A stretch of DNA of 64,000 nt from positions 14,455 to 78,454 of the forward strand of contig JBHJOH010000077.1 of assembly GCA_050329955.1 (NCBI GenBank). Direction: 5' to 3'. Under the pieces are notes generated by a model. That model was not told where the DNA came from. It ran no database searches and saw nothing but the letters and a program-made list of their open reading frames with translations. The position numbers and the translations under genes are program-made. Shown one piece after another: positions 1 to 64,000 of this stretch. This DNA comes from Acidimicrobiia bacterium (GTDB lineage Bacteria; Actinomycetota; Acidimicrobiia; Spongiisociales; ZC4RG35). How positions within the stretch are numbered: the stretch's first letter is position 1; every line of letters starts with the position of its first letter.

Positions 1-1381
1 GGGTGAGGTCGCGGCCCTCGAGGTCGCCGTACTCGAGGCCCGCCATCAGCGTGAAGGGCTTGAACGCGGAGCCCGGGTTCCGACGACCCTGCACGGCCAG
101 ATCGAACTGGTCGACCTCGAAGGGGAGGCCGCTTGCCATGACGCGGACCGCCCCGGTGGCTGCCTCGACCGTGGCGATCGCCCCGGTCGGTGAGCAGGAG
201 TTGGCGGCGGCGTAGTTCTCGATCTTCTCCTCGGTGTCCAACCCCAGTTCGCCTGCCAGATTGGCGCACAGGGCCAGGTTGCGATCCTTGTCCGGATAGG
301 GGAGCCATTGCTGGAGGATCCGGTTGGCCTCGTCCTGGGCTTCCAGATCGATGGTCGATTCGATCCTGAGACCCCCACCGCCGCTGCATTCGGTGTCGTC
401 GGCCGGGCAGCCGAAGATGGCGCGTTTGCGCTCCTCCTTGGTGGTGCCGAGGAAGTCGAACTCGTTGCGATCGAGGTCGAGCAACTGTCGCTTGATCTCG
501 GCAACCACGTGCTCGGCCTGCTCCTGGACGGGGCGGTGGGCGCTCACCGTGAGGGGGAGTTCCGAAGCTTCTTCAGCCTGCTCCTCGGTGATCCAGCCGG
601 CTTCCCGCATCTGGACGATCACGTCGTTGCGGCGTTCCAACACCGACTCCGGCCGACGGCGCGGATCGTAGAGGGTGGGGTTTCTGACCAGCACCGAGAG
701 TGTGGCGGCTTCCTCGATGGTGAGATCGTCGATGCCCTTGCGGAAGTACTCGCGGGTTGCGGCGCTGACCCCGTAGGCTCCGTACCCGAAGTACACCGAG
801 TTCAGGTAGTACTCGAGGATCTGTTCCTTCTCGTAGCGTCGTTCCAGTTCAGCGGCCACGAACGCCTCGGCGATCTTGCGGCGGATGCTCACCTCGGCGC
901 CGACGAAGTTCTGCTTGACCACCTGTTGGGTGATGGTGGAACCGCCCCGGGTGGTGTCGAGCAGGACGTTGTCGATGGCGGCCGAGGCGATGGCGGAGAA
1001 GTCGATGCCCTCGTGCACGAAGAACTCCTGGTCCTCGGCGGCAAGGATGGCGTGGATCATCACTTTCGGAATCCGGTCGTACCGGATCGGTCGGCTGATG
1101 CGGCCATCGTGGAGTTCGGCGAGCAGCTCCCCCTCGGAGGCGAACACCCGGGACACGCGGGACAGGTCCGGGAACGCCAGGTCCATCTCGTCGACGTCGG
1201 GGATGAACTCTGCCTCGATGTCGGTGACAGTGCCGTAGGCGGCGTTGGTGCCCATGAAGCTGAACAGGCCCACCCAGGTGGAAGCCAGGACTGCGATGAC
1301 GAGCAGACCGGCGAGGGCGGGGAACCAGCGACCCCGCCGTTCGCGGGCCTCAACCTGATGGAGTGGTGACGTACGAGCCAT
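1..1381 (-). CDS. Class A penicillin-binding protein, N-terminal transmembrane anchor plus GT51 transglycosylase domain (C-terminus lies beyond the window start)
   Basis: Own minus-strand translation from ATG at 1381 gives MARTSPLHQVEAREPRGRWFPALAGLLVIAVL (membrane anchor), then IRYDRIPKVMIHAILAAEDQEFFVHEGIDFSAIASAAIDNVLLDTTRGGSTITQQVVKQNF, the GT51 signature. The ORF runs off the left edge, so it is absent from the supplied track. The plus ORF 308..1369 is its antisense shadow. Confidence 0.8.
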   Translation of the reverse strand, partial: MARTSPLHQVEARERRGRWFPALAGLLVIAVLASTWVGLFSFMGTNAAYGTVTDIEAEFIPDVDEMDLAFPDLSRVSRVFASEGELLAELHDGRISRPIRYDRIPKVMIHAILAAEDQEFFVHEGIDFSAIASAAIDNVLLDTTRGGSTITQQVVKQNFVGAEVSIRRKIAEAFVAAELERRYEKEQILEYYLNSVYFGYGAYGVSAATREYFRKGIDDLTIEEAATLSVLVRNPTLYDPRRRPESVLERRNDVIVQMREAGWITEEQAEEASELPLTVSAHRPVQEQAEHVVAEIKRQLLDLDRNEFDFLGTTKEERKRAIFGCPADDTECSGGGGLRIESTIDLEAQDEANRILQQWLPYPDKDRNLALCANLAGELGLDTEEKIENYAAANSCSPTGAIATVEAATGAVRVMASGLPFEVDQFDLAVQGRRNPGSAFKPFTLMAGLEYGDLEGRDLT

Positions 1382-1495
1382 GGATGCGTATCGCTCTTGA
1401 GTGGGGAGAGTGTTCGTGCCAGGGGATACAACGTCTGGATCCCCTGAAAAGTTGCCGACGCCTGCCGACGTCGACCGCAGTAGGTTATCCCGATC

Positions 1496-3055
1496 GTGGA
1501 CAAGAACGAAGGCACGTCGTCTGGAATCGAGATCGCCGCGGTCTATCGCGCCGAAGTGGTGCCGGATCGAATCGGTGAGCCGGGGGAGTACCCCTTCACC
1601 CGGGGACCCTATCGGGACATGTACCGCGGTCGCCCGTGGACCATGCGCCAGTACGCCGGGTTCGGAACGGCGGAGGAGACCAACGCCCGGTTTCGTTCGC
1701 TGCTGGCGGCCGGGCAGACCGGTCTCTCGGTCGCCTTCGATCTCCCGACCCAGATGGGGCTGGACTCCGACAGCCCGCTCTCCGAAGGGGAGGTGGGGAA
1801 GGTGGGGGTGGCGATCGACTCCATCGATGACATGCGTCGCCTCCTTCACGACCTGCCGCTGGGTGACGTGTCCACGTCGATGACCATCAACGCCACCGCT
1901 CCGATCCTCCTGCTGCTCTATCAGTTGGTGGCCGAGGAGCAGGGTGTTGCAGCCGACCGGATCCGGGGGACCGTTCAGAACGACATCCTCAAGGAATACG
2001 TCGCCCGGGGCACCTACATCTACCCCCCGGGGCCGTCGATGCGGATCGTGACCGACCTGTTCGCCTACGCCGCATCGGAGCTGCCCAACTGGAACACCAT
2101 CTCCATTTCGGGGTACCACATTCGGGAGGCCGGCTCCACTGCCGCCCAGGAGATGGCATTCACGATCGCCAACGGCATCGCCTATGTGAGAGCCGCCGTG
2201 GCCGCCGGCCTCGACATCGACGTGTTCGCTCCCAGGCTCAGCTTCTTCTGGAACGGCCACAACCACTTCTTCGAGGAGATCGCCAAGTTCCGGGCCGCCC
2301 GCCGTATGTGGGCCCGTCTCATGCGCGAGGAGATGGGGGCGACCGACCCCCGCTCGTGGGCGATGCGCTTCCACACCCAGACCGCCGGGTCGACCCTCAC
2401 CGCACAGCAGCCACTCAACAACGTGGTGCGAACCACCGTCCAGGCACTGGCGGCGGTGATGGGCGGGACCCAGTCGCTGCACACCAACTCCTTCGACGAA
2501 GCACTGGGCCTCCCCACCGAGGAGTCCGCCACCCTGGCACTGCGAACCCAGCAGATCCTCGCCTTCGAGTCGGGCACCACCGGCACCGTCGACCCGTTGG
2601 CCGGGTCCTACTTCATCGAGTCGCTCACCGACGAGCTCGAAGCCAGAGCCACGGATCTGTACGACCGGATCGAAGGCATGGGTGGCGCCGTGCGGGCCAT
2701 CGAGGCCGGGTTCATGCAGGCCCAGATCGAGGACGCCGCCTACGAAGAGGCCCGTCGCCAGGAGTCGGGCGAGTCGGTGGTGGTCGGTGTGAACCGCTTC
2801 GCCGAGAACTCGGCCGGCGTCGTCCCTGTCATGAGAATCGACCCCGACCTCGAGGCCGGACAACGCTCCCGTCTGACAGCGTGGAAAGCCCAACGCGACC
2901 CACTCGCGGTCGAAGCCGCACTCGCCGAAATCACCGACACCGCCACAGGACCGGACAATCTGCTCCCGGTCATGAAGCATGCCCTCGTGCTCGGCGCCAC
3001 CGTCGGCGAAGTGTCCGATGCCCTGCGCGGCGTGTTCGGAGTGCACAGACCGTAA
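1496..3055 (+). CDS. Methylmalonyl-CoA mutase family catalytic (large) subunit without a B12-binding domain
   Basis: 519 aa with MCM N-terminal (beta/alpha)8 domain motifs: [57 protein letters not shown]. It ends before any DxHxxG B12 domain. GTG start. Confidence 0.85.
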
Positions 3056-3298
3056 CGAGCGACGAGCGACGAGCGACGAGCTGCCAGCCGCTTGCGGGCT
3101 TCACCGTGGTCTCGTCAGGTCTGGCACCGCCTCCGGACCTGCGGTCGGCGGACACATCTCCCTTCGGGCAGTTCCGCAACAACCTCCACCTCCGCCACAC
3201 ACGCGTAGGGGCGGCCGAGGCGCGAGTACGCCCAAACCCGAACCCTTGGCTCGTTGCTTTGGCTCGTCGCTCGTTGCTTTGGCTCGTAGCTCGTCGCT
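3056..3298. repeat. Intergenic element bounded by inverted heptamer arrays: (CGAGCGA)n at 3056-3082 and (GCTCGTN)n at 3248-3298, with a core containing GTAGGGGCGGCCGAGGCG (3205-3222)
   Basis: Read directly. The left array starts at the nucleotide after the mutase stop codon. The right array is the reverse-complement type. The 18-mer recurs at 9107-9124 in a second element. Confidence 0.6.
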
Positions 3299-3348
3299 GG
3301 CCTACCTGGTACCTGGTAGCTTTCCGGCTGTCGAGTAGCCTCTCGGCG

Positions 3349-4722
3349 GTGAGCGCTCCTACTCATTCCACCCCGGTCCGGTTTCTCGTCGTGGGTGGAG
3401 GGCCGGCCGGTGTGGCCGCCGCCACCACTGCTGCTTCGTTGGGGGCGAGGGTCACGCTCGTCGAGAAGTCGATCATCGGTGGTGCCGCTCATCTGTGGGA
3501 TTGCATCCCGTCGAAGACGATGGCGGCCACGGCCATCCGGGCCGACTCGATCCGCAACGCCGCCAAGTTCGGGTTGGTCGCCGACCCGGGGCGGATCAAT
3601 CCGGCCGAACTGGCGGAGCGGATTCAAACAATCTCGAGCGACATCACCAAGAGCTGGGTTCAGCTGCTCGATTCCCAGGACGTCGAGATCCTGCGGGGGC
3701 GGGGACGGTTCACGGACCCGAACACGGCGGTGATCGCCACCGACGACGGGGGCGAGGTCACCCGCTCCTTCGATATCGCGCTGGTGTCGACGGGGTCGGA
3801 CCCCCGGGTGCCCGAGTGGGTGATCGTCGATGGTGAGCGCATCCTCACCACCCGCGACGCCTACGACCTCCCCACGATTCCCGAACATCTGGTGGTGATC
3901 GGCTCGGGTGTCACCGGCGTCGAGTTCGTACACATCTTCGAGTCCCTCGGCTCGCAGGTCACCCTGGTCGTCAGCCGTCAGCACATTCTGCCGCACCGTG
4001 ACGCCGAGGTGGCGTCGGTACTCCAGGAGGACTTCCTCGATCGGGGTGTGAAGCTGGTGATGGGTGCCCGCGCCACCGCCATCGAACGCGAGGGTGAGGG
4101 AGTGGTGGTCAAGTGTGATGACGGCCGTGCCGTGCGTGGGAGCCATGCACTGCTCGCCATCGGGTCGGTGCCGCTGACCGACGGGATCGGGCTGGCCGAG
4201 GCGGGTGTCGAGACCGACCACGGGTACATCGGTGTCGATGCCTACCAGCGATCCTCCGCACCGCACATCTACGCGGCCGGTGACTGCACCGGGCAGATGC
4301 CGCTCTCGTCGGTCGCATCGATGCAGGGTCGAAAGATCGCCCGCCACGCCATGGGGCTGCCCGTGACGCCCATCGACTATCAGAAGGTCACCCAGGCCGT
4401 TTTCACCCAGCCCGAGATCGCCTCGGTGGGTCTCGAAGAGGTGGGGGCCGCCCAGGAAGGTCGGAAGGTGCGCACCACCAAGGTGCCGTTCGCCTCCAAC
4501 GCCCGTTCGGTTTTGCAGGGATACACGAGAGGTTTCGTGAAGGTGATCTCCGATCCGGCCACGGGCGTCGTCCTCGGCGGCACCATCGTCGGCCACCGTG
4601 CCTCGGAGCTGATCGGGATCATCGCGCTGGCGGTGCAGGCCCGGGTCACCGTCTCGATGCTGGTCGAGACTCTCATGGTCCACCCCAGTCTCAGCGAGAG
4701 CATCACCGACGCTGCCGAGTGA
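3349..4722 (+). CDS. FAD/NAD(P)-dependent pyridine nucleotide-disulfide oxidoreductase, LpdA-like (dihydrolipoamide dehydrogenase homolog with only one active-site Cys)
   Basis: Rossmann FAD motif VVGGGPAGVAAA, a second NAD motif VVIGSGVTGVEF, and a C-terminal dimerisation domain (HPSLSE). The active-site region reads GGAAHLWDCIPSK, where Lpd has CxxxxC. Putative GTG start at 3349. The 804-aa ORF 2308..4722 is an artefactual N-terminal extension. Confidence 0.75.
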   Translation: MSAPTHSTPVRFLVVGGGPAGVAAATTAASLGARVTLVEKSIIGGAAHLWDCIPSKTMAATAIRADSIRNAAKFGLVADPGRINPAELAERIQTISSDITKSWVQLLDSQDVEILRGRGRFTDPNTAVIATDDGGEVTRSFDIALVSTGSDPRVPEWVIVDGERILTTRDAYDLPTIPEHLVVIGSGVTGVEFVHIFESLGSQVTLVVSRQHILPHRDAEVASVLQEDFLDRGVKLVMGARATAIEREGEGVVVKCDDGRAVRGSHALLAIGSVPLTDGIGLAEAGVETDHGYIGVDAYQRSSAPHIYAAGDCTGQMPLSSVASMQGRKIARHAMGLPVTPIDYQKVTQAVFTQPEIASVGLEEVGAAQEGRKVRTTKVPFASNARSVLQGYTRGFVKVISDPATGVVLGGTIVGHRASELIGIIALAVQARVTVSMLVETLMVHPSLSESITDAAE

Positions 4723-4783
4723 GGTCGTCGGCCCCGGGCGCTTCCAGGACCATTCTGGACAGGACAAAGAAGCACCGACGGTG

Positions 4784-6526
4784 CTACTTGATGATGGCGA
4801 TGACCTCTCCCGCAGCGACGGTGTCGCCCGGTTGAACCCTCAGGTCCACCAGTTCACCGTCGATCGGGGCCTTGACCTCGTTCTCCATCTTCATGGCCTC
4901 GAGCACACAGATCGTGGCGCCGGCGGTCACCCGCTCGCCCGCCTTGGCGCTCACCTTGACGATCGTTCCCTGCATCGGGGCGGCGATGATCCCATCGGAG
5001 TGCCCGCCGGCCGTGGTCCGTTCCAGCTTCGGTGGCCTCCGACGGGTCGCTCCGGGTCCCGCCGACGACGGGGCATCCGGTGCCCAGAACGCCACTTCGA
5101 ACCGACGTCCGCCCACCTCGACCGTCATCGCCCTCCGGGTGAGCGCTTCCTCGGCGGGAAGCGTCTCGGTCTGGATGGGGTGAGCCGCAACCATCTGGAC
5201 GTCGGTCTCCATCCACCTGGTGTGGTGGCGCCCGGCGATGAAGTCGGGGTGAGCCAGCACGACCTGGTGGGCGGGAATCGTGGTCGCAACACCATGGACG
5301 ACGTATTCGTCGAGCGCCCGACGTGCCCGCGCGATCGCCTCGGTGCGGGTCGGGCCCCACACCACGAGCTTGGCCATCAGATTGTCGTAGTACTGGCTCA
5401 CGGTCGACGCCGGTCGAACCCAGCCGTCCACCCGCACGCCGATCCCGGATGGTTCGCGGTACTCCGAGATGCGGCCGGGGGAGGGGATGAAATTCCGGTA
5501 CGGGTCCTCGGCATTGATGCGGAGCTCGATGGCGTGGCCCCTCGGTTCGACCGAGGTCGTGGACAGTGGCTCGCCGTTGGCGATGCGGATCTGCTCGCGC
5601 ACCAGATCGAGGCCGGTCACCATCTCGGTCACCGTGTGCTCGACCTGGAGTCTCGTGTTCATCTCGAGGAAGTAGAAGTCTCCGCTCTGGTCGAGCAGGA
5701 ACTCGACGGTGCCGGCGTTGACGTACCCGCACGATCGCGCCACCGACAGCGCCGCCTCTCCGAACCGGGCCCTGATCTCGGGCGTCATCGCCGACGATGG
5801 GGTTTCCTCGACGAGTTTCTGATGGCGCCGTTGGACCGAGCAGTCCCGCTCCCCGGCGAACAGCTCGCCACCGTGGGTGTCCAAGAGGATCTGTGCCTCC
5901 ACGTGGCGGGGACGGTCGATGTACTTCTCGACATACACCTCGGGACTCCCGAAGTACGCCTCGGCTTCGCGGCGGGCGCCGTCATAGGCGTCGGAGACCT
6001 CGGAGGCGTCCCACACCACGCGAAGACCCTTGCCCCCGCCACCGTGGGCGGCCTTGATGGCGACCGGATAGCCGAAGTCTGCGGCGACGACCTTGACCCC
6101 ATCCGCATGCTCCAGCGGCTCCACCGTTCCGGGCACCGTCGGTGCGCCGGCGGCGATGGCGGCCCGGCGGGAGGAGATCTTGTCGCCCATGACCCGAATG
6201 GCCGCAGGTGGCGGGCCAACCCATCCGATCCCGGCATCGATCACCCGCTGAGCGAAGTCGGCGTTCTCGGACAGAAACCCGTACCCGGGGTGGATCGCAG
6301 CAGCGCGCGACTCGCGGGCGATCTCCAGAACCCGATTCGAATTGAGATACGAATCCGCCGGTGCGGCTCCCCCCACGTTCCACGCCTCGTGGGCCAACTC
6401 GACGTGCAGAGCGTCGCGATCGAGCTCGGAGTACACCGCAATGGTCCGCAGACCCATCTCCCGGGCCGTGCGGATCACCCGCACCGCGATCTCGCCCCGG
6501 TTGGCGATGAGAATCGACTCGAACAT
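4784..6526 (-). CDS. pccA: Acyl-CoA (acetyl/propionyl-CoA) carboxylase alpha subunit: biotin carboxylase plus C-terminal biotin carboxyl carrier domain
   Basis: MFESILIANRGEIAVRVIRTA N-terminus, ATP-grasp motifs, and C-terminal EAMKMENEV biotinylation motif. ATG at 6526 preferred over the GTG at 6592, which lies inside the heptamer array. Confidence 0.85.
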   Translation of the reverse strand: MFESILIANRGEIAVRVIRTAREMGLRTIAVYSELDRDALHVELAHEAWNVGGAAPADSYLNSNRVLEIARESRAAAIHPGYGFLSENADFAQRVIDAGIGWVGPPPAAIRVMGDKISSRRAAIAAGAPTVPGTVEPLEHADGVKVVAADFGYPVAIKAAHGGGGKGLRVVWDASEVSDAYDGARREAEAYFGSPEVYVEKYIDRPRHVEAQILLDTHGGELFAGERDCSVQRRHQKLVEETPSSAMTPEIRARFGEAALSVARSCGYVNAGTVEFLLDQSGDFYFLEMNTRLQVEHTVTEMVTGLDLVREQIRIANGEPLSTTSVEPRGHAIELRINAEDPYRNFIPSPGRISEYREPSGIGVRVDGWVRPASTVSQYYDNLMAKLVVWGPTRTEAIARARRALDEYVVHGVATTIPAHQVVLAHPDFIAGRHHTRWMETDVQMVAAHPIQTETLPAEEALTRRAMTVEVGGRRFEVAFWAPDAPSSAGPGATRRRPPKLERTTAGGHSDGIIAAPMQGTIVKVSAKAGERVTAGATICVLEAMKMENEVKAPIDGELVDLRVQPGDTVAAGEVIAIIK

Positions 6527-6581
6527 CAGCAGGGGCCCGTCGAAGAACGCATCGGAGGAATGGTAGGTGCCGCGAAGCGGG

Positions 6582-6640
6582 GCTGCAGCCACCAGCTGCC
6601 AGCTGCCAGCTGCCAGCTCCCAGCTGCCAGCTCCCAGCTC
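6582..6640. repeat. (AGCTGCC/AGCTCCC)n heptamer tandem array, about 8 units, directly after the pccB stop and upstream of pccA
   Basis: Sequence reads ccagctgccagctgccagctgccagctcccagctgccagctcccagctc. Confidence 0.7.
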
Positions 6641-8190
6641 TACAGCGGAATGTTCCCGTGCTTTCTCGGTGGCATCACTTCGCGCTTGGTGCGGAGCATG
6701 GCGAGTGCTCTGATCAGTTTGACCCTGGTCTCGCGGGGTTCGATGACTTCGTCGACCAGCCCGAGCTCGGCGGCGCGGTAGGGGTTGTTGAACTGGCTTT
6801 CGTACTCGGAGATCAGCTCGGTGCGGCGTGCCTCGACGTCGTCGGCGTCGGCGATCTCACGGCGGAACACTACGTTGACCGCACCCTGGGCGCCCATGAC
6901 GGCGATCTCGGCGGATGGCCATGCGTACACCAGGTCGGCGCGGATGCCGCGGGCGTTCATCACCAGATAGGCGCCGCCGTAGGCCTTGCGGGTGATGACT
7001 GTGACCCTGGGCACGGTGGCTTCGCAGTAGGCGTACAACAGCTTGGCGCCGTGGCGGATGATCCCCTGATGTTCCTGGGCGACACCGGGGAGGAACCCGG
7101 GCACGTCGACGAAGGTGACGAGCGGAATGTTGAAGGCGTCGCAGAAACGGACGAATCGGGCCGCCTTCTCGGACGCCTCGATGTCGAGGGTGCCGGCCAA
7201 CACGGCAGGCTGGTTGGCGACGATGCCGACCGAGTGCCCGTCGAGACGGGCGAAGCCGACCAGGATGTTCTTGGCGAAGTGCTCGTGGACCTGGAAGAAC
7301 TCGCCGTCGTCGACCACCTGGCCGATGAGCGTCACCATGTCGTACGGCTGGTTGGCGGAATCGGGAATGATGCGGTCGAGGCTGTCCTCGATCCGATCGC
7401 GACTGTCGGTGGGCGCGAAGTACGGCGGCATCTCCATGTTGTTCTGCGGCACGAACGACAGCAGGTAGCGGACAGTCTCGAGCGCCGTCTCGCCGTCGGG
7501 CATCACGAAGTGGGTGACACCGGATTTCGAGGCGTGGGTGAAGGCTCCGCCCAACTCCTCGAAGGTGACATCTTCGCCGGTCACGGTCTTGATGACGTCC
7601 GGCCCGGTGATGAACATGTGCGAGGTTCCGTCGACCTGGAAGATGAAGTCGGTGATGGCGGGGGAGTAGACGGCGCCACCGGCGCACGGGCCCATGATGA
7701 GCGAGATCTGGGGGATCACCCCCGACGACCGTACGTTGCGCTCGAAGATGCGCCCATACCCGTCGAGGGCGGCGACGCCCTCCTGGATGCGGGCCCCGCC
7801 CGAGTCCTTCAGACCGATGAGGGGAGCGCCCATCTCCAAGGCCATGTCCATGACCTTGCATATCTTGGCGGCGACCGCCGATCCGAGGCTGCCACCGAAG
7901 ACGGTGAAGTCTTCGGCGAACACGAACACGGTGCGACCGTCGACGGTGCCCCACCCGGTCACCACGGCGTCGCCCGGCGGCCGTTTGTCCTCGATGCCGA
8001 AGCCGCGGGCCTGATGGCGCACCATCATGTCGACTTCCTGGAACGAGCCCTTGTCGAGGAGCAGGTCGATGCGTTCGCGAGCGGTCAGCTTTCCCTGCTC
8101 GTGCTGGCGCGCCACCGCCCGCTCACTCCCGGCATGCAGGGATTCATCCCTCAGCCGTCTCAGTTGCTCGATACGAGCCTCGGTGCCCAC
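6640..8190 (-). CDS. pccB: Propionyl-CoA carboxylase beta subunit (carboxyltransferase)
   Basis: RIEQLRRLRDESLHAGSERAVARQHEQGKLTARERIDLLLDKGSFQE N-terminus and two carboxyltransferase domains. GTG at 8190 follows a GGAGGAGA ribosome-binding site. The first ~200 residues of ORF 6640..8799 are non-coding extension. Confidence 0.85.
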   Translation of the reverse strand: MGTEARIEQLRRLRDESLHAGSERAVARQHEQGKLTARERIDLLLDKGSFQEVDMMVRHQARGFGIEDKRPPGDAVVTGWGTVDGRTVFVFAEDFTVFGGSLGSAVAAKICKVMDMALEMGAPLIGLKDSGGARIQEGVAALDGYGRIFERNVRSSGVIPQISLIMGPCAGGAVYSPAITDFIFQVDGTSHMFITGPDVIKTVTGEDVTFEELGGAFTHASKSGVTHFVMPDGETALETVRYLLSFVPQNNMEMPPYFAPTDSRDRIEDSLDRIIPDSANQPYDMVTLIGQVVDDGEFFQVHEHFAKNILVGFARLDGHSVGIVANQPAVLAGTLDIEASEKAARFVRFCDAFNIPLVTFVDVPGFLPGVAQEHQGIIRHGAKLLYAYCEATVPRVTVITRKAYGGAYLVMNARGIRADLVYAWPSAEIAVMGAQGAVNVVFRREIADADDVEARRTELISEYESQFNNPYRAAELGLVDEVIEPRETRVKLIRALAMLRTKREVMPPRKHGNIPL

Positions 8191-8229
8191 CGTGTCTCCT
8201 CCGGGTCGGCCTGTACGATTCCGCACAGT

Positions 8230-8916
8230 ATGGCAACACCCTATTCGGTCGTTCGGCTGGGCGTGACCGACTCCACCCAGGACGATGCCCGTCGGCACCT
8301 CATCGATGAACCCGTCCTGGTGATCGCCGACGCCCAGACGGCCGGTCGTGGTCGCGGCGGGTCGACCTGGAAAACAGCTCCGCGAGCCGTTGCCATGTCG
8401 CTGGCGCTCCGGCCCGAATGGCCGGTATCGAGTTGGCCGCTGTTGCCGCTGCTCGCCGCAGTGGCCGCCGCCCGGGTGGTCGACTGCCAGCTCAAGTGGC
8501 CCAACGACCTCCTGGTGGCCGGCCGCAAGGTCGGTGGGATCCTGGTGGAGGCCGGCGATGGCCCGGTCGTGATCGGTCTCGGTCTCAACCTGTGGTGGCA
8601 GGACGCCCCCGGCGGCTACGGCGCCGTGTTCGCTGATGAGCCGCTCGACAATCAACCCGATGCGATGGCCGGCTCCTGGGCCGACCACCTGCTGGGCCTC
8701 GTGGGAGCCGGACCCGGCGTCTGGCCCCACGACGAGTACGTCAGTCGCTGCGTCACGATCGGCGCCGACATCACCTGGGACCCCGCCGGCGAAGGACACG
8801 CCGTCGGAATCGCACCGGACGGAGCCCTCATCGTGGAAACCCCCACCGGACCGAAGACGATCCGCTCAGGTGAGGTCAGGCATCTGAAGACAACAGCCAC
8901 CAGCTACGAGCCATGA
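8230..8916 (+). CDS. birA: Biotin--[acetyl-CoA-carboxylase] ligase, group I (no HTH domain)
   Basis: GRGRGGSTW and KWPNDLLVAGRKVGGILVE signatures. Divergent from pccB with a 39-bp gap. ORF 6658..8916 upstream of 8230 is the antisense shadow of pccB. Confidence 0.8.
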   Translation: MATPYSVVRLGVTDSTQDDARRHLIDEPVLVIADAQTAGRGRGGSTWKTAPRAVAMSLALRPEWPVSSWPLLPLLAAVAAARVVDCQLKWPNDLLVAGRKVGGILVEAGDGPVVIGLGLNLWWQDAPGGYGAVFADEPLDNQPDAMAGSWADHLLGLVGAGPGVWPHDEYVSRCVTIGADITWDPAGEGHAVGIAPDGALIVETPTGPKTIRSGEVRHLKTTATSYEP

Positions 8917-9320
8917 GCGACGAGCTACGAGCCATGAGCGACGAGCGACGAGCCAGAAGAGCTGCTCGCTATCGCGGGATGGTCTGTGCCATGGCGTTGA
9001 GCGGAGGATGTGGACGGCTGCGACCACCCGCCATCGGTGGAGGTTCACAGCTCCAGCATGGCTCTACGAAGAACGTGCCTGCACGGGCCGGTGGGCCGGT
9101 TCCGGGTAGGGGCGGCCGAGGCGGGCGAGGACGCTCTATGCCCGAGCCGTGTTACCCGGCGAAGGCGAGGGGTCGCCGCAGATGGCAACGAACTTGGCGG
9201 TCGAAACGCAAACGATGCCCTGGCGGTAAGGCGTAAACGATCCCCTGGCGGTTCTCCCGCAGCCAGTCTCGCTCGTAGCTCGTAGCTCGTAGCTCGTAGC
9301 TCGTAGCTCGTAGCTCGTAG
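8901..9320. repeat. About 420-bp intergenic element bounded by inverted heptamer arrays: (CGAGCTA/CGAGCGA)n at 8901-8954 and (TAGCTCG)7 at 9271-9320, with the core 18-mer GTAGGGGCGGCCGAGGCG at 9107-9124
   Basis: Read directly. The left array overlaps the last birA codons. The right array ends at the stop codon of the convergent dienelactone-hydrolase gene. ORF 8913..9236 inside it is not credible. Confidence 0.6.
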
Positions 9321-9324
9321 CTAG

Positions 9325-10068
9325 CTATCCGACCTCTTGAACCGACGCTTTCGGCAGCGTGGCCAGGAAGAAGTCGACGAGTCGCTGAATGGCGTCCTCG
9401 GCCGAGCCCTGGTCGTAGGTGGGGCCGCCGTCGTCGAGGAATCCGTGTCCCACCCCTTCGTAGAGCAGCCAGCTTCCCGAGGCGTTGCGGTTCTGGGCCT
9501 CGTCAACGGTGTCGGGGTCGACGAGGTCGTCTTCTGCGCCGTAGATGGCGAGGATCGGAGGGGCGAGGTGGTCCAGCATGTCGGCTACCTGGTAGCGGCG
9601 CTCTTCGTCGCCGGTGAGGGGGGCATAGGCCACGGCGGCCGAGGCAACCCACGGGCGGTGGGCGGCCTGGATGAGGGCGAAACGTCCGCCGACTTCGAGT
9701 CCGAGAACGCCGACCCGTGCCGCGTGCGCCCACTCGATGTCTTCGCTCGACAGGTACTCCTGGACCTCGTCGAGGACCCGGACCGCTTCGCCGTCGTCGA
9801 GGTCGTGGTAGGTCTCGAGAGCGTCGCCGGTGCGGTCGTTCGCGTAGAGGTCGACTGCGATCACCGCCACCCCCCGCCGGGCGATGCGGCGGGCCAAGTG
9901 CTTCTCGTGGGCGGTGACACCGTCGATATCGGGTACGAGGATGACGACCGGGAACCGGCCCGACTTGTCCGGGCGCGCCAGATATCCGGGGCGGTAGCCG
10001 GTCCCGACCGAAATCGGGAGGCCGCCGTACATGACCGAGTAAGTGCCTTCGTGCGGGAGTACAGCCAC
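9325..10068 (-). CDS. Dienelactone hydrolase family protein
   Basis: Alpha/beta-hydrolase DLH pattern (PVVILVPDIDGV...AVDLY, GVGHGF). The position where DLH has GYCLGG reads GLEVGG, a possible nucleophile substitution. Confidence 0.7.
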   Translation of the reverse strand: MAVLPHEGTYSVMYGGLPISVGTGYRPGYLARPDKSGRFPVVILVPDIDGVTAHEKHLARRIARRGVAVIAVDLYANDRTGDALETYHDLDDGEAVRVLDEVQEYLSSEDIEWAHAARVGVLGLEVGGRFALIQAAHRPWVASAAVAYAPLTGDEERRYQVADMLDHLAPPILAIYGAEDDLVDPDTVDEAQNRNASGSWLLYEGVGHGFLDDGGPTYDQGSAEDAIQRLVDFFLATLPKASVQEVG

Positions 10069-10177
10069 AGTGGGCGACAGGCTAGTACCGCTTCGATCGA
10101 CCTATGGTGGCATCCGAGTCGAGGGTGCTCGGATCGCAAACGCACACGGCTGGTAGCCTCGCAACTCGCCGATCCTC

Positions 10178-11482
10178 ATGACCGACTCCTCTCGAAAACC
10201 TCGTTCGCGCCTGCTCGTGTGGCTCAAGCGCACCGCCATCGCCGCCTTGGTGCTGGCCAACCTCGGGGTGTTCTATCTGTACTGGCAGATCCGATCGATC
10301 GAGGAAACGGTCATCGAGACCGCCGAGACGGTCGAGGAGGTGGTGCCACAGCTCACGCCCACCCTGCCCGGCTCGTCCGAGCCGATCACGTTTCTCCTCG
10401 CCGGGTCGGACTCACGCGAGAACCTCGAGTCGACCGAAGGCTTCGGGGACTTCGAGGGAGAACGTTCCGACGTGATCATGCTCGTCCGGATCTACCCGGC
10501 TGATGGCCGTGCCCAGATTCTCAGCCTGCCGCGGGATCTGTGGGTCGAGATCCCCGGTCATGGGTCTGGAAAGATCAACGGTGCGTACGGGCTGGGCGGC
10601 GCCTCGCTCGTGGTGGAAACCGTGAAGGGCTTCGCCGATGTCGACATCAACCACTACGTCGAGGTCGACTTCGTCGGCTTCCAGGCCATCGTCGATCAAC
10701 TGGGCGGGGTCACGATCGACTTCGAGTACCCGGCCCGCGACGCCAAGTCCGGCCTCGACGTGGGGGCAGGTCCCCAGATCCTCGACGGCACCCAGGCGCT
10801 GGCCTACGCCCGCTCCCGCAGCTATCAAGAGCTCAGGGAGAGCGGTTGGATCTCGGTCGATGCCGACGACTTCGGCCGAGCCGGTCGCCAGCAACAGCTC
10901 ATCATCGCCATCCTCGACCAGATCAAACGACCGTCGTCGATCACCGAGGCCGGGTCGATCATCGGGTCGTTCGCCCAGCACGTGACCATGGACGCGGCAC
11001 TGGCCGACTCCTCGATGATCGAGCTGGCGTTCCGGATGCGGGGGCTGCGCGGCTCCGGTATCGAGACCGCCACGCTCCCGGGTGTCATCGACACGGTGGG
11101 CCAGCAGTCGGTGGTGCTACCCCAGGAGCCGCAGGCCACGGCGGTTGTCGAGGCGTTCCGCACCGGCCGTCCGATGGCGCCGGCGATCGGAGCCGAGGAT
11201 GGGCCCATGACCGTGTTCGTCCTCAACGGCAACGGCTTGTCGGGCAGCGCCGGCGAATGGTCCAATGTGTTGGGAGCGGCAGGTTTCCTGGTGGGCTCCG
11301 TGGACGATGCGGAGCGGTCCGATTACTCCCAGACCCTGGTGAGGGTGCGTTCCGGTGAGGAGGCAACCGGTGAGTTGGTCGTGGCTGCGCTGGGGTTCGG
11401 TCGTGTCGAGTCGGGGGTGGTTGCCGCCGATGCCGACGCCGTGGTGGTACTCGGTGCGGACGCGGCCGGTACGGCCGGGTAG
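10178..11482 (+). CDS. LCP family (LytR-CpsA-Psr) cell-envelope phosphotransferase with C-terminal LytR_C domain
   Basis: N-terminal TM helix, LCP core (ILSLPRDLWVEIPGHGSGKINGAYGLGG, HYVEVDFVGF) and a LytR_C-like tail. Confidence 0.8.
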   Translation: MTDSSRKPRSRLLVWLKRTAIAALVLANLGVFYLYWQIRSIEETVIETAETVEEVVPQLTPTLPGSSEPITFLLAGSDSRENLESTEGFGDFEGERSDVIMLVRIYPADGRAQILSLPRDLWVEIPGHGSGKINGAYGLGGASLVVETVKGFADVDINHYVEVDFVGFQAIVDQLGGVTIDFEYPARDAKSGLDVGAGPQILDGTQALAYARSRSYQELRESGWISVDADDFGRAGRQQQLIIAILDQIKRPSSITEAGSIIGSFAQHVTMDAALADSSMIELAFRMRGLRGSGIETATLPGVIDTVGQQSVVLPQEPQATAVVEAFRTGRPMAPAIGAEDGPMTVFVLNGNGLSGSAGEWSNVLGAAGFLVGSVDDAERSDYSQTLVRVRSGEEATGELVVAALGFGRVESGVVAADADAVVVLGADAAGTAG

Positions 11483-11512
11483 TGTGCCGGCGGATCGGGA
11501 GAGGGAGCAATC

Positions 11513-12778
11513 GTGGACGTAGCCGTCATCGGCGGAGGGTATGTGGGTCTGGTCCAGGCCGCCGGTCTGGCGCGCCTTGGTCATCGGGTTCGTGTCGGCG
11601 AGGTGAACCCGGCCAAGCTGGCCGAATTGGAGGCCGGACGGCTTCCGATCTACGAGGCCGGACTCGACGATCTCATGGAGGAGGCGCTGGGTTCCGGCTC
11701 GCTGACCTTCCACGCTGACAATCTCGAGGCGGCGGGGTCTGCCGACGTCACCTTCCTGTGCCTGCCCACGCCTCCGGGGGTGGATGGAGCCGCCGACCTC
11801 AGCGTGGTCGAGGCCGTGATCCGCCAACTCGCCGACGGCTTGAGGGCCCAGTCGGTGGTTGTGGTGAAGTCGACGATTCCGGTGGGCACCACGGCCCGCC
11901 TGTCGAAGCGGTATGGCGGCCGGCTGAGACTGGTCGGGAACCCGGAGTTCCTCCGTGAGGGCTCGGCGGTGTCGGACTTCCTCCATCCCGATCGCATCGT
12001 CGTCGGATGCGACGACCGGGAGGCGGCCGAGACGGTGGCGGCCCTCTACGACGGGCTCAACACCCGGGTCCTTTTCACGGATCCGACCTCGGCGGAGCTC
12101 ATCAAGTACGGCGCCAACGGCTACCTGGCGACACGCCTCACCTTCGTCAACGCCCTCGCCAACATCGCCGAGTCGGTGGGTGCCGACATCCTCGACGTGG
12201 TCGAGGGTATGGGCCTGGATCCGCGTATCGGCCCCCACTTCCTGCGGCCCGGTCCCGGGTACGGGGGTTCCTGCTTCCCGAAGGACACCATTGCACTGCT
12301 CGCCACCTCCAGACAGGCGGGATACGAGTTCACGCTGCTCCAATCCGTGGTCGATGCCGACCGTTCCCAACGTCACTGGATCGTGGGCAACATCCGTCGC
12401 CTGGTCGGCGGTGATCTCGCCGATGCCCGAATCGGAATGTGGGGGGTGGCCTTCAAGGCCGGGACAGACGACACGAGGGAGTCGCCGGCGCTGAAGATCG
12501 CCCAGATGCTCACCGCCGATGGAGCCACTGTCGCCGCCTACGACCCGGAGGCAACATCCGACGCCATCGAGATGGCGGGCGACCCGGTGGCGGCAGCCAA
12601 GGGTGCGTCAGTGCTCATCATTGCCACCGAGTGGCCCGAGTTCCGTTCGATCGACCTGGCGAGGGTGGCGGCGGCGATGGAGGGCAACGTGGTCTACGAC
12701 CTTCGCAACCTGCTCGATCCCGCCGCGGTGAGAGCGGCCGGTCTGGTCTACATGGCCCTGGGTCGCCCCAACGCGTAG
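11513..12778 (+). CDS. UDP-glucose/GDP-mannose dehydrogenase family protein (nucleotide-sugar 6-dehydrogenase)
   Basis: NAD motif VIGGGYVGL, catalytic GGSCFPKD, and a C-terminal UDP-binding domain. GTG start with GGGAGAGGGAG ribosome-binding site. Confidence 0.85.
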   Translation: MDVAVIGGGYVGLVQAAGLARLGHRVRVGEVNPAKLAELEAGRLPIYEAGLDDLMEEALGSGSLTFHADNLEAAGSADVTFLCLPTPPGVDGAADLSVVEAVIRQLADGLRAQSVVVVKSTIPVGTTARLSKRYGGRLRLVGNPEFLREGSAVSDFLHPDRIVVGCDDREAAETVAALYDGLNTRVLFTDPTSAELIKYGANGYLATRLTFVNALANIAESVGADILDVVEGMGLDPRIGPHFLRPGPGYGGSCFPKDTIALLATSRQAGYEFTLLQSVVDADRSQRHWIVGNIRRLVGGDLADARIGMWGVAFKAGTDDTRESPALKIAQMLTADGATVAAYDPEATSDAIEMAGDPVAAAKGASVLIIATEWPEFRSIDLARVAAAMEGNVVYDLRNLLDPAAVRAAGLVYMALGRPNA

Positions 12779-12816
12779 GGGGTGGTCCTCAACCTCTGCC
12801 GGACTCGGACATCGGA

Positions 12817-13524
12817 TCAGAGGAAGAGGTCTTCCTGGGGTGACCGGACCATCGTGACGGCCCCCGCCGTCCCGGGCTTGTATTCGACGCCCCGAACGAT
12901 GGCCACCGGAATCTGCGAGGCCTTTCCCATCACGAGGTCGGCGGCGGCTGCGACCTCGTCGGCGATGGCGACCTCCGAGACCTCGAGCAGTTTGCCGTAC
13001 GCATCGGTGGAACCGCGCAGGTCGGTGATCGGCTCCATGCCGGCAACGCCGATGGCGACATCGGTGAGGCCGCGTCGCCACACCCGACCGAACGTGTCGG
13101 AGACGATCACGGCCACATCCACACCGAGTAGGTGGGACAGCTTGAGCCGGATCCGGTTGGCGGACAGGTCCGGGTCGATGGGCAACAGGATGGCGCGGGC
13201 GTGGCCGGCGTTGGATCGGTCCACGCCGGCATTTGCACAGATGAATCCGTGTCTGGTGCGGGCAATCACCAACGGTCCGCGTCGGCGGATGATGTCGCTC
13301 GCCTCCTGCTCGATCAGGTGGCGGTGGGCGTCTGGCCCGTCATCGTCGAGTTCGACGATGCGGCCTTCCGCCTTCGAGACGATCTTGTGGGTCACCACGA
13401 CGACGTCGCGGTCGGCGAGCGTGATGTCGGCGTGCGCCAGGGCGGCGACGATGACGGTGGCGACGTCGTCGCCCGGCTCCACTTCGCCGATCCCGGTCAC
13501 CGGGGTCACGGTCAGGCCAGCCAC
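12817..13524 (-). CDS. cofE: Coenzyme F420-0:L-glutamate ligase
   Basis: CofE motifs VVTHKIVSKAEGR and ANAGVD. Overlaps the cofD stop by 13 nt (operon). Confidence 0.8.
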   Translation of the reverse strand: MAGLTVTPVTGIGEVEPGDDVATVIVAALAHADITLADRDVVVVTHKIVSKAEGRIVELDDDGPDAHRHLIEQEASDIIRRRGPLVIARTRHGFICANAGVDRSNAGHARAILLPIDPDLSANRIRLKLSHLLGVDVAVIVSDTFGRVWRRGLTDVAIGVAGMEPITDLRGSTDAYGKLLEVSEVAIADEVAAAADLVMGKASQIPVAIVRGVEYKPGTAGAVTMVRSPQEDLFL

Positions 13525-14420
13525 GTGAGAATCTCCTGTGCGAGAGCGGTGGCGGCCTCCGGTTCGGCGATCATCGTGTCGGTGCGGAGTACCGAGACAC
13601 TCGTAGGCGGAGCTGTGGTCTCGGCGGTGTCGATGACGAGATGGCTCACCACGCCGCCGTACGCTTCGACGATGCCGGTGAGGTCATTGGTCAGCCCGAC
13701 GCCGCGCATGGCCTCGGCGGCTGGGCCTTTGATCGCCCGTCCGCTGATGAGGGGGCTGACGGCGACGACGGTCCCGACCGCGCTCACCGCCTCCCCGACT
13801 CCCGGAACGGCGAGTATCGGCCAGATCGAGAGCACCGGGTTGGAGGGGGCGATCACGACGGCGTCGGCGGTGTGGAGGGCATCGAGGACGCCGGGAGCGG
13901 GCCTCGCCTGGTCGGCGCCGGCGAACCTGATGCCGATGACCTCGTCGGCATGGCGTCTCCTCACGAAGTAGGTCTGGAAGTCCAGTTCGCCGTCGGGCGT
14001 GGCGACCATGGTGCGAACGGGGTCATCGGTGGCGGGCAGGACCGGCGTGGAGATCCCGAACCCACTGCAGATGTCTGCGGTGATGTCGCTCAGGCGGTGT
14101 CCCGACGCCAGGCGCCCCGTGCGATACAGATTGACGGCGAGGTCGACGTCACCGAGACGGAACGACGTGTCGGCATCCGGGAACCGGGAGAGTTCGTCCA
14201 TGGCTCGCCACGTCTCCTTGGACCGGCCCCAACCGTGTGGCCCCTGTTCACCGGCGAGGGTGTAGATCACCGTGTCGAGATCGGCCGACACGTGAAGACC
14301 GTGGATGAGATCGTCGTCGCCGGTATTGACGACTACCGTTACCTTCGCCCCGGGGATCGCAGCCAGGCCTCGAGCCATCCGGGCCCCGCCCACACCGCCA
14401 GAGAGCATCACGAGCTGCAT
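13512..14420 (-). CDS. cofD: 2-phospho-L-lactate transferase (F420 biosynthesis)
   Basis: Own translation of the C-terminal 302 aa of the artefactual 1209-aa minus ORF: MQLVMLSGGVGGARMARGL...NTGDD, typical CofD/FbiA. ATG at 14420. Confidence 0.8.
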   Translation of the reverse strand: MQLVMLSGGVGGARMARGLAAIPGAKVTVVVNTGDDDLIHGLHVSADLDTVIYTLAGEQGPHGWGRSKETWRAMDELSRFPDADTSFRLGDVDLAVNLYRTGRLASGHRLSDITADICSGFGISTPVLPATDDPVRTMVATPDGELDFQTYFVRRRHADEVIGIRFAGADQARPAPGVLDALHTADAVVIAPSNPVLSIWPILAVPGVGEAVSAVGTVVAVSPLISGRAIKGPAAEAMRGVGLTNDLTGIVEAYGGVVSHLVIDTAETTAPPTSVSVLRTDTMIAEPEAATALAQEILTWLA

Positions 14421-14444
14421 CGACCCGCCAAGGTATTTCTCGTC

Positions 14445-17234
14445 ATGACCGCCTCCACTGAGTTGCCCTCCGGATTGGAAGACGACCTCGATCACACGCC
14501 GACACCGGCGGTGATCGCGGCCGTCCTGTTCGTCGACGAGCGCTCTCTCCCGGTCTCGGTCGAGGCCGTCAAGACGCAAGTCTACGGAGTCGATCGGGTA
14601 GTGGTTCTCGGTGGAGGCTCGGTGGCGGCCGCACTCGCCGCAGCTCGCGGTGCAGACCACATGGCCTCCTACGCCGATTTCGTGAGGTTCCTCGGCGCCG
14701 ATGCCGACTACGTGTGGCTCCTGCATGGTGATGCTCGACCCCGCCCGGACGCACTGGGAGCCCTGGTGACCGAGACCGAGCGCAACGAGGCGTCGCTGGT
14801 TGGTTCCAAGGTGCTCGACGGGGGCGCCCCCGATCGGCTCGAGTCGGTCGGGGCTGCCACTGACGTGTTCGGTGAGCCGTACACGGGACTCGACCCCGAA
14901 GAGGTCGATCTGGAGCAGTACGACGTGGTGCGCGACGTCGCCTTCATCTCCGGTGTCTCGATGCTGGTGCGCCGCGACCTGCTCAAGGGTCTGGGCGGCA
15001 TCGACGAGACCCTGCCGCCGGTGGCGGCCGGTCTCGACTTCTCCCAGCGTGCGCGCATCGCCGGGGGTCGGGTGATGGTGGCACCGTCTTCCGAGGTCCT
15101 GCATCTGAAGATCTGTGGGCAGGAGGGCGCCGGGTGGCGCGAGCAGGCCGGCCGCATGCGGGCGATGATGAAGGCCTACCGCTGGATCACGCTGCTGTGG
15201 GCGATCCCGGCCGGATGGCTGTTGGCCCTGGCAGATGGAGTGCTTCGTCTGTTCCTCGGTTCGACCCGCCCTCTGACGGACCTGATGCGGGCATCCGCCT
15301 GGAATCTGATGCGGTTGCCATCCACCTTGCGCGCCCGGAACGCGGTGCGGGCGGTGCGGGCCACCGGTGACGAGGAGTTGTTTCGCTACCAGGTCTCGGG
15401 CTCGGTGCGTCTCCGTGCGCTCGGCGCCGATCTCGCCTCCCGCTTCGGGTGGATCATCGACCAGGAGCCGGGTGTCGTCACCGAGGAGGAGCTGGAGCGG
15501 GAGCCATCGATCGGGGGACCGGCCGGCCTCGCCGTCGCCGTCCTCATCGTCGGGTTGTCCACCAGATCGTTGTGGTTCGCCCGGCCGGTCGGGTCGGGGT
15601 TCTGGCTTCCGCTGCATTCCGACGCCGCGTCCGTCATCGCCTCGTACTCGGGAGGCTGGAACCCTGCCGGTCTCGGAAGCACCCAGACCCTGCACCCGTC
15701 TGCCGCCGCCGTCTCGGTGGTCCAGTGGCTGCTCGGAGTCTGGACCGGAACGATCAGCCTGATCACAGGCGTGGCCGTGGTCGCCGCGGTGTGGGGCGTG
15801 GCTCGCCTGTTGGCCTCGCTCGGAGTGGCTGGCGCCTCCAAATGGCTGGCGGGCATCGCCTACGTCCTGGGACCCTTCACGGTGGCATTCACCGAAACGG
15901 GCTACTGGCCCGGGTTCGTTGCGCTCGGAGCGTTGCCCTGGCTCGTGGAAGCCGTGATCACGCACGTCGACGGGCACGGGCGCGCCATGTGGGGCAGGGT
16001 AGGGCGCGTCGTCCTGTCCGCAGGTCTGACCGCCTCGTTCGCACCGTTGGCGATCGTGGTGCCGCTCCTGGTTGTGGCGCTGGCAATCCCGATCATGAGC
16101 CGCACCGGCATCCGGGTATCCGCCCTCTGGTGGGCGCTGGTCGGACTGGTGGCCGGAGCCGATGTCGTGGCGCCGTACCTGCTCGGGGTGCCGCCTGCGG
16201 CCCTCACGGCCGACACGGTGGTTTCCGATCCGTGGCCTTCGGTGGTCGTCGGCCTGGCGCTCGTTGCCGCATCGATCTTCACGGTGGTGTTGGCCCCGCC
16301 GGCCCGGGCCCGGGTGGCGGGCTGGGGAGGGGCGATGTTGGGCTTGGCGCTGCTCCTGACGACCGTGCCCGGCGTGACCGGCGAGTTGAGGGTGGCGACG
16401 GTTGCCCTGGCTGCTCTCGGGTCCGCCTTCGTGATCGGTGGAGCCATCAGGGTGGACTTCGACACCAGCGCCCCGGCGGTGGCCGCCCAGACGCTGGGTG
16501 TGCTCGCATCCGTGATCGTGATCGGCGCCTCCCTGCCGCTCGTGTTGGACGGCCGCGCCGGGCTGCCCGATGAAGGCTGGTCCGACCGCCTCGAGTTCGT
16601 GGCGGAGCTCCAATCCGCTTCCGGTCTCGATCGGACCCTGCTGATAGGCCCGGCCGAGGCGCTGCCAGGCGATCACCGCCTGGGGGACGGATACGCCTAT
16701 CGCCTGGTGACGGGAGCCGAACCGACGCTGGACCAGGGTTGGCTCGGGCTGGCACGCATTGGTGATCGGGCGCTCGGGAACACGTTGACAGCGGTGAACG
16801 CAGGTTCCACCGCCCGCCCAGGTGAGTTGCTGGCGGAGTTCGCGGTGCGCTGGGTCGTCGTCGCCGACGGCACTCCCTTGCTCGACGTCCTGGCATCCCA
16901 GGTCGACCTCGCCGAGCGCCAGCGGCTCGAAGGTTGGGCGGTGTACGAGAACCTGGCAGCCCGGCCACGGCTCGAGCACCCCGCCGGAACCTGGGAGGGG
17001 GCGCGGGCCGGCGCCGGCGGCCCCCCCGGGGACGCTCGGATTCGGCTGGCCGACAACGCAGATCCCGGTTGGGGGCCCGACTGGGCGCAATCCGAGTGGG
17101 CGAACGAGCTCTCGGCGTCGGACGGTGCCATCTCGTTCCAACCGGATCCTCTGCGCCGCTGGCTCGCCGTTGCATCGGCGGCGATCCTGGCCGGGTCGGC
17201 TGGGCTGGCGTTCTTCGGGAGGCGACGGGCGTGA
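14445..17234 (+). CDS. GT-A fold (GT2-like) glycosyltransferase domain fused to a ~650-aa polytopic membrane domain
   Basis: N-terminus VIAAVLFVDE...QVYGVDRVVVLGGGS...YVWLLHGDARP matches GT2 topology, with DDGS replaced by GGGS and DxD by HGD. Many hydrophobic helices follow. ATG at 14445 is only 24 bp from the divergent cofD start. ORF 13641..17234 upstream of 14445 is the antisense shadow of cofD. Confidence 0.7.
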   Translation: MTASTELPSGLEDDLDHTPTPAVIAAVLFVDERSLPVSVEAVKTQVYGVDRVVVLGGGSVAAALAAARGADHMASYADFVRFLGADADYVWLLHGDARPRPDALGALVTETERNEASLVGSKVLDGGAPDRLESVGAATDVFGEPYTGLDPEEVDLEQYDVVRDVAFISGVSMLVRRDLLKGLGGIDETLPPVAAGLDFSQRARIAGGRVMVAPSSEVLHLKICGQEGAGWREQAGRMRAMMKAYRWITLLWAIPAGWLLALADGVLRLFLGSTRPLTDLMRASAWNLMRLPSTLRARNAVRAVRATGDEELFRYQVSGSVRLRALGADLASRFGWIIDQEPGVVTEEELEREPSIGGPAGLAVAVLIVGLSTRSLWFARPVGSGFWLPLHSDAASVIASYSGGWNPAGLGSTQTLHPSAAAVSVVQWLLGVWTGTISLITGVAVVAAVWGVARLLASLGVAGASKWLAGIAYVLGPFTVAFTETGYWPGFVALGALPWLVEAVITHVDGHGRAMWGRVGRVVLSAGLTASFAPLAIVVPLLVVALAIPIMSRTGIRVSALWWALVGLVAGADVVAPYLLGVPPAALTADTVVSDPWPSVVVGLALVAASIFTVVLAPPARARVAGWGGAMLGLALLLTTVPGVTGELRVATVALAALGSAFVIGGAIRVDFDTSAPAVAAQTLGVLASVIVIGASLPLVLDGRAGLPDEGWSDRLEFVAELQSASGLDRTLLIGPAEALPGDHRLGDGYAYRLVTGAEPTLDQGWLGLARIGDRALGNTLTAVNAGSTARPGELLAEFAVRWVVVADGTPLLDVLASQVDLAERQRLEGWAVYENLAARPRLEHPAGTWEGARAGAGGPPGDARIRLADNADPGWGPDWAQSEWANELSASDGAISFQPDPLRRWLAVASAAILAGSAGLAFFGRRRA

Positions 17235-18520
17235 TCAGAAGACTCATCCAACTGGCACTGGTGCTGGCGACCATCTCGGGTGCCTGGCTGCTCCGTCCCG
17301 TGCCGACGGAGGCGGGTCTCGACCTCGGTCTCGAGCCGGCGCCGCCGGCATTCGTGGGCTGCATCGGCTGGGTGGATCGCGATCTCGCCTCTTGGGTCCT
17401 GATCGGATCGGTCGTCCGCGGCGATGTGCTCGCCACGCTGGTCGCTCCCGGCGATCCGGCCCAGGTGGTCGTGTCGGTGGACCCGGCAGGGGGAGCCGTC
17501 TTCTCGATGGGCGACGAAATCGGCGCAGCAGGGATCGTCGGGGCACTGGCCGAGATGCCTACCTCAGATGCCGGCGCCACAGTGCTCAGTACGAGGGAGG
17601 CCGCAGCCGCCGCGTCCTCGTGCACCGCTCCTTCCACCGGGACGTTGGTTGCCGTCGGCGGGTCGACCAACACCGGCGAGACCCTGGACCTGGTGCTCAC
17701 CAACCCCTACGCAGCCGATGCCGTCGTCTCCGTCTCCTCCAGCAGCGAAGCCGGGGAAGACTCTGCGACCGAAATCGCTTCGATCCTCGTTCCAGCGCGC
17801 ACGACGGTGGTCCGGGGCCTCGAGACGCTCCTGACACTTCGCCAGTCGCTGTCGGTCCGCATGGAGGTTCAACGGGGTGCGATCCATGGTGCGCTGGTGC
17901 AGGGATCGGAGGGCGATGTCTCGATCATCGAGGCGGTCGAGCCCGCACAGGACTGGTGGGTCCCGTCGCTGCTCGTCGCCGAGGCCACCAGCCGGGTCGT
18001 GATCGCCAACAGTTCGGTGGTTCCAGTTGACATTCTCGTCGACGTCTACGAGGGGGGTACCTTCACCGAGGGCGCATTCGAAGGTGTCGTGGAGGCCAGG
18101 TCCCAACTCGAGATCTCGGTGGATGAGTTCGCGGACGGGCCCGCCGGCTTCCGGGTGAGTTCCGACGGTCCGATCGTTGTCGGGCTGGTGGTTGATGGAG
18201 TCACCTCCAGGGCCGCCACGCCTGGGACCACACTCTCGACCGAGTGGATCCTGGCCGGAAGCGGCTCTCTCGACTCAGCTCGGGCCTGGGTTCTCAATCC
18301 GGGCGAGGTCGAGGCCGAACTCATACTTCAGCCTCTCACTCCGGGGCTGCCGGCTCAAGCGGCCACGGTGCCGGCGGATGCCGTCGTTGCGGTTGTCGTC
18401 GACCCAGGCGGGGCCGGGTATCTGATCCGGTCCACCTCCGAGATCGCCGTGTTCTGGTCCGGACGCCAGGTGGGGTTGGCGCTGGCGACCGGCCACCCCC
18501 TGGCGGGGGTCGCCGAGTGA
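17231..18520 (+). CDS. Membrane-anchored hypothetical protein, Ala/Val/Gly-rich extracytoplasmic domain
   Basis: GTG start overlaps the upstream stop (GTGA). N-terminal TM helix LALVLATISGAWLL. No recognisable catalytic motif. Confidence 0.5.
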   Translation: MIRRLIQLALVLATISGAWLLRPVPTEAGLDLGLEPAPPAFVGCIGWVDRDLASWVLIGSVVRGDVLATLVAPGDPAQVVVSVDPAGGAVFSMGDEIGAAGIVGALAEMPTSDAGATVLSTREAAAAASSCTAPSTGTLVAVGGSTNTGETLDLVLTNPYAADAVVSVSSSSEAGEDSATEIASILVPARTTVVRGLETLLTLRQSLSVRMEVQRGAIHGALVQGSEGDVSIIEAVEPAQDWWVPSLLVAEATSRVVIANSSVVPVDILVDVYEGGTFTEGAFEGVVEARSQLEISVDEFADGPAGFRVSSDGPIVVGLVVDGVTSRAATPGTTLSTEWILAGSGSLDSARAWVLNPGEVEAELILQPLTPGLPAQAATVPADAVVAVVVDPGGAGYLIRSTSEIAVFWSGRQVGLALATGHPLAGVAE

Positions 18521-18524
18521 TCGC

Positions 18525-18893
18525 GTGAACGACCCGCTCTCACGTTTGCTCGTGGTCTTGGCGGTGGTGGGGGTGACGTTGGCCTTCGCCCTGGCCGTCC
18601 GCCGGGGGATGGCGGTGAGACGACGGTCGGTGCAGATCGACCTCCCACACTCCGGCGTCGTGGTGTTCGCCTCGTCGGGATGTGTGACCTGCGCCAGGCT
18701 CGAGGCGGAGTTGTCCCAGGCCGGCATCGCCGACGTGACCGTGCTCGACTGGGATGAGTCGCCCGAGCTGTTCCTCTCGGCCCACATCGACCGGGTGCCA
18801 ACACTCGTGTCACTCGACGCCGGTGGGACGGGATGGATGGTGCAAGGGGTGCCGTCGGCGGCCCGGCTGCGGAAATGGCTCGGAGGTCCTTGA
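18525..18893 (+). CDS. Membrane-anchored thioredoxin/glutaredoxin-fold protein with a CxxC motif
   Basis: TM helix LLVVLAVVGVTLAFALAV, then VVVFASSGCVTCARL and VPTLV. Confidence 0.5.
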   Translation: MNDPLSRLLVVLAVVGVTLAFALAVRRGMAVRRRSVQIDLPHSGVVVFASSGCVTCARLEAELSQAGIADVTVLDWDESPELFLSAHIDRVPTLVSLDAGGTGWMVQGVPSAARLRKWLGGP

Positions 18894-18925
18894 ATGGGCG
18901 ATGGCAGTGCCCTACCGTCTCTGCC

Positions 18926-19159
18926 ATGACCACGACGTGCATACGCTGCTCGACGCCCGCCGCTTCGGTGATGACGTTCGACTATCAGGAGCGATCGGTG
19001 TGGCTCGTCGAGTTCGAGTCACCCCCGGACCTGGGGGCCGGCTACAGCATGTGCACACCGCACGCCGATCGGATGACGCCGCCACTCGGGTGGACGCTCA
19101 CAGATCGCCGCAACGTGACCCGGCTGTTCGCTCCGGCAGCCAGTTCCGGCGTCGCCTGA
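18926..19159 (+). CDS. DUF3499 family small protein (CxxC and FDYxxR...VWL...C..H...PP.GW..DRR)
   Basis: MTTTCIRCSTPAASVMTFDYQERSVWLVEF...MCTPHADRMTPPLGWTLTDRR matches the actinobacterial DUF3499 pattern (cf. Rv3258c next to pmmA). ATG at 18926 chosen over the longer ORF start at 18833. Confidence 0.6.
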   Translation: MTTTCIRCSTPAASVMTFDYQERSVWLVEFESPPDLGAGYSMCTPHADRMTPPLGWTLTDRRNVTRLFAPAASSGVA

Positions 19160-19163
19160 ACCC

Positions 19164-19430
19164 GTGAGTCTCGATCGCGACCTGCTGGACGCGGTGCGGG
19201 AGCTCGACGAACACGGCCTCCGTCGTCTCCTCATCCTCGCCCGGGCCCGGCTCGAGACCACCGGAGTCCCATTGTCCGCCCAGCCCAACGTGCGCCTCCG
19301 TCAACGCGCCGTGAAGTGCGGCAAGAGCGGGTGTGTCTCCTGCCCTCACGGGCCGTACTGGTACGCCTACTGGTCGGAAGGCGGCCGCAGGCGTTCGAGG
19401 TACATCGGCCGCCTGCTCGACGAAGACTGA
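19164..19430 (+). CDS. Small hypothetical protein with C-terminal Cys/His motif (CGKSGCVSCPHGPYWYAYW)
   Basis: 88-aa ORF with GTG start and a compact putative zinc-binding motif. Function unknown. Confidence 0.4.
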   Translation: MSLDRDLLDAVRELDEHGLRRLLILARARLETTGVPLSAQPNVRLRQRAVKCGKSGCVSCPHGPYWYAYWSEGGRRRSRYIGRLLDED

Positions 19431-19550
19431 TCCGCCGGGAGCGGCGACCAGGCCGTCTCCGTCGGTGGTTCTGCGTTCTGCGCCAACCCGATAGAATGCT
19501 GGAGTCGTAGAGGTCGTAGAGCGGGGATCTCAGTCCATGAAGTGTCCACC

Positions 19551-19724
19551 ATGAAGTGTCCACAATGCGGTGCCGGCGACGTCATCGAGATCAAGAACAA
19601 GATCGACGAGATCGAGATCGACTTCTTCTCGTGTCATCGCTGTGAGGAGAAGTGGTGGGACCGCAGTGGCGAGTCGGTGTCGCTCCGCGAGGTTCTCGAC
19701 ATCGTCCGGCGGGCACGGGGCTGA
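19551..19724 (+). CDS. Small zinc-ribbon protein (CPQCG...CHRCEEKWW)
   Basis: 57 aa from ATG 19551. A 13-nt direct duplication atgaagtgtccac at 19538 and 19551 creates an upstream decoy ATG that terminates after 5 codons. Confidence 0.45.
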   Translation: MKCPQCGAGDVIEIKNKIDEIEIDFFSCHRCEEKWWDRSGESVSLREVLDIVRRARG

Positions 19725-19735
19725 CCGGCCCCTCC

Positions 19736-22057
19736 ATGGCGACCGAAAACCGGAAGAGTGTCCGTTCCTGGACGCATGTTCTGATCGCAGCGGCGTCGTC
19801 GCTGGTCGTGCTCACGGTTCTCAACCCGCAGCTGGTGCTCACCGCCACCACCCCGGCGGGTGGCGACATGGGTGCCCACGTGCTCGGCCCTGCCTATCTG
19901 CGTGATGTCCTGCTCCCACAGGGCAAGTTGCTCGGGTGGTCGGACGCCTGGTTCGCCGGGTTCCCCGCCTTCTACTTCTACTTCCCGCTGCCGTCGCTGT
20001 TCATCGTTTTCCTCGACCTGTTCCTGCCGTATGGAGTCGCCTTCAAACTGGCCACGATCCTCGGTCTGATCGGGCTCCCCCCAGCGGTGCTGTATCTGGC
20101 CCGCAGCATCGGGTTCTCCACCACGATTGCCTCGGTGGCATCCGCCGGGTCGGCGGTGTTCGCGTTGATGGAGAGCTACACGATCTACGGCGGCAACGTC
20201 GCCTCGAGCATGGCGGGTGAGTTCGCCTACTCCTGGTCGTTCTCACTCGGGATGGTCTACCTGGGTCTGCTGATCAAGGCGGTGAGAGACGACGCTCGCT
20301 ACGTGCCGTGGGCGGTGGCTGCGCTGGCTGCGACCGTGCTGTCGCACATCCTCACCACGCTCGTGCTGGTGTTCGCATCCTTCACCGTGCTGGCTTGGAA
20401 GGGAACCTTCCGCACCGCCGTCCGCATCTGGGTGTGGGCGTTCGCCATCACCGGGTTCTGGACGGTCCCTCTGCTCGCCCGGATCGGGCTGACCTCGGAC
20501 ATGTCATGGACGCCGCTGAGTCGGTGGGAGGAGGTGTTCCCGCTCGAGTTGTGGATCCTGATGCCGTTCGCCCTGGGCGGGCTCATCTGGGCGATGCTGC
20601 GCCATCCCCGAAGCCTTCCGGTGGTGGCCGCCATGCTCGTTCCGATCATCTACTACCCGCTCCCGGGGATTCTCCCGTCCTTCATCGAGTCGTTGGAAGG
20701 CGAGCGGTGGAAGCTCTGGAACGGTCGGCTGCTTCCCTATTGGTACTTCGGGGTCATCTTCTTCGCCTCGATCGGGATCGGGAGGTTGCTGGTGGCGGCA
20801 ACCCGACGGATGCCGGACCGGATCTCGGGTTGGTGGGCGCGTGCCGCCGGTGTGGCTGCCGCCGGTGGTCTCGGGTGGCTGCTGGTGTTCCGGGAGGGCC
20901 CGGTGTGGTCCGGGTGGGCGTTGGCGGGTCTTGGAGTGGTGGTGGCGGCGCTGTCGCTCACCTGGATGGCCCCGATTCCCACCAGGGCGTTCATGGCGGT
21001 GACGGTGGCGGCACTGCTGGCGTTCGGCTCGCTGGCGGGGACCAACTTCATCTTCAAGTGGTCGCGATGGAACTACTCGGGCTACGAGGCGAAGACGGCG
21101 TGGCCCGAGTACCAGGGGGTGATGGCGCAGATGGCGCAACTACCCCCCGGGCGGGTCATGTGGGAGCAGGACTCCACGTCGAGCACGGGGCTCGACAAGT
21201 ACGGCACCCCGATGGCGCCGATGTTGTTCCCCTACTGGACCGACTGGACGCATCCCTCGATGGAGGGCTTGTTCTTCGAGTCTTCGCTGTCCACTCCGTT
21301 CCACTTCCTCAACGCCACCGAGATGAGCGCCAAGCCGTCATCTCCGATTCCGGGACTCGAGTATCACCCGTTCGATTTCGATCGGGGGCTGCCGCACCTC
21401 GAGACGTTCGGTGTGCGCTACTACGTCTCGTATTCCACCGACGCCGCCGCCAAGGCGGACGACCGGCCCGAATTGACCAAGGTGGCCGACGCCGCCCCGT
21501 TCGCCATCTACGAGCTGTCCGAGGTGAACCAGGTGGAGGCCCTCACGCTGCTGCCGTCGGTGTTCGCAACCGCCGAGCAGCCACTCGAAGACGACCCCGG
21601 CAACTTCGATGACTTCGCCCTCGATTGGTATGGCGAGCTGGATGCGCTCGACCACATCGCGGTGACGGATGGGCTGGCATCGTGGGACACGGTGTCCCGG
21701 GTCTCGGACATGGTCGATGTCCCCACCGGCGCCGACTCCACGGCGGTATCGGACGTGGTGATGGGCGACCATGTCATCACGTTCCGCACCACGGCCGTCG
21801 GGGTACCGCACCTTGTGAAGGTCTCGTACTTTCCGAACTGGACGGTGGAGGGAGCCGACGGTCCCTTCCATTCCACACCTTCGCTGATGGTGGTGGTGCC
21901 GACGAAGGAGGAGGTCACGTTGCGGTTCCAGAACAGTTGGGCGGAGAACACCGGCAATGTCCTCACCCTCGTCGGGATCGGAGGGCTGGGGTGGGTGGCC
22001 ATCGACCGGCGTCGCAAGCGTGGCGCCGAGCCGCTCAGCTCCGAAGCGCCCGCCTGA
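19736..22057 (+). CDS. Polytopic membrane protein with C-terminal extracytoplasmic domain, GT-C-like putative lipid-linked-sugar glycosyltransferase
   Basis: 773 aa from MATENRK. About 12 predicted TM helices with aromatic-rich loops (FPAFYFYFPLPSLF, LFPYWTDWTHPS), then a ~280-aa soluble domain. Convergent with, and overlapping by 23 nt, the polyprenyl-phosphate sugar synthase gene. Confidence 0.65.
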   Translation: MATENRKSVRSWTHVLIAAASSLVVLTVLNPQLVLTATTPAGGDMGAHVLGPAYLRDVLLPQGKLLGWSDAWFAGFPAFYFYFPLPSLFIVFLDLFLPYGVAFKLATILGLIGLPPAVLYLARSIGFSTTIASVASAGSAVFALMESYTIYGGNVASSMAGEFAYSWSFSLGMVYLGLLIKAVRDDARYVPWAVAALAATVLSHILTTLVLVFASFTVLAWKGTFRTAVRIWVWAFAITGFWTVPLLARIGLTSDMSWTPLSRWEEVFPLELWILMPFALGGLIWAMLRHPRSLPVVAAMLVPIIYYPLPGILPSFIESLEGERWKLWNGRLLPYWYFGVIFFASIGIGRLLVAATRRMPDRISGWWARAAGVAAAGGLGWLLVFREGPVWSGWALAGLGVVVAALSLTWMAPIPTRAFMAVTVAALLAFGSLAGTNFIFKWSRWNYSGYEAKTAWPEYQGVMAQMAQLPPGRVMWEQDSTSSTGLDKYGTPMAPMLFPYWTDWTHPSMEGLFFESSLSTPFHFLNATEMSAKPSSPIPGLEYHPFDFDRGLPHLETFGVRYYVSYSTDAAAKADDRPELTKVADAAPFAIYELSEVNQVEALTLLPSVFATAEQPLEDDPGNFDDFALDWYGELDALDHIAVTDGLASWDTVSRVSDMVDVPTGADSTAVSDVVMGDHVITFRTTAVGVPHLVKVSYFPNWTVEGADGPFHSTPSLMVVVPTKEEVTLRFQNSWAENTGNVLTLVGIGGLGWVAIDRRRKRGAEPLSSEAPA

Positions 22058-22778
22058 TCGCCAGCAGGCCCTTGATCGTGCGCGGAACGCGCTTGAGCAG
22101 GGATGAGCGGGCGGGGCGGAGCTCCTCGACGATCACGGGCACTTCCGTGATGCGGGCCCCCGCCCGCTCCATCCGGACCACCAATTCGGTGTCGTAGAGG
22201 TCCTTGCGGCTCACGACGTCCAAAGCATGCAGACGTGCCGCCGCAGCCCGGAAGGCCTTGATGCCGTGGGTATCGGAGACCCTCGACCCCAGGATGGTTC
22301 GAAGCAACAGGTTGAACCCAAAGGTGGCGAACCGTCGGAACGCCGAGCGCCGGTCCTCGGACCGTGGATCGCGCTTTGATGCGATCACCACATCGGCCGA
22401 GGAGGTCAGCGATGACAGATCCTCCAGGAACTGGGCCGAGAAGTAGTCGATGTCGAAGGTGACCACCCAGTCGCCGGTGGCGACGAGGATCCCTTCCCTC
22501 ATCGCCCCGCCGTAGTCGGGCGTGGGCAGCTCGTGGATCTGCACGGAGTCCCCGGCGGCGAGACGGGCAGCCGCCGCCGTCCCGTCGGTGGAGCCGTTCT
22601 CCATGATGAGGATCTCGGCACCCGGATACACCGAGTGGGCGGCCTCGATCAGGCGCGGCAATCCCACCGGTATGAATGCCGCCTCGTTGTGGACGGGGAC
22701 GACGATTGAGACCTCGGGCGGTTGCGTTGGCATGGGAGCGGAAGTGTAGGAAGCGGTTCGGGCGAGCAAGGCTCCCAC
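22035..22778 (-). CDS. GT2 family polyprenyl-phosphate sugar synthase-like glycosyltransferase (DPM1/Ppm-like)
   Basis: VSIVVPVHNE...MENGSTDGT...TFDIDY motifs. Alternative start at 22733 (MPTQPPEVSIVVP). Confidence 0.75.
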   Translation of the reverse strand: MGALLARTASYTSAPMPTQPPEVSIVVPVHNEAAFIPVGLPRLIEAAHSVYPGAEILIMENGSTDGTAAAARLAAGDSVQIHELPTPDYGGAMREGILVATGDWVVTFDIDYFSAQFLEDLSSLTSSADVVIASKRDPRSEDRRSAFRRFATFGFNLLLRTILGSRVSDTHGIKAFRAAAARLHALDVVSRKDLYDTELVVRMERAGARITEVPVIVEELRPARSSLLKRVPRTIKGLLAIRRALRS

Positions 22779-22837
22779 TCCTCAAGGAACCGTCAACGTC
22801 GGCCGATGGTTTCCTTTCGAGAGGCCTTTCCGAAGGG

Positions 22838-24082
22838 ATGGAAGTGATCAGGAACGCTCACCTCGTCGCGCTCGCGCTGCTGTTGGCCGCCTGTACCGAG
22901 TCGGGATCCACCGACTCCACCGGAGGCGACGCCGCGGCTGCGACGACGACCACCACTGTCGCAACCACGACCAGCACCACCATGGCGCCGACTGATATGA
23001 CGGCGGCCACATGTACCGCGCTCAAGGTGGCGCTGTTCGATCTGGACGAATCGCTGGGGCAGGCATTCGCCGACCCCGAGGGGGTGGACGGCCTCAGCGA
23101 CGAGGAGGCGGCGGTGGCCTTCCTGTCGCCGCTCGTCAACTTCTACGAGGAGCTGGCGGCCATCTCGGAGACGGCGCCGTCAGAGGTGGCGGGGCCCCTG
23201 GGAGGACTCTCGGAGTCGGTTCAGCCGTTGGCCGACATCCTGGCGTCCGGCGACCTGGCGGGCCTCGACCTGGAGGGGACGGGATCGCCGCTCGAGCTGA
23301 CCAGTGAGTACTCCGTCGAGGTGGATGCCTGGGCAGCCGAGAACTGCGGCACCTCTACCTCCTTCGACCCTGAGCAGCTGCTCACCACCACCCTGTTCAC
23401 CGCCGCCTTCGGTGCCCTGGGCGGGGCCCTCGGCGAGTTGGGCGGGAGCCTGGGCGAACTGGGGGAGGGAGTGGATGGCCTGGGCGGGACGAGCTCGGGT
23501 GAGGTCTACGGCGACGACCCCGAGCTGGACGCCCTTTGGGACGCTTGCGAGGAAGGTGACGACGTGGCCTGCGATGACCTGTACTGGTCGACCTTCGGCG
23601 TGTACGAGGCGTTCGCCCAGACCTGTGGAGGACGGGCGCCCTACAACCCGAACGGGGGAGGCTCGTGCGAGGAGCGGATGGTGTCGGATGGGCCCATGGC
23701 CTACGGCGACGACCCCAATCTCGACACGCTGTGGGACGCCTGCGAAGCAGGGGACACCTTCTCCTGTGACAGCCTGTCGGGGTCGGCACCGGTGGCCAGC
23801 GAGTACGCCACATTCGGGGCCACGTGTGGCGGCGCCTCCGAGAACGACACGCCCAAGTCGTGTTCAGATCCCGATCAGGCCTTCACCTACGGTGATGATG
23901 CCGAGCTCGATGCGCTCTGGGACGCCTGCGAGCAAGGGGATGCGGGCGCCTGCAGCGACCTGTTCTTCGAGTCCCCGCTGTCATCGGGATACGAGACCTT
24001 CGGAGACACCTGTGAGACCCTGCTCGGGCGTGACCAGGACTGCACACTCATGGTCGAGCTGCTGAAACCGGTGCGAGGATGA
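22838..24082 (+). CDS. Lipoprotein with three ~60-aa Cys-rich repeats (YGDDPxLDxLWDACExGDxxxCDxL...TCGG)
   Basis: Lipobox LVALALLLAAC, Thr-rich linker, then repeats at about aa 230, 290 and 350, each with 4 Cys. No family I recognise. Confidence 0.7.
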   Translation: MEVIRNAHLVALALLLAACTESGSTDSTGGDAAAATTTTTVATTTSTTMAPTDMTAATCTALKVALFDLDESLGQAFADPEGVDGLSDEEAAVAFLSPLVNFYEELAAISETAPSEVAGPLGGLSESVQPLADILASGDLAGLDLEGTGSPLELTSEYSVEVDAWAAENCGTSTSFDPEQLLTTTLFTAAFGALGGALGELGGSLGELGEGVDGLGGTSSGEVYGDDPELDALWDACEEGDDVACDDLYWSTFGVYEAFAQTCGGRAPYNPNGGGSCEERMVSDGPMAYGDDPNLDTLWDACEAGDTFSCDSLSGSAPVASEYATFGATCGGASENDTPKSCSDPDQAFTYGDDAELDALWDACEQGDAGACSDLFFESPLSSGYETFGDTCETLLGRDQDCTLMVELLKPVRG

Positions 24083-25479
24083 GCTCAACCGAGGCGGCTG
24101 TGTCGGGTGGCGGCCAGGGTGCGTACAATCGTCCCATGGCGCTAGACACGGTCTTCAAGGCGTATGACATTCGCGGGCGCACCGACACCGGCGAGCTCAC
24201 CCCCGAACTCGCCTGGGGAGTCGGTGCCGGCTTCGCTCGCCTGGTCGGTGGGGAAACCATCACCGTGGGACGTGATTGCCGCGCATCGTCGCCCGCCATC
24301 GCCGGTGCGCTCATCGACGGCATCACCTCGATGGGCGTCGACGTCATCGACCTGGGAGAGGTCGCCACCGACACCGTGTACTACGTGTCGGGGGTGCGCT
24401 CGATCGCCGGGGCGATGGTCACCGCCTCCCACAATCCGGCGGAGTACAACGGCATCAAGCTGTGCAAGGCCGGTGCCGCCCCGGTAGGGGTGGAGACCGG
24501 CCTGGCCGACATCAAGGCCATGATCGAAGCAGGCATCGAGCCGGGCCCCGGTGAAGGCACCGTCACCCGCTTCGATCCGGTGCCCGGCTACGTCGACCAT
24601 CTCTTCTCGGTGGTGGATGCCTCGAAGATCGCCGACCTGCGGGTGGCGGTGGACGGTGGCAACGGGATGGCCGGTGTCGTGCTCGAAGGGGTGTTCGACC
24701 GGCTCGGTGCCGAGCTGATCGGCCTCTATCTGGAACCTGACGGAACCTTCCCGAATCATCCGGCTGATCCGCTGCAGCCTGAGAACCTCGAGGACCTGGT
24801 GGCGCTGATCGGTCGCGACAAGCCCGATCTGGGTGTGGCCTTCGATGGGGACGCAGACCGGGCATTCTTCGTGGACGACACCGGGTCGCCGGTGTCGGGC
24901 AGCACCACCACCGCCCTCGTGGCCCGCTGGTTCCTCGATCGGGAGCCGGGGGCCACCATCGTGCACAACCTGATCACGTCGCGGGCCGTTGCCGAGACCG
25001 TGCGCGCCCACGGTGGGGTCCCGGTTCGGACCAGGGTGGGACACTCCTACATCAAGAAGGTGATGGCCGACACCGGTGCCATCTTCGGAGGCGAGCACTC
25101 GGGCCATTACTACTTCCGGGCCAACTTCCGGGCCGACTCCGGCATGCTGGCGATGCTCGTGCTGCTCCAGGTGCTCTCGGAGTCCGGGAAAAAACTGTCG
25201 GAGCTGCGAACCGAGGTGGAGCCGTATTCGGCCTCCGGGGAGATCAACCTGTCGGTGTCGGATCCTGCTGCGGTGTTCGCCGCCGTGGAGCAAGCCTTCG
25301 GTGACGCCGAGATCGATCGTCTCGACGGTTTGACGGTCGGGTGGCCGGACCGATGGTTCAACCTGCGGGCATCCAACACCGAGCCGCTGATCCGGCTCAA
25401 CGTCGAGGCTCCCGACCGGGACGGGGTCGAGGAACTGGTGGCCCGGGTGCGTGAGGTCGCTGAAGGAACGTCGGCATGA
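24079..25479 (+). CDS. manB: Phosphomannomutase/phosphoglucomutase (alpha-D-phosphohexomutase)
   Basis: Active-site TASHNPAEYNGIKL, metal-binding FDGDADR, sugar-binding GGEHSGH. ATGA overlap with the upstream stop. Confidence 0.85.
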   Translation: MSSTEAAVSGGGQGAYNRPMALDTVFKAYDIRGRTDTGELTPELAWGVGAGFARLVGGETITVGRDCRASSPAIAGALIDGITSMGVDVIDLGEVATDTVYYVSGVRSIAGAMVTASHNPAEYNGIKLCKAGAAPVGVETGLADIKAMIEAGIEPGPGEGTVTRFDPVPGYVDHLFSVVDASKIADLRVAVDGGNGMAGVVLEGVFDRLGAELIGLYLEPDGTFPNHPADPLQPENLEDLVALIGRDKPDLGVAFDGDADRAFFVDDTGSPVSGSTTTALVARWFLDREPGATIVHNLITSRAVAETVRAHGGVPVRTRVGHSYIKKVMADTGAIFGGEHSGHYYFRANFRADSGMLAMLVLLQVLSESGKKLSELRTEVEPYSASGEINLSVSDPAAVFAAVEQAFGDAEIDRLDGLTVGWPDRWFNLRASNTEPLIRLNVEAPDRDGVEELVARVREVAEGTSA

Positions 25480-25630
25480 GCGTCGTCTCGCCGATCCTGC
25501 TGGAGATCCTTCGCTGTCCGAGGTGCATGGCGCCCCTCACCGGCGACGAGGCGACCTCGGAGCTGGTCTGCCAGGAGCAGGGACATCGCTACCCGGTGGT
25601 CGACGGGATCCCCGACATGGTCGTCGACTG
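25475..25630 (+). CDS. Trm112 family small protein (DUF343)
   Basis: Own translation: MSVVSPILLEILRCPRCMAPLTGDEATSELVCQEQGHRYPVVDGIPDMVVD, 51 aa. ATGA overlap with the manB stop. Absent from the ORF track (below the length cut-off). Confidence 0.6.
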
Positions 25631-25705
25631 AGCAGCCGCACCCAACCGACCCTTCCATCGAAGTCCACCAAGAACTCCAGGCAACTCCAGAGAAACGGAT
25701 TCACC

Positions 25706-26953
25706 ATGAACTACGACATCGCCACGCCCACCCTCTCCGAGCAGGGCAGCCAACGCCTCGTGTGGGCGGGTCGGCGGATGCAGGTCCTATCGACCATCCG
25801 CGAGCGTTTCCGCGCCGAGCGCCCCCTCGAGGGCAAGACCATCGCCGCCTGCCTCCATGTCACGGCCGAGACCGCCAACCTCATGCTGGCGCTGCGCGAT
25901 GCCGGTGCCCGTCCGATCCTGTGCGCCTCCAACCCACTGTCGACCCAGGACGACGTCGCCGCAGCACTGGTGGCCGAGGGGATCTCGGTGTTCGCCATCC
26001 GTGGCGAGGACAACACCAGCTACTACCAGCACCTCAACGCGGCCCTCGACATGGAACCCGACATCACCATGGACGACGGTGCCGACCTGGCGACGTTGCT
26101 GCACACCTCGCGCACCGACATCACCCCGCTCGGCTCCACCGAGGAGACCACCACCGGCGTGATTCGGCTGCGGGCGATGTTCGAGGAGGGCAAGCTCCGT
26201 CTGCCGGTTGTGGCCGTGAACGACTCCCAGACCAAACATCTCTTCGACAACAAGTACGGAACCGGCCAGTCGGCGATCGACGGCATCATCCGGGCCTCCA
26301 ACGTCCTGATAGCCGGCCTCACCGTGGTGGTGGTCGGGTACGGGAACTGCGGACAGGGCGTTGCCAACCGGGCGGACGGGCTCGGCGCCAAGGTCGTGGT
26401 GGTCGAGGTCGACCCGGTGCGGGCGCTGGCTGCCGCCATGGATGGGTACCGGGTGCTCACCGCTGATGACGCCGCCCGCATCGGCGACATCTTCCTCACG
26501 GTCACGGGCAACAAGCATGTGCTGCGCCAGCGGCACTTCGAAGTCATGAAGGACAGCGTGATCATCGCCAACGCCGGCCACTTCGACATCGAGCTCGATC
26601 TGGTAGCCCTGGGCGAGATGGCGCACGAGCGTCGCCAGGTCCGTGCCAACCTCGAGGAGTACCACCTCGCCGATGGTCGCCGCATCCTCGTGGCCGCCGA
26701 GGGACGGCTGGTCAACCTGGGAGCGGCCGAGGGCCATCCGGCCGACGTGATGGACATGTCGTTCTCGAACCAGGCTCTCGCCGCCGAGTGGCTCGTCGCC
26801 AACGAGGGCCGTCTCGAACCGGGCATCTACACCCTGGCCGACGAGATCGACCGTCACGTCGCCACCATCAAGCTGGAAGCACTGGGCGGCGGCCTCGAGA
26901 AGCTCACCCCTGAGCAGGAGGCCTATCTGTCAGGGTGGCAGGAAGGAACCTGA
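25706..26953 (+). CDS. ahcY: Adenosylhomocysteinase
   Basis: 415 aa from MNYDIATPTLSEQG. NAD motif GYGNCGQGVA and SAHH signatures (DDGADL, HFDIE). Confidence 0.9.
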   Translation: MNYDIATPTLSEQGSQRLVWAGRRMQVLSTIRERFRAERPLEGKTIAACLHVTAETANLMLALRDAGARPILCASNPLSTQDDVAAALVAEGISVFAIRGEDNTSYYQHLNAALDMEPDITMDDGADLATLLHTSRTDITPLGSTEETTTGVIRLRAMFEEGKLRLPVVAVNDSQTKHLFDNKYGTGQSAIDGIIRASNVLIAGLTVVVVGYGNCGQGVANRADGLGAKVVVVEVDPVRALAAAMDGYRVLTADDAARIGDIFLTVTGNKHVLRQRHFEVMKDSVIIANAGHFDIELDLVALGEMAHERRQVRANLEEYHLADGRRILVAAEGRLVNLGAAEGHPADVMDMSFSNQALAAEWLVANEGRLEPGIYTLADEIDRHVATIKLEALGGGLEKLTPEQEAYLSGWQEGT

Positions 26954-26956
26954 GAG

Positions 26957-27022
26957 AGCAGCTGCTAGCTGCTGGCTTCTTGCTTCTTGCTTCTAGCCAG
27001 TAGCCAGTAGCCAGTAGCCAGC
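26957..27022. repeat. Heptamer tandem array (CAGCTGC, TAGCTGC, CTTCTTG x3, CCAGTAG x4) starting 4 nt after the ahcY stop
   Basis: Read directly. Confidence 0.7.
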
Positions 27023-27057
27023 TCCTTTTTGTCACCCCCCTCCGATACGTTCCGGCG

Positions 27058-27657
27058 ATGGTCTGTCTTGCTTGTCGTGGGCTTTCGTCCGGTCGGTTGT
27101 GTGATCGCTGCGGTGCGGCGTTGCGGCCGGCGTCCGATCGTTGGGTCGAACCGGGGGTGTTGGTCCGGTCGGCGTATCTGCACGACGGGCCGGCCCGGCA
27201 TCTGGTGCACCGGTTGAAGTACGACGGGGTGGCTGCTGTCGCCCACGTCCTGGCGGGTTCGATGGCGCCGCTGGTCAGCGGCGCCTCGGCACTGGTCCCG
27301 GTTCCGCGCACAGTGGTCAGGAGACACCGCTTTGGCATCGACCCCGGTGCCGAGCTGGCAGCCGCTCTGGCCGCCTTGACCGGTATCCGGGTAGTGGCGG
27401 CGCTGCGGCCCGAGATCGTGGCTCGCGCCCGGGCCGGGCGGTCACGCGACGAGCGGAGAGAACCCGGTTTCCGGGTCCGGGCAGCTGCTCCGCCCGGTGC
27501 TGTGCTCATCGACGATGTCATCACCACGGGGAGCACGCTTCGCCACGTCGCCGGATTGACCGGCGTCGTCCGTGCAGTAACTGCGACTTCGCGGATTCTC
27601 GACTCAAGTTGGACGGGGAAACGTCCGAAAGACCAAGTGACTAGTCTCTTGGAGTGA
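27058..27657 (+). CDS. ComF family protein (double zinc ribbon plus phosphoribosyltransferase domain)
   Basis: N-terminal CLACRG...CDRCG and C-terminal PRTase motif VLIDDVITTGST. Confidence 0.75.
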   Translation: MVCLACRGLSSGRLCDRCGAALRPASDRWVEPGVLVRSAYLHDGPARHLVHRLKYDGVAAVAHVLAGSMAPLVSGASALVPVPRTVVRRHRFGIDPGAELAAALAALTGIRVVAALRPEIVARARAGRSRDERREPGFRVRAAAPPGAVLIDDVITTGSTLRHVAGLTGVVRAVTATSRILDSSWTGKRPKDQVTSLLE

Positions 27658-27695
27658 TTCAAAGAGGGTCCCTCCGGGGGGAAAGCTGAGGACAC

Positions 27696-28223
27696 GTGGA
27701 CGTTCGATTGCACTCACGCAACACCGTCATCGACGACGGATTGCGACGCATGATCGAAGACAAGGTCGGACGGGCAGGTCGTGTCTTCGATCACGACACG
27801 CGGGTCGACGTCGAGGTCTCGGAGGAGCACAATCCGAGGCGCGCTCCGGAGCGTTTCCGCATCGAACTCACGAGCTCTGTCGGCGGTCGCTTACTGCGCA
27901 TCGCCAGCGATGCGGCGACGCCGGAAGCGGCTCTCGACGATGCCGTCGAGCGGTTCACCCGTCAGCTCCGACGGCTCAAGGAACGCACCATCGACGGCCG
28001 CCGCAAGACGGGCGCCCCGCAGGTCGAGGTCGAACGTCCCGAGTCCGAAGAGGTGGTGCGCACCAAGCAGTTCACCATGAAGCCGATGACGCTCGAGGAG
28101 GCCGCCCTCCAGATGGATCTGGTGGGTCACGACTTCTTCTTCTTCCTGAATTCGGGAACCGACAAACAAAGTGTCTTGTACCGCCGCCGCGATGGCCGAC
28201 TCGGACTGATAGAGCCGGCATGA
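27696..28223 (+). CDS. hpf: Ribosome hibernation promoting factor, long form
   Basis: RaiA/S30AE N-domain and conserved C-terminal dimerisation domain (KQFTMKPMTLEEAALQMDLVGHDFFFFLN). Confidence 0.8.
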   Translation: MDVRLHSRNTVIDDGLRRMIEDKVGRAGRVFDHDTRVDVEVSEEHNPRRAPERFRIELTSSVGGRLLRIASDAATPEAALDDAVERFTRQLRRLKERTIDGRRKTGAPQVEVERPESEEVVRTKQFTMKPMTLEEAALQMDLVGHDFFFFLNSGTDKQSVLYRRRDGRLGLIEPA

Positions 28224-28245
28224 GTACCTGGGATCGATAACAGCC

Positions 28246-28905
28246 ATGAGTAGAGGACCATCCATCGTCATCGTCGACGACGCACCGCTGTTCCAGGCGG
28301 GGCTGAGCGCGGCGTTCAAGGAAGAGGGCTTCGAGATCGCCGGCCAGGCGGAGCGTGCCCTCGACGCAGTGACCATCGCCCGCGATGCCGCTCCCGATCT
28401 CGTGCTGCTCGATGTGCTGATGCCTGGCATCTCCGGACTCGATGTGGTGGCCAAGATCATCGAATCTTCACCGCGTACCCGGGTCGTGCTCCTCACGTCG
28501 TCGGAGTCCGAGGAGGACCTGCTCAAGGCCATCAAGGCCGGCGCCCGCGGCTACATCGTCAAAACCACGCCGCTGGCGGAGCTGGTGGCCGCCGTCCGCG
28601 AAGTCCTCCATGGCGGCGCAGTCGTATCGCCGGCGATGGGCGGCAAGCTCTTCGACACGGTGGCCCACCTCTTGCGTCACCGTGAGCTCAACGCAACCCG
28701 GCGTCCGACGCTCACCGGTCGGGAGGTCGAGGTGCTGCAGGCGATCGCTGACGGGATGACCTCCCGTGAGATCGGGGACCGGCTCTACATCTCCGAGAAC
28801 ACCGTCAAGAACCACGTCCGCAACATCCTCGACAAGCTCGGTCTCCGATCCCGCAACGAGGCCGTCATGTACGCCCTGCGGGAGGGAATGATCCGCGCTT
28901 CCTGA
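28246..28905 (+). CDS. Two-component response regulator, NarL/LuxR family (REC plus HTH), orphan
   Basis: [10 protein letters not shown]...D (phosphoacceptor)...LLTSSES...KAGARGY, then a LuxR HTH ([35 protein letters not shown]). No histidine kinase adjacent. Confidence 0.85.
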
Positions 28906-28948
28906 CTGCGATCCGCAAACCCGGCGGATCAGTAGCATTCACCCTCGT

Positions 28949-31555
<2,607 letters not shown>

Positions 31556-31597
31556 CCTCCCGACCGGCCTCTAGACTCGCCTACCCCCTCTCAACGG

Positions 31598-32723
31598 ATG
31601 CCCATGCCAGACATCACAGACCCCCGCGCAGCGCTCTCCGAACTTCGGGCCAGGCTCGACGACGCCCGGAGGTTCCTTTGACGTCGAAGCCAAGGAAGCG
31701 GAACTTGAAGAGCTGAGGGCCGAGGCCGGCTCTCCCGAGCTGTGGAACGATCCCGATCGGGCCAAGTCGGTCACCCAGCGCCTCAACCGCTCCGAGGGCA
31801 TCTTCGAGCTGCTGTCGTCGCTCGACACCGGGCTCGAGGACTCCGAGGTCCTCATCGACTTCGGCGACGAGGATTCCAGGGCCGAGGCGATCGACACCCT
31901 CTCTCGCGTCACCGGAGAGCTCGACCGCCTGGAGCTCGAGTCGCTGTTCTTCGGTGAGTATGACGACCGCGATGCCATCCTCACCGTGTACGCCGGCGCC
32001 GGGGGAGTCGACGCCCAGGATTGGGCCGAGATGATGGTCCGTATGTACGAGCGGTATCTGAAGGGGAAAGGCTTCTCCGTCACCATCGACGACTGGACCG
32101 ACGGCGACGAGGCCGGCATCAAGTCGGCCACCCTGACTGTCAGCGGGGATCGGGCCTACGGGACACTCGAATCCGAGCGGGGAGTGCATCGTCTGGTTCG
32201 CATCAGCCCGTTCGACTCCAACGCCCGCCGCCAGACGTCCTTCGCCGGGGTCGACCTCGTGCCCGAGGTGGGCGACGAGGTCGACGTCGAGATCAAGGAC
32301 GACGATCTTCGGATCGACACCTTCCGCTCCCAGGGCGCCGGCGGTCAGCACGTCAACACCACCGATTCGGCGGTACGCATCACCCACCTACCCACCGGGT
32401 TGGTGGCTTCCTGTCAGAACGAGCGCAGCCAGCTGCAGAACCGGGCCAAGGCGATGGCCCACCTGAAGGCGAAGCTCGCCGAACTGGCCCGTCAGGAACG
32501 AGAAGCCCATCTCCAGGAGATCAGGGGTGAGCAGAACGAGGCCGGGTGGGGACGCCAGATCCGCTCCTACGTGTTGCAGCCCTATCAGATGGTCAAGGAC
32601 CTCAGAACCAACCAGGAGAGCGGCAACATCTCGGCGATCCTCGACGGAGAGCTCGACGAGTTCGTCGAGGCCTACCTGCGGTGGCGCCGGGCCCGGCACG
32701 AGGTCGTGATCGCCGAGCAATGA
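31598..32723 (+). CDS. prfB: Peptide chain release factor 2, made by a programmed +1 frameshift (frame 0 covers 31598-31678, frame +1 covers 31680-32723)
   Basis: Frame 0 gives MPMPDITDPRAALSELRARLDDARRFL then in-frame TGA within GGAGG-TTC-CTT-TGA-C. The +1 frame continues DVEAKEAELEELRAEAGSPELWNDPDRAK...SPF...GGQHVNTTDSAVR. Confidence 0.85.
31670..31682 (+). promoter_or_regulatory. prfB autoregulatory +1 frameshift site (internal SD GGAGG, slippery CTT, stop TGA C)
   Basis: aGGAGGttcCTTTGAc, with the same spacing as the E. coli site AGGGGGuauCUUUGAC. Confidence 0.85.
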
Positions 32724-32871
32724 CCGGGATTACCGGGGGGCACTGGTAGCCTCCGGTCAACCACTCATCTTTTGCGTCCGCCGCGCGGGCGCTCGACGAG
32801 CTGCTTCAGGCTCAGGCGCGAGCCGGATCCTGCTCCGAGCCGGATCCGGTCGGCAGCCAATTGAGGTAATC

Positions 32872-33738
32872 GTGATTCGACTCCACAACGTGACCAAGGT
32901 CTACGAGGGGGGCACCGTCGCCGCTCGGGACGTGAGCCTCGACATCCAGAAGGGCGAGTTCGTCTTCCTGGTGGGAGCCTCGGGTTCGGGCAAGTCCACC
33001 CTCATCCGCCTGATGCTCCGCCAGGAGCCCATCACCCGTGGCCAGATCTGGGTGGCGGGCAAGGACATCACCACCCTCCCGAACTGGAAGGTGCCGTATC
33101 TGCGCCGATCCATCGGCACGGTGTTCCAGGACTTCAAGCTGCTCCCCAACAAGACGGTCTCCGAGAACGTCGCCTTCGCTCTCGAGGTGCTGGGTCGGCC
33201 CCGTTCGGTGATCGGCCCCCAGGTCGAGCAGGTGCTCGACCTGGTTGGCCTGTCCGACAAGGGCGACCGCTATCCCCGCCAGCTGTCGGGTGGTGAGCAG
33301 CAGCGGGTCTCGGTGGCTCGCGCCTTCGTGAACCGGCCACCGATCCTGCTGGCCGATGAGCCGACCGGGAACCTCGACCCGGCCAACTCCGTGGGCATCA
33401 TGAAGCTGCTCGACCGGATCAACCGCACCGGCACCACCATCGTGATGGCCACCCACGACCATGCCATCGTCGACGCCATGCAACGTCGGGTGGTCGGACT
33501 GGAGCGGGGCCTGATGATTCGTGACCAGGCGTCCGGAAGGTATGACGCCTTCGTCGCCGGTGAAGCCGAGGCGCCACCCGCCATCGACGAATCCGCCATG
33601 GACGAGATCGTTCCCGACGCCGCCAAGCCGGAGCCGGCCCCGGAGCCCGTCGAGCCTCCCGCAGCCGCTGGAGCAGACGACGGTGACGGGGCGACGCAGA
33701 CGGCAATGGATCTCGATGGCGAGGAACCGACTTCATGA
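32872..33738 (+). CDS. ftsE: Cell division ATP-binding protein FtsE with an acidic Ala/Pro-rich C-terminal tail
   Basis: Walker A GASGSGKST, signature LSGGEQQR, Walker B ILLADEPTGNLD. GTG start after a GAGGT ribosome-binding site. Confidence 0.9.
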   Translation: MIRLHNVTKVYEGGTVAARDVSLDIQKGEFVFLVGASGSGKSTLIRLMLRQEPITRGQIWVAGKDITTLPNWKVPYLRRSIGTVFQDFKLLPNKTVSENVAFALEVLGRPRSVIGPQVEQVLDLVGLSDKGDRYPRQLSGGEQQRVSVARAFVNRPPILLADEPTGNLDPANSVGIMKLLDRINRTGTTIVMATHDHAIVDAMQRRVVGLERGLMIRDQASGRYDAFVAGEAEAPPAIDESAMDEIVPDAAKPEPAPEPVEPPAAAGADDGDGATQTAMDLDGEEPTS

Positions 33739-34655
33739 CGCGGTTCGCCGTCCTCATCCGTGAGGCCCTCATCAACCTGCGCCGCAATGCGCTGGTGGTC
33801 ACCGGTGCTGTGCTCGCCGTGTTCATCTCGCTCTCGCTGGCGTTCGGCGCGCTCGTCCTCAACGAGTTGCTCCGTATCAACACGCTCGCCTGGCAGGAGG
33901 GCACCCATGTCATTGCCTTCCTCAAGGATGTCGACGAGGGTGGTCTGAGCCCTGAACTGCAGTCCCAGATGGTCGGCCAGGTCGAGTCCTGGACCGAGGT
34001 CAAACCCCCGGTGCGTTACGTCGACAAACTGGCGGCGTTCGAGGAGTTCAAGGTGCTCTTCGCCGACCGCCCCGAGCTGTACGAGTCGATCGATCAGACG
34101 GTGCTCCCGGCCTCGATTCGCATCGAGCTCAATGACATCAATGAATACCGGGCTGTGACCGCCCGACTTCAGGTCGACCCTGCGGTCAAGGAAGTCAACT
34201 CGCTCGGGCCGCAGATCGAGCGGCTCGCCACCCTGTCGCGGGTGCTCAACTTCCTCGGTCTCGGGTTGGCTCTGGTGCTGGGGTCATCTGCGGTGATCCT
34301 GATCGCCAACACCATCCGGATGGCGATCTACGCCCGTCGCGACGAGGTCAGCATCATGAAGCTGGTGGGTGCGTCCAACTGGTACATCCGGATCCCCTTC
34401 GTGTTGGAGGGTCTCATCGAGGGCCTGTTGGGGGCGATTCTGGCGGTGCTCACCGTGTGGATCGCCGCCCAGAACCTGAGTGGCGCCACCGAGTCCATCC
34501 AGCTGATCCAGTTGTCCATCTCGAACGGGTTCTTCCTGCGCTGGGGAGTTCTGTTCGTACTGTTCGGGGCGGCCGCCGGGGTGATCGGTTCCCTTCTCGG
34601 GTTGAGCCGGTACCTTCGTGAGGCCGACGGAGGAGCCGAGCCAGGAGCTGCGTGA
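33735..34655 (+). CDS. ftsX: Cell division permease FtsX
   Basis: Four TM helices and a periplasmic loop. ATGA overlap with ftsE. Confidence 0.85.
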   Translation: MTRFAVLIREALINLRRNALVVTGAVLAVFISLSLAFGALVLNELLRINTLAWQEGTHVIAFLKDVDEGGLSPELQSQMVGQVESWTEVKPPVRYVDKLAAFEEFKVLFADRPELYESIDQTVLPASIRIELNDINEYRAVTARLQVDPAVKEVNSLGPQIERLATLSRVLNFLGLGLALVLGSSAVILIANTIRMAIYARRDEVSIMKLVGASNWYIRIPFVLEGLIEGLLGAILAVLTVWIAAQNLSGATESIQLIQLSISNGFFLRWGVLFVLFGAAAGVIGSLLGLSRYLREADGGAEPGAA

Positions 34656-35857
34656 TGAGGCGTCCTGTCCTGACCGTCGTCCTCACCCTGCTGCTGGTGG
34701 CAGGCTCGTTCGGGACGGCCATCGCCGCCGACCCCCAGTCCGAGCTCGAGAAGATCCAGGCCGAGATAGCCGCCCTCAACGATCAGATCGAAGCCGCCGA
34801 GGCCCAGCAGAGTTCCGCCGCTCAGGAGTTGGCGGCCGCTCAGGCCCAGGTCGAGGAGGTGCTGGGCGAGCTGGCGGAGGCCCAGGTCGCAGTCGACACG
34901 GTGCAGGCGTCGATCGCCGCCGAGGAGGCCAACCTGGCCGACCTCCAGGCACAACTCGAACAGCTCGAGCGCGACCTGGCCGAGACCAAAGCCGAGATCG
35001 CAACCACCCAACAGGACCTCGAGGTCCAGGTGGTCCAGATGTACATGAACGCCTCGTCATCGGTGGGGGCATCGATGCTCACCTTCGAATCGGCCGCCGA
35101 TATCGCAGTCGGGCTCACCTACTCGTCCGATCTGGCGTCCAACAGCGAGGATCTGATCGACGGCTTCGTGGCACTGCGCGAAGAGGAGGAGCGCCAGCAG
35201 AGTGACGTCGATGGTCGCCGCGTGCAGGTCGAGGATTCCCTGGCGGCGCTCGACGAGGAGCGCAAGGTGCTCGAGGCGGACCTGGAGAAGGTTCGGGAGC
35301 TCCAGGCGGCCGCCGAAGAGGACCTGGTGGCCGCCCAGAACATCCTCAACCGGATCAACTCCGACATCAGGGCCGCAGAGCAGCACAAGGATGGTCTCGA
35401 GGCCGAGTCGGCCCGGATCGAAGACGAGATAAAGCGGCTGCAGAGCAGCGGCGACGGCACCAATCCCGGTGGCGGTGCGTTGGGCTGGCCGGTGAACGGT
35501 CCGGTCACCTCTGCATTCGGTTACCGCACCCATCCCATCTTCGGCACCCGCAGATTCCACGCCGGTATCGACATCGGCGTCGGCCACGGCACACCGATCG
35601 TCGCCTCCGAGGGCGGTGTGGTGATCCTTTCGGGTCCCTACGGGGGGTACGGCAACACCGTCGTCATCGATCACGGTGGTGGTCTCTCCACCCTCTACGC
35701 CCATCAGAGCTCGATCACAGCCGGCAACGGAGCCCGCGTTTCCAAGGGCGAGGTGATTGGATACGTGGGGTGCACCGGATTCTGCACCGGCGCCCACCTC
35801 CACTTCGAAACCCGGGTGAACGGTTCACCCTCCGACCCGATGGGGTATCTCGGATGA
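34652..35857 (+). CDS. M23 family peptidoglycan endopeptidase with N-terminal coiled coil (EnvC/PcsB-like FtsEX partner)
   Basis: Signal peptide, a long coiled-coil region, and a C-terminal M23 domain (HAGIDIGVGHGTPIVAS...YAHQS...GCTGFCTGAHLHFE). GTGA overlap with ftsX. Confidence 0.85.
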   Translation: MMRRPVLTVVLTLLLVAGSFGTAIAADPQSELEKIQAEIAALNDQIEAAEAQQSSAAQELAAAQAQVEEVLGELAEAQVAVDTVQASIAAEEANLADLQAQLEQLERDLAETKAEIATTQQDLEVQVVQMYMNASSSVGASMLTFESAADIAVGLTYSSDLASNSEDLIDGFVALREEEERQQSDVDGRRVQVEDSLAALDEERKVLEADLEKVRELQAAAEEDLVAAQNILNRINSDIRAAEQHKDGLEAESARIEDEIKRLQSSGDGTNPGGGALGWPVNGPVTSAFGYRTHPIFGTRRFHAGIDIGVGHGTPIVASEGGVVILSGPYGGYGNTVVIDHGGGLSTLYAHQSSITAGNGARVSKGEVIGYVGCTGFCTGAHLHFETRVNGSPSDPMGYLG

Positions 35858-36306
35858 TGAAAATCGTCACCACCAATCGCCGCGCCACCCACGACTACGA
35901 GATCCTGGAACGCTTCGAGGCCGGAATGGTCCTCGACGGCTCCGAGGTGAAGTCGCTGCGCGAGGGCAAAGCCAACCTGAAGGATTCGTTCGCCTGGGTG
36001 AAGCGTGGCGAGGTGTTCCTGGTGGGCGCCTACATCGCCCCCTACACCTTCGCCCGCGACGGCGGCCACCTCCCCGAACGAGAGCGCAAACTGCTACTCC
36101 ACCGCCACGAGATCGACCACATCGCCTCGAAGCTGGCCGAGAAGGGCCTGACCCTCGTCCCCATGAAGCTCTACTTCAAGGACGGTACCGTCAAAGCCGA
36201 GCTCGGTCTCGGCCGCGGCAAGAACACCGTCGACAAGCGCCAATCGCTGAAAGAACGCGAGAGCAAACGCGAGATGCAGCGAGCCCTCCGCCGCGCCTCG
36301 CGCTGA
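35854..36306 (+). CDS. smpB: SsrA-binding protein
   Basis: MMKIVTTNRRATHDYEILERFEAGMVLDGSEVKSLREGKANLKDSFAW. ATGA overlap with the upstream stop. Confidence 0.9.
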   Translation: MMKIVTTNRRATHDYEILERFEAGMVLDGSEVKSLREGKANLKDSFAWVKRGEVFLVGAYIAPYTFARDGGHLPERERKLLLHRHEIDHIASKLAEKGLTLVPMKLYFKDGTVKAELGLGRGKNTVDKRQSLKERESKREMQRALRRASR

Positions 36307-36367
36307 GGTCGGAAACCCAGGGTTGTAGACCACACCAGGTGTAGTTGTCAGCCCACAGAATGCGAGA

Positions 36368-36400
36368 GAGGCCGGACCCGTGGGTCCGGCCTCTTCGTTT
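36368..36400. terminator. Bidirectional intrinsic terminator hairpin between smpB and the convergent secreted-protein gene
   Basis: gaggccggacccgtgggtccggcctc followed by ttcgttt. Confidence 0.5.
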
Positions 36401-36451
36401 ACCCACCCCGGGCGTCCGGTCCCGGTGAGCGGAGGGTGATCTGTGTCGGGT

Positions 36452-37213
<762 letters not shown>

Positions 37214-37318
37214 GGTGTCTCCTTCCCCCGTGTGTCGAAGACATAGTCCTCGGGGGGCGGCGGGCGTTACTCCCTCGCATGTGTCCGGGCAGCAGGTACC
37301 ATGGTCAACGGCACACCT

Positions 37319-37674
37319 GGGGGTGTACTGGTTTCGACGTTGAGTGTTGAAGCGACGGAAGCGAGCCGAGGTACTCCGGAGTCCTCGTTAAAAGCCGGAA
37401 CAAACCATAAGTGCTGAAGACAACTTCGCACTGGCTGCCTGATTAAAACCCAGTAGTAGCCCGTCCGCCCGGGGGGTACCTGCCTCGCCGGATCCGGGCG
37501 CCGCAATGCAGGATGCTCTCGTAGGAATCGGGACTACGGGCTAAGACAATCCCGAGGTAGGTTCGAGGAGGAGTTGCCTTCAGCGCCCTCGGACCGAAAG
37601 CTCGCTGATGGCTGCGCTCGGAGATGCCGGCGTGGATGGCTCGACGGACCGGGGTTCGATTCCCCGCACCTCCA
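37319..37674 (+). ncRNA. ssrA: tmRNA (transfer-messenger RNA)
   Basis: 5' GGGGGTGTACTGGTTTCGACG. Tag ORF ...GCTGAAGACAACTTCGCACTGGCTGCCTGATTAA gives AEDNFALAA then stop. 3' tRNA-like end GGACCGGGGTTCGATTCCCCGCACCTCCA (7-bp acceptor GGGGGTG/CACCTCC, CCA not encoded). Confidence 0.85.
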
Positions 37675-37678
37675 CAAC

Positions 37679-37698
37679 GGGGTGTTTACAAAACACCC
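37679..37698 (+). terminator. Perfect 8-bp hairpin GGGTGTTT-aca-AAACACCC directly after the tmRNA
   Basis: Read directly. A second hairpin, aggccctccggagcgttccggagggcct, lies ~50 nt further on. Confidence 0.5.
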
Positions 37699-38321
37699 AT
37701 GAAACGATGACAAGAGTCCGAGATGCCGGCCCCTTCAAGGGCGGGAGGTCTCGGTAGGACAGCGAGAAGGCCCTCCGGAGCGTTCCGGAGGGCCTTCGTC
37801 GTGAGAGAGTGGTCTGTGTGGTGCGGTCTCGCCACCAGGCTGTTCCCTCGGCGTTCAGCCCCATGCTGCCTGGCCGCTGATCGCCTTCATCACCTGGGGC
37901 GGTCTGGAGATGTTGATCTTGCCGATCGGATGGGCATCCTCGGTGAGCATGTTCCCACTCGCCGCCTTGTCACTGGCGTTCCTCGTCGTCGTCGATACGT
38001 CCTCGACAGGCCCTGCTCCGGCTTTGCCCGGAGCGTTGTTCTCGGTGGGGATGGTGGTTGTGATGGCGGTCCCGGGTGTTCGAGCGGTGTTGTCCCTCGT
38101 GCCGGGTTCTGTGTCGATCCCAGGAGTAGTAGTCGCACGCTCTCGGCTGACCGGTGCCGGGCTCTCCTCGGGGGACCGTGTCCACATCCGCTCCAGACTC
38201 CGCTCGGGTGACGCGGGCTGAGGAGGCTTCCACCACGGCCCGGAGATGACGCCTTTCCGCAACATCAGATGGGTCTTCTCCGAATGTTGGTTTTTTACGA
38301 CATACCGAGTACTGTGGCGAC

Positions 38322-38594
38322 ATGTCACAAAAACGCAACACCGGGCGATGGTTTCGGGTGCTTCCCACGGCCGGCCTGGGTCCCGTTCTTGCCCGGTGCC
38401 GTCATCAACGCGGGCTGACTCAGGCCGAGCTCGCTGACCGTCTCGGTGTCGATCGCACCACCATCCTGCGTACCGAAGCCTCTGACGTCGCCGCGCTGCG
38501 CCGGGTCGTGGCAGCGTTTTCGATCTTGGGATACGAGCTCATCGCCGTTCCCAAAGGGGCCGATGTGGTGATCGCCTCACGGGGCGAGGCGTGA
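38322..38594 (+). CDS. hipB: XRE-family HTH protein, HipB-like antitoxin
   Basis: LARCRHQRGLTQAELADRLGVDRTTILRTE helix-turn-helix. GTGA overlap with the downstream hipA-like gene. Confidence 0.7.
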   Translation: MSQKRNTGRWFRVLPTAGLGPVLARCRHQRGLTQAELADRLGVDRTTILRTEASDVAALRRVVAAFSILGYELIAVPKGADVVIASRGEA

Positions 38595-39823
38595 ACCGAG
38601 CGCTCGACATCCACCTTTCGGGTCACCCGATCGCCCGGGTACTCGAGGACGGCGTCACGCTGACGCTCACCTATTCCGACCAGACGGTGGATCGGTTCGG
38701 CGTGGGCGGTCTGGCACTCTCGATGGCGCTTCCGGTTGACGACCGCCCATACCGTGGCCCCGCAGTGGAGCGTTGGGTGGAGGGGACCCTCCCGGAGGGC
38801 GAAGCACGAACATTGCTCGAGGACCGGTTCTCGGTGCGGCGCGGCGACACGATGGGCCTTGTGGGTGCAATCGGCGCCGATTGCGCCGGTGCCGTGTCGT
38901 TCCTTCCACCAGACGAGCCATTCGACGATGGCACGACGCCGACGTTGCTGACCGACCAACAGCTCGCCGCCCTTGTGCAAGATCTTCCCACCGTGCCGCT
39001 CGGTGCCGACCTCGGAATCCCCGTTTCCCTGGCCGGCCTCCAGGCGAAGCTGCCGCTTCGTATGACAGGCGACGGATGGACGCGCCCGACGCGAACCGCC
39101 CCCTCCACCCACATCCTCAAGCCTGCCCCTGACGGACGGCTCGCCGGCTTGGTCGTGTCGGAGGCGTTCTGTCTGCGCCTGGCAGCTGCGGCCGGAGTAC
39201 GCGCTGCAGAGGTCGACTTGATCGACATCGCCGGAAGGACGACGTTGGTGGTCACCCGGTTCGATCGGGCTCCCGGGCCCGACGGCTTCCCGGTTCGGCT
39301 CCACCAGGAGGACGGCTGTCAGGCGTTGGGCGAGCCCGTCACCGGTCGGGCGAAGTATCAGGCTCAGACCGGTGCCGGACCTTCGTATGAAGGGCTGGCG
39401 CGGCTGTTGGTGACGTACTCGCGCGACGTCGATGCCGAGCTCGCCGCCCTGGCCCGGACCATGACAACCACCATCGCCATCGGCAACACCGACGCACACG
39501 CCCGGAACCACGGCTTCTTGCTCGGTGCGGGGGTCAGACTCGCTCCGCTCTACGACGCCGCCACCACAGTCAACTACGCAACCTTCCAGGGGGTCGGCCT
39601 CCACGTCGCCGGAGAGCACCGACTCGACATGGTCTCGCGTCCTCTGCTCGAGCTCGAAGCCGCATCCTGGGGTCTACCTCGGAAGACGGCCGCTGAAGTG
39701 GTCGGAAGCACGCTCGAGAGGCTTCGCGCAGCGCTCTGCGATGTTGCTGCGGAGTTCCGGGAGGAATCGCTGGAACGGGACGTCGCCGAGGTGGGCCGTC
39801 GGCTCGAACGTCTCCTGGTCTGA
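38591..39823 (+). CDS. hipA: HipA-family serine/threonine kinase toxin-like protein
   Basis: HipA N-terminal coupling domain plus kinase core with IGNTDAHARNHGF (GNTDxHxKN catalytic loop) and LAPLYDA. Confidence 0.75.
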   Translation: MNRALDIHLSGHPIARVLEDGVTLTLTYSDQTVDRFGVGGLALSMALPVDDRPYRGPAVERWVEGTLPEGEARTLLEDRFSVRRGDTMGLVGAIGADCAGAVSFLPPDEPFDDGTTPTLLTDQQLAALVQDLPTVPLGADLGIPVSLAGLQAKLPLRMTGDGWTRPTRTAPSTHILKPAPDGRLAGLVVSEAFCLRLAAAAGVRAAEVDLIDIAGRTTLVVTRFDRAPGPDGFPVRLHQEDGCQALGEPVTGRAKYQAQTGAGPSYEGLARLLVTYSRDVDAELAALARTMTTTIAIGNTDAHARNHGFLLGAGVRLAPLYDAATTVNYATFQGVGLHVAGEHRLDMVSRPLLELEAASWGLPRKTAAEVVGSTLERLRAALCDVAAEFREESLERDVAEVGRRLERLLV

Positions 39824-39977
39824 ACGAGGGGGCCTCGCCGGGAAGGTCTGAAGGCAGCCCTCGCCACCTGAGGGGGACACCTCGTCCGGTCTCGGCATCG
39901 ATGCCGACGCCACGAGCACCATGGTGGCCACGCCCATGAGTCAGTCACGGTCGGCCGTTCGGTGCCGCCGGCTGCGG

Positions 39978-40355
39978 TCAGTCCTGTGTGCGGGCGATGG
40001 CCTGGCCGAGTTCGAGCTTCGACATTCTCGACCGGCCCTTCACGTCGAGCTGCTTTGCCCGCTCGTACAGCTCCTGTTTGGTGTTGCCTTCGACATCCAC
40101 TCCGCCGGCGGTGGGGAGGTCGGTGTCTACCCCGCCCTTGGACTGTGGATCCGACGGGCCTCTCTCGTCCTTCGGCTCCCAATGATCGCCGACCTTCTCG
40201 AACGAGTGCTTGACGGCTGCCATCGCCACCCGAGGGGCGGCCTCCTCGGAGTCGTACTGTTCGTGGGCGGAGTCGAGGGTCTTGGCGTAGGTTCGCTGGG
40301 CCTTCTCCGGTGAGCGCTTCAGCGTTCCCGGCAGGCCTTCCTTCTTGGTGGGCAT
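39978..40355 (-). CDS. ChaB family protein with C-terminal Rho_N-like domain
   Basis: KEGLPGTLKRSPEKAQRTYAKTLDSAHEQY...KVGDHWEPK (ChaB), and C-terminal TKQELYERAKQLDVKGRSRMSKLELGQAIAR. Confidence 0.6.
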   Translation of the reverse strand: MPTKKEGLPGTLKRSPEKAQRTYAKTLDSAHEQYDSEEAAPRVAMAAVKHSFEKVGDHWEPKDERGPSDPQSKGGVDTDLPTAGGVDVEGNTKQELYERAKQLDVKGRSRMSKLELGQAIARTQD

Positions 40356-40461
40356 GAGCTGCTTCCTTGTCGGGGTCGCCGGGTTCTACCCTGTCCGACC
40401 ACCTGGAGACGACGGTCGCCGTCGCAGTTAGGGTGGACCTTCGGACAGGAAGGAAGGGTGG

Positions 40462-41901
40462 ATGTTCGAACTTGCCCAGGCTGCAGTGGAGGGCGCGCTC
40501 GACGCCGGGGCGTCGTATGCCGACGCCCGGGTGGTGGTGGGCCGCAGCGAATCCATCTCCGTCCAGAACGGTGGTGTGGAGAGCGTCGATCACACCGAAT
40601 CCGCCGGGGTGGGGGTGCGGGCGCTGATCGGATCCTCGTGGGGGTTCTTCGCCACCCCGCAACTCGGTGAGGGCGACGCCCGCCGGGCCGGGGAACAGGC
40701 CGCCGACATCGCCCGCGCTTCGGCGATGGTTCCGGGGGCTGGGCTCGCATTGGCCGATGTCGAGGTGCACCAGGCCGCTTGGTCGACCCCGTTCGGCGAG
40801 GACCCGTTCCAGGTTCCGCTCAGCGAGAAGGTCGAGCTGCTGGTTGCCGTCACCAATACCTGTATGTCGGTCGAAGGTGTCGCCGTGTCGACCGCCACGC
40901 TGGTGTCCTTCGACACCGAGAAATGGCTGGTGTCCTCGCAGGGCCACCGAATCCACCAGCGGATCGTCGAGTGCGGCGGCGGCTTCGACGCCACCGCCGT
41001 GGGGGATTCGGAAGTGCAGCGCCGCTCGTACCCGCAATCGTTCGGGCAATACCAGACCGGCGGTTACGAAACCGTGCGGCAGTGGGATTACCTGGGCAAT
41101 GCCGGTCGCATCGCCGAGGAGGCGGTGGCACTGCTGTCGGCGGGCGAGTTGGACGAGGGTGAGCGCACCCTGATCCTCGAGTCGTCCCAACTGGCCTTGC
41201 AGATCCACGAATCGGTGGGACACGCCATCGAACTCGATCGCATCCTCGGCTGGGAGGCCGCCTTCGCCGGGACCTCCCACCTGGAGCTGGCCAGGCTGGG
41301 CACCCACCGCTACGGCTCCGAGATCATGAACATCACCGCCGACGCCACCATCCCCGGGGCGCTCGGCAGCTTCGGCTACGACGACGAAGGGACGCCCGCC
41401 CAGAACGTCCCGATCGTGGAGCAGGGCCGGTGGGTGGGGGTGCTGTCGGGTCGTGACACCGCCGCCATCGCCGGTCTCCCACCGGGTGGGATGGTCCGGG
41501 CGGACGGATACAACCGTCTCCCGATGGTGCGGATGACCAACGTGGGGCTGCTTGCCGGCGACTCGTCGCTCGACGAGATGATCGCCGACACCGGCGACGG
41601 GGTGTACATGTCGACCAACCGCTCGTGGTCGATCGACGACAAACGGCTCAACTTCCAGTTCGGATGTGAGATCGGGTGGGAGATCAAGAACGGCAGACTC
41701 GGCCGGATGGTGAAGAACCCCACCTACACCGGCATCACCCCCCAGTTCTGGGGGACGCTCGACCGGCTCGGGAACAATTCTGAGCTGGTGTTGTGGGGAA
41801 CACCCAACTGCGGGAAAGGACAACCCATGCAAGTGGGCCACACCGGACACCCGGCGGTTTCGGGCCGGTTCTCGGCGGTGCGGACGGGGGTGAAGGCATG
41901 A
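40462..41901 (+). CDS. tldD: TldD family metalloprotease
   Basis: HESVGHAIE metal-binding motif and a C-terminal GxC Gly-rich beta region. Ribosome-binding site AGGAAGGAAGGG. Confidence 0.85.
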   Translation: MFELAQAAVEGALDAGASYADARVVVGRSESISVQNGGVESVDHTESAGVGVRALIGSSWGFFATPQLGEGDARRAGEQAADIARASAMVPGAGLALADVEVHQAAWSTPFGEDPFQVPLSEKVELLVAVTNTCMSVEGVAVSTATLVSFDTEKWLVSSQGHRIHQRIVECGGGFDATAVGDSEVQRRSYPQSFGQYQTGGYETVRQWDYLGNAGRIAEEAVALLSAGELDEGERTLILESSQLALQIHESVGHAIELDRILGWEAAFAGTSHLELARLGTHRYGSEIMNITADATIPGALGSFGYDDEGTPAQNVPIVEQGRWVGVLSGRDTAAIAGLPPGGMVRADGYNRLPMVRMTNVGLLAGDSSLDEMIADTGDGVYMSTNRSWSIDDKRLNFQFGCEIGWEIKNGRLGRMVKNPTYTGITPQFWGTLDRLGNNSELVLWGTPNCGKGQPMQVGHTGHPAVSGRFSAVRTGVKA

Positions 41902-43214
41902 ACGCCCGCGATGTAGCCGAGCAGGCGCTGGCGGCGGTCGACGACCGCGGCAACGCCGAAGTGGTGGTTTCGGTGGGCCGCTCGGCGCTCACCCGTTTCG
42001 CCAACTCCTTCATCCATCAGAATGTGGCCGAGGACTCGGTGGCGGTGTCGCTCAGGGTGGAGGTCGACGGTCGCGTCTCCACATCCAGCGCCACCGCCGT
42101 CGGTGACGAAGCCATCACCCGGCTGGCCGACGCCACGGTCGAGTCGGCTCGGCTCCAGCCGGTCGACAACGACTGGCCGGGTCTCGCCCCGGTGACGGCC
42201 GTTCCGCCGGTCGAGCACTACGACCGGGAAACCGCCTTCTCCAACCCCGAACAACGCGCCGGACTGGTGCGGTCGTTCATCGGCGCCGGTCCCACCGCCG
42301 CCGGGTACCTCGACACGGTGGGCGAAGAGGTGGTGTACGCCAACTCGCTGGGGCATTCCGCCTCCGGTCGGCACTCACGGGCCACCATCGACGGCATCCA
42401 TCAGACCCCGACCTCCGCCGGGACGGGGCACGCCACCTCCACCCGCATCGGCGACCTCGACGCCACGGCCGTGGGGCTGGGAGCCTTCGACCGGGCGGCG
42501 CGCGCGGCCGATGCCTTCGACCTCAAGCCGGGGGAGTACCAGGTGGTGCTGTCACCGGAGTGTGTCGCCACCATCTGCATCTTCCTCGGGTTCTACGGTT
42601 TCAACGCCAAGGCTCACCAGGAGGGCCAGTCCTGCATCCGCCTGGGCGAGCAGCAGTTCCACCCCGACGTGAACCTTTTCGACGACGCCGGCGACCCGCG
42701 GGCGCTCGGAGTGGGTTTCGACGTGGAGGGAACCCCCAAGACCCGGCTCGACCTGGTGTCGGGCGGGGTGGCGAATGCACTCGCCCACACCCGCCGCAGC
42801 GCCGCCAAGGTGGGGGCGGAATCGAGCGGGCACGCCATCCCGCAATCGTCGGTGTGGGGTCCGATCACCTCGAATCTGTTCTTCCAGGGTGGCTCTGACG
42901 ACGTGGATTCGCTGATCGCGGCGACCGAGCGTGGCCTGTACGTGTCGGCCTTCAACTACTGCCGGGTGCTCGAACCCAAGTCGCTGGCGGTGACCGGTCT
43001 CACCCGGAACGGGACCTTCATGATCGAGAACGGCCGCATCACCGGAGCCGTCACCAACCTTCGGTTCACTCAATCGTTCGTCGCAGCGTTGACTGCGGTC
43101 GAGGGCCTCGGCAACGATGGGCGATTCGCCGACTCGGAGTTCGGGCCGGGGCTGGTGCACGCGCCCAGCGTGCAGCTGGCGGGATGGAACTTCACCGGCG
43201 GCGCCGGCGGGTGA
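41898..43214 (+). CDS. pmbA: PmbA/TldE family metalloprotease partner
   Basis: TldD/PmbA fold without HExxxH. ATGA overlap with tldD. ORF 41793 upstream of 41898 is extension. Confidence 0.8.
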   Translation: MNARDVAEQALAAVDDRGNAEVVVSVGRSALTRFANSFIHQNVAEDSVAVSLRVEVDGRVSTSSATAVGDEAITRLADATVESARLQPVDNDWPGLAPVTAVPPVEHYDRETAFSNPEQRAGLVRSFIGAGPTAAGYLDTVGEEVVYANSLGHSASGRHSRATIDGIHQTPTSAGTGHATSTRIGDLDATAVGLGAFDRAARAADAFDLKPGEYQVVLSPECVATICIFLGFYGFNAKAHQEGQSCIRLGEQQFHPDVNLFDDAGDPRALGVGFDVEGTPKTRLDLVSGGVANALAHTRRSAAKVGAESSGHAIPQSSVWGPITSNLFFQGGSDDVDSLIAATERGLYVSAFNYCRVLEPKSLAVTGLTRNGTFMIENGRITGAVTNLRFTQSFVAALTAVEGLGNDGRFADSEFGPGLVHAPSVQLAGWNFTGGAGG

Positions 43215-43217
43215 ATC

Positions 43218-43484
43218 TCAACCTTCGGCGATGAAGCGGGGTGCCGGAAGTGGCTTACCGGTGCGGGGATCATGCTCCTGCCACGACACGTAGGAGTGGC
43301 CCCGGAGCGGGCGGGTGCAGCGGGCGAACACCTCATACATCTCGAACCCGGGTTTGGTCCGGTGCGGTCGAATCTTCTCCATGATGATCCGGAGGTTGCG
43401 GCCGCACTGGTCACACGTCGGAGTGGGCGGTGCGCTCGCCGGCCGGTCCTCGGGTTGTGGAACCAGGTGAAGTTCCGCAGTCAT
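43218..43484 (-). CDS. Small hypothetical protein with CDQCG...C...H motif
   Basis: 88-aa ORF, divergent from the nuclease gene. Function unknown. Confidence 0.4.
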   Translation of the reverse strand: MTAELHLVPQPEDRPASAPPTPTCDQCGRNLRIIMEKIRPHRTKPGFEMYEVFARCTRPLRGHSYVSWQEHDPRTGKPLPAPRFIAEG

Positions 43485-43554
43485 CGTGCCTCCACGCTAA
43501 ATGATCGGCGGGACTGTGCGATCTCTGGAGAGACAATTTCATTAGGGTCTTCTG

Positions 43555-45018
43555 GTGCCAAGCGATCGCCCGTACCTCGTCGAACGGCCCGACGCATTAC
43601 GGCGCCGATGGGAGGGCTGTCCGGTCTCGGGACTCGAGCCAACCAGGGCCCCCGCCTGGCAGTTGGAGCGGTGGAAGGTGGTGCGGGACCTGATCGTGGG
43701 CTGGTACGGCGATCCGCGGCCCGACACCGAATCGGTCCCGGACCTGATCGCCGAGCGGGCCGGGTGGCTCGACCCGGTGCAACGGCTGTTCGTGGAGCGG
43801 TTGTTCGCCGGATGGCGGGCGATGTTTCCCAAAGAACCGGGTGTGGTGGTCGACATGGACCCGCCAACCAGTTCGGTGTTCGACCACGATCGTGCGGTCG
43901 AGCTCAAGGTGGCAGCCACCTTCGGGTTCACCCGCCCCGACGGCAGCGTCGAGCGGGTCCGGCTCAAGACCGGTCGCCACCCCAGCGGTCGCGATGACGC
44001 CGCCGTCATTCACGCCGCCCTCACCGATGATGGCGGCGACGTGGTGTACCTGGATGCGTTGGTGGGCGTTGGAGTTGCTGACGAGATCGTCGCCCCACCC
44101 GAAGCGGACCGCCGGTTGACCGAGCTGGTCGAGCTGGCGGCCCGCAACCGCAGGGTCGCCCGGGTGGCCGGCCCGCAGTGTTTCAGCTGTTCGTCGGCAC
44201 CCCGGTGCGGGCAGTATCCGCCAACCGGACGGGTCTACGTGTCCACCCGTTCGTTGACGGTCTCCAAAACCCAGCTCGGCTGGCTCGCCACCTGTCGTCG
44301 CCGGGTCGCCTGGGACCGACTCCATCAGCTCCGCATCGAAGAGGATGCCGACATCGAGCTGAGCCGCGGCCTGGCGATGGGAAACCTGTTCCACCAGACC
44401 GCCGCCGCCGCCATTCTCAGCGATGATCCCGAGGGCGTGGTGGTCGACGCCTGCGCCACGGTGGCACCTTCGGAGGCCGCCGAGCTGCGTCGGCTGTGGG
44501 AGAACCATTGCTCGCTGTGGGGGAGCGACCGACTCGAGGCCCGGGCCACCGAGTATTCGGCGGGTCTCACCGTGATGGCGCCCGGTCCCCAGTACGACGC
44601 CAGGGGAAGGAAGAGCGTCCAGCCGGTGGCCATCACAATGATCGGGGTGCTCGACGTGACCGGCCGCGAATCCGACGGAACTCCGATGGTGGTGGAGCAC
44701 CGCACCGGGTCCGCACCCGACCACGGACACCTGGAGTTGGATCTGTACGCCGTGTCGGTCGCCGAGGCGGTGAAACGCCGATCGGGGGAGTGGCCCGCCA
44801 AGCTGGCGGTGCACTTGCATCTGTTGGGGCCGAGCCAACCGGAATGCCGGCGCACCGAGTTCGACCATGCCCGTCTTCAGGAGTCGTTCGCCGGCCTCGA
44901 ACGCGCCGCCGCTGAGATCGCCCGCTGGGACCCGCACAACTCTTTGGACCCGGGATTCTCAGTGGGGCAGTGGTGTGGAGGATGCCGGCATCGGCCCCTG
45001 TGCGAGCAGTTCCGGTAG
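43555..45018 (+). CDS. PD-(D/E)xK (RecB/Cas4-like) nuclease family protein with a Cys cluster
   Basis: C-terminal region has IGVLDV...VVEHRTG...ELDLYA, then QWCGGCRHRPLCEQF (CxxCx5C) plus upstream QCFSCSSAPRC. This is the arrangement of 4Fe-4S Cas4/AddB-type nuclease domains. Assigned by eye. Confidence 0.5.
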   Translation: MPSDRPYLVERPDALRRRWEGCPVSGLEPTRAPAWQLERWKVVRDLIVGWYGDPRPDTESVPDLIAERAGWLDPVQRLFVERLFAGWRAMFPKEPGVVVDMDPPTSSVFDHDRAVELKVAATFGFTRPDGSVERVRLKTGRHPSGRDDAAVIHAALTDDGGDVVYLDALVGVGVADEIVAPPEADRRLTELVELAARNRRVARVAGPQCFSCSSAPRCGQYPPTGRVYVSTRSLTVSKTQLGWLATCRRRVAWDRLHQLRIEEDADIELSRGLAMGNLFHQTAAAAILSDDPEGVVVDACATVAPSEAAELRRLWENHCSLWGSDRLEARATEYSAGLTVMAPGPQYDARGRKSVQPVAITMIGVLDVTGRESDGTPMVVEHRTGSAPDHGHLELDLYAVSVAEAVKRRSGEWPAKLAVHLHLLGPSQPECRRTEFDHARLQESFAGLERAAAEIARWDPHNSLDPGFSVGQWCGGCRHRPLCEQFR

Positions 45019-45052
45019 GGGTTCGGCCCAGCCGGTGGGCCCACGGCCGTCG

Positions 45053-45523
45053 TCAGCTGTCGGCGATGTCGGCGAGAGTTGCATTGGTTGCCTTCACCAG
45101 GTCGGCCGGGGAGAGATGGATGGCCCACTCGCCCACCCCGGCTCCCAACGAGATCTCAGGATGTGCGCCGAACGATTCGTCCAGAATGACCGGCCATCCT
45201 CCGGCACCGAGCGGCGTGATGGTGCCCCGGGCGTATCCGGTGGCCTCCTTGGCCTCATCCGGTGAGGGCATGCTGAGTCGTCTCGTCCCCAGATGTGCCC
45301 GCAGTTTGGGATAGTCGAGGCCTTTGTTCCCGGGAACCAGCACCAGCACGTACTCGCCCTCGGCGATCCGGATCACCAGGGTCTTGGCCAATGCGCCGAT
45401 CGGGATGCCCCGCTTCTCCGCCGCCTCCTCGGCCGATGACACGTGGCCGTGGTGCACCATTCGATAGGCCACTTCGGCTGCGTCGAGAGCGGCGGTGGCG
45501 GAAGTGGCTGGGGGGTTGGGCAT
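45053..45523 (-). CDS. YbaK/EbsC family aminoacyl-tRNA deacylase
   Basis: Conserved KTLVIRIAEGEYVLVLVPGNKGLDYPKL and ITPLG. Confidence 0.75.
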   Translation of the reverse strand: MPNPPATSATAALDAAEVAYRMVHHGHVSSAEEAAEKRGIPIGALAKTLVIRIAEGEYVLVLVPGNKGLDYPKLRAHLGTRRLSMPSPDEAKEATGYARGTITPLGAGGWPVILDESFGAHPEISLGAGVGEWAIHLSPADLVKATNATLADIADS

Positions 45524-45556
45524 GTGACTCGAGATCCTATGCGTCGGCTCCGACGT

Positions 45557-46501
45557 TCAGCCGAAATCGAGTGAGAGTTGGTCCGGGCGGACCCGTGCGG
45601 GTTTCGTTGCGGGCGCTCGGCGGCTCGGGCCGCGTCGAGGTTCGATGAAGGCCCGATCCCGGTACAGCTCCCGGTAGCGGTCAACGAGCTCGGGATGGTT
45701 CTCCTCGAGCCATGTGAACCAGTGGGCGCGCAGGCCCGGCTTTACGTGGAGCATCATCGTGGAAGCGAACCGGGCGCCGGCGTCGGCGGCCGCCCGCAAC
45801 ACTTCGCCCACCTGTGCCTCGGAGTCGGATATCCCTGGCAGCAGGGGAGCGGCCAGCACGCCACTGGGGATGCCAGCCTCGTTGAAGGTGCGCACAGCGT
45901 CCATTCGGAGCTTCGGACTCGGCGTCCCCGGTTCGGTGCGGCGCCACACGTCCTGGTCGAGAGTCGGGATCGAGAAGTCGATCGTCATGAGGTGCGGTGC
46001 GGTGGCGAACAGGTCGAGATCGCGCAGCGCCAGCGTCGACTTCGTCAGGATCGAAAACGGGTTGCCTCGCTCGATGAGGGCTTCGGCGATGCCGCGAGTC
46101 ATTCGGTAGCGCCCCTCCGCCTTCTGATACGGATCGGTGTTGGTTCCCATGGCGATGGTCGCCCCCTGCCATCTGCCCGGCGCGGTTTCCGCCCGAACCA
46201 GATCGATGGCGTTGATCTTCACCACGATCTGGGTGTCGAAGTCGTCTCCGACCCCGAACCCCAGGTAGTCGTGGGTTGGCCGAGCAAAACAGTAGGAGCA
46301 GGCGTGTGAGCAACCACGGTACGGGTTGATGGTGTACTCGAACGGCAACCCAGCGGCGGCGGGGACGTGGTTGATGATCGTCTTTGCCTCAACCTCGTGG
46401 AAGGTGAGCGATCGGTACTCCCCCGTGCCCACCAGGCGGCGTGACAACTCGAACAGGCCGTCCTGGCGGTCGTCGGCGCTGCGCCATCGAAGATCTGACA
46501 T
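45557..46501 (-). CDS. Radical SAM protein, SplB-like (DNA repair photolyase family)
   Basis: NPYRGCSHACSYCFAR (Cx3Cx2C). Confidence 0.8.
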   Translation of the reverse strand: MSDLRWRSADDRQDGLFELSRRLVGTGEYRSLTFHEVEAKTIINHVPAAAGLPFEYTINPYRGCSHACSYCFARPTHDYLGFGVGDDFDTQIVVKINAIDLVRAETAPGRWQGATIAMGTNTDPYQKAEGRYRMTRGIAEALIERGNPFSILTKSTLALRDLDLFATAPHLMTIDFSIPTLDQDVWRRTEPGTPSPKLRMDAVRTFNEAGIPSGVLAAPLLPGISDSEAQVGEVLRAAADAGARFASTMMLHVKPGLRAHWFTWLEENHPELVDRYRELYRDRAFIEPRRGPSRRAPATKPARVRPDQLSLDFG

Positions 46502-46658
46502 CTCGACAGCTTATCGAACATGCGTTCGATGTTGGCACGGCGGGGGCAGAGTCGTGTGGAGCCGGGTGTCGCTGGAGCCGCAACCCGCCAAGTCGGCAGG
46601 AGTGGAACGCCGTCGGCAGTGGGCACCCTCGTTCCTCGGTTGCCCCTACGCTCATCTC

Positions 46659-47501
46659 ATGAAGTTCGGCATCAAGACCAACCCCCAGTTCACCTCGTTC
46701 GACGACATGCTCGTTGTGTGGCAGCGGGCGGACGAGGTCGACCTGTTCGACTCGGCGTGGGTGTTCGACCACTTCTACCCGATCAGTGGCGACCTCGATG
46801 GGCCCTGCATGGAGGCGTGGACCACCCTCACCGCCCTCGCCCAGGCCACGAACCGCATTCGTGTCGGCTCGATGGTCAACGGCATGCCCTACCGTCACCC
46901 TGCCGTCACCGCCAACATGGCCGCCACGCTCGACATCGTGAGTCGCGGTCGGTTGAACCTCGGTCTGGGGGCCGGCTGGTACGAGCTCGAGACCAACGCC
47001 TACGGCATCAGCCTGGGTGATTCCCTCAAGGATCGAATGGACATGTTCGACGAGGGCGTCGAAGTGGTCGTCAGCCTGCTCTCCAATGAGCACACCACCT
47101 TCGACGGTGGCCACTATCAGCTGAGCGAAGCCCGCTGTGAGCCGAAAGGTCCCCAGCAGCCCCATCCGCCCATCGTGATCGGCGGGGGAGGAGAGAAGCG
47201 CACCCTGCGCACGGTCGCCCGTTTCGCCGACCACTGGAACTCGCCGCCGCTCGAGGTGGACGTGTGGAAGCACAAGCGGGCGGTACTCGATGCCCACTGC
47301 GCCGACGTGGGCAGGGATCCGGCCGAGGTGGAGTCGTCGCTGATGCTGCGGTTCGACCCAGGCGATCCCGGAGCGACCGTCCCGGTGGTCGAGGCGTTCG
47401 CCGAGGCCGGTGCCGATGCCTTCTTCTTCAACCTTCCCGCACCGTACGATCCGGGCCACGTCGACCTGCTCGCCGAGACGGTGGCGCCACTCCGGGGCTG
47501 A
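46659..47501 (+). CDS. LLM-class (luciferase-like) F420-dependent oxidoreductase
   Basis: MKFGIKTNPQFTSFDDM...DSAWVFDHFYP...RVGSMVNGMPYRHPAVTANMAATLDIVSRGRLNLGLGAGW. Fits the cofD/cofE genes in the same window. Confidence 0.75.
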   Translation: MKFGIKTNPQFTSFDDMLVVWQRADEVDLFDSAWVFDHFYPISGDLDGPCMEAWTTLTALAQATNRIRVGSMVNGMPYRHPAVTANMAATLDIVSRGRLNLGLGAGWYELETNAYGISLGDSLKDRMDMFDEGVEVVVSLLSNEHTTFDGGHYQLSEARCEPKGPQQPHPPIVIGGGGEKRTLRTVARFADHWNSPPLEVDVWKHKRAVLDAHCADVGRDPAEVESSLMLRFDPGDPGATVPVVEAFAEAGADAFFFNLPAPYDPGHVDLLAETVAPLRG

Positions 47502-47542
47502 TCGGGCTCTCCCTTCTCGGCGGCCCTGAATACAGTGTCGGC

Positions 47543-48682
47543 GTGCTGATCTACGAGACTGAAGAGCTGTCCGACATCCGAGCCCAGGCCCGTCGCTTCG
47601 TAGCGGAACAGGTGATTCCCCACGCCGACGCCTGGGAGCGCGAAGGGATGGTCCCCCGACCGGTGTTGCGCCACATGGGCGAGCTCGGGTTCTTCTCCCT
47701 CGGTGTCCCGGAGGAAGACGGAGGTCTTGGCCTGGGAGCGTCGGCTGCGGCCATCCTCGCCGAGGAGCTCGGGCGGTCCACCTTCGGTGGGTTCGCCATC
47801 ACCGCCATCGCCCACGTCGACCTCGCCATGCGGTACCTGCTGGGTTCCGGCTCGGCCGAACAGAAGCAGCGGTGGTTGCCCGGCCTCATGGCCGGCTCAC
47901 TCGTCGGTGCACTGGCGGTCACCGAGCCCGACGCCGGATCAGACGTGGCTGGGATGCGAACCTCGGCGCAGCGAGATGGTGACGGTTTCCGTATCAACGG
48001 CTCGAAGATCTTTATCACCAATGGTGTTCACGCCGACGTGGTGTTCGTGGCGGCACGCACCAACCCCGACGTCAAGGCCTCGCGGGGCATCTCGATCCTG
48101 GCGGTGGAGAAGGGCAGCGAAGGATTCGTGGTGAGCCGGGCGCTGCACAAGATGGGGTGGCTCAGCTCCGACACCGCCGAACTGTCGTTCCAGGACTGCT
48201 GGGTGCCCGATGCCAACGTGATCGGCGAGGCCGACACCGGCTTCTATCAGATCATGCGCAACTTCCAGCACGAGCGGCTGGTGCTGGGCGCCATGGCTCT
48301 GGGGGAGGCCGCTCGTGCCCTCGAGATCACGGTGGACTACGTCAAGAACCGGATGGCATTCGGGGAGCCGTTGTGGACCAAGCAAGCGATCCGCCAGCGA
48401 CTGGCCATGCGGTCCGCCGAGGTCGAGGCAGCTCGACAACTCATCTACCACGCCGCCTGGATGATGGACCAGAAGGTGGACGCAGTAGCCGAGGTCTCGA
48501 TGGTGAAGGCTCTCATGGGTGAGCTCACCAACCGGGTCATGTACGACTGTGTCCAGTTCCATGGCGGTATGGGATACATGGTCGAGTCGCCCATCGAGCG
48601 GATGTTCCGCGACGCCAGAATCCACCCCATCGGGGGCGGTGCCACCGAGGTGATGCTCGAAGAGATCGCCAAACGAATGTGA
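47543..48682 (+). CDS. Acyl-CoA dehydrogenase
   Basis: ACAD N, middle and C domains: TEPDAGSD, FITNG, HGGMGY. GTG start at 47543. Confidence 0.85.
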   Translation: MLIYETEELSDIRAQARRFVAEQVIPHADAWEREGMVPRPVLRHMGELGFFSLGVPEEDGGLGLGASAAAILAEELGRSTFGGFAITAIAHVDLAMRYLLGSGSAEQKQRWLPGLMAGSLVGALAVTEPDAGSDVAGMRTSAQRDGDGFRINGSKIFITNGVHADVVFVAARTNPDVKASRGISILAVEKGSEGFVVSRALHKMGWLSSDTAELSFQDCWVPDANVIGEADTGFYQIMRNFQHERLVLGAMALGEAARALEITVDYVKNRMAFGEPLWTKQAIRQRLAMRSAEVEAARQLIYHAAWMMDQKVDAVAEVSMVKALMGELTNRVMYDCVQFHGGMGYMVESPIERMFRDARIHPIGGGATEVMLEEIAKRM

Positions 48683-48798
48683 CCGGCGAAGCGGCCGACC
48701 CCCTGGCCCGGGCACGATCGATCAGGGGAGCCGACGATGCCAGGGCGGTGAGGACCCCCCGAGGGAAGAGTCATGCAGGCGCAACGGTTGTGACCGAC

Positions 48799-49272
48799 AT
48801 GCACCTCGTCTCATACCTGAGCCCGGGCCTTCCCGAGGGGCTCTTCCATCATCTCGGGGCTGTCCTGTCGAGGGCACTCCGCGTGGCGGTGGAGGTCTCG
48901 TTCGTCACCGAGGCTTCGGGCCCGTCACCCGACCTGGCCGACCCACTGCGGGGTGCCGATGTGGCGTTCGTGTGCGGTCCGTCGTACGTGGAGTTGCGCC
49001 GGGTGGATGCCCATCGCAGCATCGAGCTGGTCAGGTCAGGGAGGGCGGAGGCGGCAGCCATCGACGCCAACACACTGCGGCGCGTCGACCGCTCGGGCCT
49101 GAAGGTGGTGCACACGTTCGGCCCTCATCCGGTGCAGCCGATCGTGGCCCACCCGGGATTCCCGATGATCGAGGCCGTGGCCGAAACATTGGGCTCGGCC
49201 CGTGCGCCCGAGTGGGGGGTGCTCGGCTTCGCCGCCGTCACCGAGCAGGACTACCCCGAATCGTTGGACTGA
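48799..49272 (+). CDS. Hypothetical protein (possible PhnD/SsuA-like binding-fold fragment)
   Basis: ORF with plausible codon usage. Weak resemblance only. Confidence 0.35.
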   Translation: MHLVSYLSPGLPEGLFHHLGAVLSRALRVAVEVSFVTEASGPSPDLADPLRGADVAFVCGPSYVELRRVDAHRSIELVRSGRAEAAAIDANTLRRVDRSGLKVVHTFGPHPVQPIVAHPGFPMIEAVAETLGSARAPEWGVLGFAAVTEQDYPESLD

Positions 49273-49278
49273 CTCCGT

Positions 49279-49698
49279 TCAGACCTCGGGAAGGCTCGCC
49301 AGTCGGACCGCCGCCTTCTCCTGTTCGGACGGCTCGAGCTGGTGGTACGACAGCTCGATGGCGGTCCAGAGCGACTTGGACATCGGGTAATACAGAATGG
49401 GACCGAGTCCGGCGACGGCCACCGTGGCGATCAGCAGTCCCCTCCACGGCACATCCGGCCAGAAGCCGATCCATCCGCCCACCAACACGAGCAGGAACGA
49501 CCCGAAGCTCATGATCGTGTTGATGATCATCGCCCCCACCCAGTATCCGGGCTCCCGTTCGAACACGAACCCGCACGCCGGGCACGACTCACGCATTTTC
49601 AGCCAGTTGTGGAACGAGGGCCCGTTCCCGCAGCGGGCGCAGCGCCGCTTGATCGCTCGGCCCACCAGCGGCCAGAACCCGACATCCGGATCTCTCAC
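49279..49698 (-). CDS. DUF983 family protein (zinc ribbon plus two TM helices)
   Basis: CARCGNG...CPACGFVFEREPGYW, then hydrophobic helices. GTG at 49698 chosen because the longer ORF to 49884 runs through the palindromic element. Confidence 0.5.
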   Translation of the reverse strand: MRDPDVGFWPLVGRAIKRRCARCGNGPSFHNWLKMRESCPACGFVFEREPGYWVGAMIINTIMSFGSFLLVLVGGWIGFWPDVPWRGLLIATVAVAGLGPILYYPMSKSLWTAIELSYHQLEPSEQEKAAVRLASLPEV

Positions 49699-49731
49699 AG
49701 TCGCCAGGCTAAACCGTTGCCCGTTGCCACT

Positions 49732-49796
49732 CACCTTTTGCACATTGTGCAGAACGCACGCGATTCGCCCACCTTCTGCACAATGTGCAAAAGGTG
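49732..49796. promoter_or_regulatory. Perfect 23-bp inverted repeat (arms 49732-49754 and 49774-49796, 19-nt spacer), each arm holding a 13-bp palindrome TGCACA-N-TGTGCA: putative operator and/or terminator
   Basis: caccttttgcacattgtgcagaa ... ttctgcacaatgtgcaaaaggtg. AT-rich relative to the genome. Sits between the ABC permease stop (49814) and the DUF983 start. Confidence 0.5.
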
Positions 49797-49813
49797 GGCT
49801 CGTCGCTCGTCGC

Positions 49814-52282
49814 TCATTCGTACGCGATCGCTCCCAGCACGTCAAGGCGTCCGGCTTTGCGGGCGGGCCAGGCGGCGGCGACAACGCCGGCGATGGCGGC
49901 CGCTCCGAGCCAGATGGCGAGCTGACCGAACGGTATGTCGATTGCGCCGAGGCCCTCGTCTGCGAGGGAGATCACTACTGCCGTGCCGAGGGTCGAACCA
50001 ACGATCACCCCGAGCGTCGCCCCGAAGACGGCGATGATGACCGCCTCGGATCGGATCATCCGGCCAACCTGCCCACGTCCCATGCCGACCGCCCGCAGCA
50101 GGCCGATCTCCCGGGTCCGCTCCACGATCGACAGCATGAGGGTGTTGGCGATGCCCATCACCGCGATGAGGATGGCCAGTCCGAGCAGGCCCGTGAAGAG
50201 GCCCACCAGCTGGTCGACCTGGCGCTCGGCGTCGGCGATGACCTCGGATCTGGTCGAGACTTCGACGTTGGGGAACCGTCCGAGGGCGGTACCGAGGATG
50301 TCCGCCCCCTCGTCCACCGACACACCTTCTGTCAGCGACACGAAGGCAAGCGAGGCGTCGAGTGGACCCACGGCGTCGTCGAGCGTCTGTACCGCCACCA
50401 GAATCGTTCCCAGGTTGGCGTTGGTGAATGTGCCCGTCAACGCGACTTCGACCGGGCCGGGCCCACCTTCGATGGTGACCATGTCGCCGATCGCCAAACC
50501 CCTGTCAGTGGCCGTCCCTGCCAGCATGAGGGCGCCGTCGGCCAGCAACGCCGGATCCCAGCCGTCGCCCCCGTCGAACACGGCTCCGATGCTGGCGGGA
50601 TCGACCCCGGCCCAGTCCTGCCAGAACGTCACCGGCGACAGCACCGCCACCTCGTCGGTTTCAGCCACGGCTTCGAGCGCCGCATCGCTGATGCCTACGG
50701 CGAAGTTGCTGCTCTGCAGCGACAGGTCGGCGGGGAAAGCCTCGTCGAGTGTGTCGACCACCGAGGCCTTGACCGAGGCAGCAAACACCGACACGAACGC
50801 CACCAGCGCCACACCGATCATGAGGGCCGATGCGGTGGCGGCCGAGCGCCGGGGATTGCGGGTGGTGTTCTCGCGGGCCAGCTTGCCGGTCACGCCCCGG
50901 AACGGGCTGCCCAGGATCGCCGCCGCCGGCCGCGAGAACAGCGGGGCGAGCACCGAAACGCCCAGGAACACGACCAACGCTCCCGCTCCCACCCAGATCG
51001 CCGGGCTCGGGATGTCGCCGAACAGCGACATCCCGATCGCGGTCGATCCGGCCAACAGCGCGGTGCCGCCCACCATCCCACGTCGTCGGAGTGAGCCGGG
51101 TGTCGAGGTCTCGATGGCCTCGGCCCGCATGGCGGCCACCGGCGGCACCTTGGCGGCCCGGCGGGCGGGCAGCAGCGCCGACACCAGCGTGACCACCACA
51201 CCCACCCCCATACCAACCGCGATCGTCCGGGGTAGCAGGGTGATCGGTCCGTCGGGTACTTCGAGGCCGAAGTTCGCCATCCCCGCCTTGATTCCCATCG
51301 CCAGGCCGATGCCGGCCGCTACTCCCACCGTCGACGCCACCACTGACACCATCAGCGCCTCGATGGTCACCAGCCTGGTGACCTGACGACTGGTGGCGCC
51401 GATCGCCCGCAACAACGCCAGCTCGCGTGTCCGTTGCCCGACGATGATCCGGAAGGTGTTCTGGATGATGAAGCCGCCCACCAGCACCGACACAGCAGCG
51501 AACGCCAGTAGGGCCGTGTTCAGGAACGACAGGCCCTCGGTGACTCCGTCGAGCTGCTCGCTGGTCTGCTGCTCACCGGTGACCGCCTCCAGTCCTTTCG
51601 GGAGGGCCTCGCCGACCACGTTTGCAAGTTGATCGGGCTCGAGCGAGCCCACTGTGTCGATGGAGCTGAGCTTGCCCTCCAGATCGAAGAGCCGTTGTGC
51701 CTCGGACAGCTCGAAGACGGCCAGGGTTGCCCCCGCCAGATTGTCCTCTGTCCCGAAGTTGACCAGCCCGACCAGTTCGAACTCCTCGACACCGCCCTCC
51801 GTCTGGATCTCGACCAGATCGCCCAGCGACCACCCGTTGGCTTCGGCGGTGGCAACGTCGATTGCGGCCTCGCCCGGCGCCGCCGGTGCCCGACCGTTGC
51901 CGTCGGCGATGCGGAGCGGGTTGAGTGCCTCGGCGTCGATCCACGAGAACCCGAGCGTGGGGGGACCCTGCCCACCGATGGGGTCGCCGGCCTCGTCGAC
52001 GATCTGGGCGAATCCCTCCACGAACCCGGCTGCCTGCTCGACCCCGTCGAGTGCGGCGATCCGGTCGAGGACGGCGGCGTCGATGGCGGTGTCGTCAACC
52101 GGGCGGACCGTCACGTCGATGCCGGCGTAGACATCGGAGAACAGGTTCTCGAAGCGGGCATTGATGGTGTCGGTGAACACGAAGCTCCCCGACACGAACG
52201 CCACACCGACCACGATGGCGGCCGCCGTCAGCAGGAACCTCAACCGATGGGCGAGCACGCCCTTGAGTGCGGTGGCGAACAC
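49814..52282 (-). CDS. ABC transporter permease, FtsX-like fold, MacB-type with two permease domains
   Basis: 822 aa with 4 TM helices, a large extracytoplasmic domain, then 4 more TM helices. Plus-strand ORFs 49397..51094 and 49935..51386 are antisense artefacts. Confidence 0.85.
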   Translation of the reverse strand: MFATALKGVLAHRLRFLLTAAAIVVGVAFVSGSFVFTDTINARFENLFSDVYAGIDVTVRPVDDTAIDAAVLDRIAALDGVEQAAGFVEGFAQIVDEAGDPIGGQGPPTLGFSWIDAEALNPLRIADGNGRAPAAPGEAAIDVATAEANGWSLGDLVEIQTEGGVEEFELVGLVNFGTEDNLAGATLAVFELSEAQRLFDLEGKLSSIDTVGSLEPDQLANVVGEALPKGLEAVTGEQQTSEQLDGVTEGLSFLNTALLAFAAVSVLVGGFIIQNTFRIIVGQRTRELALLRAIGATSRQVTRLVTIEALMVSVVASTVGVAAGIGLAMGIKAGMANFGLEVPDGPITLLPRTIAVGMGVGVVVTLVSALLPARRAAKVPPVAAMRAEAIETSTPGSLRRRGMVGGTALLAGSTAIGMSLFGDIPSPAIWVGAGALVVFLGVSVLAPLFSRPAAAILGSPFRGVTGKLARENTTRNPRRSAATASALMIGVALVAFVSVFAASVKASVVDTLDEAFPADLSLQSSNFAVGISDAALEAVAETDEVAVLSPVTFWQDWAGVDPASIGAVFDGGDGWDPALLADGALMLAGTATDRGLAIGDMVTIEGGPGPVEVALTGTFTNANLGTILVAVQTLDDAVGPLDASLAFVSLTEGVSVDEGADILGTALGRFPNVEVSTRSEVIADAERQVDQLVGLFTGLLGLAILIAVMGIANTLMLSIVERTREIGLLRAVGMGRGQVGRMIRSEAVIIAVFGATLGVIVGSTLGTAVVISLADEGLGAIDIPFGQLAIWLGAAAIAGVVAAAWPARKAGRLDVLGAIAYE

Positions 52283-52283
52283 G

Positions 52284-53111
52284 TCAGTTCCCCAGCAGTT
52301 TCATGCGGTCCAGTACCGACTCGGGCGTCGGCCGGTCGAGTTGGTCGACCACCGCTCCGTCGGCGAGGAAGACCACCCGGTCGGCGTAGCCAGCGGCGGA
52401 GGGGTCGTGGGTGACCATCACGATGGTCTGGCCGAACTGGCGCACGGCATGCTGCATGAAGCCGAGCAGCTCGGCGCCGCTCTTCGAGTCGAGGTTGCCG
52501 CTGGGCTCGTCGGCGAAGACGATCTCGGGTCGGGACACCAGCGCCCGGGCGGCGGCCACCCGCTGCTGCTGCCCGCCGGACAGCTCGCTCGGACGGTGCG
52601 CCAGCCGATCGGTCAATCCGACGGTGGCAACCACCTGGTCGAACCAGGGGCGATCCACGCTCTCCCCGGCGATGGTGAGCGGGAGGACGATGTTCTCCTC
52701 GGCGGTGAGCGTCGGGATCAGGTTGAAGGCCTGGAAGATGAAGCCGACCTTGCGGCGGCGAAGCTCGGTGAGCTTGCGGTCGTTGAGGGTGCCGAGCTCC
52801 ACGTCACCGATGTGGACCGTTCCTGCGTTGAGCGAGTCGAGGCCGGCGATGGTGTGCAGCAGCGTCGACTTGCCCGAACCCGAAGGCCCCATGATGGCGG
52901 TGAACATGCTTCGTTCGAACTCGACGGTCACGCCGTCGAGTGCCTTTACGACGGCATCGCCGTGGCCGTAGTGCTTGACCCCGCCCGACATTCGGGCCGC
53001 GATGCCGGATCTGATCTCTGTGAGTGTCACGTCGTCTCCTCGTGTGCGGTACTCGTCGAGATCATCGGGGACCGGGCCGGACGTGACCATCGGGGATGAC
53101 CCGCCGGACAC
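52284..53111 (-). CDS. ABC transporter ATP-binding protein (MacB/LolD type)
   Basis: Walker A GPSGSGKST, signature LSGGQQQR, Walker B IVFADEPSGNLD. The start may be the internal MSGGVKHYG at 52991. Confidence 0.85.
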   Translation of the reverse strand: MSGGSSPMVTSGPVPDDLDEYRTRGDDVTLTEIRSGIAARMSGGVKHYGHGDAVVKALDGVTVEFERSMFTAIMGPSGSGKSTLLHTIAGLDSLNAGTVHIGDVELGTLNDRKLTELRRRKVGFIFQAFNLIPTLTAEENIVLPLTIAGESVDRPWFDQVVATVGLTDRLAHRPSELSGGQQQRVAAARALVSRPEIVFADEPSGNLDSKSGAELLGFMQHAVRQFGQTIVMVTHDPSAAGYADRVVFLADGAVVDQLDRPTPESVLDRMKLLGN

Positions 53112-53206
53112 CCCTGGCGTGTCCGGGTCGGCTCAGGGAGGGTTGGACGCGCTGGCGAACCGGGTGCGAAGGCCAACGAGCCGACGGCCCCGTGCCGGGG
53201 TGGCGG

Positions 53207-54121
53207 TCAGCCCATCGCTTCGATGGTGTAGCCCGCCTCCTGCAGCGACCTCCGGAACCACGACCACCCCTGGTCGAAGGCGATCCGCTCCTGCTCGATC
53301 GCCGCCACAGGCGCCAGCAGGTTGCCGTCGATGCGAACCGCCCCCTCCCGGGGGATGAACGGTGGGGTGTCGGGGGTGGTGGCCGCTCGGAGTGGAGCCA
53401 CGTACGACCAGACGTTCTCGAAGCAGAACCGCCGCACGCCAGCTGCGTAGAGCCGGTTGGTCTGGTCGATGATCGGAAGACGGCCCGCTCCCATCGGCAC
53501 ACCCTGGACCCACCTCCCGTGGTGGTCCTCCACGATCTCGTGATCCTTGGCGTGAACCCGGGCGGTGTAGGGCGCCATCGCCTCGAGGGCGGCGATGGGG
53601 TCTTCGCCCACCATCTGACTGTTCCCGTAGTCGTACAGTGCCCGAATCGACGGGTGGTCGACGGCGGCGAGGATCCGGGCGATGACCGGACCGGTGAAGT
53701 CCTCGTGGTTCTCGAGCACCACCAGCACCCCGGCATCGGCTGCCATCGGTCCCACCGCCACGAGATCACCGATGGTCCGCTCGATGATGTCGGGGAGGTC
53801 GCCGGTGTGGCGGGTGTAGGTGCGGAGGGTATCGGCTCCCACCGCCGTGGCCACCCCGAGCATGTGCTGTACGTGTTCGGGCTCGGTGCTCGAGGTGTCG
53901 ATCTCACACGGCATCCCTGTCAGGTGTTGGCGCACGGAGGCCAGGTGGGCGGAGGAAATGCCGCCCAGATCACGGAAACCTGGCCCGTTCGCTGAGATGT
54001 TGACTCCGGTGAAGCCCTGCGCACGGGCGTGGTCGATGTAGTCGAAGACGTTCATGGCCTCGTACCGCAGATGGAACCGAAGGCTGAAGCTGTGGACGTG
54101 CATCCCGATCGACCGGCTCAT
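53207..54121 (-). CDS. Sugar phosphate isomerase/epimerase (xylose isomerase-like TIM barrel)
   Basis: Conserved VLENHED...HAKD pattern. Confidence 0.7.
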   Translation of the reverse strand: MSRSIGMHVHSFSLRFHLRYEAMNVFDYIDHARAQGFTGVNISANGPGFRDLGGISSAHLASVRQHLTGMPCEIDTSSTEPEHVQHMLGVATAVGADTLRTYTRHTGDLPDIIERTIGDLVAVGPMAADAGVLVVLENHEDFTGPVIARILAAVDHPSIRALYDYGNSQMVGEDPIAALEAMAPYTARVHAKDHEIVEDHHGRWVQGVPMGAGRLPIIDQTNRLYAAGVRRFCFENVWSYVAPLRAATTPDTPPFIPREGAVRIDGNLLAPVAAIEQERIAFDQGWSWFRRSLQEAGYTIEAMG

Positions 54122-54969
54122 GCCAACTCCTGCAGTAACTGTGCCTCAGCCTCCAGCGCCCGTCGGTACCTGGCTGCGACCTCGGGGTCGGAGCCGGAGA
54201 GGCGGTGCGCCCTGGCGGAACAGTAGGCGGCGATCCGCCAGAGGTAGGCGGGTCGAAGTGCCTGGAAACGCTCGACCGTCTCGTCGTGGTCGTACGCCGC
54301 CAGGAACGACTCGACCTCGGACCGGCCCAGTGGAGGCCTTTCGTAGAGGATCTGCATGGCCGGAGACGTGAAACAGACGATATCCTCGACGGCGTCGCCG
54401 TCGCCGGGGCATTGCCAGTCGATGAGCCGCAGGCCCTGCGGAGTGGAGATCATGTTCCCTGGGCCGCAGTCGGTGTGGACCAGCGAACCGGCCCGGCCTT
54501 CCCGTGACAGGCGGGGGAACGGCAGATCGAGCGTCGCACCGCCCCAATCGAGGATCGCCCGGGCGTGGGCGAGGATCCCGGTGGAGCCGACGGCAAGAGG
54601 CCGCAGACCGACCGGTTCGATGTCGTGGACCCGCCTCAGCAGCCGGGCCGCTTCCGACACAGACCCGTCCCAACTCGGGCCCTCCAGGAACTTGGTGACC
54701 AGCAGCCGTGCTTCGGGCACATAGGCGACGGGGTCGGAAGCGATGCGGCGACCGGCGATCAACGCCGTCGCCGCCGCCTCGATGGCCGGGTCGTTCGGGA
54801 AGTAGGGGTTGTCTGAAGAATCGGCGAAGCGTTTCGCCACCCAGCGTCGTCCGTCGCCGAGATCCAGCCTCACGACGGTGTTCCAGTACCCGCCGCTGAG
54901 AGGCGTCTCTTCGACCGCGGTCCCGCTCGGGATGACCCCGGCTTCGATCAGGTCCTGCACGATTCCCAC
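54118..54969 (-). CDS. Phosphotransferase family protein (APH/choline-kinase-like kinase fold)
   Basis: LVHTDCGPGNM (Brenner motif) and LIDWQCPGDGD. ATGA overlap with the downstream gene. Confidence 0.7.
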   Translation of the reverse strand: MGIVQDLIEAGVIPSGTAVEETPLSGGYWNTVVRLDLGDGRRWVAKRFADSSDNPYFPNDPAIEAAATALIAGRRIASDPVAYVPEARLLVTKFLEGPSWDGSVSEAARLLRRVHDIEPVGLRPLAVGSTGILAHARAILDWGGATLDLPFPRLSREGRAGSLVHTDCGPGNMISTPQGLRLIDWQCPGDGDAVEDIVCFTSPAMQILYERPPLGRSEVESFLAAYDHDETVERFQALRPAYLWRIAAYCSARAHRLSGSDPEVAARYRRALEAEAQLLQELA

Positions 54970-55007
54970 GATGCGGACAACCGTATCGGGCGCAGTAGGT
55001 TTCGGCC

Positions 55008-55655
55008 ATGACCAATGGCGACCGGATGCGAGAGATCAGGACCGACTACGAGGCCGAGGGCATCGACGTGGCCGACGTCGACCCTGATCCGGTGGTGGAG
55101 TTCGACGCGTGGTTCACCGGTGCCATCGAGGCGGGGGTGGATCAACCGAACGCCTTCGTGCTGTCGACGGTCGGCCCGAACGGGCGGCCCTCGGCGCGAA
55201 CTGTGCTCATGAAGGACTTCGATGGCGCGGGGTTCGTGTTCTTCACCAACTACCAGAGCCGCAAGTCGAACGAGATCGACGACAACGACGCCGTGTCGAT
55301 GCTGTTCCTGTGGCTCCCCTTGCACCGCCAGATACGCATCGAGGGGCGGGCCACGCCGGTCCCAGCGGAGGAGTCCGACGATTACTTCGCCACCCGCCCC
55401 CCGGCGGCGCGGTTGGGTGCCCACGCTTCCCCTCAGAGCCGTGAGATAGCGAGCCGTCACTGGCTCGAGGCCCGGGTCGCAGAGCTCGAAGTGGAGTTCC
55501 CCGACGCCGCGGCTCCCAGGCCGGCCCACTGGGGCGGCTTCCGTGTGGCTCCCGACCTCTTCGAGTTCTGGCAGGGGCGACCCAGCCGTCTTCACGACCG
55601 GGTGCTCTACGTTCCCGCCGAGGGCGGTTGGAAGCGTTCGCGGCTGGCCCCGTAG
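55008..55655 (+). CDS. pdxH: Pyridoxamine 5'-phosphate oxidase
   Basis: PNPOx signatures: RTVLMKDFDGAGFVFFTNYQSRK, RIEG, WGGFRV, EFWQGRPSRLHDR. Confidence 0.85.
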   Translation: MTNGDRMREIRTDYEAEGIDVADVDPDPVVEFDAWFTGAIEAGVDQPNAFVLSTVGPNGRPSARTVLMKDFDGAGFVFFTNYQSRKSNEIDDNDAVSMLFLWLPLHRQIRIEGRATPVPAEESDDYFATRPPAARLGAHASPQSREIASRHWLEARVAELEVEFPDAAAPRPAHWGGFRVAPDLFEFWQGRPSRLHDRVLYVPAEGGWKRSRLAP

Positions 55656-55707
55656 CTGCGCGGTTCCCAGCTGGTCGGGCTTTCGATGCCGTCTCTACAC
55701 TCGCACC

Positions 55708-56457
55708 GTGCGGCTTCACGTCCTCGGTTCCAATGGTACCTACCCTTCGCCCGGTCGGCCGGCTTCGGGCTATGCCGTCGAGCACGGTTCCACGGTGATC
55801 TGGATGGACGCCGGACCGGGCACGTTCACGGCACTGTGGGACCGCTTCGACCTCGGATCGATCTCGGCGATCATCGCCTCACATGAACACCCCGACCACT
55901 GCCTCGATCTGCTGGCCGCCTACCACGCCCTCGCCTACGGCGCCGATTCCCATCCTCCGATCCCGGTCTACTGCCCCAGCCCCGTGGTCGATCGCGTACG
56001 CGGATTCGTGCGAGCGGGGGAGGGGCATGCCATCGACACGGTGTTCGACTTCCGGCCGGTAGAGGGCGGCGACGAGGTGACGATCGGTGACGTGTCGGTG
56101 CGGTTCCGTCGTGCCGATCACTCGGTGCCCACCATCGCATCCAGACTCGAGGCAGGGAACCACGTGCTGGCGTACTCGGCCGACACGGGGACCGCGGGGA
56201 GTTGGCACGACATCGCCGACGACGCCGACCTGTTCCTGTGTGAAGCCTCGTACCAGGGGGAACCGGGAGCGCACGCCTACACCCAGCACCTGACCGCCAA
56301 CGAGGCGGGGCGCATCGCCCGGGAGCGGCGGTCCCGGCGGCTGGTGCTCACCCACATCCCACCGCATCTCGACGCGTCGATCTCGATCGACGAGGCCGAG
56401 GCCACCTTCGACCGGCCCGTCGCATTGGCGGTGCCGGGAGCGATCCACGAACTGTGA
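55708..56457 (+). CDS. MBL-fold metallo-hydrolase
   Basis: ASHEHPDH motif. GTG start. Confidence 0.7.
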   Translation: MRLHVLGSNGTYPSPGRPASGYAVEHGSTVIWMDAGPGTFTALWDRFDLGSISAIIASHEHPDHCLDLLAAYHALAYGADSHPPIPVYCPSPVVDRVRGFVRAGEGHAIDTVFDFRPVEGGDEVTIGDVSVRFRRADHSVPTIASRLEAGNHVLAYSADTGTAGSWHDIADDADLFLCEASYQGEPGAHAYTQHLTANEAGRIARERRSRRLVLTHIPPHLDASISIDEAEATFDRPVALAVPGAIHEL

Positions 56458-56464
56458 GGACGAT

Positions 56465-57166
56465 ATGGCGAGAGACCGCGCAGACGACGAACTGAGACCT
56501 GTCCGTATGCACCTGGCGTACACCCAGAGCACCCCCGGGTCGGTGCTGATCGAGATGGGACGCACCCGTGTGTTGTGCACGGCGTCGGTGGAGGACGATA
56601 TCCCCCGTTGGATGCGCGACTCCGGGAAGGGCTGGGTGACCGTCGAGTACGGCATGCTTCCCGGGTCCTCCAACGATCGGATCCGGCGCGACTCCTACAC
56701 CAAGGGTCGCCAGCAGGAGATCTCCCGGCTGATCGGCCGGGCATTGCGGGCGGTGGTGGACACCACCGCCATGAACGAACGGATGGTGCGGGTCGACTGC
56801 GACGTGATCGAGGCCGACGGTGGTACCCGCACCGCCGCCATCACCGGCGCCTGGGTGGCCTTGTGGGACGCCTGCCAGTGGGCGATCGACCGTTCCATGA
56901 TGACCCGCAACCCGATCATCGACCAGGTGGCCGCTGTTTCGGTGGGGATGGTGGGGGGTGCAACACTTCTCGATCTCGAATACGAGAGCGACGCAGCGGC
57001 GGACGTCGATCTGAATGTCGTCATGTCCGGCAGGGGAGGACTGGTCGAGGTGCAGGGCACCGCCGAAGGTTCGGTGTTCGACCGGGCCGACCTCGACCGG
57101 ATGCTCGACCTGGCCGAGGTCGGCGTCGCCGAGTTGCTCGACCTCCAGAAGCAGGCCACGGCGTGA
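56465..57166 (+). CDS. rph: Ribonuclease PH
   Basis: RNase PH motifs CDVIEADGGTRTAAITGA. Confidence 0.9.
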   Translation: MARDRADDELRPVRMHLAYTQSTPGSVLIEMGRTRVLCTASVEDDIPRWMRDSGKGWVTVEYGMLPGSSNDRIRRDSYTKGRQQEISRLIGRALRAVVDTTAMNERMVRVDCDVIEADGGTRTAAITGAWVALWDACQWAIDRSMMTRNPIIDQVAAVSVGMVGGATLLDLEYESDAAADVDLNVVMSGRGGLVEVQGTAEGSVFDRADLDRMLDLAEVGVAELLDLQKQATA

Positions 57167-57744
57167 TCGAGCGGCTGGTCGTTGCCTCCAAGAACCGTGA
57201 CAAGATCGCCGAGATGGAGTCGGTGCTGGTCGGTACCGGCCTGGTGGGCGAGATCGTGCGCGGGCTGGAGTGGCCTGACGTCGACGAGACCGAGGGCACC
57301 CTCGAAGGCAACGCCCTGCTCAAGGCCCACGCCGTGTTCGCCGCCACCGGGCTCCCGTCCGTCGCCGACGACACGGGGCTCGAGTTGGCGGCGCTAGGTG
57401 GTGAACCGGGTGTCTTCACCGCCCGCTACGCCGGACCCGATGCCACCTACGACGACAATGTCCAGAAGCTTCTCGACGAGCTGACCGGCCACGCCGACCG
57501 AACGGCAGTGTTCCGCACCGCCATCGCCCTGGTGGCACCCGGCACCGAGCCCGTCGTGGTGGAGGGTCACATCGTCGGTCGCATCGCCGAAGAGCGCCGG
57601 GGAAGCGGCGGCTTCGGGTACGACCCGGTCTTCGAGGTGGACGGCCTCACCTTCTCCGAGATGGGAACAGACCGGAAGAACGAATTGTCGCATCGAGCCC
57701 GCGCCATCCGGGCGTTGGCGGAGGTGTTGAGAGCTTCGAGCTGA
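57163..57744 (+). CDS. rdgB: Non-canonical purine NTP pyrophosphatase (RdgB/HAM1)
   Basis: ASKNRDK...ADDTGL...FGYDP motifs. GTGA overlap with rph. Confidence 0.85.
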   Translation: MIERLVVASKNRDKIAEMESVLVGTGLVGEIVRGLEWPDVDETEGTLEGNALLKAHAVFAATGLPSVADDTGLELAALGGEPGVFTARYAGPDATYDDNVQKLLDELTGHADRTAVFRTAIALVAPGTEPVVVEGHIVGRIAEERRGSGGFGYDPVFEVDGLTFSEMGTDRKNELSHRARAIRALAEVLRASS

Positions 57745-57828
57745 GAGCTGCGAGCTTCGAGCTACGGGCTACGGGCTACGGGCTACGGGCTACGAGCTAC
57801 GAGCTACGAGCTACGAGCTACGAGCTAG
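57731..57828. repeat. Heptamer tandem array (CGAGCTT, CGAGCTG..., CTACGGG x4, CTACGAG x5) overlapping the last codons of rdgB
   Basis: Read directly. Confidence 0.7.
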
Positions 57829-57923
57829 TAGTGACTTTCCGGCCCGACCGGCGTCTGTTCGCCGCTGGTGGCGGCGTCATGCCTACGGAGCCGCTTCGGC
57901 GAAGTCGGGCCGCATATTCACAG

Positions 57924-58006
57924 TGCGGGCGAGAGGACTCGAACCTCCAAGGGACCTGCCCACCAGATCCTAAGTCTGGCGCGTCTACCATTTCCGCCAC
58001 GCCCGC
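57924..58006 (-). tRNA. tRNA-Leu (anticodon TAG), long variable arm
   Basis: Reverse complement GCGGGCGTGGCGGAAATGGTAGACGCGCCAGACTTAGGATCTGG...GGTTCGAGTCCTCTCGCCCGCA. Confidence 0.8.
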
Positions 58007-58142
58007 GTGACCAGGCCGATTGTGCCATCTGCACGACAGGTTTCCATATGGACATGTTCCAGTCACCTGTGAGTCCCGACCCGGCAACCAGACTTCGATA
58101 CGTTCGCCGACGGAGTCCTGGAGTGCGAGGGAGGCATCTCGA

Positions 58143-60421
58143 ATGCGATCGATCCGCCGCCGAAGCATCGGCGTGACACTTACATCTGCGGCACTGGTGT
58201 TCTCACTGGTACCGGCTGCGGTGGGAAGTCCCACCGAGTCCAACTCGTCCGTGTGTCCACCTTCTCGGTGTACACCAACAACGCCGACCCGGCCGCCGAG
58301 ACCGTGGCCGAGATCGTGGCGGCGTCTTCTGATGGAAAGACGCTGATCTACACCGATGGCTCCAACGCCACCCTCGGTTTCGTCGACATCGCCGACCCTT
58401 CGTCCCCCAAGCCGTTGGGCACGGTCGACCTGCCGGGTGAGCCGACCTCGGTTGCGGTGGTGGGTCGTTTCGCCGTTGCCGGTGTGAACACCAGCGAGTC
58501 GTTCATCAACCCTTCAGGCGAACTGGCGGTGATCGACATCACCCGACAGCGCATCGTGACGAGTCTTGACCTGGCGGGTCAGCCCGACTCGGTGACGGTG
58601 AGCCCCGACGGGAAGTACATCGCGATCGCCATCGAGAACGAGCGCGACGAGGACGTCACCGTCGACGATGTCGAAGGAGGCCTCCCGCAGGCACCCGCCG
58701 GCCTCCTCCAGATCGTCGACGTGAAGGGCGCACCGCGAAACTGGGACATCCGTGACGTCGACATGACCGGTCTGGCCGGCTACGGCGCCGATGATCCCGA
58801 GCCCGAGTTCGTCGATATCAACACGCGCAACCAGGCGGTCGTGACGATGCAGGAGAACAACCACCTCGCCATCGTGGATCTGCGGCGTGGCACGGTCACC
58901 CGTGACTTCCCGGCCGGTACGGTCACACTCGTTGGTGTGGATGCGGTGGAGGATGGCATCATCTCGCTGACCGACACGATCACCGACATTCCCCGTGAGC
59001 CCGACGCAGTCGCCTGGATCGGCACCGGCCGTTTCGCCACTGCCAATGAGGGTGACCTGTTCGGCGGAAGCCGTGGGTTCACGGTCTACGACATGACGGG
59101 TCGTGTCCGCTACGACTCCGGAACCTCCTTCGAGGAGATCGCGGTGGCACACGGGCACTATCCCGAGGACCGCTCCGAGAACAAGGGTTCGGAACCCGAG
59201 TCCATCGAGTTCGGCCGCTTCGGTGCCACCAACTACCTGTTCGTCGGTTCCGAGCGGGGAAGCTTCGTCAACGTCTATCAGATGAGGGGCGATCAGCCGT
59301 CGTTCCGTCAGCTCCTGCCCACGGGTCTCAGCCCCGAGGGTCTGCTGGCGATCCCTGGCCGCAACCTGTTCGTTGCCTCCACCGAGGCCGATGATCCCGA
59401 GTTCGGTGTTCGCACCACCATCATGATCTACGAGCTCGTGAAGGGCGCACCCGCCTACCCCGGGATCATGTCGGTGGACGGACCTGACGGCACGCCCATC
59501 CCGTGGAGCGCAATGTCGGGCCTCGGAGCGGACCCGCACGATGCCGACACGCTCTACGCCGTGTGGGACTCGTATTACTCCGAGAGCAGGGTCTTCACCA
59601 TCGACGTCAGCGAAACGCCGGCGAAGGTGGTGGAAGCGATCACCATCGACGGCGGGACGGGCAATTACGACCCGGAGGGCGTGGTTGTCGCTCCTGACGG
59701 AACCATGTGGATCGCCTCCGAAGGCAACGCTTCGGGCTCGAGGACTAACCGCCTCCTGCAGATCGATGCGGCCGACTCGGTGCTGGCCGAGGTCGAACTG
59801 CCTGCCGAAGTCCTCGCCTGTCGGGCGGCGTCGGGGAACCGTGGATCCCTGGGCGCCGGCTTCGAGGGCGTGACGGTGGTCCCGTCGGCCGGCGGGTACA
59901 CCCTCGCCATCGCTCAGCAGCGCGGATGGGACTACACCACCGACGGCTGCGAGGATCTGGACGACGATCCCAGCGGCGCCAATTCGGGTGAGCCCGGATA
60001 CACCCGCATCTGGACATACGACCCCGTCACCGGAGAGTGGGGTTCGATCGCCTACGAGCTCGAGCCCATCACGACTTACGCCGCCTGGACCGGTCTCTCG
60101 GAGATCACCGCCTTGGAGGACGGATCGTTCGTGCTCATCGAACGGGACAACGTCACCGGCGACTGGGCGGAGCTGAAGACGCTGGTGAAGGTGACTCCCG
60201 AGGCGATGGCCGACGGGGTGATCGAGCGGTCCGAGAAGCTCGTGTACGACGTGCTTCCCGACATGCAGGCGTCCAACGGTTGGATCACCGACAAGCCCGA
60301 AGGCTTTGCGGTCGCCGCCGATGGCCAGACCTACCTCATCACCGACAACGACGGAGTTGAGGACTGGTCCGGTGAGACCCAGTTCCTGCGGCTGGGCACG
60401 ATCGACAGCCTCTTCGACTGA
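58143..60421 (+). pseudogene. Secreted ~750-aa beta-propeller-like protein (phytase-like or choice-of-anchor-type repeats). The signal-peptide frame and the body frame are offset by 1 nt near 58240-58255
   Basis: ATG at 58143 after a GGGAGG ribosome-binding site encodes MRSIRRRSIGVTLTSAALVFSLVPAAVG (signal peptide) in frame 0. The conserved body (ORF 58253..60421) is in the -1 frame, which opens only at 58178. A (GT)3 run sits at the junction. Confidence 0.55.
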
Positions 60422-60444
60422 GCAGAAGGTCCATAAGAACCGGA

Positions 60445-60472
60445 GGGCCCCGGGCGGTGACGTCCGGGGCCC
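60445..60472 (+). terminator. GC hairpin GGGCCCCGG-N10-CCGGGGCCC downstream of the secreted-protein gene
   Basis: Read directly. Confidence 0.45.
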
Positions 60473-60830
60473 GGTCCGCGTATAGCCGGAGGTTGGGAGC
60501 AGGCCGGAGGCCGGAAGCAGGAGGCCCGAAGCCGGAGGCGCGGCAGGCAGATCGTACAACGTACAACGTACCGGATCCGCTTCAGGCACCGTTGGCAGTG
60601 GGAGCCTCTGATCAAGGAGGATCGCATTCCTCGGCCCGTCACGCCGAGAGCTACGACGGGTGCCTGAAGCGGGTTTCAGGGGTGGCAGGCTGAGGCCGGA
60701 GGCGGTGACGTCAGAGGCCTCAGGGACGTGGCGACAGATTTCAGGTAGAGGGCCTACACCCCCGGCCCGTCACGCCGAGAGCTACGAGGAGTGCCGGGGG
60801 GTTTCAGGGGGGTCGTCCCCACTGGAGTGA

Positions 60831-60906
60831 TGGTGGGTCGCCCGGGACTTGAACCCGGAACCTGCGGATTAAGAGTCCGTTGCTCTGCCAATTGAGCTAG
60901 CGACCC
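60831..60906 (-). tRNA. tRNA-Lys (anticodon CTT), CCA encoded
   Basis: Reverse complement GGGTCGCTAGCTCAATTGGCAGAGCAACGGACTCTTAATCCGCAGGTTCCGGGTTCAAGTCCCGGGCGACCCACCA. Confidence 0.8.
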
Positions 60907-61010
60907 GGCGAGGAGCTTACTAGCTGCTCGGCTGGGCCAAGTTCGCAGCGATGGCCCCGATGGGCCGAGCCTGCGGTGTCAGGCCTGCGATGTCGAACCG
61001 AAAGGCACGG

Positions 61011-61084
61011 TCGGGATGGCCGGATTCGAACCGGCGGCCCCCTGGTCCCAAACCAGGTGCGCTACCAAGCTGCGCCACATCCCG
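61011..61084 (-). tRNA. tRNA-Pro (anticodon TGG)
   Basis: Reverse complement CGGGATGTGGCGCAGCTTGGTAGCGCACCTGGTTTGGGACCAGG...GGTTCGAATCCGGCCATCCCGA. Confidence 0.8.
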
Positions 61085-61143
61085 TGAAGCAGAAGCGTAC
61101 AGCGTTCCGCACGCTCGCTGGGACGGGTATCCTGAATGACCTT

Positions 61144-61214
61144 GCGGGTGTAGCTCAATGGTAGAGCCCCAGCCTTCCAAGCTGGTCATGAGGGTTCGAT
61201 TCCCTTCACCCGCT
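61144..61214 (+). tRNA. tRNA-Gly (anticodon TCC)
   Basis: GCGGGTGTAGCTCAATGGTAGAGCCCCAGCCTTCCAAGCTGGTCATGAGGGTTCGATTCCCTTCACCCGCT. Confidence 0.8.
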
Positions 61215-61475
61215 CTGATACATCCAGGGGGGTCGACCCCCCTGACCCCCCGCCGGTGCGCGTCAGGAACGGATCGCGGGCTTGGCCGGGGTTGGGGACG
61301 CAACGCGGGATCTGGTTGCCACGTGGTTGAGGTTGAACGGTCAACGGTGAACGGTGAACTCTCCTGCCAGACGACCCCCCTGACCCCCCGCCGGTGCTGG
61401 TCGTGGATTCTTCGCGTTGTGGGCCGGGGGTGTGGACGGGTACGCAGTGCCGTTCCCACGTTCGGTACCTTCCGG

Positions 61476-61540
61476 GCGTTCTGCGTTCTGCGTTCTGCGT
61501 TCTGCGTTCTGCCTCCTGCCTCCTGCCTCCTGCCCCTCCT
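61476..61540. repeat. Heptamer tandem array (GCGTTCT x4, GCCTCCT x3) in the tRNA-Gly/tRNA-Arg spacer
   Basis: Read directly. Confidence 0.7.
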
Positions 61541-61629
61541 ATCCGTCCTCACCCCCCGTCCCGCCGTTCTACACTGTTTCAGGCCCCCTCGGGGGTGCCA
61601 CAGAGATGGGCGGGTTCGCAGGCACTCGT

Positions 61630-61702
61630 GCCCCCGTAGCTCAGGGGATAGAGCAGGAGCCTTCTAAGCTCTTGGTCGGGGGTTCGAATCCCTCCGGGGG
61701 CG
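61630..61702 (+). tRNA. tRNA-Arg (anticodon TCT)
   Basis: GCCCCCGTAGCTCAGGGGATAGAGCAGGAGCCTTCTAAGCTCTTGGTCGGGGGTTCGAATCCCTCCGGGGGCG. Confidence 0.8.
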
Positions 61703-61750
61703 CTGCGAATCGACCCGGAACAGTCGCACAACCTTGCGACAAAAACACAT

Positions 61751-61829
61751 GGTGGCCGTAGCTCAGCTCGGTTAGAGCGCCAGGTTGTGGCCCTGGAGGT
61801 CGGGGGTTCAAGTCCCCTCGGTCACCCCA
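61751..61829 (+). tRNA. tRNA-His (anticodon GTG) with G-1 and encoded CCA
   Basis: gGTGGCCGTAGCTCAGCTCGGTTAGAGCGCCAGGTTGTGGCCCTGGAGGTCGGGGGTTCAAGTCCCCTCGGTCACCCCA. Confidence 0.8.
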
Positions 61830-61831
61830 CG

Positions 61832-61862
61832 CGCCCGGGAGGTATCCCCTCCCGGGCGTATG
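61832..61862 (+). terminator. 11-bp GC hairpin CGCCCGGGAGG-tatcc-CCTCCCGGGCG after tRNA-His
   Basis: Read directly. Confidence 0.5.
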
Positions 61863-61997
61863 TTGCCCACGTTGCGTGGAGCTCCGTCTCCAGCGGGCTG
61901 ACAGCCACCAGATCAACCACAGACCAACCAGCGACCATCCAGCAGAGTCCCCGAGAACACCCGGCACGGTTGTTGAGCCGGAGAGTGAGGAACGCAC

Positions 61998-63479
61998 GTG
62001 AGTGTGAATGTGAGTGAGGCCGGCCCGTTCGAGCGGCTGGTGGAGTTCTCGGTCACCGAGGCCGAGATCGACAAGGCCAAGGGCGTCGCCGCTCGCAAGC
62101 TGTCCCAACAGCTCAAGATCCGCGGTTTCCGCCCGGGCAAGGCCCCCCGTCCGATCGTCGAGGCGACGGTCGGTTCCGAGCGTCTTCGTGCCGAGGCAAT
62201 CGACGAGCTGCTCCCTGACAAGGTCGGGAGCGTCCTCGAAGAACTCCAGCTGGATCCGGCCGTCACGCCCGAACTGGAGGCGGTCGACGAGGTCGACGAC
62301 GGCGTCGGCGTCAAGGTCCGGGTCACGCTGTGGCCGGAGCTTTCCAGCGTCCCCGGTCACGAAGGTCGCACGGTCGACGTCGGCTCACCGGACATCACCG
62401 ACGAGGAGATGGCCGATCAGATCGACCGTATCCGTGACCAGTTCGCCGAGTTGGGCGAGGCGGGGAGGCCGGCGGAGGTTGGAGACTTCCTCACGATCGA
62501 CATCTCGGCCACCAGCGACGGCGAGGACGTGCCCGAGGCCTCCGCCGCTCAGATCATGTACGAGCTGGGCAATGCCGGGTTCATCGTGGGTATCGACGAG
62601 ACTCTGATCGGCGCCGAGCCCGGCGGCGTGTTCGTCTTCGACGGTCCGCTCCCCGAAGGTTTCGGCGAGTTGGCCGGCATGCCCGTCACCTACGGCATCA
62701 CTGTGACGGCCGTCCAGGCCAAGGTTCTCCCCGAGCTGACCGATGAGTGGGTCGCCGAGATCACCGAGTTCTCGTCGATTGCCGAGCTCGAGGTCAATCT
62801 CGAGGAGCGGATGGGCGACATGAAACGTCGCGCTCTGGCCGGGCGCTTCCGCGAGAAGGCACTCGATCAACTGGTCGCCGAAGTCGAGATCGAACTCCCT
62901 GAGGCGCTGTTGCGGTCGGAGATGGACGAGATACTGCATCGCTTCGTCCAGCGCCTGGAGGGTCAGGGCATCTCGATCGACGACTACTTCTCGGTCGCCG
63001 GTGTGGACCGTGGCGCCTTCATCGCCGACCTTCGATCGCAGGCCGGGCGCTCGATCAGGACCCGCCTGCTGCTCGAAGGCGTAGCGGCCCGTGCAGGCCT
63101 CGAAGTGAGCGACGAGGAGTTGAGCACCGTCATCGAGACGCTGGCGCTCCAGAGCGAGAAACCGGACGCCATGCGCAAGGTGCTCCGGCAGAGCCACCAA
63201 GAAAAGTCTCTGGTCGGTGATATTCTCCGAAACAAGGCACTCGAGGCGATCGTCGCCGGTGCCGCTCCCGTTGACGAAGACGGGAATCCTGTTGAGCTGA
63301 CGGTTGAAGAAGAACCGGACGATGCCGACGGGGAGACGGTGGTGCCGGCGGGTGTGCCGGTGGCCGACTCTGAAGAACTGAATTCGGAAGTTGTGGAATC
63401 GGAAGTCGTGGTCGACGCCGCTGTCGAAGCAGAGGACGTCGCCGAACCGGTCGCTGAGGCCGGATCTGAGGAGGAATGA
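61998..63479 (+). CDS. tig: Trigger factor
   Basis: N-terminal ribosome-binding signature GFRPGKAPR, PPIase and C-terminal domains, acidic tail. Confidence 0.9.
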
Positions 63480-64000
63480 TGCAGGTCGAGGGTTACGTTC
63501 CGGTTCCGTATGTCACCGAGCAGACCAGCCGTGGTGAGCGAACCTACGACATCTACAGTCGTCTACTCAAGGACCGGATCATCTTCCTGGGCACGCCGAT
63601 CGACGACACGGTCGCCAACCTGATCATGGCTCAGATGCTCCACTTGGAGTCCGAGGACCCCGACAAGGACGTGTGGCTGTACATCAACAGCCCCGGCGGT
63701 TCCATCACGTCGCTGTTCGCCATCTACGACACGATGCAGTACATCCGCCCCGAGGTGAACACGGTGTGCATGGGCATGGCTGCTTCCGCGGCCGCCGTCA
63801 TCCTCGCCGGTGGGCAGAAAGGCAAGCGCTTCGCACTGCCCCACGCCCGGGTCATGTTGCACCAGCCGCACGGTGGCGCTCAGGGCCAGGCGACCGACAT
63901 CGAGATCCAGGCCAAGCTCATCATCCAGATGCGTGAGCAGCTCAACCACATCCTCGCCGACCACACCGGTCAGGATTACGAGAAGGTGTCCACCGACACC
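63476..64000 (+). CDS. clpP: ATP-dependent Clp protease proteolytic subunit (3' end beyond the window)
   Basis: [39 protein letters not shown]...[11 protein letters not shown] (catalytic Ser region). ATGA overlap with tig. Confidence 0.9.

Follow-up and report, generated by a model that had tools for sequence, protein, structure and literature searches.

Long SSRs with heptanucleotide units are the most abundant class of SSRs with 5- to 11-nt units in many bacterial genomes, according to the survey of Mrázek (2007) as it is summarized in PMC4679880 and PMC4692102. The G-rich heptamers of Xanthomonas and Nostoc are abundant and lie near stop codons on the sense strand; the analysis of Rehm (2015) documented this sense-strand preference, 70 to 75 inverted pairs, and transcription, as well as differences in length from one species to another. 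Position, strand, the inverted-pair pattern, and evidence of transcription are also reported for Xanthomonas in PMC4692102. The arrays described here were found in a 64-kb stretch of DNA (the window) from an uncultured Acidimicrobiia bacterium. They are heptanucleotide long SSRs and belong to the same class as the cyanobacterial STRR sequences and the Xanthomonas and Nostoc heptamers, and the view of an earlier note on this DNA that they are not a standard bacterial feature is not supported. Like the Xanthomonas heptamers, the window arrays follow stop codons, lie on the sense strand, and include inverted pairs.

Array inventory of the window

Tandem Repeats Finder (TRF) was run over the entire window, and the genes were checked by Pfam. 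TRF detected 10 period-7 arrays, all in non-coding DNA, which accounts for 12% of the window. It detected none in 30 dinucleotide-shuffled versions of this sequence. The arrays and associated features are as follows.

1496-3055, plus strand: methylmalonyl-CoA mutase gene (Pfam)
3055-3081, plus strand: array A1, (ACGAGCG) x3.9 (TRF)
3205-3233, plus strand: REP-like motif in the A1-A2 loop, GTAG followed by the hairpin GGGCG...CGCCC
3249-3298, minus strand: array A2, GCTCGTN units, CGAGC on the minus strand (TRF)
6592-6639, minus strand: array A3, (AGCTGGS) x6.9, TRF unit CCAGCTG
6640-8190, minus strand: pccB, carboxyltransferase (Pfam)
about 8230-8916, plus strand: birA, biotin ligase (Pfam BPL_LplA_LipB, 59.8 bits; BPL_C, 30.2 bits)
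8895-8955, plus strand: array A4, CGAGCTA/CGAGCCA/TGAGCGA units x8.7 with a 21-nt super-period (TRF)
9106-9136, plus strand: REP-like GTAG-hairpin motif, copy 2, within the A4-A5 loop
9271-9322, minus strand: array A5, (CGAGCTA) x7.4, forward-strand unit GCTCGTA (TRF)
9325-10032, minus strand: dienelactone hydrolase gene (Pfam)
25706-26953, plus strand: ahcY, AdoHcy hydrolase (Pfam)
26955-27030, plus strand: array A6, (AGCTGCT)2 (KGCTTCT)3 (AGCCAGT)4 (sequence and TRF)
about 49798-49816, minus strand: mini-array, (GAGCGAC) x2.6 (TRF and repeat search)
49814-52282, minus strand: MacB/FtsX permease gene (Pfam)
57163-57744, plus strand: rdgB, Ham1/RdgB (Pfam)
57728-57827, plus strand: array A7, GAGCTNN units (GAGCTAC, GGGCTAC) x13.9 (TRF)
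60485-60571, plus strand: array A8, AGGCCGG-like x5.6 (60485-60539) and (CGTACAA) x2.7 (TRF)
61334-61359, plus strand: array A9, (TGAACGG) x3.7 (TRF)
61476-61534, plus strand: array A10, (GCGTTCT) x5.3 and (CTGCCTC) x3.7 (TRF)

A period-7 array was present at each of the eight places reported in the earlier note, whose names for the mutase, pccB, birA, dienelactone hydrolase, ahcY, and rdgB genes agreed with Pfam. The array placed there at 6582 as (AGCTGCC)8 exists, but TRF starts it at 6592 with 6.9 copies, the first 10 nt being degenerate. The arrays at 3249-3298 and 61334-61359 and the mini-array had been missed. The proposed AGCT/GAGC core is found in most arrays but not in those near tRNA genes. 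The units are contiguous, without spacers, which excludes CRISPR; the arrays are not themselves REP sequences; and, except in the final 5 to 7 codons of birA and rdgB, the repeats are noncoding, as had been claimed.

Placement, strand, and distribution of the arrays

The distances separating A1, A3, A4, A5, A6, and A7 from a stop codon are 0, 0, overlap, +2, +6, and overlap, respectively. The first base of A1 is the final base of the mutase TAA. A3 starts with the base right after the TAG of pccB and is separated by about 65 nt from the start of pccA (6526), which lies downstream. Both arrays are in sense orientation relative to their gene. A4 comprises the last 7 codons of birA and its TGA, on the sense strand, and the units of A7 include the last 5 codons of rdgB (LRASS) and its TGA. 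A5 lies 2 nt past the TAG of the dienelactone hydrolase gene, again on the sense strand. A6 starts 4 to 6 nt past the TGA of ahcY, TRF resolving it into AGCTTCT x5.4 and TAGCCAG x4 at 26960-27021. The mini-array is joined to the TGA of the permease gene on its sense strand and is followed by a palindrome (49732-49796, 32-nt arms, predicted fold of -54 kcal/mol). A2 ends ~114 nt upstream of the start of a Pyr_redox gene. The remaining arrays, A8 to A10, are near tRNA genes rather than at stops and lack the AGCT core. A8 is 63 nt past the stop of a phytase-like gene (58253-60421), with a GC-rich hairpin (60440-60478) in between. A9 is located between the tRNA-Gly and tRNA-Arg genes, and A10, which is also between tRNA genes, ends 96 nt upstream of tRNA-Arg; neither has a nearby stop codon. 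Thus, the claim that each array starts within 0 to 15 nt of a stop codon holds for six of the eight loci, the exceptions being 60485-60539 (63 nt) and 61476-61534 (tRNA genes).

Six of the 10 arrays touch a stop codon. With uniform placement in intergenic DNA, 0.29 would be expected, and none of 50,000 simulations reached six. Within the window, the location of arrays at gene 3' ends is therefore far above chance. The CGAGCNA-type arrays in contact with a stop number five, and each is on the sense strand of its own gene, with both DNA strands represented within 6 kb. The stops of birA and rdgB are one-base variants of the repeat unit (CGA to TGA). The orientation bias of the CGAGCTA arrays is not trivial, since this unit contains no stop triplet in any frame of the sense strand. 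The anchoring of heptamer arrays at stops is a genuine pattern that departs strongly from randomness.

Metagenomes generalize this pattern. Following de-duplication, 30 of 65 (CGAGCTA)n arrays had their start no more than 12 nt past a co-oriented stop; for the opposite orientation, the count was 9 of 68 (p = 0.001). Across other units and phyla, a stop was within 12 nt of 19 of 58 arrays, versus 4.0 expected. An inverted partner within 800 nt was found for 12 of 87 metagenomic arrays, and clear terminators follow some of them. The nearest relative (L004) has the same paired-array architecture as the window with a different unit, a single family (CAGACGG) occupying three loci. The pccB-pccA spacer is 0 to 35 nt long in the array-less relatives L005, L006, L007, and L009; relative to these, the array at this operon junction is an insertion. 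Some arrays of relatives adjoin start codons instead.

Predicted hairpins, length variation, and competing explanations

According to fold predictions, most of the arrays can form hairpins, by one of three routes: a palindromic core (CAGCTG plus one base, the unit of A3), opposed sub-arrays and a U-run (after ahcY), or long-range inverted pairs. The predicted fold of A3 is -31.9 kcal/mol. The first and last sub-arrays of A6 are predicted to pair in a hairpin of -40 kcal/mol (z = -3.5) followed by CUCCUUUUU, a U-run; together, these look like an intrinsic terminator. A1 and A2, which are reverse-complement partners, are predicted to form a long stem in both the MFE and centroid structures (z = -2.0; duplex, -56 kcal/mol). 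A5 is the inverted partner of A4, with 64-nt arms that are 83% complementary (fold z = -6.7; duplex, -99 to -107 kcal/mol). Since complementarity is limited to this value and the variant units of A4 are uncompensated in A5, selection for pairing is not demonstrated. Folded alone, A1 (z = +0.3), A4 (+0.6), A7 (-1.0), A8 (-0.2), and A10 (-1.2) were no better than shuffled sequences, and the structure predicted for A10 is weak. For A7, the longest of the arrays, the window contains no partner. A tRNA-Leu gene in convergent orientation is found 96 nt downstream of A7. The earlier note listed transcription termination or attenuation and 3'-end mRNA stabilization among the possible functions; a 3'-end hairpin or terminator role gains structural support from fold predictions for part of the arrays.

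Comparison of the window with other assemblies that are 99.8 to 99.9% identical revealed three multi-base indels, all of which are whole-unit changes in SSR arrays (A7, A5, and a coding hexamer array). The window copy of A5 is one unit longer than that of the ENA assembly, and the window copy of A7 is one unit longer than those of two other assemblies. Differences of exactly one unit are the signature of slippage, and the suspected variation in copy number between strains is observed for both arrays. It is almost inconceivable that the arrays are assembly or sequencing artefacts, even though a MAG contig stops inside the ahcY array and many metagenomic matches are located at the ends of contigs. 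The ahcY array has the same sequence in the ENA and Logan assemblies, which were obtained from different sequencing runs; unique sequence flanks the arrays on either side; assemblies differ by clean indels of one unit; and assemblers normally break contigs at repeats.

Could the arrays be devoid of function? Slippage would then operate wherever a short proto-repeat occurs, and purging from promoters, ribosome binding sites, and coding sequence, the latter because 7 is not a multiple of 3, would leave arrays that abut stops. We regard this as doubtful, if credible. Seeding by the frequent TGA-GC context (TGAGC occurs at about nine of the ~50 window stops) and a deletion bias trimming the array to the stop are in its favor, and tiny ancestral spacers would force a new array against the stop. 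Unit-number polymorphism reveals active slippage, the nearest relative has different units at the matching junction, array-internal stops are single-substitution derivatives of units, and several arrays are structurally no better than shuffles. However, this account does not predict the 3:1 bias for sense orientation, arrays adjoin the stop even where spacers of 335 to 742 nt offer ample space, and independent random births are not expected to place one unit family at no fewer than five loci within 64 kb or to generate recurring complementary partners. Both stop anchoring and orientation would be accounted for by a transcription-coupled mutational hotspot, in which ribosome-free RNA past the stop leads to R-loops or polymerase backtracking and strand-specific slippage is promoted by folding of the displaced sense strand, into AGCT hairpins here and into G-quadruplexes in Xanthomonas. 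We consider this improbable. The arrays do start exactly at or after stops on the sense (non-template) strand; the G-rich heptamers of Xanthomonas are on the sense strand after stops; the sense strand is slightly skewed toward G over C; and units with a 4-nt palindrome are present in 18 of 26 stop-adjacent arrays versus 36% of random heptamers, several of these entries sharing a unit and thus not being independent. Nonetheless, the idea is purely inferential, CGAGCTA is unskewed, partner arrays are on the opposite strand, and arrays are also found beside tRNA genes and upstream of start codons.

Quite improbable in our view is a binding platform, with one protein, such as a cold-shock-domain or other single-strand binder, per 7-nt CGAGCNA unit of RNA or DNA and a genome-specific unit family that would be maintained by selection. 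Binding of one CspB protein per unit of heptamer repeats, as discussed in PMC4679880, the strict strand bias, and the presence of one unit family at five or more window loci and of a single other one at the three loci of the nearest relative are consistent with this model. In contrast, the 64 kb contain five or more mutually unrelated unit families (AGCTGGS, AGCCAGT, AGGCCGG, TGAACGG, and GCGTTCT), units turn over at the same junction between close relatives, and no candidate binding protein was identified. That the arrays are traces or parts of an intergenic element, mobile or mosaic, inserting beside stops by MITE-, REP/RAYT-, or BIME-like dispersal, is very improbable. Compared with relatives that lack them, the arrays are insertions, the spacers between inverted array pairs each contain the REP-like motif, and a conserved box, GGATAG-N13-GGAAAGTTCC, together with a CTGTAGGAGC hairpin follows 16 of 84 arrays, downstream of different genes in one metagenomic lineage. 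Against dispersal, no target-site duplications were seen, only ~30 nt are common to the two window spacers, the gene tables contain no nearby transposase, the gene between arrays in the nearest relative is a frameshifted arginase-family gene rather than a transposase gene, and close relatives differ in unit sequence.

Proposed role of the arrays

Our best guess, which we favor by a narrow balance of the evidence, is that the arrays are slippage-resized 3'-untranslated-region hairpin elements. They lengthen and shorten by whole units, as expected from replication slippage, and they are confined to untranslated DNA, starting on the sense strand at or a few bases past the stop of the upstream gene; in birA and rdgB, the array has swallowed the last codons. 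The likeliest contributors to a start exactly at the stop would be seeding by the TGA-GC context, selection freezing a stop-bearing first unit, and intolerance of insertions near downstream promoters or ribosome binding sites. The arrays are probably transcribed as the beginning of the 3' untranslated region, since they are placed between the stop codon and the transcript end. In the RNA, long hairpins may arise from the palindromic cores (AGCT, CAGCTG), from opposed sub-arrays, and from pairing between complementary partners. The recurrence of the same unit at five or more loci of one genome is not accounted for by a hairpin role alone.

Stop-anchored heptamers were already known from Xanthomonas and cyanobacteria, and the Acidimicrobiia arrays are a further example. 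As 3'-end structures, the hairpins might be terminator-like at ahcY and act as stabilizing or processing stems elsewhere, with a stem length that slippage could tune in 7-nt steps. REP/BIME elements form 3'-end structures in enterobacteria, and the role that we propose would place the arrays in the same niche.

Distribution and length variation of the heptamer arrays

An earlier note on this DNA had claimed at least eight heptamer arrays, each located within 0 to 15 nt of a stop codon. TRF recovered period-7 arrays at all eight loci and detected arrays absent from that list, at 3249-3298 and 61334-61359, together with a mini-array at 49798-49815. Units in the ten arrays are 7 nt long and arranged head to tail in 3.7 to 13.9 copies with 74 to 100% matches.

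Period-7 arrays detected by TRF in the window (strand is that of the adjacent gene)
3055-3081 (+): A1, mutase gene, ACGAGCG, 3.9 copies
3249-3298: A2, reverse-complement partner of A1
6592-6639: A3, pccB, CCAGCTG, 6.9 copies
8895-8955 (+): A4, birA, period 7, 8.7 copies
9271-9322 (-): A5, dienelactone hydrolase gene, GCTCGTA, 7.4 copies
26960-27021: A6, ahcY, two sub-arrays
49798-49815 (-): mini-array, MacB/FtsX permease gene
57728-57827 (+): A7, rdgB, GAGCTAC, 13.9 copies
60485-60539: A8, near tRNA genes, period 7, 5.6 copies
61334-61359: A9, near tRNA genes
61476-61534: A10, near tRNA genes, two sub-arrays

Thirty dinucleotide-preserving shuffles of the window, searched at equal thresholds, contained no period-7 array, in comparison to the 9 to 10 observed. 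According to the corrected gene map, non-coding DNA accounts for 12% of the window and holds all ten arrays. Six of the ten touch a stop codon (distances of 0, 0, overlap, +2, +6, and overlap), versus 0.29 expected under uniform intergenic placement, and six were reached in none of 50,000 simulations. No array in the window is located within 12 nt of a start codon. Adjacency to a stop codon was therefore retained for six of the eight loci of the earlier note but not for 60485-60539, where 63 nt and a hairpin separate the array from the upstream stop, or for 61476-61534, which has tRNA genes on either side. Pfam confirmed the gene names proposed in that note, and Pfam, ENA gene calls, and codon-position G+C agree that birA (about 8230 to 8916, plus strand) ends within the array at 8895-8955.

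Exact-protein look-ups matched the window to an uncultured organism of a stromatolite metagenome, represented by ENA contig k127_825030 (SRR3310977), NCBI MAG GCA_964398535.1, and the Logan assembly of SRR10436665. The rdgB, mutase, and Pyr_redox proteins gave no match in these look-ups, as their counterparts in the other assemblies have a different residue or start codon. Identity of the window to these assemblies is 99.8 to 99.9%, and the three multi-base indels found were all whole-unit changes in simple sequence repeats (SSRs), indicating that slippage is active. The rdgB array differs by one CGGGCTA unit and the dienelactone hydrolase array by one CGAGCTA unit, each of exactly 7 nt, between assemblies that are 99.8% identical, as anticipated by the proposal that copy number might vary. 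Both indels fall downstream of the stop codon. The third involves one CCGTTG unit of a coding hexamer array (36468-36523, minus strand, 9.3 copies), which specifies the C-terminal (Gly-Asn)n tail of the product of ORF 36452-37213, a protein without a Pfam match; the 6-nt difference is to the ENA assembly. Every base of the ahcY array is the same in the ENA and Logan assemblies, and one MAG contig terminates within this array. Thus, the heptamer arrays are real, highly non-random, and polymorphic, and we regard it as established that they are tandem, vary by whole units, are excluded from coding sequence, and are anchored at stops. The gene content of the window is actinobacterial (DUF3499, LytR_C), and the best matches of PccB among species-representative genomes are Acidimicrobiia MAGs (72 to 83% identity).

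Orientation, stop sharing, and occurrence elsewhere

All stop-touching arrays of the CGAGCNA type are in the sense orientation, following the mutase, birA, and rdgB genes on the plus strand and the dienelactone hydrolase and MacB/FtsX permease genes on the minus strand. Since sense placement occurs on both strands within a few kilobases, array orientation tracks the gene rather than the DNA strand. Units also enter the genes themselves. The TGA and the last seven codons of birA (…TATSYEP*) are made of array units, which likewise supply the last five codons of rdgB (…LRASS*), and the coded units of both genes are only those ahead of the in-array stop. In the permease gene, the first GAGCGAC unit overlaps the TGA. 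The pccB stop comes after the conserved C-terminus …HGNIPL, indicating that the pccB array truncates nothing. In-array stop codons are one-substitution variants of the units (CGA to TGA, GAG to TAG) and TGAGC is present at about nine of the approximately 50 stops of the window, which suggests array seeding from the stop context combined with selection on the first unit.

The nearest relative (locus L004, 83% identity) carries seven period-7 arrays in 21.5 kb. Most of the other Acidimicrobiia loci have none, and such arrays are also present in scattered unrelated lineages (Muribaculaceae, Methylomirabilis, Desulfohalobiaceae), a patchy distribution that matches the description of long SSRs. In the array-less relatives L005, L006, L007, and L009, the pccB-pccA spacer is only 0 to 35 nt long, indicating that the arrays are insertions into a tight operon junction, and we regard insertion relative to these relatives as established. 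L004 has an array 14 nt past the pccB stop, with the unit CAGACGG instead of CAGCTGG, and the reverse complement of CAGACGG 43 nt ahead of pccA. Array position at the pccB-pccA junction is conserved, and the unit is replaced. At 11550-11584 of L004, a perfect hairpin (16-bp stem, 3-nt loop) includes the pccB stop in its 5' arm; its 3' arm repeats the last codons of pccB in inverted form and continues into the (CAGACGG)n array. This arrangement hints that a fold-back copy of the end of pccB seeded the L004 array. Some arrays of L004 and of L023, a locus from a Muribaculaceae MAG, are located 7 to 30 nt from start codons. Each of three successive intergenic spacers of L023 (15138-18247) contains two unrelated heptamer arrays, one 0 to 25 nt past the upstream stop and the other 7 to 30 nt ahead of the next start. 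At 13943-14926 of L004, an arginase-family gene lies between two arrays of a near-palindromic unit (AGTACT plus one base). Its coding sequence is distributed over three frames, which makes it either a pseudogene or a case of long-read frameshift errors, and the gene is missing at the equivalent junction of the window.

Scanning of metagenomes for (CGAGCTA)4 identified at least 120 loci, with a G+C content of 38 to 71% among the matches listed. Genes were called on a codon basis, and each locus was normalized to the CGAGCTA strand. Among the matches listed, a co-oriented stop was present at most 12 nt upstream of 39 of the 79 evaluable arrays, in 15 of these 39 at exactly position -2, with the TAG or TGA overlapping the first unit; of about 65 arrays, none was within 12 nt of a start. 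After de-duplication of these matches by their flanks, stop adjacency was found for 30 of 65 arrays on the sense side and 9 of 68 on the antisense side (P = 0.001), and we regard the sense-strand bias as established. Trivial truncation of ORFs was rejected for CGAGCTA, since its sense strand contains no stop triplet. For other units, 19 of the 58 intergenic arrays in all fetched loci were within 12 nt of a stop, versus 4.0 expected. Of the other units, 16 of 19 carry a stop triplet on the sense strand, and part of this signal could therefore come from stops supplied by the arrays. Also among the matches listed, a complementary partner no more than 800 nt away accompanies 12 of 87 CGAGCTA arrays. 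Textbook terminators come after some arrays, which then sit between stop and terminator. Viral contigs, scanned to see whether CGAGCTA is a favored unit, gave only small counts, with 4 matches for CGAGCTA versus 0 and 1 for two control units of the same composition.

One lineage (56 to 64% G+C, contigs of up to 966 kb) combines (CGAGCTA)n with a conserved downstream box, GGATAG-N13-GGAAAGTTCC, among the matches listed at L086, L093, L095, L100, L101, L111, L136, L142, L143, L164, L169, L171, L176, L192, L199, and L204. In these matches the box lies downstream of different genes and is often followed by a CTGTAGGAGC... hairpin, so that the array looks like one module of a putative mosaic intergenic element. 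At three of the box loci, the translation of the next gene, read by eye, resembles the "23S rRNA intervening sequence" protein, a small bundle of four helices. Heptamer arrays are often the point at which metagenome contigs break off, as seen at the end of L002 and at many CGAGCTA loci among the matches listed.

Predicted structures and neighboring elements

Intrinsic (Rho-independent) terminators consist of a GC-rich hairpin and an immediate U-run. In the ahcY array, the first sub-array pairs with the last (-40 kcal/mol, z = -3.5) and is then followed by CUCCUUUUU, predicting a terminator-like structure. No U-run follows the other arrays of the window. Each unit of the pccB array comprises the palindrome CAGCTG and one further base. 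The arrays of the convergent birA and hydrolase genes are opposed, and their 64-nt arms show 83% complementarity across a gap of 293 nt; the 551-nt region has a fold z score of -6.7 and an arm duplex of about -100 kcal/mol. Pairing between the mutase array and its reverse complement at 3249-3298 is present in MFE and centroid structures alike. Strong predicted pairing of the paired and palindromic arrays is thus established, whereas the mutase, birA, rdgB, and tRNA-proximal arrays folded alone were not better than shuffles. Consensus promoter and terminator scans around the arrays were not above shuffles, and Rfam at gathering thresholds identified only tmRNA and six tRNAs, with no RNA family at the arrays.

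Downstream of the permease mini-array is a -54 kcal/mol hairpin without a U-run. It corresponds to a near-perfect palindrome at 49732-49796 (32-nt arms, 88% complementary, 1-nt gap), directly past the mini-array and upstream of a DUF983 gene. The palindrome may serve as a terminator in both directions or as an operator.

The REP/BIME elements of enterobacteria and pseudomonads are dispersed single imperfect palindromes of 20 to 40 nt with a 5' GTAG and a link to RAYT. The window arrays resemble them in occupying the 3' untranslated niche past stops, in their predicted RNA hairpins, and in their many dispersed copies but differ in consisting of head-to-tail 7-nt units. A separate REP-like motif, GTAG plus the hairpin GGGCR-[RCCGAGG..CGAG..]-YGCCC, was observed in three copies.

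REP-like motif copies in the window
3205-3233 (+): GTAG-hairpin motif
9106-9136 (+): GTAG-hairpin motif
46649-46620 (-): GTAG-hairpin motif

Its stem shows a compensatory change at one position (GGGCG/CGCCC versus GGGCA/TGCCC), and two of the three copies lie inside the loops of inverted heptamer-array pairs. No RAYT gene or other transposase was seen in the gene tables, which cover part of the window. The loop between A4 and A5 also contains a 25-nt tandem repeat at 9195-9252 (TGGCGGTAAAACGCAAACGATCCCC, 2.3 copies). CRISPRs, which are composed of 23- to 50-nt repeats and unique spacers of similar length, were ruled out, the 7-nt units being contiguous and without spacers. Contingency-locus SSRs are built of 1- to 5-nt units, are located in promoters or in 5' coding sequence, and act as on/off switches of genes in host-adapted pathogens. 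Slippage alters copy number between closely related cells in both cases, but the window arrays come after the stop codon, and unit changes therefore leave the protein unaltered.

Other features of the window were noted. Direct-repeat pairs flank the tRNA cluster, at 60598-60680 plus 60745-60810 and at 61234-61300 plus 61372-61438, and could be integration-site remnants. One pair is about 55 nt long and contains CGCCGAGAGCTACGA, about 1.5 array units in a small hairpin, and the other is 67 nt long, 78% identical, and begins with CGACCCCCCTGACCCCCCGCCGGTGC just past tRNA-Gly. Downstream of the tmRNA gene (tag AEDNFALAA) are 913 nt without a called gene and then a gene encoding a HipA-family toxin kinase with Couple_hipA and HipA_C domains (37319-37677, 37678-39823), which may represent a small island inserted at ssrA. 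A second, "permuted" tmRNA call by ARAGORN (37584-38312) has no support from Rfam.

Relation to known heptamer repeats and possible origins

Among the closest described classes is that of Rehm et al. 2015 (PMC4692102), comprising the heptamers GGGAATC in Xanthomonas and GGGGAYT in Nostoc. These occur at tens to hundreds of loci per genome, are 89 to 93% intergenic, and lie at a mean of 28 nt from the upstream ORF; they form 70 to 75 inverted pairs, are mostly transcribed, and keep their position in related species with variable length and sequence, and their function is unknown (PMC4692102). The positional properties of the window arrays are all already recorded for this class. The window arrays are likewise composed of 7-nt units, lie mostly at stops on the sense strand, and form convergent inverted pairs (A4/A5, A1/A2, and in L004; 12 of the 87 metagenomic arrays among the matches listed). 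The differences are unit chemistry, host lineage, and the finding that many uncultured taxa follow the rule with a non-G4 unit. The window units (CGAGCTA, CGAGCGA, AGCTGGS, AGCTGCT, AGCCAGT, GCGTTCT, and others in TRF) lack the G-tracts of a G-quadruplex, and AGCT or CAGCTG cores are present instead. A tract of at least three G in each unit, which would give G-quadruplex potential to arrays of four or more units, was not observed, GGG being present only in two non-adjacent AGCTGGG units. Hairpins, rather than G-quadruplexes, are therefore the likely structure. Several unit families also coexist in one genome, and the host is an uncultured Acidimicrobiia bacterium.

The survey of Mrázek et al. 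(2007), as described in PMC4679880 and PMC4692102, found heptanucleotides to be the most abundant long SSRs of 5 to 11 nt, in large, high-G+C genomes of non-pathogens from scattered lineages including Actinobacteria, and proposed polymerase slippage as their origin. The window arrays agree with these SSRs in being tandem, above chance, and polymorphic by whole units. The survey is statistical, and stop anchoring, strand bias, and partner arrays do not figure in it as described there. Cyanobacterial short tandemly repeated repetitive sequences (STRR) are tandem heptanucleotides (Mazel et al. 1990, as cited in PMC4692102). They too are dispersed in intergenic DNA as a few genome-specific unit families, but they are restricted to heterocystous cyanobacteria, another phylum with other units. 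The STRR units are presumably unrelated in sequence to those of the window. The TAACTGA direct repeats of marine Beggiatoaceae, cyanobacteria, and Bacteroidetes (MacGregor 2015, PMC4679880) are found in 2 to 6 copies a few nucleotides upstream of starts and have stop codons in all forward frames. They share with the window arrays an intergenic, gene-oriented tandem arrangement, a unit common to distant phyla, and occasional overlap with the upstream stop. Unlike these repeats, the window arrays follow stops, reach 14 copies, and are mostly without sense-strand stops. The array sequence was not found in the literature searched, and a 2025 STR survey (PMC12699852) mentions neither heptamers nor stop codons.

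Being positioned past the stop, the arrays would form the beginning of the transcribed 3' UTR and may act there as hairpin elements, in the form of a terminator, a stabilizer, or a processing stem, the length of which slippage could alter. They may instead be a neutral by-product. Heptanucleotide SSRs are among the commonest repeats in many large high-G+C bacterial genomes, and to our knowledge neither a function nor a positional rule has been established for them. Simple slippage accounts for the whole-unit indels but leaves uncovered the presence of CGAGCTA at stops of unrelated genes in contigs of 38 to 71% G+C (among the matches listed), the use of one unit family at five or more loci in 64 kb with a different family in the nearest relative, the recurrence of complementary partner arrays, and the frequent cases in which one base change in the first unit gives the stop. 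A candidate explanation for these features is that array birth is linked to translation termination, an R-loop or polymerase backtracking creating a hotspot that begins where ribosomes leave the transcript. Arrays copied between loci are another candidate, as is a dedicated RNA-level function, such as a length-tunable terminator or RNase III stems. A periodic binding platform is a further rival.

The arrays might also belong to a mosaic mobile element, but transposases, in gene tables covering part of the window, and target duplications were looked for and none were found. The mobile-element idea was rejected for the window and L004, because two window spacers have only the GTAG-hairpin motif of about 30 nt in common and the array-bracketed gene of L004 is a frameshifted arginase-family gene rather than a transposase gene; ORFs in the L004 and window spacers gave no Pfam match. 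We consider it improbable that stop-anchored sense-strand heptamer arrays constitute a widespread uncharacterized class of bacterial 3'-UTR element with a generating or selecting mechanism of its own, such as the three candidates above, beyond tolerated slippage.

The arrays will not surprise a specialist of bacterial repeats. In practice, they fragment metagenome assemblies, systematically so in carrier lineages, and offer strain-level VNTR markers. Stop anchoring and sense bias, reported once for G-quadruplex-type units of Xanthomonas, extend to non-G4 units with an AGCT core, an argument that the pattern belongs to the class in general rather than to G-quadruplex chemistry. The loci of the window are clean test cases for why heptamer arrays anchor, in the sense orientation, at stop codons. 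If the arrays are indeed slippage-tunable 3' hairpins, they would provide bacteria without canonical terminators with a rapidly evolving control of transcript ends and stability.

Follow-up and report, generated by a model that had tools for sequence, protein, structure and literature searches.

Two envelope-glycan modules on a conserved actinobacterial backbone, one of them a probable three-component glycosylation system

The stretch of DNA analysed here (the window, 64,000 nt from an uncultured Acidimicrobiia bacterium) contains an envelope-sugar neighbourhood that is genuine and deeply conserved in actinobacteria. An 11-kb part of it sits on an ancient backbone, LCP...cofE-cofD...DUF3499-manB-Trm112...sahH...secA, and this backbone carries two envelope-glycan modules that are separable from each other. 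Module B, formed by a membrane protein with a predicted GT-C fold, a small GT2 enzyme and a manB-type mutase, is best explained as a GtrB/GtrA/GT-C-type "three-component" extracytoplasmic glycosylation system, and we give this explanation as a whole a probability of about 0.65. Module A is a membrane glycosyltransferase complex in its own right, just as well conserved as module B.

Results

Gene calls were GC3-based and the annotation used profile scans of the window, giving the following features.

10178..11482, + strand: LCP (LytR-CpsA-Psr), glycopolymer-to-peptidoglycan transferase (PF03816, E 1.4e-38; LytR_C; TIGR00350 over cut-off)
11513..12778, + strand: nucleotide-sugar dehydrogenase (three UDPG_MGDP_dh domains; TIGR03026, 415 bits, over cut-off)
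12817..13524, - strand: cofE, F420-0:gamma-glutamyl ligase (PF01996, E 1.7e-61; TIGR01916 over cut-off)
13512..14420, - strand: cofD, 2-phospho-L-lactate transferase (PF01933, E 2.3e-44; TIGR01819, 273 bits, over cut-off)
14445..17234, + strand: module A, GT-A::GT-C-like membrane protein, 929 aa (Pfam GT2, AF2, Foldseek)
17231..18520, + strand: module A, DUF5719 protein with N-terminal anchor (PF18986, E 8.1e-16, over cut-off)
18525..18893, + strand: probably module A, thioredoxin-like, membrane-anchored protein with CxxC (CVTC; weak Thioredoxin_2 match, E 2.4e-4)
18926..19159, + strand: DUF3499 small Cys protein (PF12005, E 1.9e-7, over cut-off)
19164..19430, + strand: small CxxxxCxxC protein, weakly DUF6788-like (PF20586, E 2.3e-3, under cut-off)
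19551..19724, + strand: zinc-ribbon protein, 57 aa, CPQC...CHRC (weak TFS/Lar-type ribbon matches)
19736..22057, + strand: module B, predicted GT-C-fold glycosyltransferase, 773 aa (AlphaFold model and Foldseek; remote kin of PF10131)
22035..22778, - strand: module B, putative DPM1/ArnC/GtrB-like polyprenyl-phosphate sugar synthase, 247 aa (PF00535, E 1.2e-14)
22838..24082, + strand: Cys-repeat lipoprotein (LLAAC lipobox; three 'YGDDPxLDxLWDACExGD..CD.L' repeats)
24079..25479, + strand: module B supply, phosphomannomutase/phosphoglucomutase of the manB/pmmA type (four PGM_PMM domains)
25476..25631, + strand: Trm112-like zinc-ribbon protein (PF03966, E 4.1e-13; ORF read)

Gene calls and profile scans thus reproduce every gene listed in a first-pass annotation of this DNA, in place and in order, and its interpretation is largely supported. 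The arrangement was found again at 80/80 related genome loci, a recurrence far beyond chance; conservation of the locus, the lack of which would have counted against that interpretation, extends across Acidimicrobiia and beyond. The LCP gene, a conserved upstream neighbour that belongs to the backbone context, was detected at 34/80 loci, a number held down by the length of the flanks. Together with the dehydrogenase, which is closest to UDP-glucose 6-dehydrogenase (TuaD/AglM; TuaD model, E 1.8e-110), it is co-conserved in Acidimicrobiia wherever the flank allows. cofE and cofD (the latter with an ATG start codon on sequence reading) are backbone genes, with cofE outside the glycan module, and the whole 30-kb backbone (acc genes...secA, prfB, ftsEX) includes functionally unrelated genes.

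All four small Cys-motif proteins reported previously were found. DUF3499, a conserved gene that leads the pmmA/manA operon of actinobacteria, is present in 74/80 loci as well as in the distant loci L081 and L082. The DUF6788-like protein is kept in 68/80 loci and the 57-aa zinc ribbon in 69/80, and a similar ribbon ORF stands just ahead of the GT-C gene in L085. The Cys-repeat lipoprotein, previously counted as part of the unit, has to be removed from it: it has no Pfam or NCBIfam match, tblastn detects it in 1/80 loci (L001, a 91 % identical relative), and it represents an insertion specific to this lineage, placed between module B and manB and outside the conserved unit.

The 773-aa protein of module B has no sequence match in Pfam, NCBIfam or PDB, and its GT-C fold is read from an AF2 model (pLDDT 73.7, pTM 0.75). 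The best 14 Foldseek PDB matches of this model are all GT-C enzymes (probability 1.00), with AftA at the top and DPY19, PglB, STT3 and AglB among them, in agreement with the GT-C-like nature proposed earlier; the model is only moderate, with TM-scores of 0.31-0.38 against solved GT-Cs. PF10131, a member of the Pfam clan GT-C (PMC7801869), is matched by 15/36 diverse, more distant relatives; no function is assigned to this Pfam family. The protein belongs to a family of membrane sugar transferases that is uncharacterised, comprises 3755 representative clusters and has a remote relationship to PF10131. Its architecture includes about 15 TM helices, a GGD44MGAH48 motif in an outer loop, a periplasmic domain (448-734) and a last TM helix (735-763) that is predicted to bring the C-terminus back to the cytoplasm. 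The diverse, 30 %-identity family conserves D44, H48, K104, E162, H204 and R331, and an invariant WxxWNYxGYE (W442-E451) immediately follows the last core TM helix; the loops bearing D44 and the 442-451 motif are modelled at pLDDT < 50.

The small GT2 gene converges on the GT-C gene, the two overlapping by 23 bp at their 3' ends, and translation of the GT2 may really begin at the Met at 22733. All of its best NCBIfam matches, each of them partial, are polyprenyl-phosphate glycosyltransferases (ArnC, Dol-P-hexose transferase, AglJ and PpgS), and its closest PDB relative is ArnC (E 2e-10). The DxD motif is intact, and ENGS, DID and VSDTHGmKaFR are conserved in 66 orthologues. Judged by these motifs and matches, the protein is a polyprenyl-phosphate sugar synthase, soluble or monotopic. 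It scores far under every NCBIfam equivalog cut-off, and its sugar specificity therefore cannot be read from sequence.

Linkage within module B was counted in the 68 Acidimicrobiia loci with enough flank. In 60 of the 68 the small GT2 lies next to the GT-C gene and converges on it, and in all 68 manB follows downstream of the GT-C gene within 3.5 kb. A diverged GT2 replaces the small GT2 in L035, with the position kept, and five OM1-type loci (L064, L068, L069, L071 and L076) keep GT-C-manB but have no GT2 next to it. Linkage is maintained in relatives of 30-36 % identity: GT-C-manB-Trm112 is kept in the distant loci L081, L082, L084, L085 and L086, and in L083 the trio PMM/GT-C/convergent GT2 has been relocated together into a different neighbourhood.

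The pairing of a donor synthase with the GT-C, already suggested in the first-pass annotation, is strengthened by gene fusions. GT-C::GT2 proteins occur in P0340 (6 members), P0300 (7 members, Ca. Poriferisodalis), P0250 and P0275, the reverse order GT2::GT-C in P0344, and GT-C::PMM (phosphomannomutase) in P0303 and P0386 (6 members each). At the orthologous position in L081, GT-C::GtrA_TM::GT2 is a single ORF (P0322, a singleton cluster), and L082 has a separate GtrA_TM::GT2 gene immediately after the GT-C. In all C-terminal fusions, a basic linker connects the final TM helix to the cytoplasmic enzyme that comes after it. No flippase of the GtrA, SMR or Wzx type was recognisable in the window locus.

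The manB product scores 563 bits with NF007088, slightly below the 618-bit cut-off. The Trm112 ORF is coupled to manB by an ATGA overlap and follows it in 54/80 loci and in all distant loci; in most relatives, a SIS/bact-PGI_C isomerase gene lies downstream of Trm112. In C. glutamicum, DUF3499-pmmA-manA is a GDP-mannose operon, of which cg0853 is the first gene (PMC7775120). This operon and the isomerase of the relatives make mannose the probable sugar, although glucose is also possible because manB-type enzymes are often bifunctional PMM/PGM. Neither ManC nor ManA is present in the window, and the UDP-glucose dehydrogenase gene lies 7 kb upstream.

The 929-aa protein of module A consists of a divergent cytoplasmic GT-A/GT2 region (aa ~20-230), an interface with TM helices, an AftD-like polytopic region (aa ~357-725) and, at its C-terminal end, a periplasmic alpha/beta plus beta-sandwich domain followed by a TM helix (902-924). 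Pfam GT2 families fall slightly below cut-off for the window copy (E ~1e-5), and PF13641 is matched by 25/26 homologues. With the AF2 model (pLDDT 82.4), Foldseek matches the GT-A part to ppGalNAc-T2, GlfT2, RmlT, TarP and HAS, and the polytopic part to AftD (6wby, E 1.8e-7, 592 columns). This AftD match marks the ~650-aa polytopic domain as GT-C-like too, a point missing from the first-pass annotation; its first outer loop has no conserved acidic residue. The GT-A part had been described as possibly divergent or inactive. The divergence stands, as the GT-A part has GGGS at aa 56-59 and HGD at aa 94-96 and lacks both the first Asp motif that is usual in such domains and an ED base motif, but inactivity is not favoured: invariant residues include H94, D96, K122, D140, D150, E153, D155, D160, D198, E217 and H220, and besides H94, D96 and H220 there are about 60 further invariant positions.

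Translational coupling of the DUF5719 gene to the 929-aa gene, also proposed earlier, is seen in the overlap of its GTG start with the upstream TGA stop (GTGA). DUF5719 adjoins the large GT2 in 47/51 loci with enough flank and in the distant L082 and L085. The thioredoxin-like protein is tblastn-detectable in 46/80 loci; a thioredoxin gene comes next after DUF5719 in L082, and one is present in L081 too.

Discussion

We propose that module B probably adds mannose to an extracytoplasmic acceptor. manB would supply hexose-1-phosphate, most likely mannose-1-P, which a ManC encoded elsewhere would convert into GDP-mannose. The small GT2 would then load the sugar onto polyprenyl phosphate on the cytoplasmic side of the membrane and, after flipping, the 773-aa GT-C would pass it to the acceptor. 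D44 in the first outer loop is the probable catalytic residue of the GT-C, and K104, H204 and R331 are predicted to bind the donor phosphate. Both termini of the GT-C would be cytoplasmic, and the soluble synthase, perhaps the mutase too, probably docks on it, as other lineages have these enzymes as covalent fusions with it. GT2, GtrA and GT-C in combination are the hallmark of three-component systems that transfer a single sugar (PMC11127046).

The first-pass annotation saw a single glycan-assembly locus. The neighbourhood is real, but it resolves into two separable modules that are not demonstrably one pathway. If modules A and B acted jointly in one wall-polymer pathway, the 929-aa GT2 and DUF5719 would polymerise and export a glycan, the UDP-glucose dehydrogenase would lead to a uronic acid, the GT-C and small GT2 would mannosylate this glycan outside the cell, and LCP would ligate the product to peptidoglycan. 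The components are indeed collinear and co-conserved in Acidimicrobiia, as are the large GT2 and DUF5719 in most loci; L082 and L085 have this pair upstream of the GT-C, and the GT-A part is similar to the wall-polymer GT2s and synthases GlfT2, RmlT, TarP and HAS. However, the OM1-type loci, L083, L084 and L086 have GT-C/manB without a large GT2 nearby, unrelated genes lie in between (cofD/cofE; FtsH in distant loci), and the window contains no priming phosphoglycosyltransferase or exporter. The different glycosyltransferases found on the same backbone order in Mycobacterium also suggest that the collinearity may be inherited synteny. We consider such a link between the modules unlikely.

A second alternative concerns the acceptor only and is a sub-case of the three-component explanation: the GT-C could be a protein O-glycosyltransferase, functionally analogous to Pmt of actinobacteria or PgtC of streptococci, that uses polyprenyl-P-mannose on secreted or membrane proteins. 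Its structural matches include the peptide-modifying DPY19, PglB, STT3 and AglB. In oligosaccharyltransferases, the peptide-binding WWDYG directly follows the last core TM helix, where this family has its invariant WxxWNYxGYE. Protein glycosylation by GtrB and a GT-C is also documented in streptococci (PMC12041528). This acceptor is nevertheless doubtful, given that there is no Pfam PMT, PMT_2 or STT3 match, that the top structural match, AftA, is a glycan-modifying GT-C, that the motif differs from WWDYG and lies in a poorly modelled region, and that the locus has no conserved acceptor candidate, its sole Ser/Thr-rich lipoprotein being lineage-specific.

It is highly improbable that the GT-C acts like an oligosaccharyltransferase or ligase, transferring a polyprenyl-diphosphate-linked glycan en bloc, with GT2 and manB as mere precursor-supply neighbours. 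PglB, STT3 and AglB align with its model over 620-740 columns, periplasmic domain included, and the WNYxGYE motif would fit, but the partner GT2 has the ArnC/DPM1-like motifs of the monosaccharide polyprenyl-monophosphate type, the GT2 and GtrA fused to the GT-C in some lineages carry the single-sugar signature (PMC11127046), and there is no STT3 sequence similarity in PDB or Pfam. Synteny alone, without functional coupling, would suit a 30-kb backbone that holds unrelated genes, but is scarcely credible for a GT-C that, in several multi-member clusters, was fused independently to PMM and, in either order, to GT2, and whose trio moved together in L083.

Finally, the neighbourhood can be set against the corresponding region of M. 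tuberculosis, in which we take fbiA/fbiB to be Rv3261/Rv3262 and whiB2 to be Rv3260c. No WhiB-like ORF was found in the window, as first noted. The collinearity claimed with the M. tuberculosis region fits both the published locus tags (Lcp1 Rv3267, WbbL Rv3265c, ManC Rv3264c, ManB Rv3257c and ManA Rv3255c) and the DUF3499-pmmA-manA operon of C. glutamicum. Mycobacterium shares the backbone order of the window but carries other glycosyltransferases on it. The GT-C family of module B is itself uncharacterised, whereas the kind of system to which we assign it is already known.

Gene content of the locus

Genes in the window, whose G+C content is 64-70 %, were called from codon-position GC and annotated with Pfam and NCBIfam. 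Each element of the glycan-assembly locus described in the first-pass annotation was recovered in place, and the absence of whiB2 noted there also held, as a regular-expression scan for WhiB-type Cys motifs gave only out-of-frame noise. An Rfam scan found no RNA element within the locus.

Genes of the locus and its 5' flank (window positions)
10178-11482, LCP
11513-12778, UDP-glucose-6-dehydrogenase-like gene
12817-13524, minus strand, cofE
13512-14420, minus strand, cofD
14445-17234, 929-aa protein, GT2-like plus polytopic
17231-18520, DUF5719, coupled to the 929-aa gene by a GTGA overlap
18525-18893, thioredoxin-like CxxC small Cys protein
18926-19159, DUF3499 small Cys protein, above the Pfam cut-off
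19164-19430, DUF6788-like small Cys protein
19551-19724, zinc ribbon small Cys protein
19736-22057, 773-aa membrane protein
22035-22778, minus strand, small GT2 (PF00535), 23 bp overlap with the 3' end of the 773-aa gene
22838-24082, lipobox protein with three Cys-rich repeats
24079-25479, manB
25476-25631, Trm112

According to Pfam and NCBIfam, the locus is followed 3' by sahH, a ribosome hibernation factor, a response regulator, secA, prfB, ftsE/X, and an M23 peptidase. In most relatives, a gene of 335-350 aa for a SIS/bact-PGI_C protein (phosphoglucose/phosphomannose isomerase type) lies between Trm112 and sahH (for example, at 14583-15590 of locus L003). It is missing in the window (25631-25706), in L001, and in a few other loci, and only 74 nt are left between Trm112 and sahH. 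The window adenosylhomocysteinase (25706-26953) is a short 415-aa form, and a 480-aa form occupies the same position in the distant locus L081 (12398-13840). The following 740 bp up to the ribosome hibernation factor (26953-27696) hold no convincing codon-position-GC open reading frame or Pfam match on either strand. Further along the window are a tmRNA gene (37319-37677), whose tag is AEDNFALAA, and six clustered tRNA genes (57923-61829; Leu, Lys, Pro, Gly, Arg, His); a second, permuted 'tmRNA*' called by ARAGORN at 37584-38312 is without Rfam support and probably false.

The Cys-repeat lipoprotein has a LLAAC lipobox, a Thr-rich linker, and three repeats of ~55 aa built around YGDDPxLDxLWDACExGD..CD.L, and it matches no Pfam or NCBIfam family. 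It sits between the small GT2 and manB, onto which it runs with an ATGA overlap. By tblastn it was found in only one of 80 related loci, the 91 % identical L001, so it was rejected as a conserved acceptor or component and is a lineage-specific insertion.

The 773-aa membrane protein

The window copy of the 773-aa protein matches nothing in Pfam or NCBIfam, and a 28-sequence profile of its family retrieved nothing at E <= 10 from all PDB sequences. An AlphaFold2 model built on the same 28-sequence alignment (pLDDT 73.7, pTM 0.75) has ~15 TM helices, a periplasmic alpha/beta plus beta-sandwich domain (residues 448-734), and a last TM helix at 735-763. The GT-C fold proposed from the sequence was borne out by Foldseek: the top 14 PDB matches of the model are all GT-C enzymes, namely AftA, the C-mannosyltransferase DPY19, PglB, yeast and human STT3, and AglB (E 1e-4 to 3e-3, probability 0.98-1.00), and the next matches are unrelated transporters with probabilities of 0.1 or less. 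TM-scores to the solved GT-Cs are modest (0.31-0.38), which amounts to a fold assignment with no close match. From its predicted structure, the protein thus appears to be a GT-C enzyme of an unstudied family.

This family is large. A HMMER scan of 1.84 billion representatives gave at least 3755 clusters at 50 % identity, 1272 of them at E < 1e-30. The clusters of this near-universal GT-C family are all uncharacterised and labelled 'hypothetical'; the 90 % cluster that holds the window protein reads 'hypothetical protein [Acidimicrobiia bacterium]'. PF10131 ('PTPS_related') is matched by 15 of 36 diverse family representatives, which are 30-54 % identical to the window protein (for instance, P0248 with 38.5 bits and P0322 with 41.1 bits against a cut-off of 26.4 bits). 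The window protein and its Acidimicrobiia orthologues gave no match to PF10131 at E <= 0.01. As the model is matched by homologues but missed by the window protein, the latter represents a divergent sister group rather than a scored member; a GGD...H motif in an outer loop is common to both. PF10131 is a member of the Pfam GT-C clan with unknown function (PMC7801869), and it is only in this capacity that the literature mentions it.

D44, in the first extracytoplasmic loop (GGDMGAH), is conserved at 100 % in one family alignment (A1) and at 97 % in the diverse one (A3), with H48 at 100 %; across the diverse set D44, H48, K104, E162, H204, and R331 reach 94-100 %. This would be the pattern expected of an active GT-C, with an outer-loop carboxylate and basic residues for the donor phosphate.

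The protein does not match the STT3 family of Pfam (PF02516), and the family motif at the STT3-equivalent position is WxxWNYxGYE and not WWDYG. There was likewise no match to PMT/PMT_2 (PF02366, PF13231), and Pmt structures appeared in Foldseek only at E > 0.1. An en-bloc transferase of the OST kind was rejected, since the partner GT2 is a single-sugar enzyme of the monophosphate type. We predict that the donor is a polyprenyl-phosphate-linked sugar, given the adjacent or fused polyprenyl-P GT2.

Conservation of the locus in Acidimicrobiia

A genome-collection scan returned 80 loci, all from Acidimicrobiia or Actinomycetota MAGs; the closest relatives all carry such names. The window proteins were searched against these loci by tblastn and their positions parsed.

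Genes linked to the 773-aa GT-C, counted over loci with enough flank
Convergent GT2 directly 3' of the GT-C, 60/68
manB at most 3.5 kb downstream of the GT-C, 68/68
DUF3499 upstream, 50/51
Large GT2 upstream, 47/51
DUF5719 upstream, 47/51
Zinc ribbon upstream, 46/51
DUF6788-like gene upstream, 46/51

The pairing of the GT-C with the small GT2, for which co-occurrence had been proposed as a check, is thus the rule among these loci (60 of 68). In L035, a diverged 244-aa GT2 with a canonical DDGS motif takes the same overlapping position. Five OM1-type loci read Trx-DUF3499-GT-C-manB-sahH (Trx, thioredoxin), without either GT2, which indicates that the link between GT-C and manB is the tightest and that two modules are separable: module A (929-aa protein, DUF5719, and thioredoxin-like protein) and module B (773-aa GT-C, small GT2, and manB). 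The convergent 3' overlap or near-abutment of the GT-C and GT2 genes (22035-22057 in the window) is itself conserved; in about half of the 60 loci the spacing lies between -37 and +20 bp. Such an arrangement has no space for a terminator of each gene, and it implies that the two transcripts overlap in antisense.

Distant relatives and gene fusions

We also analysed distant contigs, defined as those encoding representatives at 30-36 % identity. The order in L082 is large GT2, DUF5719, thioredoxin, (FtsH), DUF3499, GT-C, a GtrA_TM::GT2 fusion, phosphomannomutase (PMM), Trm112, and SIS/PGI_C; L084, L085, and L086 share the segment GT-C, PMM, Trm112, SIS/PGI_C. The locus is thus conserved in the 80 loci and beyond them, at the same site in L081, L082, and L084-L086 and with its trio relocated in L083. 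In L081, L084, L085, and L086, a gene for an Rce1-like (CPBP) intramembrane protease, often with FtsH, lies between DUF5719/thioredoxin and the GT-C, where the window has the DUF6788-like and zinc-ribbon genes.

Two distant loci have a different setting. In L083 (GCA_965185425.1 CBCYSC010000073.1, 1229-11702), a PMM, a PF10131 GT-C, and a convergent 245-aa GT2 adjoin two YkuD L,D-transpeptidases, a GT4/DUF3492 gene, and a 1058-aa protein without a Pfam match, neighbours that hint at a peptidoglycan-proximal role. In L087 (ena:ERZ25070917 ctg124330, 6001-8319), a 772-aa GT-C homologue lies amid Replic_Relax, DnaB, SSB, T2SSF, DUF2442, and DUF4160 genes, replication and relaxase genes among them, and a small GT2 is close by. 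The setting has the look of a mobile element or prophage and recalls phage-borne gtr seroconversion modules.

Among the best 150 representatives of the GT-C family clusters, a domain like the small GT2 is fused C-terminally to the GT-C in four (P0250, P0275, P0300, P0340) and precedes it in one (P0344), and a complete phosphomannomutase follows the GT-C in two (P0303, P0386). Several fusion clusters have multiple members on different contigs, including Ca. Poriferisodalis and 'Acidimicrobiales'. In P0322 (L081, 6001-9591), one intact 1196-aa open reading frame encodes GT-C::GtrA_DPMS_TM::GT2 at the orthologous position and is followed by PMM-Trm112; this three-component polypeptide is a singleton cluster. 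Wherever the fusion is C-terminal, a basic linker comes after the last TM helix and leads into the cytoplasmic enzyme; in P0344 the GT2 comes before TM1. These layouts imply that the GT-C is N-in/C-in, with its large domain outside. The GT-C::synthase and GT-C::mutase fusions also suggest substrate channelling, of which structural work could make use.

The small GT2 and the proposed pathway

The small GT2 scores 55 bits against PF00535 (cut-off 23.3 bits). Its best partial NCBIfam matches are polyprenyl-phosphate glycosyltransferases without exception (ArnC, the haloarchaeal Dol-P-hexose transferase, AglJ, and PpgS), although none comes near its equivalog cut-off, and its best solved relative is ArnC (E 2e-10). 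The motifs ENGS, DID (the DxD, D109-I-D111), and VSDTHGmKaFR are conserved in 66 orthologues from the related loci; the last of these resembles the DPM1 signature. The protein has 247 aa and no TM helix. Judged by its sequence, it is most likely a polyprenyl-phosphate sugar synthase.

In the pathway that we propose, PMM would make a hexose-1-P, with the SIS/bact-PGI_C isomerase alongside in most relatives, and this would be activated to a nucleotide sugar elsewhere, there being no ManC within the window. The DPM1/ArnC-like GT2, probably docked on the GT-C, would then form polyprenyl-P-hexose at the inner face of the membrane. The lipid-linked sugar would be flipped, in some lineages by a GtrA domain, and passed by the GT-C to an extracytoplasmic acceptor. 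Two orthologous loci carry a GtrA_DPMS_TM domain, L081 in fused form and L082 on the GT2; in the window locus, Pfam and NCBIfam scans found no dedicated flippase of GtrA, SMR, or Wzx type and no other small polytopic protein. The pathway as proposed fits the definition published for three-component periplasmic glycosylation systems (PMC11127046).

By analogy, mannose is favoured as the sugar because DUF3499-pmmA-manA of C. glutamicum is a GDP-mannose operon (PMC7775120) and the equivalent region of M. tuberculosis holds ManB, ManC, and ManA (PMC3229680). The alternative to mannose would be glucose.

The 929-aa protein and module A

The window copy of the 929-aa protein falls just under the Pfam GT2 cut-offs (26.3 bits against 27 bits), and PF13641 is matched by 25 of its 26 homologues. 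In a Foldseek search with its AlphaFold2 model (pLDDT 82.4), the N-terminal part matches ppGalNAc-T2, GlfT2, RmlT, and TarP at E 7e-8 to 2e-6, and also hyaluronan synthase (HAS), and so has a GT-A fold by prediction. The model also aligns with AftD (6wby; E 1.8e-7, 592 columns). As AftD has no GT-A domain, this match corresponds only to the polytopic and periplasmic part, which would make the polytopic domain GT-C-like. In sequence, the homologues' polytopic domain has no Pfam match, a profile of the whole protein found only chance matches in the PDB, and the GT-A domain alone found none at E <= 1. The first outer loop of the polytopic domain has no conserved acidic residue, only R374 and H417 being conserved. 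Among solved or named proteins, no further example was found of a GT-A domain joined to the N-terminus of a GT-C-like domain. The possibility that the 773-aa and 929-aa families are paralogues was dropped as not detectable, profile-profile comparison giving only a 21-column TM match.

The first-pass annotation had suggested that the GT2-like domain may be divergent or inactive. Divergence is evident: the motif of the first nucleotide-binding Asp (D/DxS, positions 56-59) is variable, the DxD is HGD with H94 and D96 invariant, and the ED base position is A195-G196, followed by invariant D198 and an invariant C-terminal His, H220. Inactivity gains no support, as the ~60 invariant positions point to strong purifying selection, which speaks for function and against a decayed domain. 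The 929-aa protein, DUF5719, and the thioredoxin-like protein recur together even in the distant L082 and are treated here as a second module. Literature searches found no papers on DUF5719.

A possible wider reading and implications

A wider reading covers both modules. The GT-C, the synthase, and PMM would form a physically coupled machine for envelope mannosylation, ancestral in deep-branching Actinomycetota and encoded at one fixed site between DUF3499 and manB, with the cytoplasmic enzymes docking on the N-in/C-in GT-C as in the natural fusions. Such a machine may do without a separate flippase in Acidimicrobiia; Mycobacterium and relatives would have lost it or exchanged it for enzymes of the Ppm1/Pmt/Mpt type. 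Alongside it, the GT-A::GT-C-like protein with DUF5719 and thioredoxin would be a new type of membrane glycan synthase. We consider this combined reading unlikely in full, with a probability of roughly one in five.

Soil, marine, and sponge habitats are rich in Acidimicrobiia, whose cell envelope is almost uncharted, and the locus offers a testable entry point, with a donor pathway for the GT-C that can be predicted from fusions and synteny. Once characterised, it would yield a new GT-C family of the CAZy type and the identity of a major glycoconjugate in the envelope of Acidimicrobiia. The DUF3499-manB region has been studied so far only in Corynebacteriales, and the locus would show its state before the mycobacterial-type wall arose. 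The locus is a solid lead into an uncharted envelope; the mechanism itself is not surprising.

Comparison with known systems

The order LCP, sugar genes, fbiB/fbiA, DUF3499, and pmmA (then sahH and secA) was compared with M. tuberculosis by locus-tag numbers; the window order was established by Pfam and NCBIfam. In M. tuberculosis, Rv3261/62 are fbiA/B, Rv3260c is whiB2, and Rv3258c is DUF3499. Published tags are Rv3267 (Lcp1), Rv3265c (WbbL), Rv3264c (ManC), Rv3257c (ManB), and Rv3255c (ManA). The arrangement is consistent with collinearity with Rv3255c-Rv3267.

In the mycobacterial PPM pathway (ManB Rv3257c, ManC Rv3264c, Ppm1 Rv2051c, and the PPM-dependent GT-Cs Pmt, MptA/B, and PimE), PMM leads to GDP-Man, followed by a DPM1-like synthase and then a GT-C, as would be the case here, and the chromosomal neighbourhood (DUF3499-pmmA, fbiA/B, LCP) is alike. 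However, in Mycobacterium neither the synthase nor the GT-Cs are encoded in this region, and the GT-Cs are of other families (GT39, GT87), whereas in the window both genes lie between DUF3499 and manB. Like the small GT2, Ppm1 is a soluble catalytic domain, one that depends on a membrane partner (PMC3229680). None of the named synthase models is close to the small GT2.

The membrane part of the 929-aa protein resembles AftD/AftA-type arabinofuranosyltransferases in the predicted model only, with no sequence similarity to solved proteins, and differs from them in having no conserved acidic residue in the first outer loop of its polytopic part. The N-terminal part resembles GlfT2, RmlT, TarP, and HAS in the predicted model (E ~1e-7), but has HGD for DxD and AG for the ED base motif.

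Finally, module B was compared with the three-component systems GtrA/GtrB/Gtr-type GT-C, CsbB-GtcA-YfhO, ArnC-ArnE/F-ArnT, and M. tuberculosis PpgS Rv3631 with Rv3779. As in these systems, an inner-face GT2 would charge polyprenyl phosphate with one sugar, a GT-C would transfer it outside, and the two genes are neighbours; distant orthologous loci also have a TM domain of the GtrA type. In contrast, the window GT-C, which itself has no Pfam match, belongs to an unstudied family, and module B is not scored as belonging to PF10131, STT3, or PMT. The window synthase, at 247 aa, is without TM helices or another membrane anchor, and the locus has no flippase gene. A phosphomannomutase is closely linked and at times fused to the GT-C, which is unusual, and module B occupies a fixed ancestral chromosomal site and not a variable serotype or phage locus.
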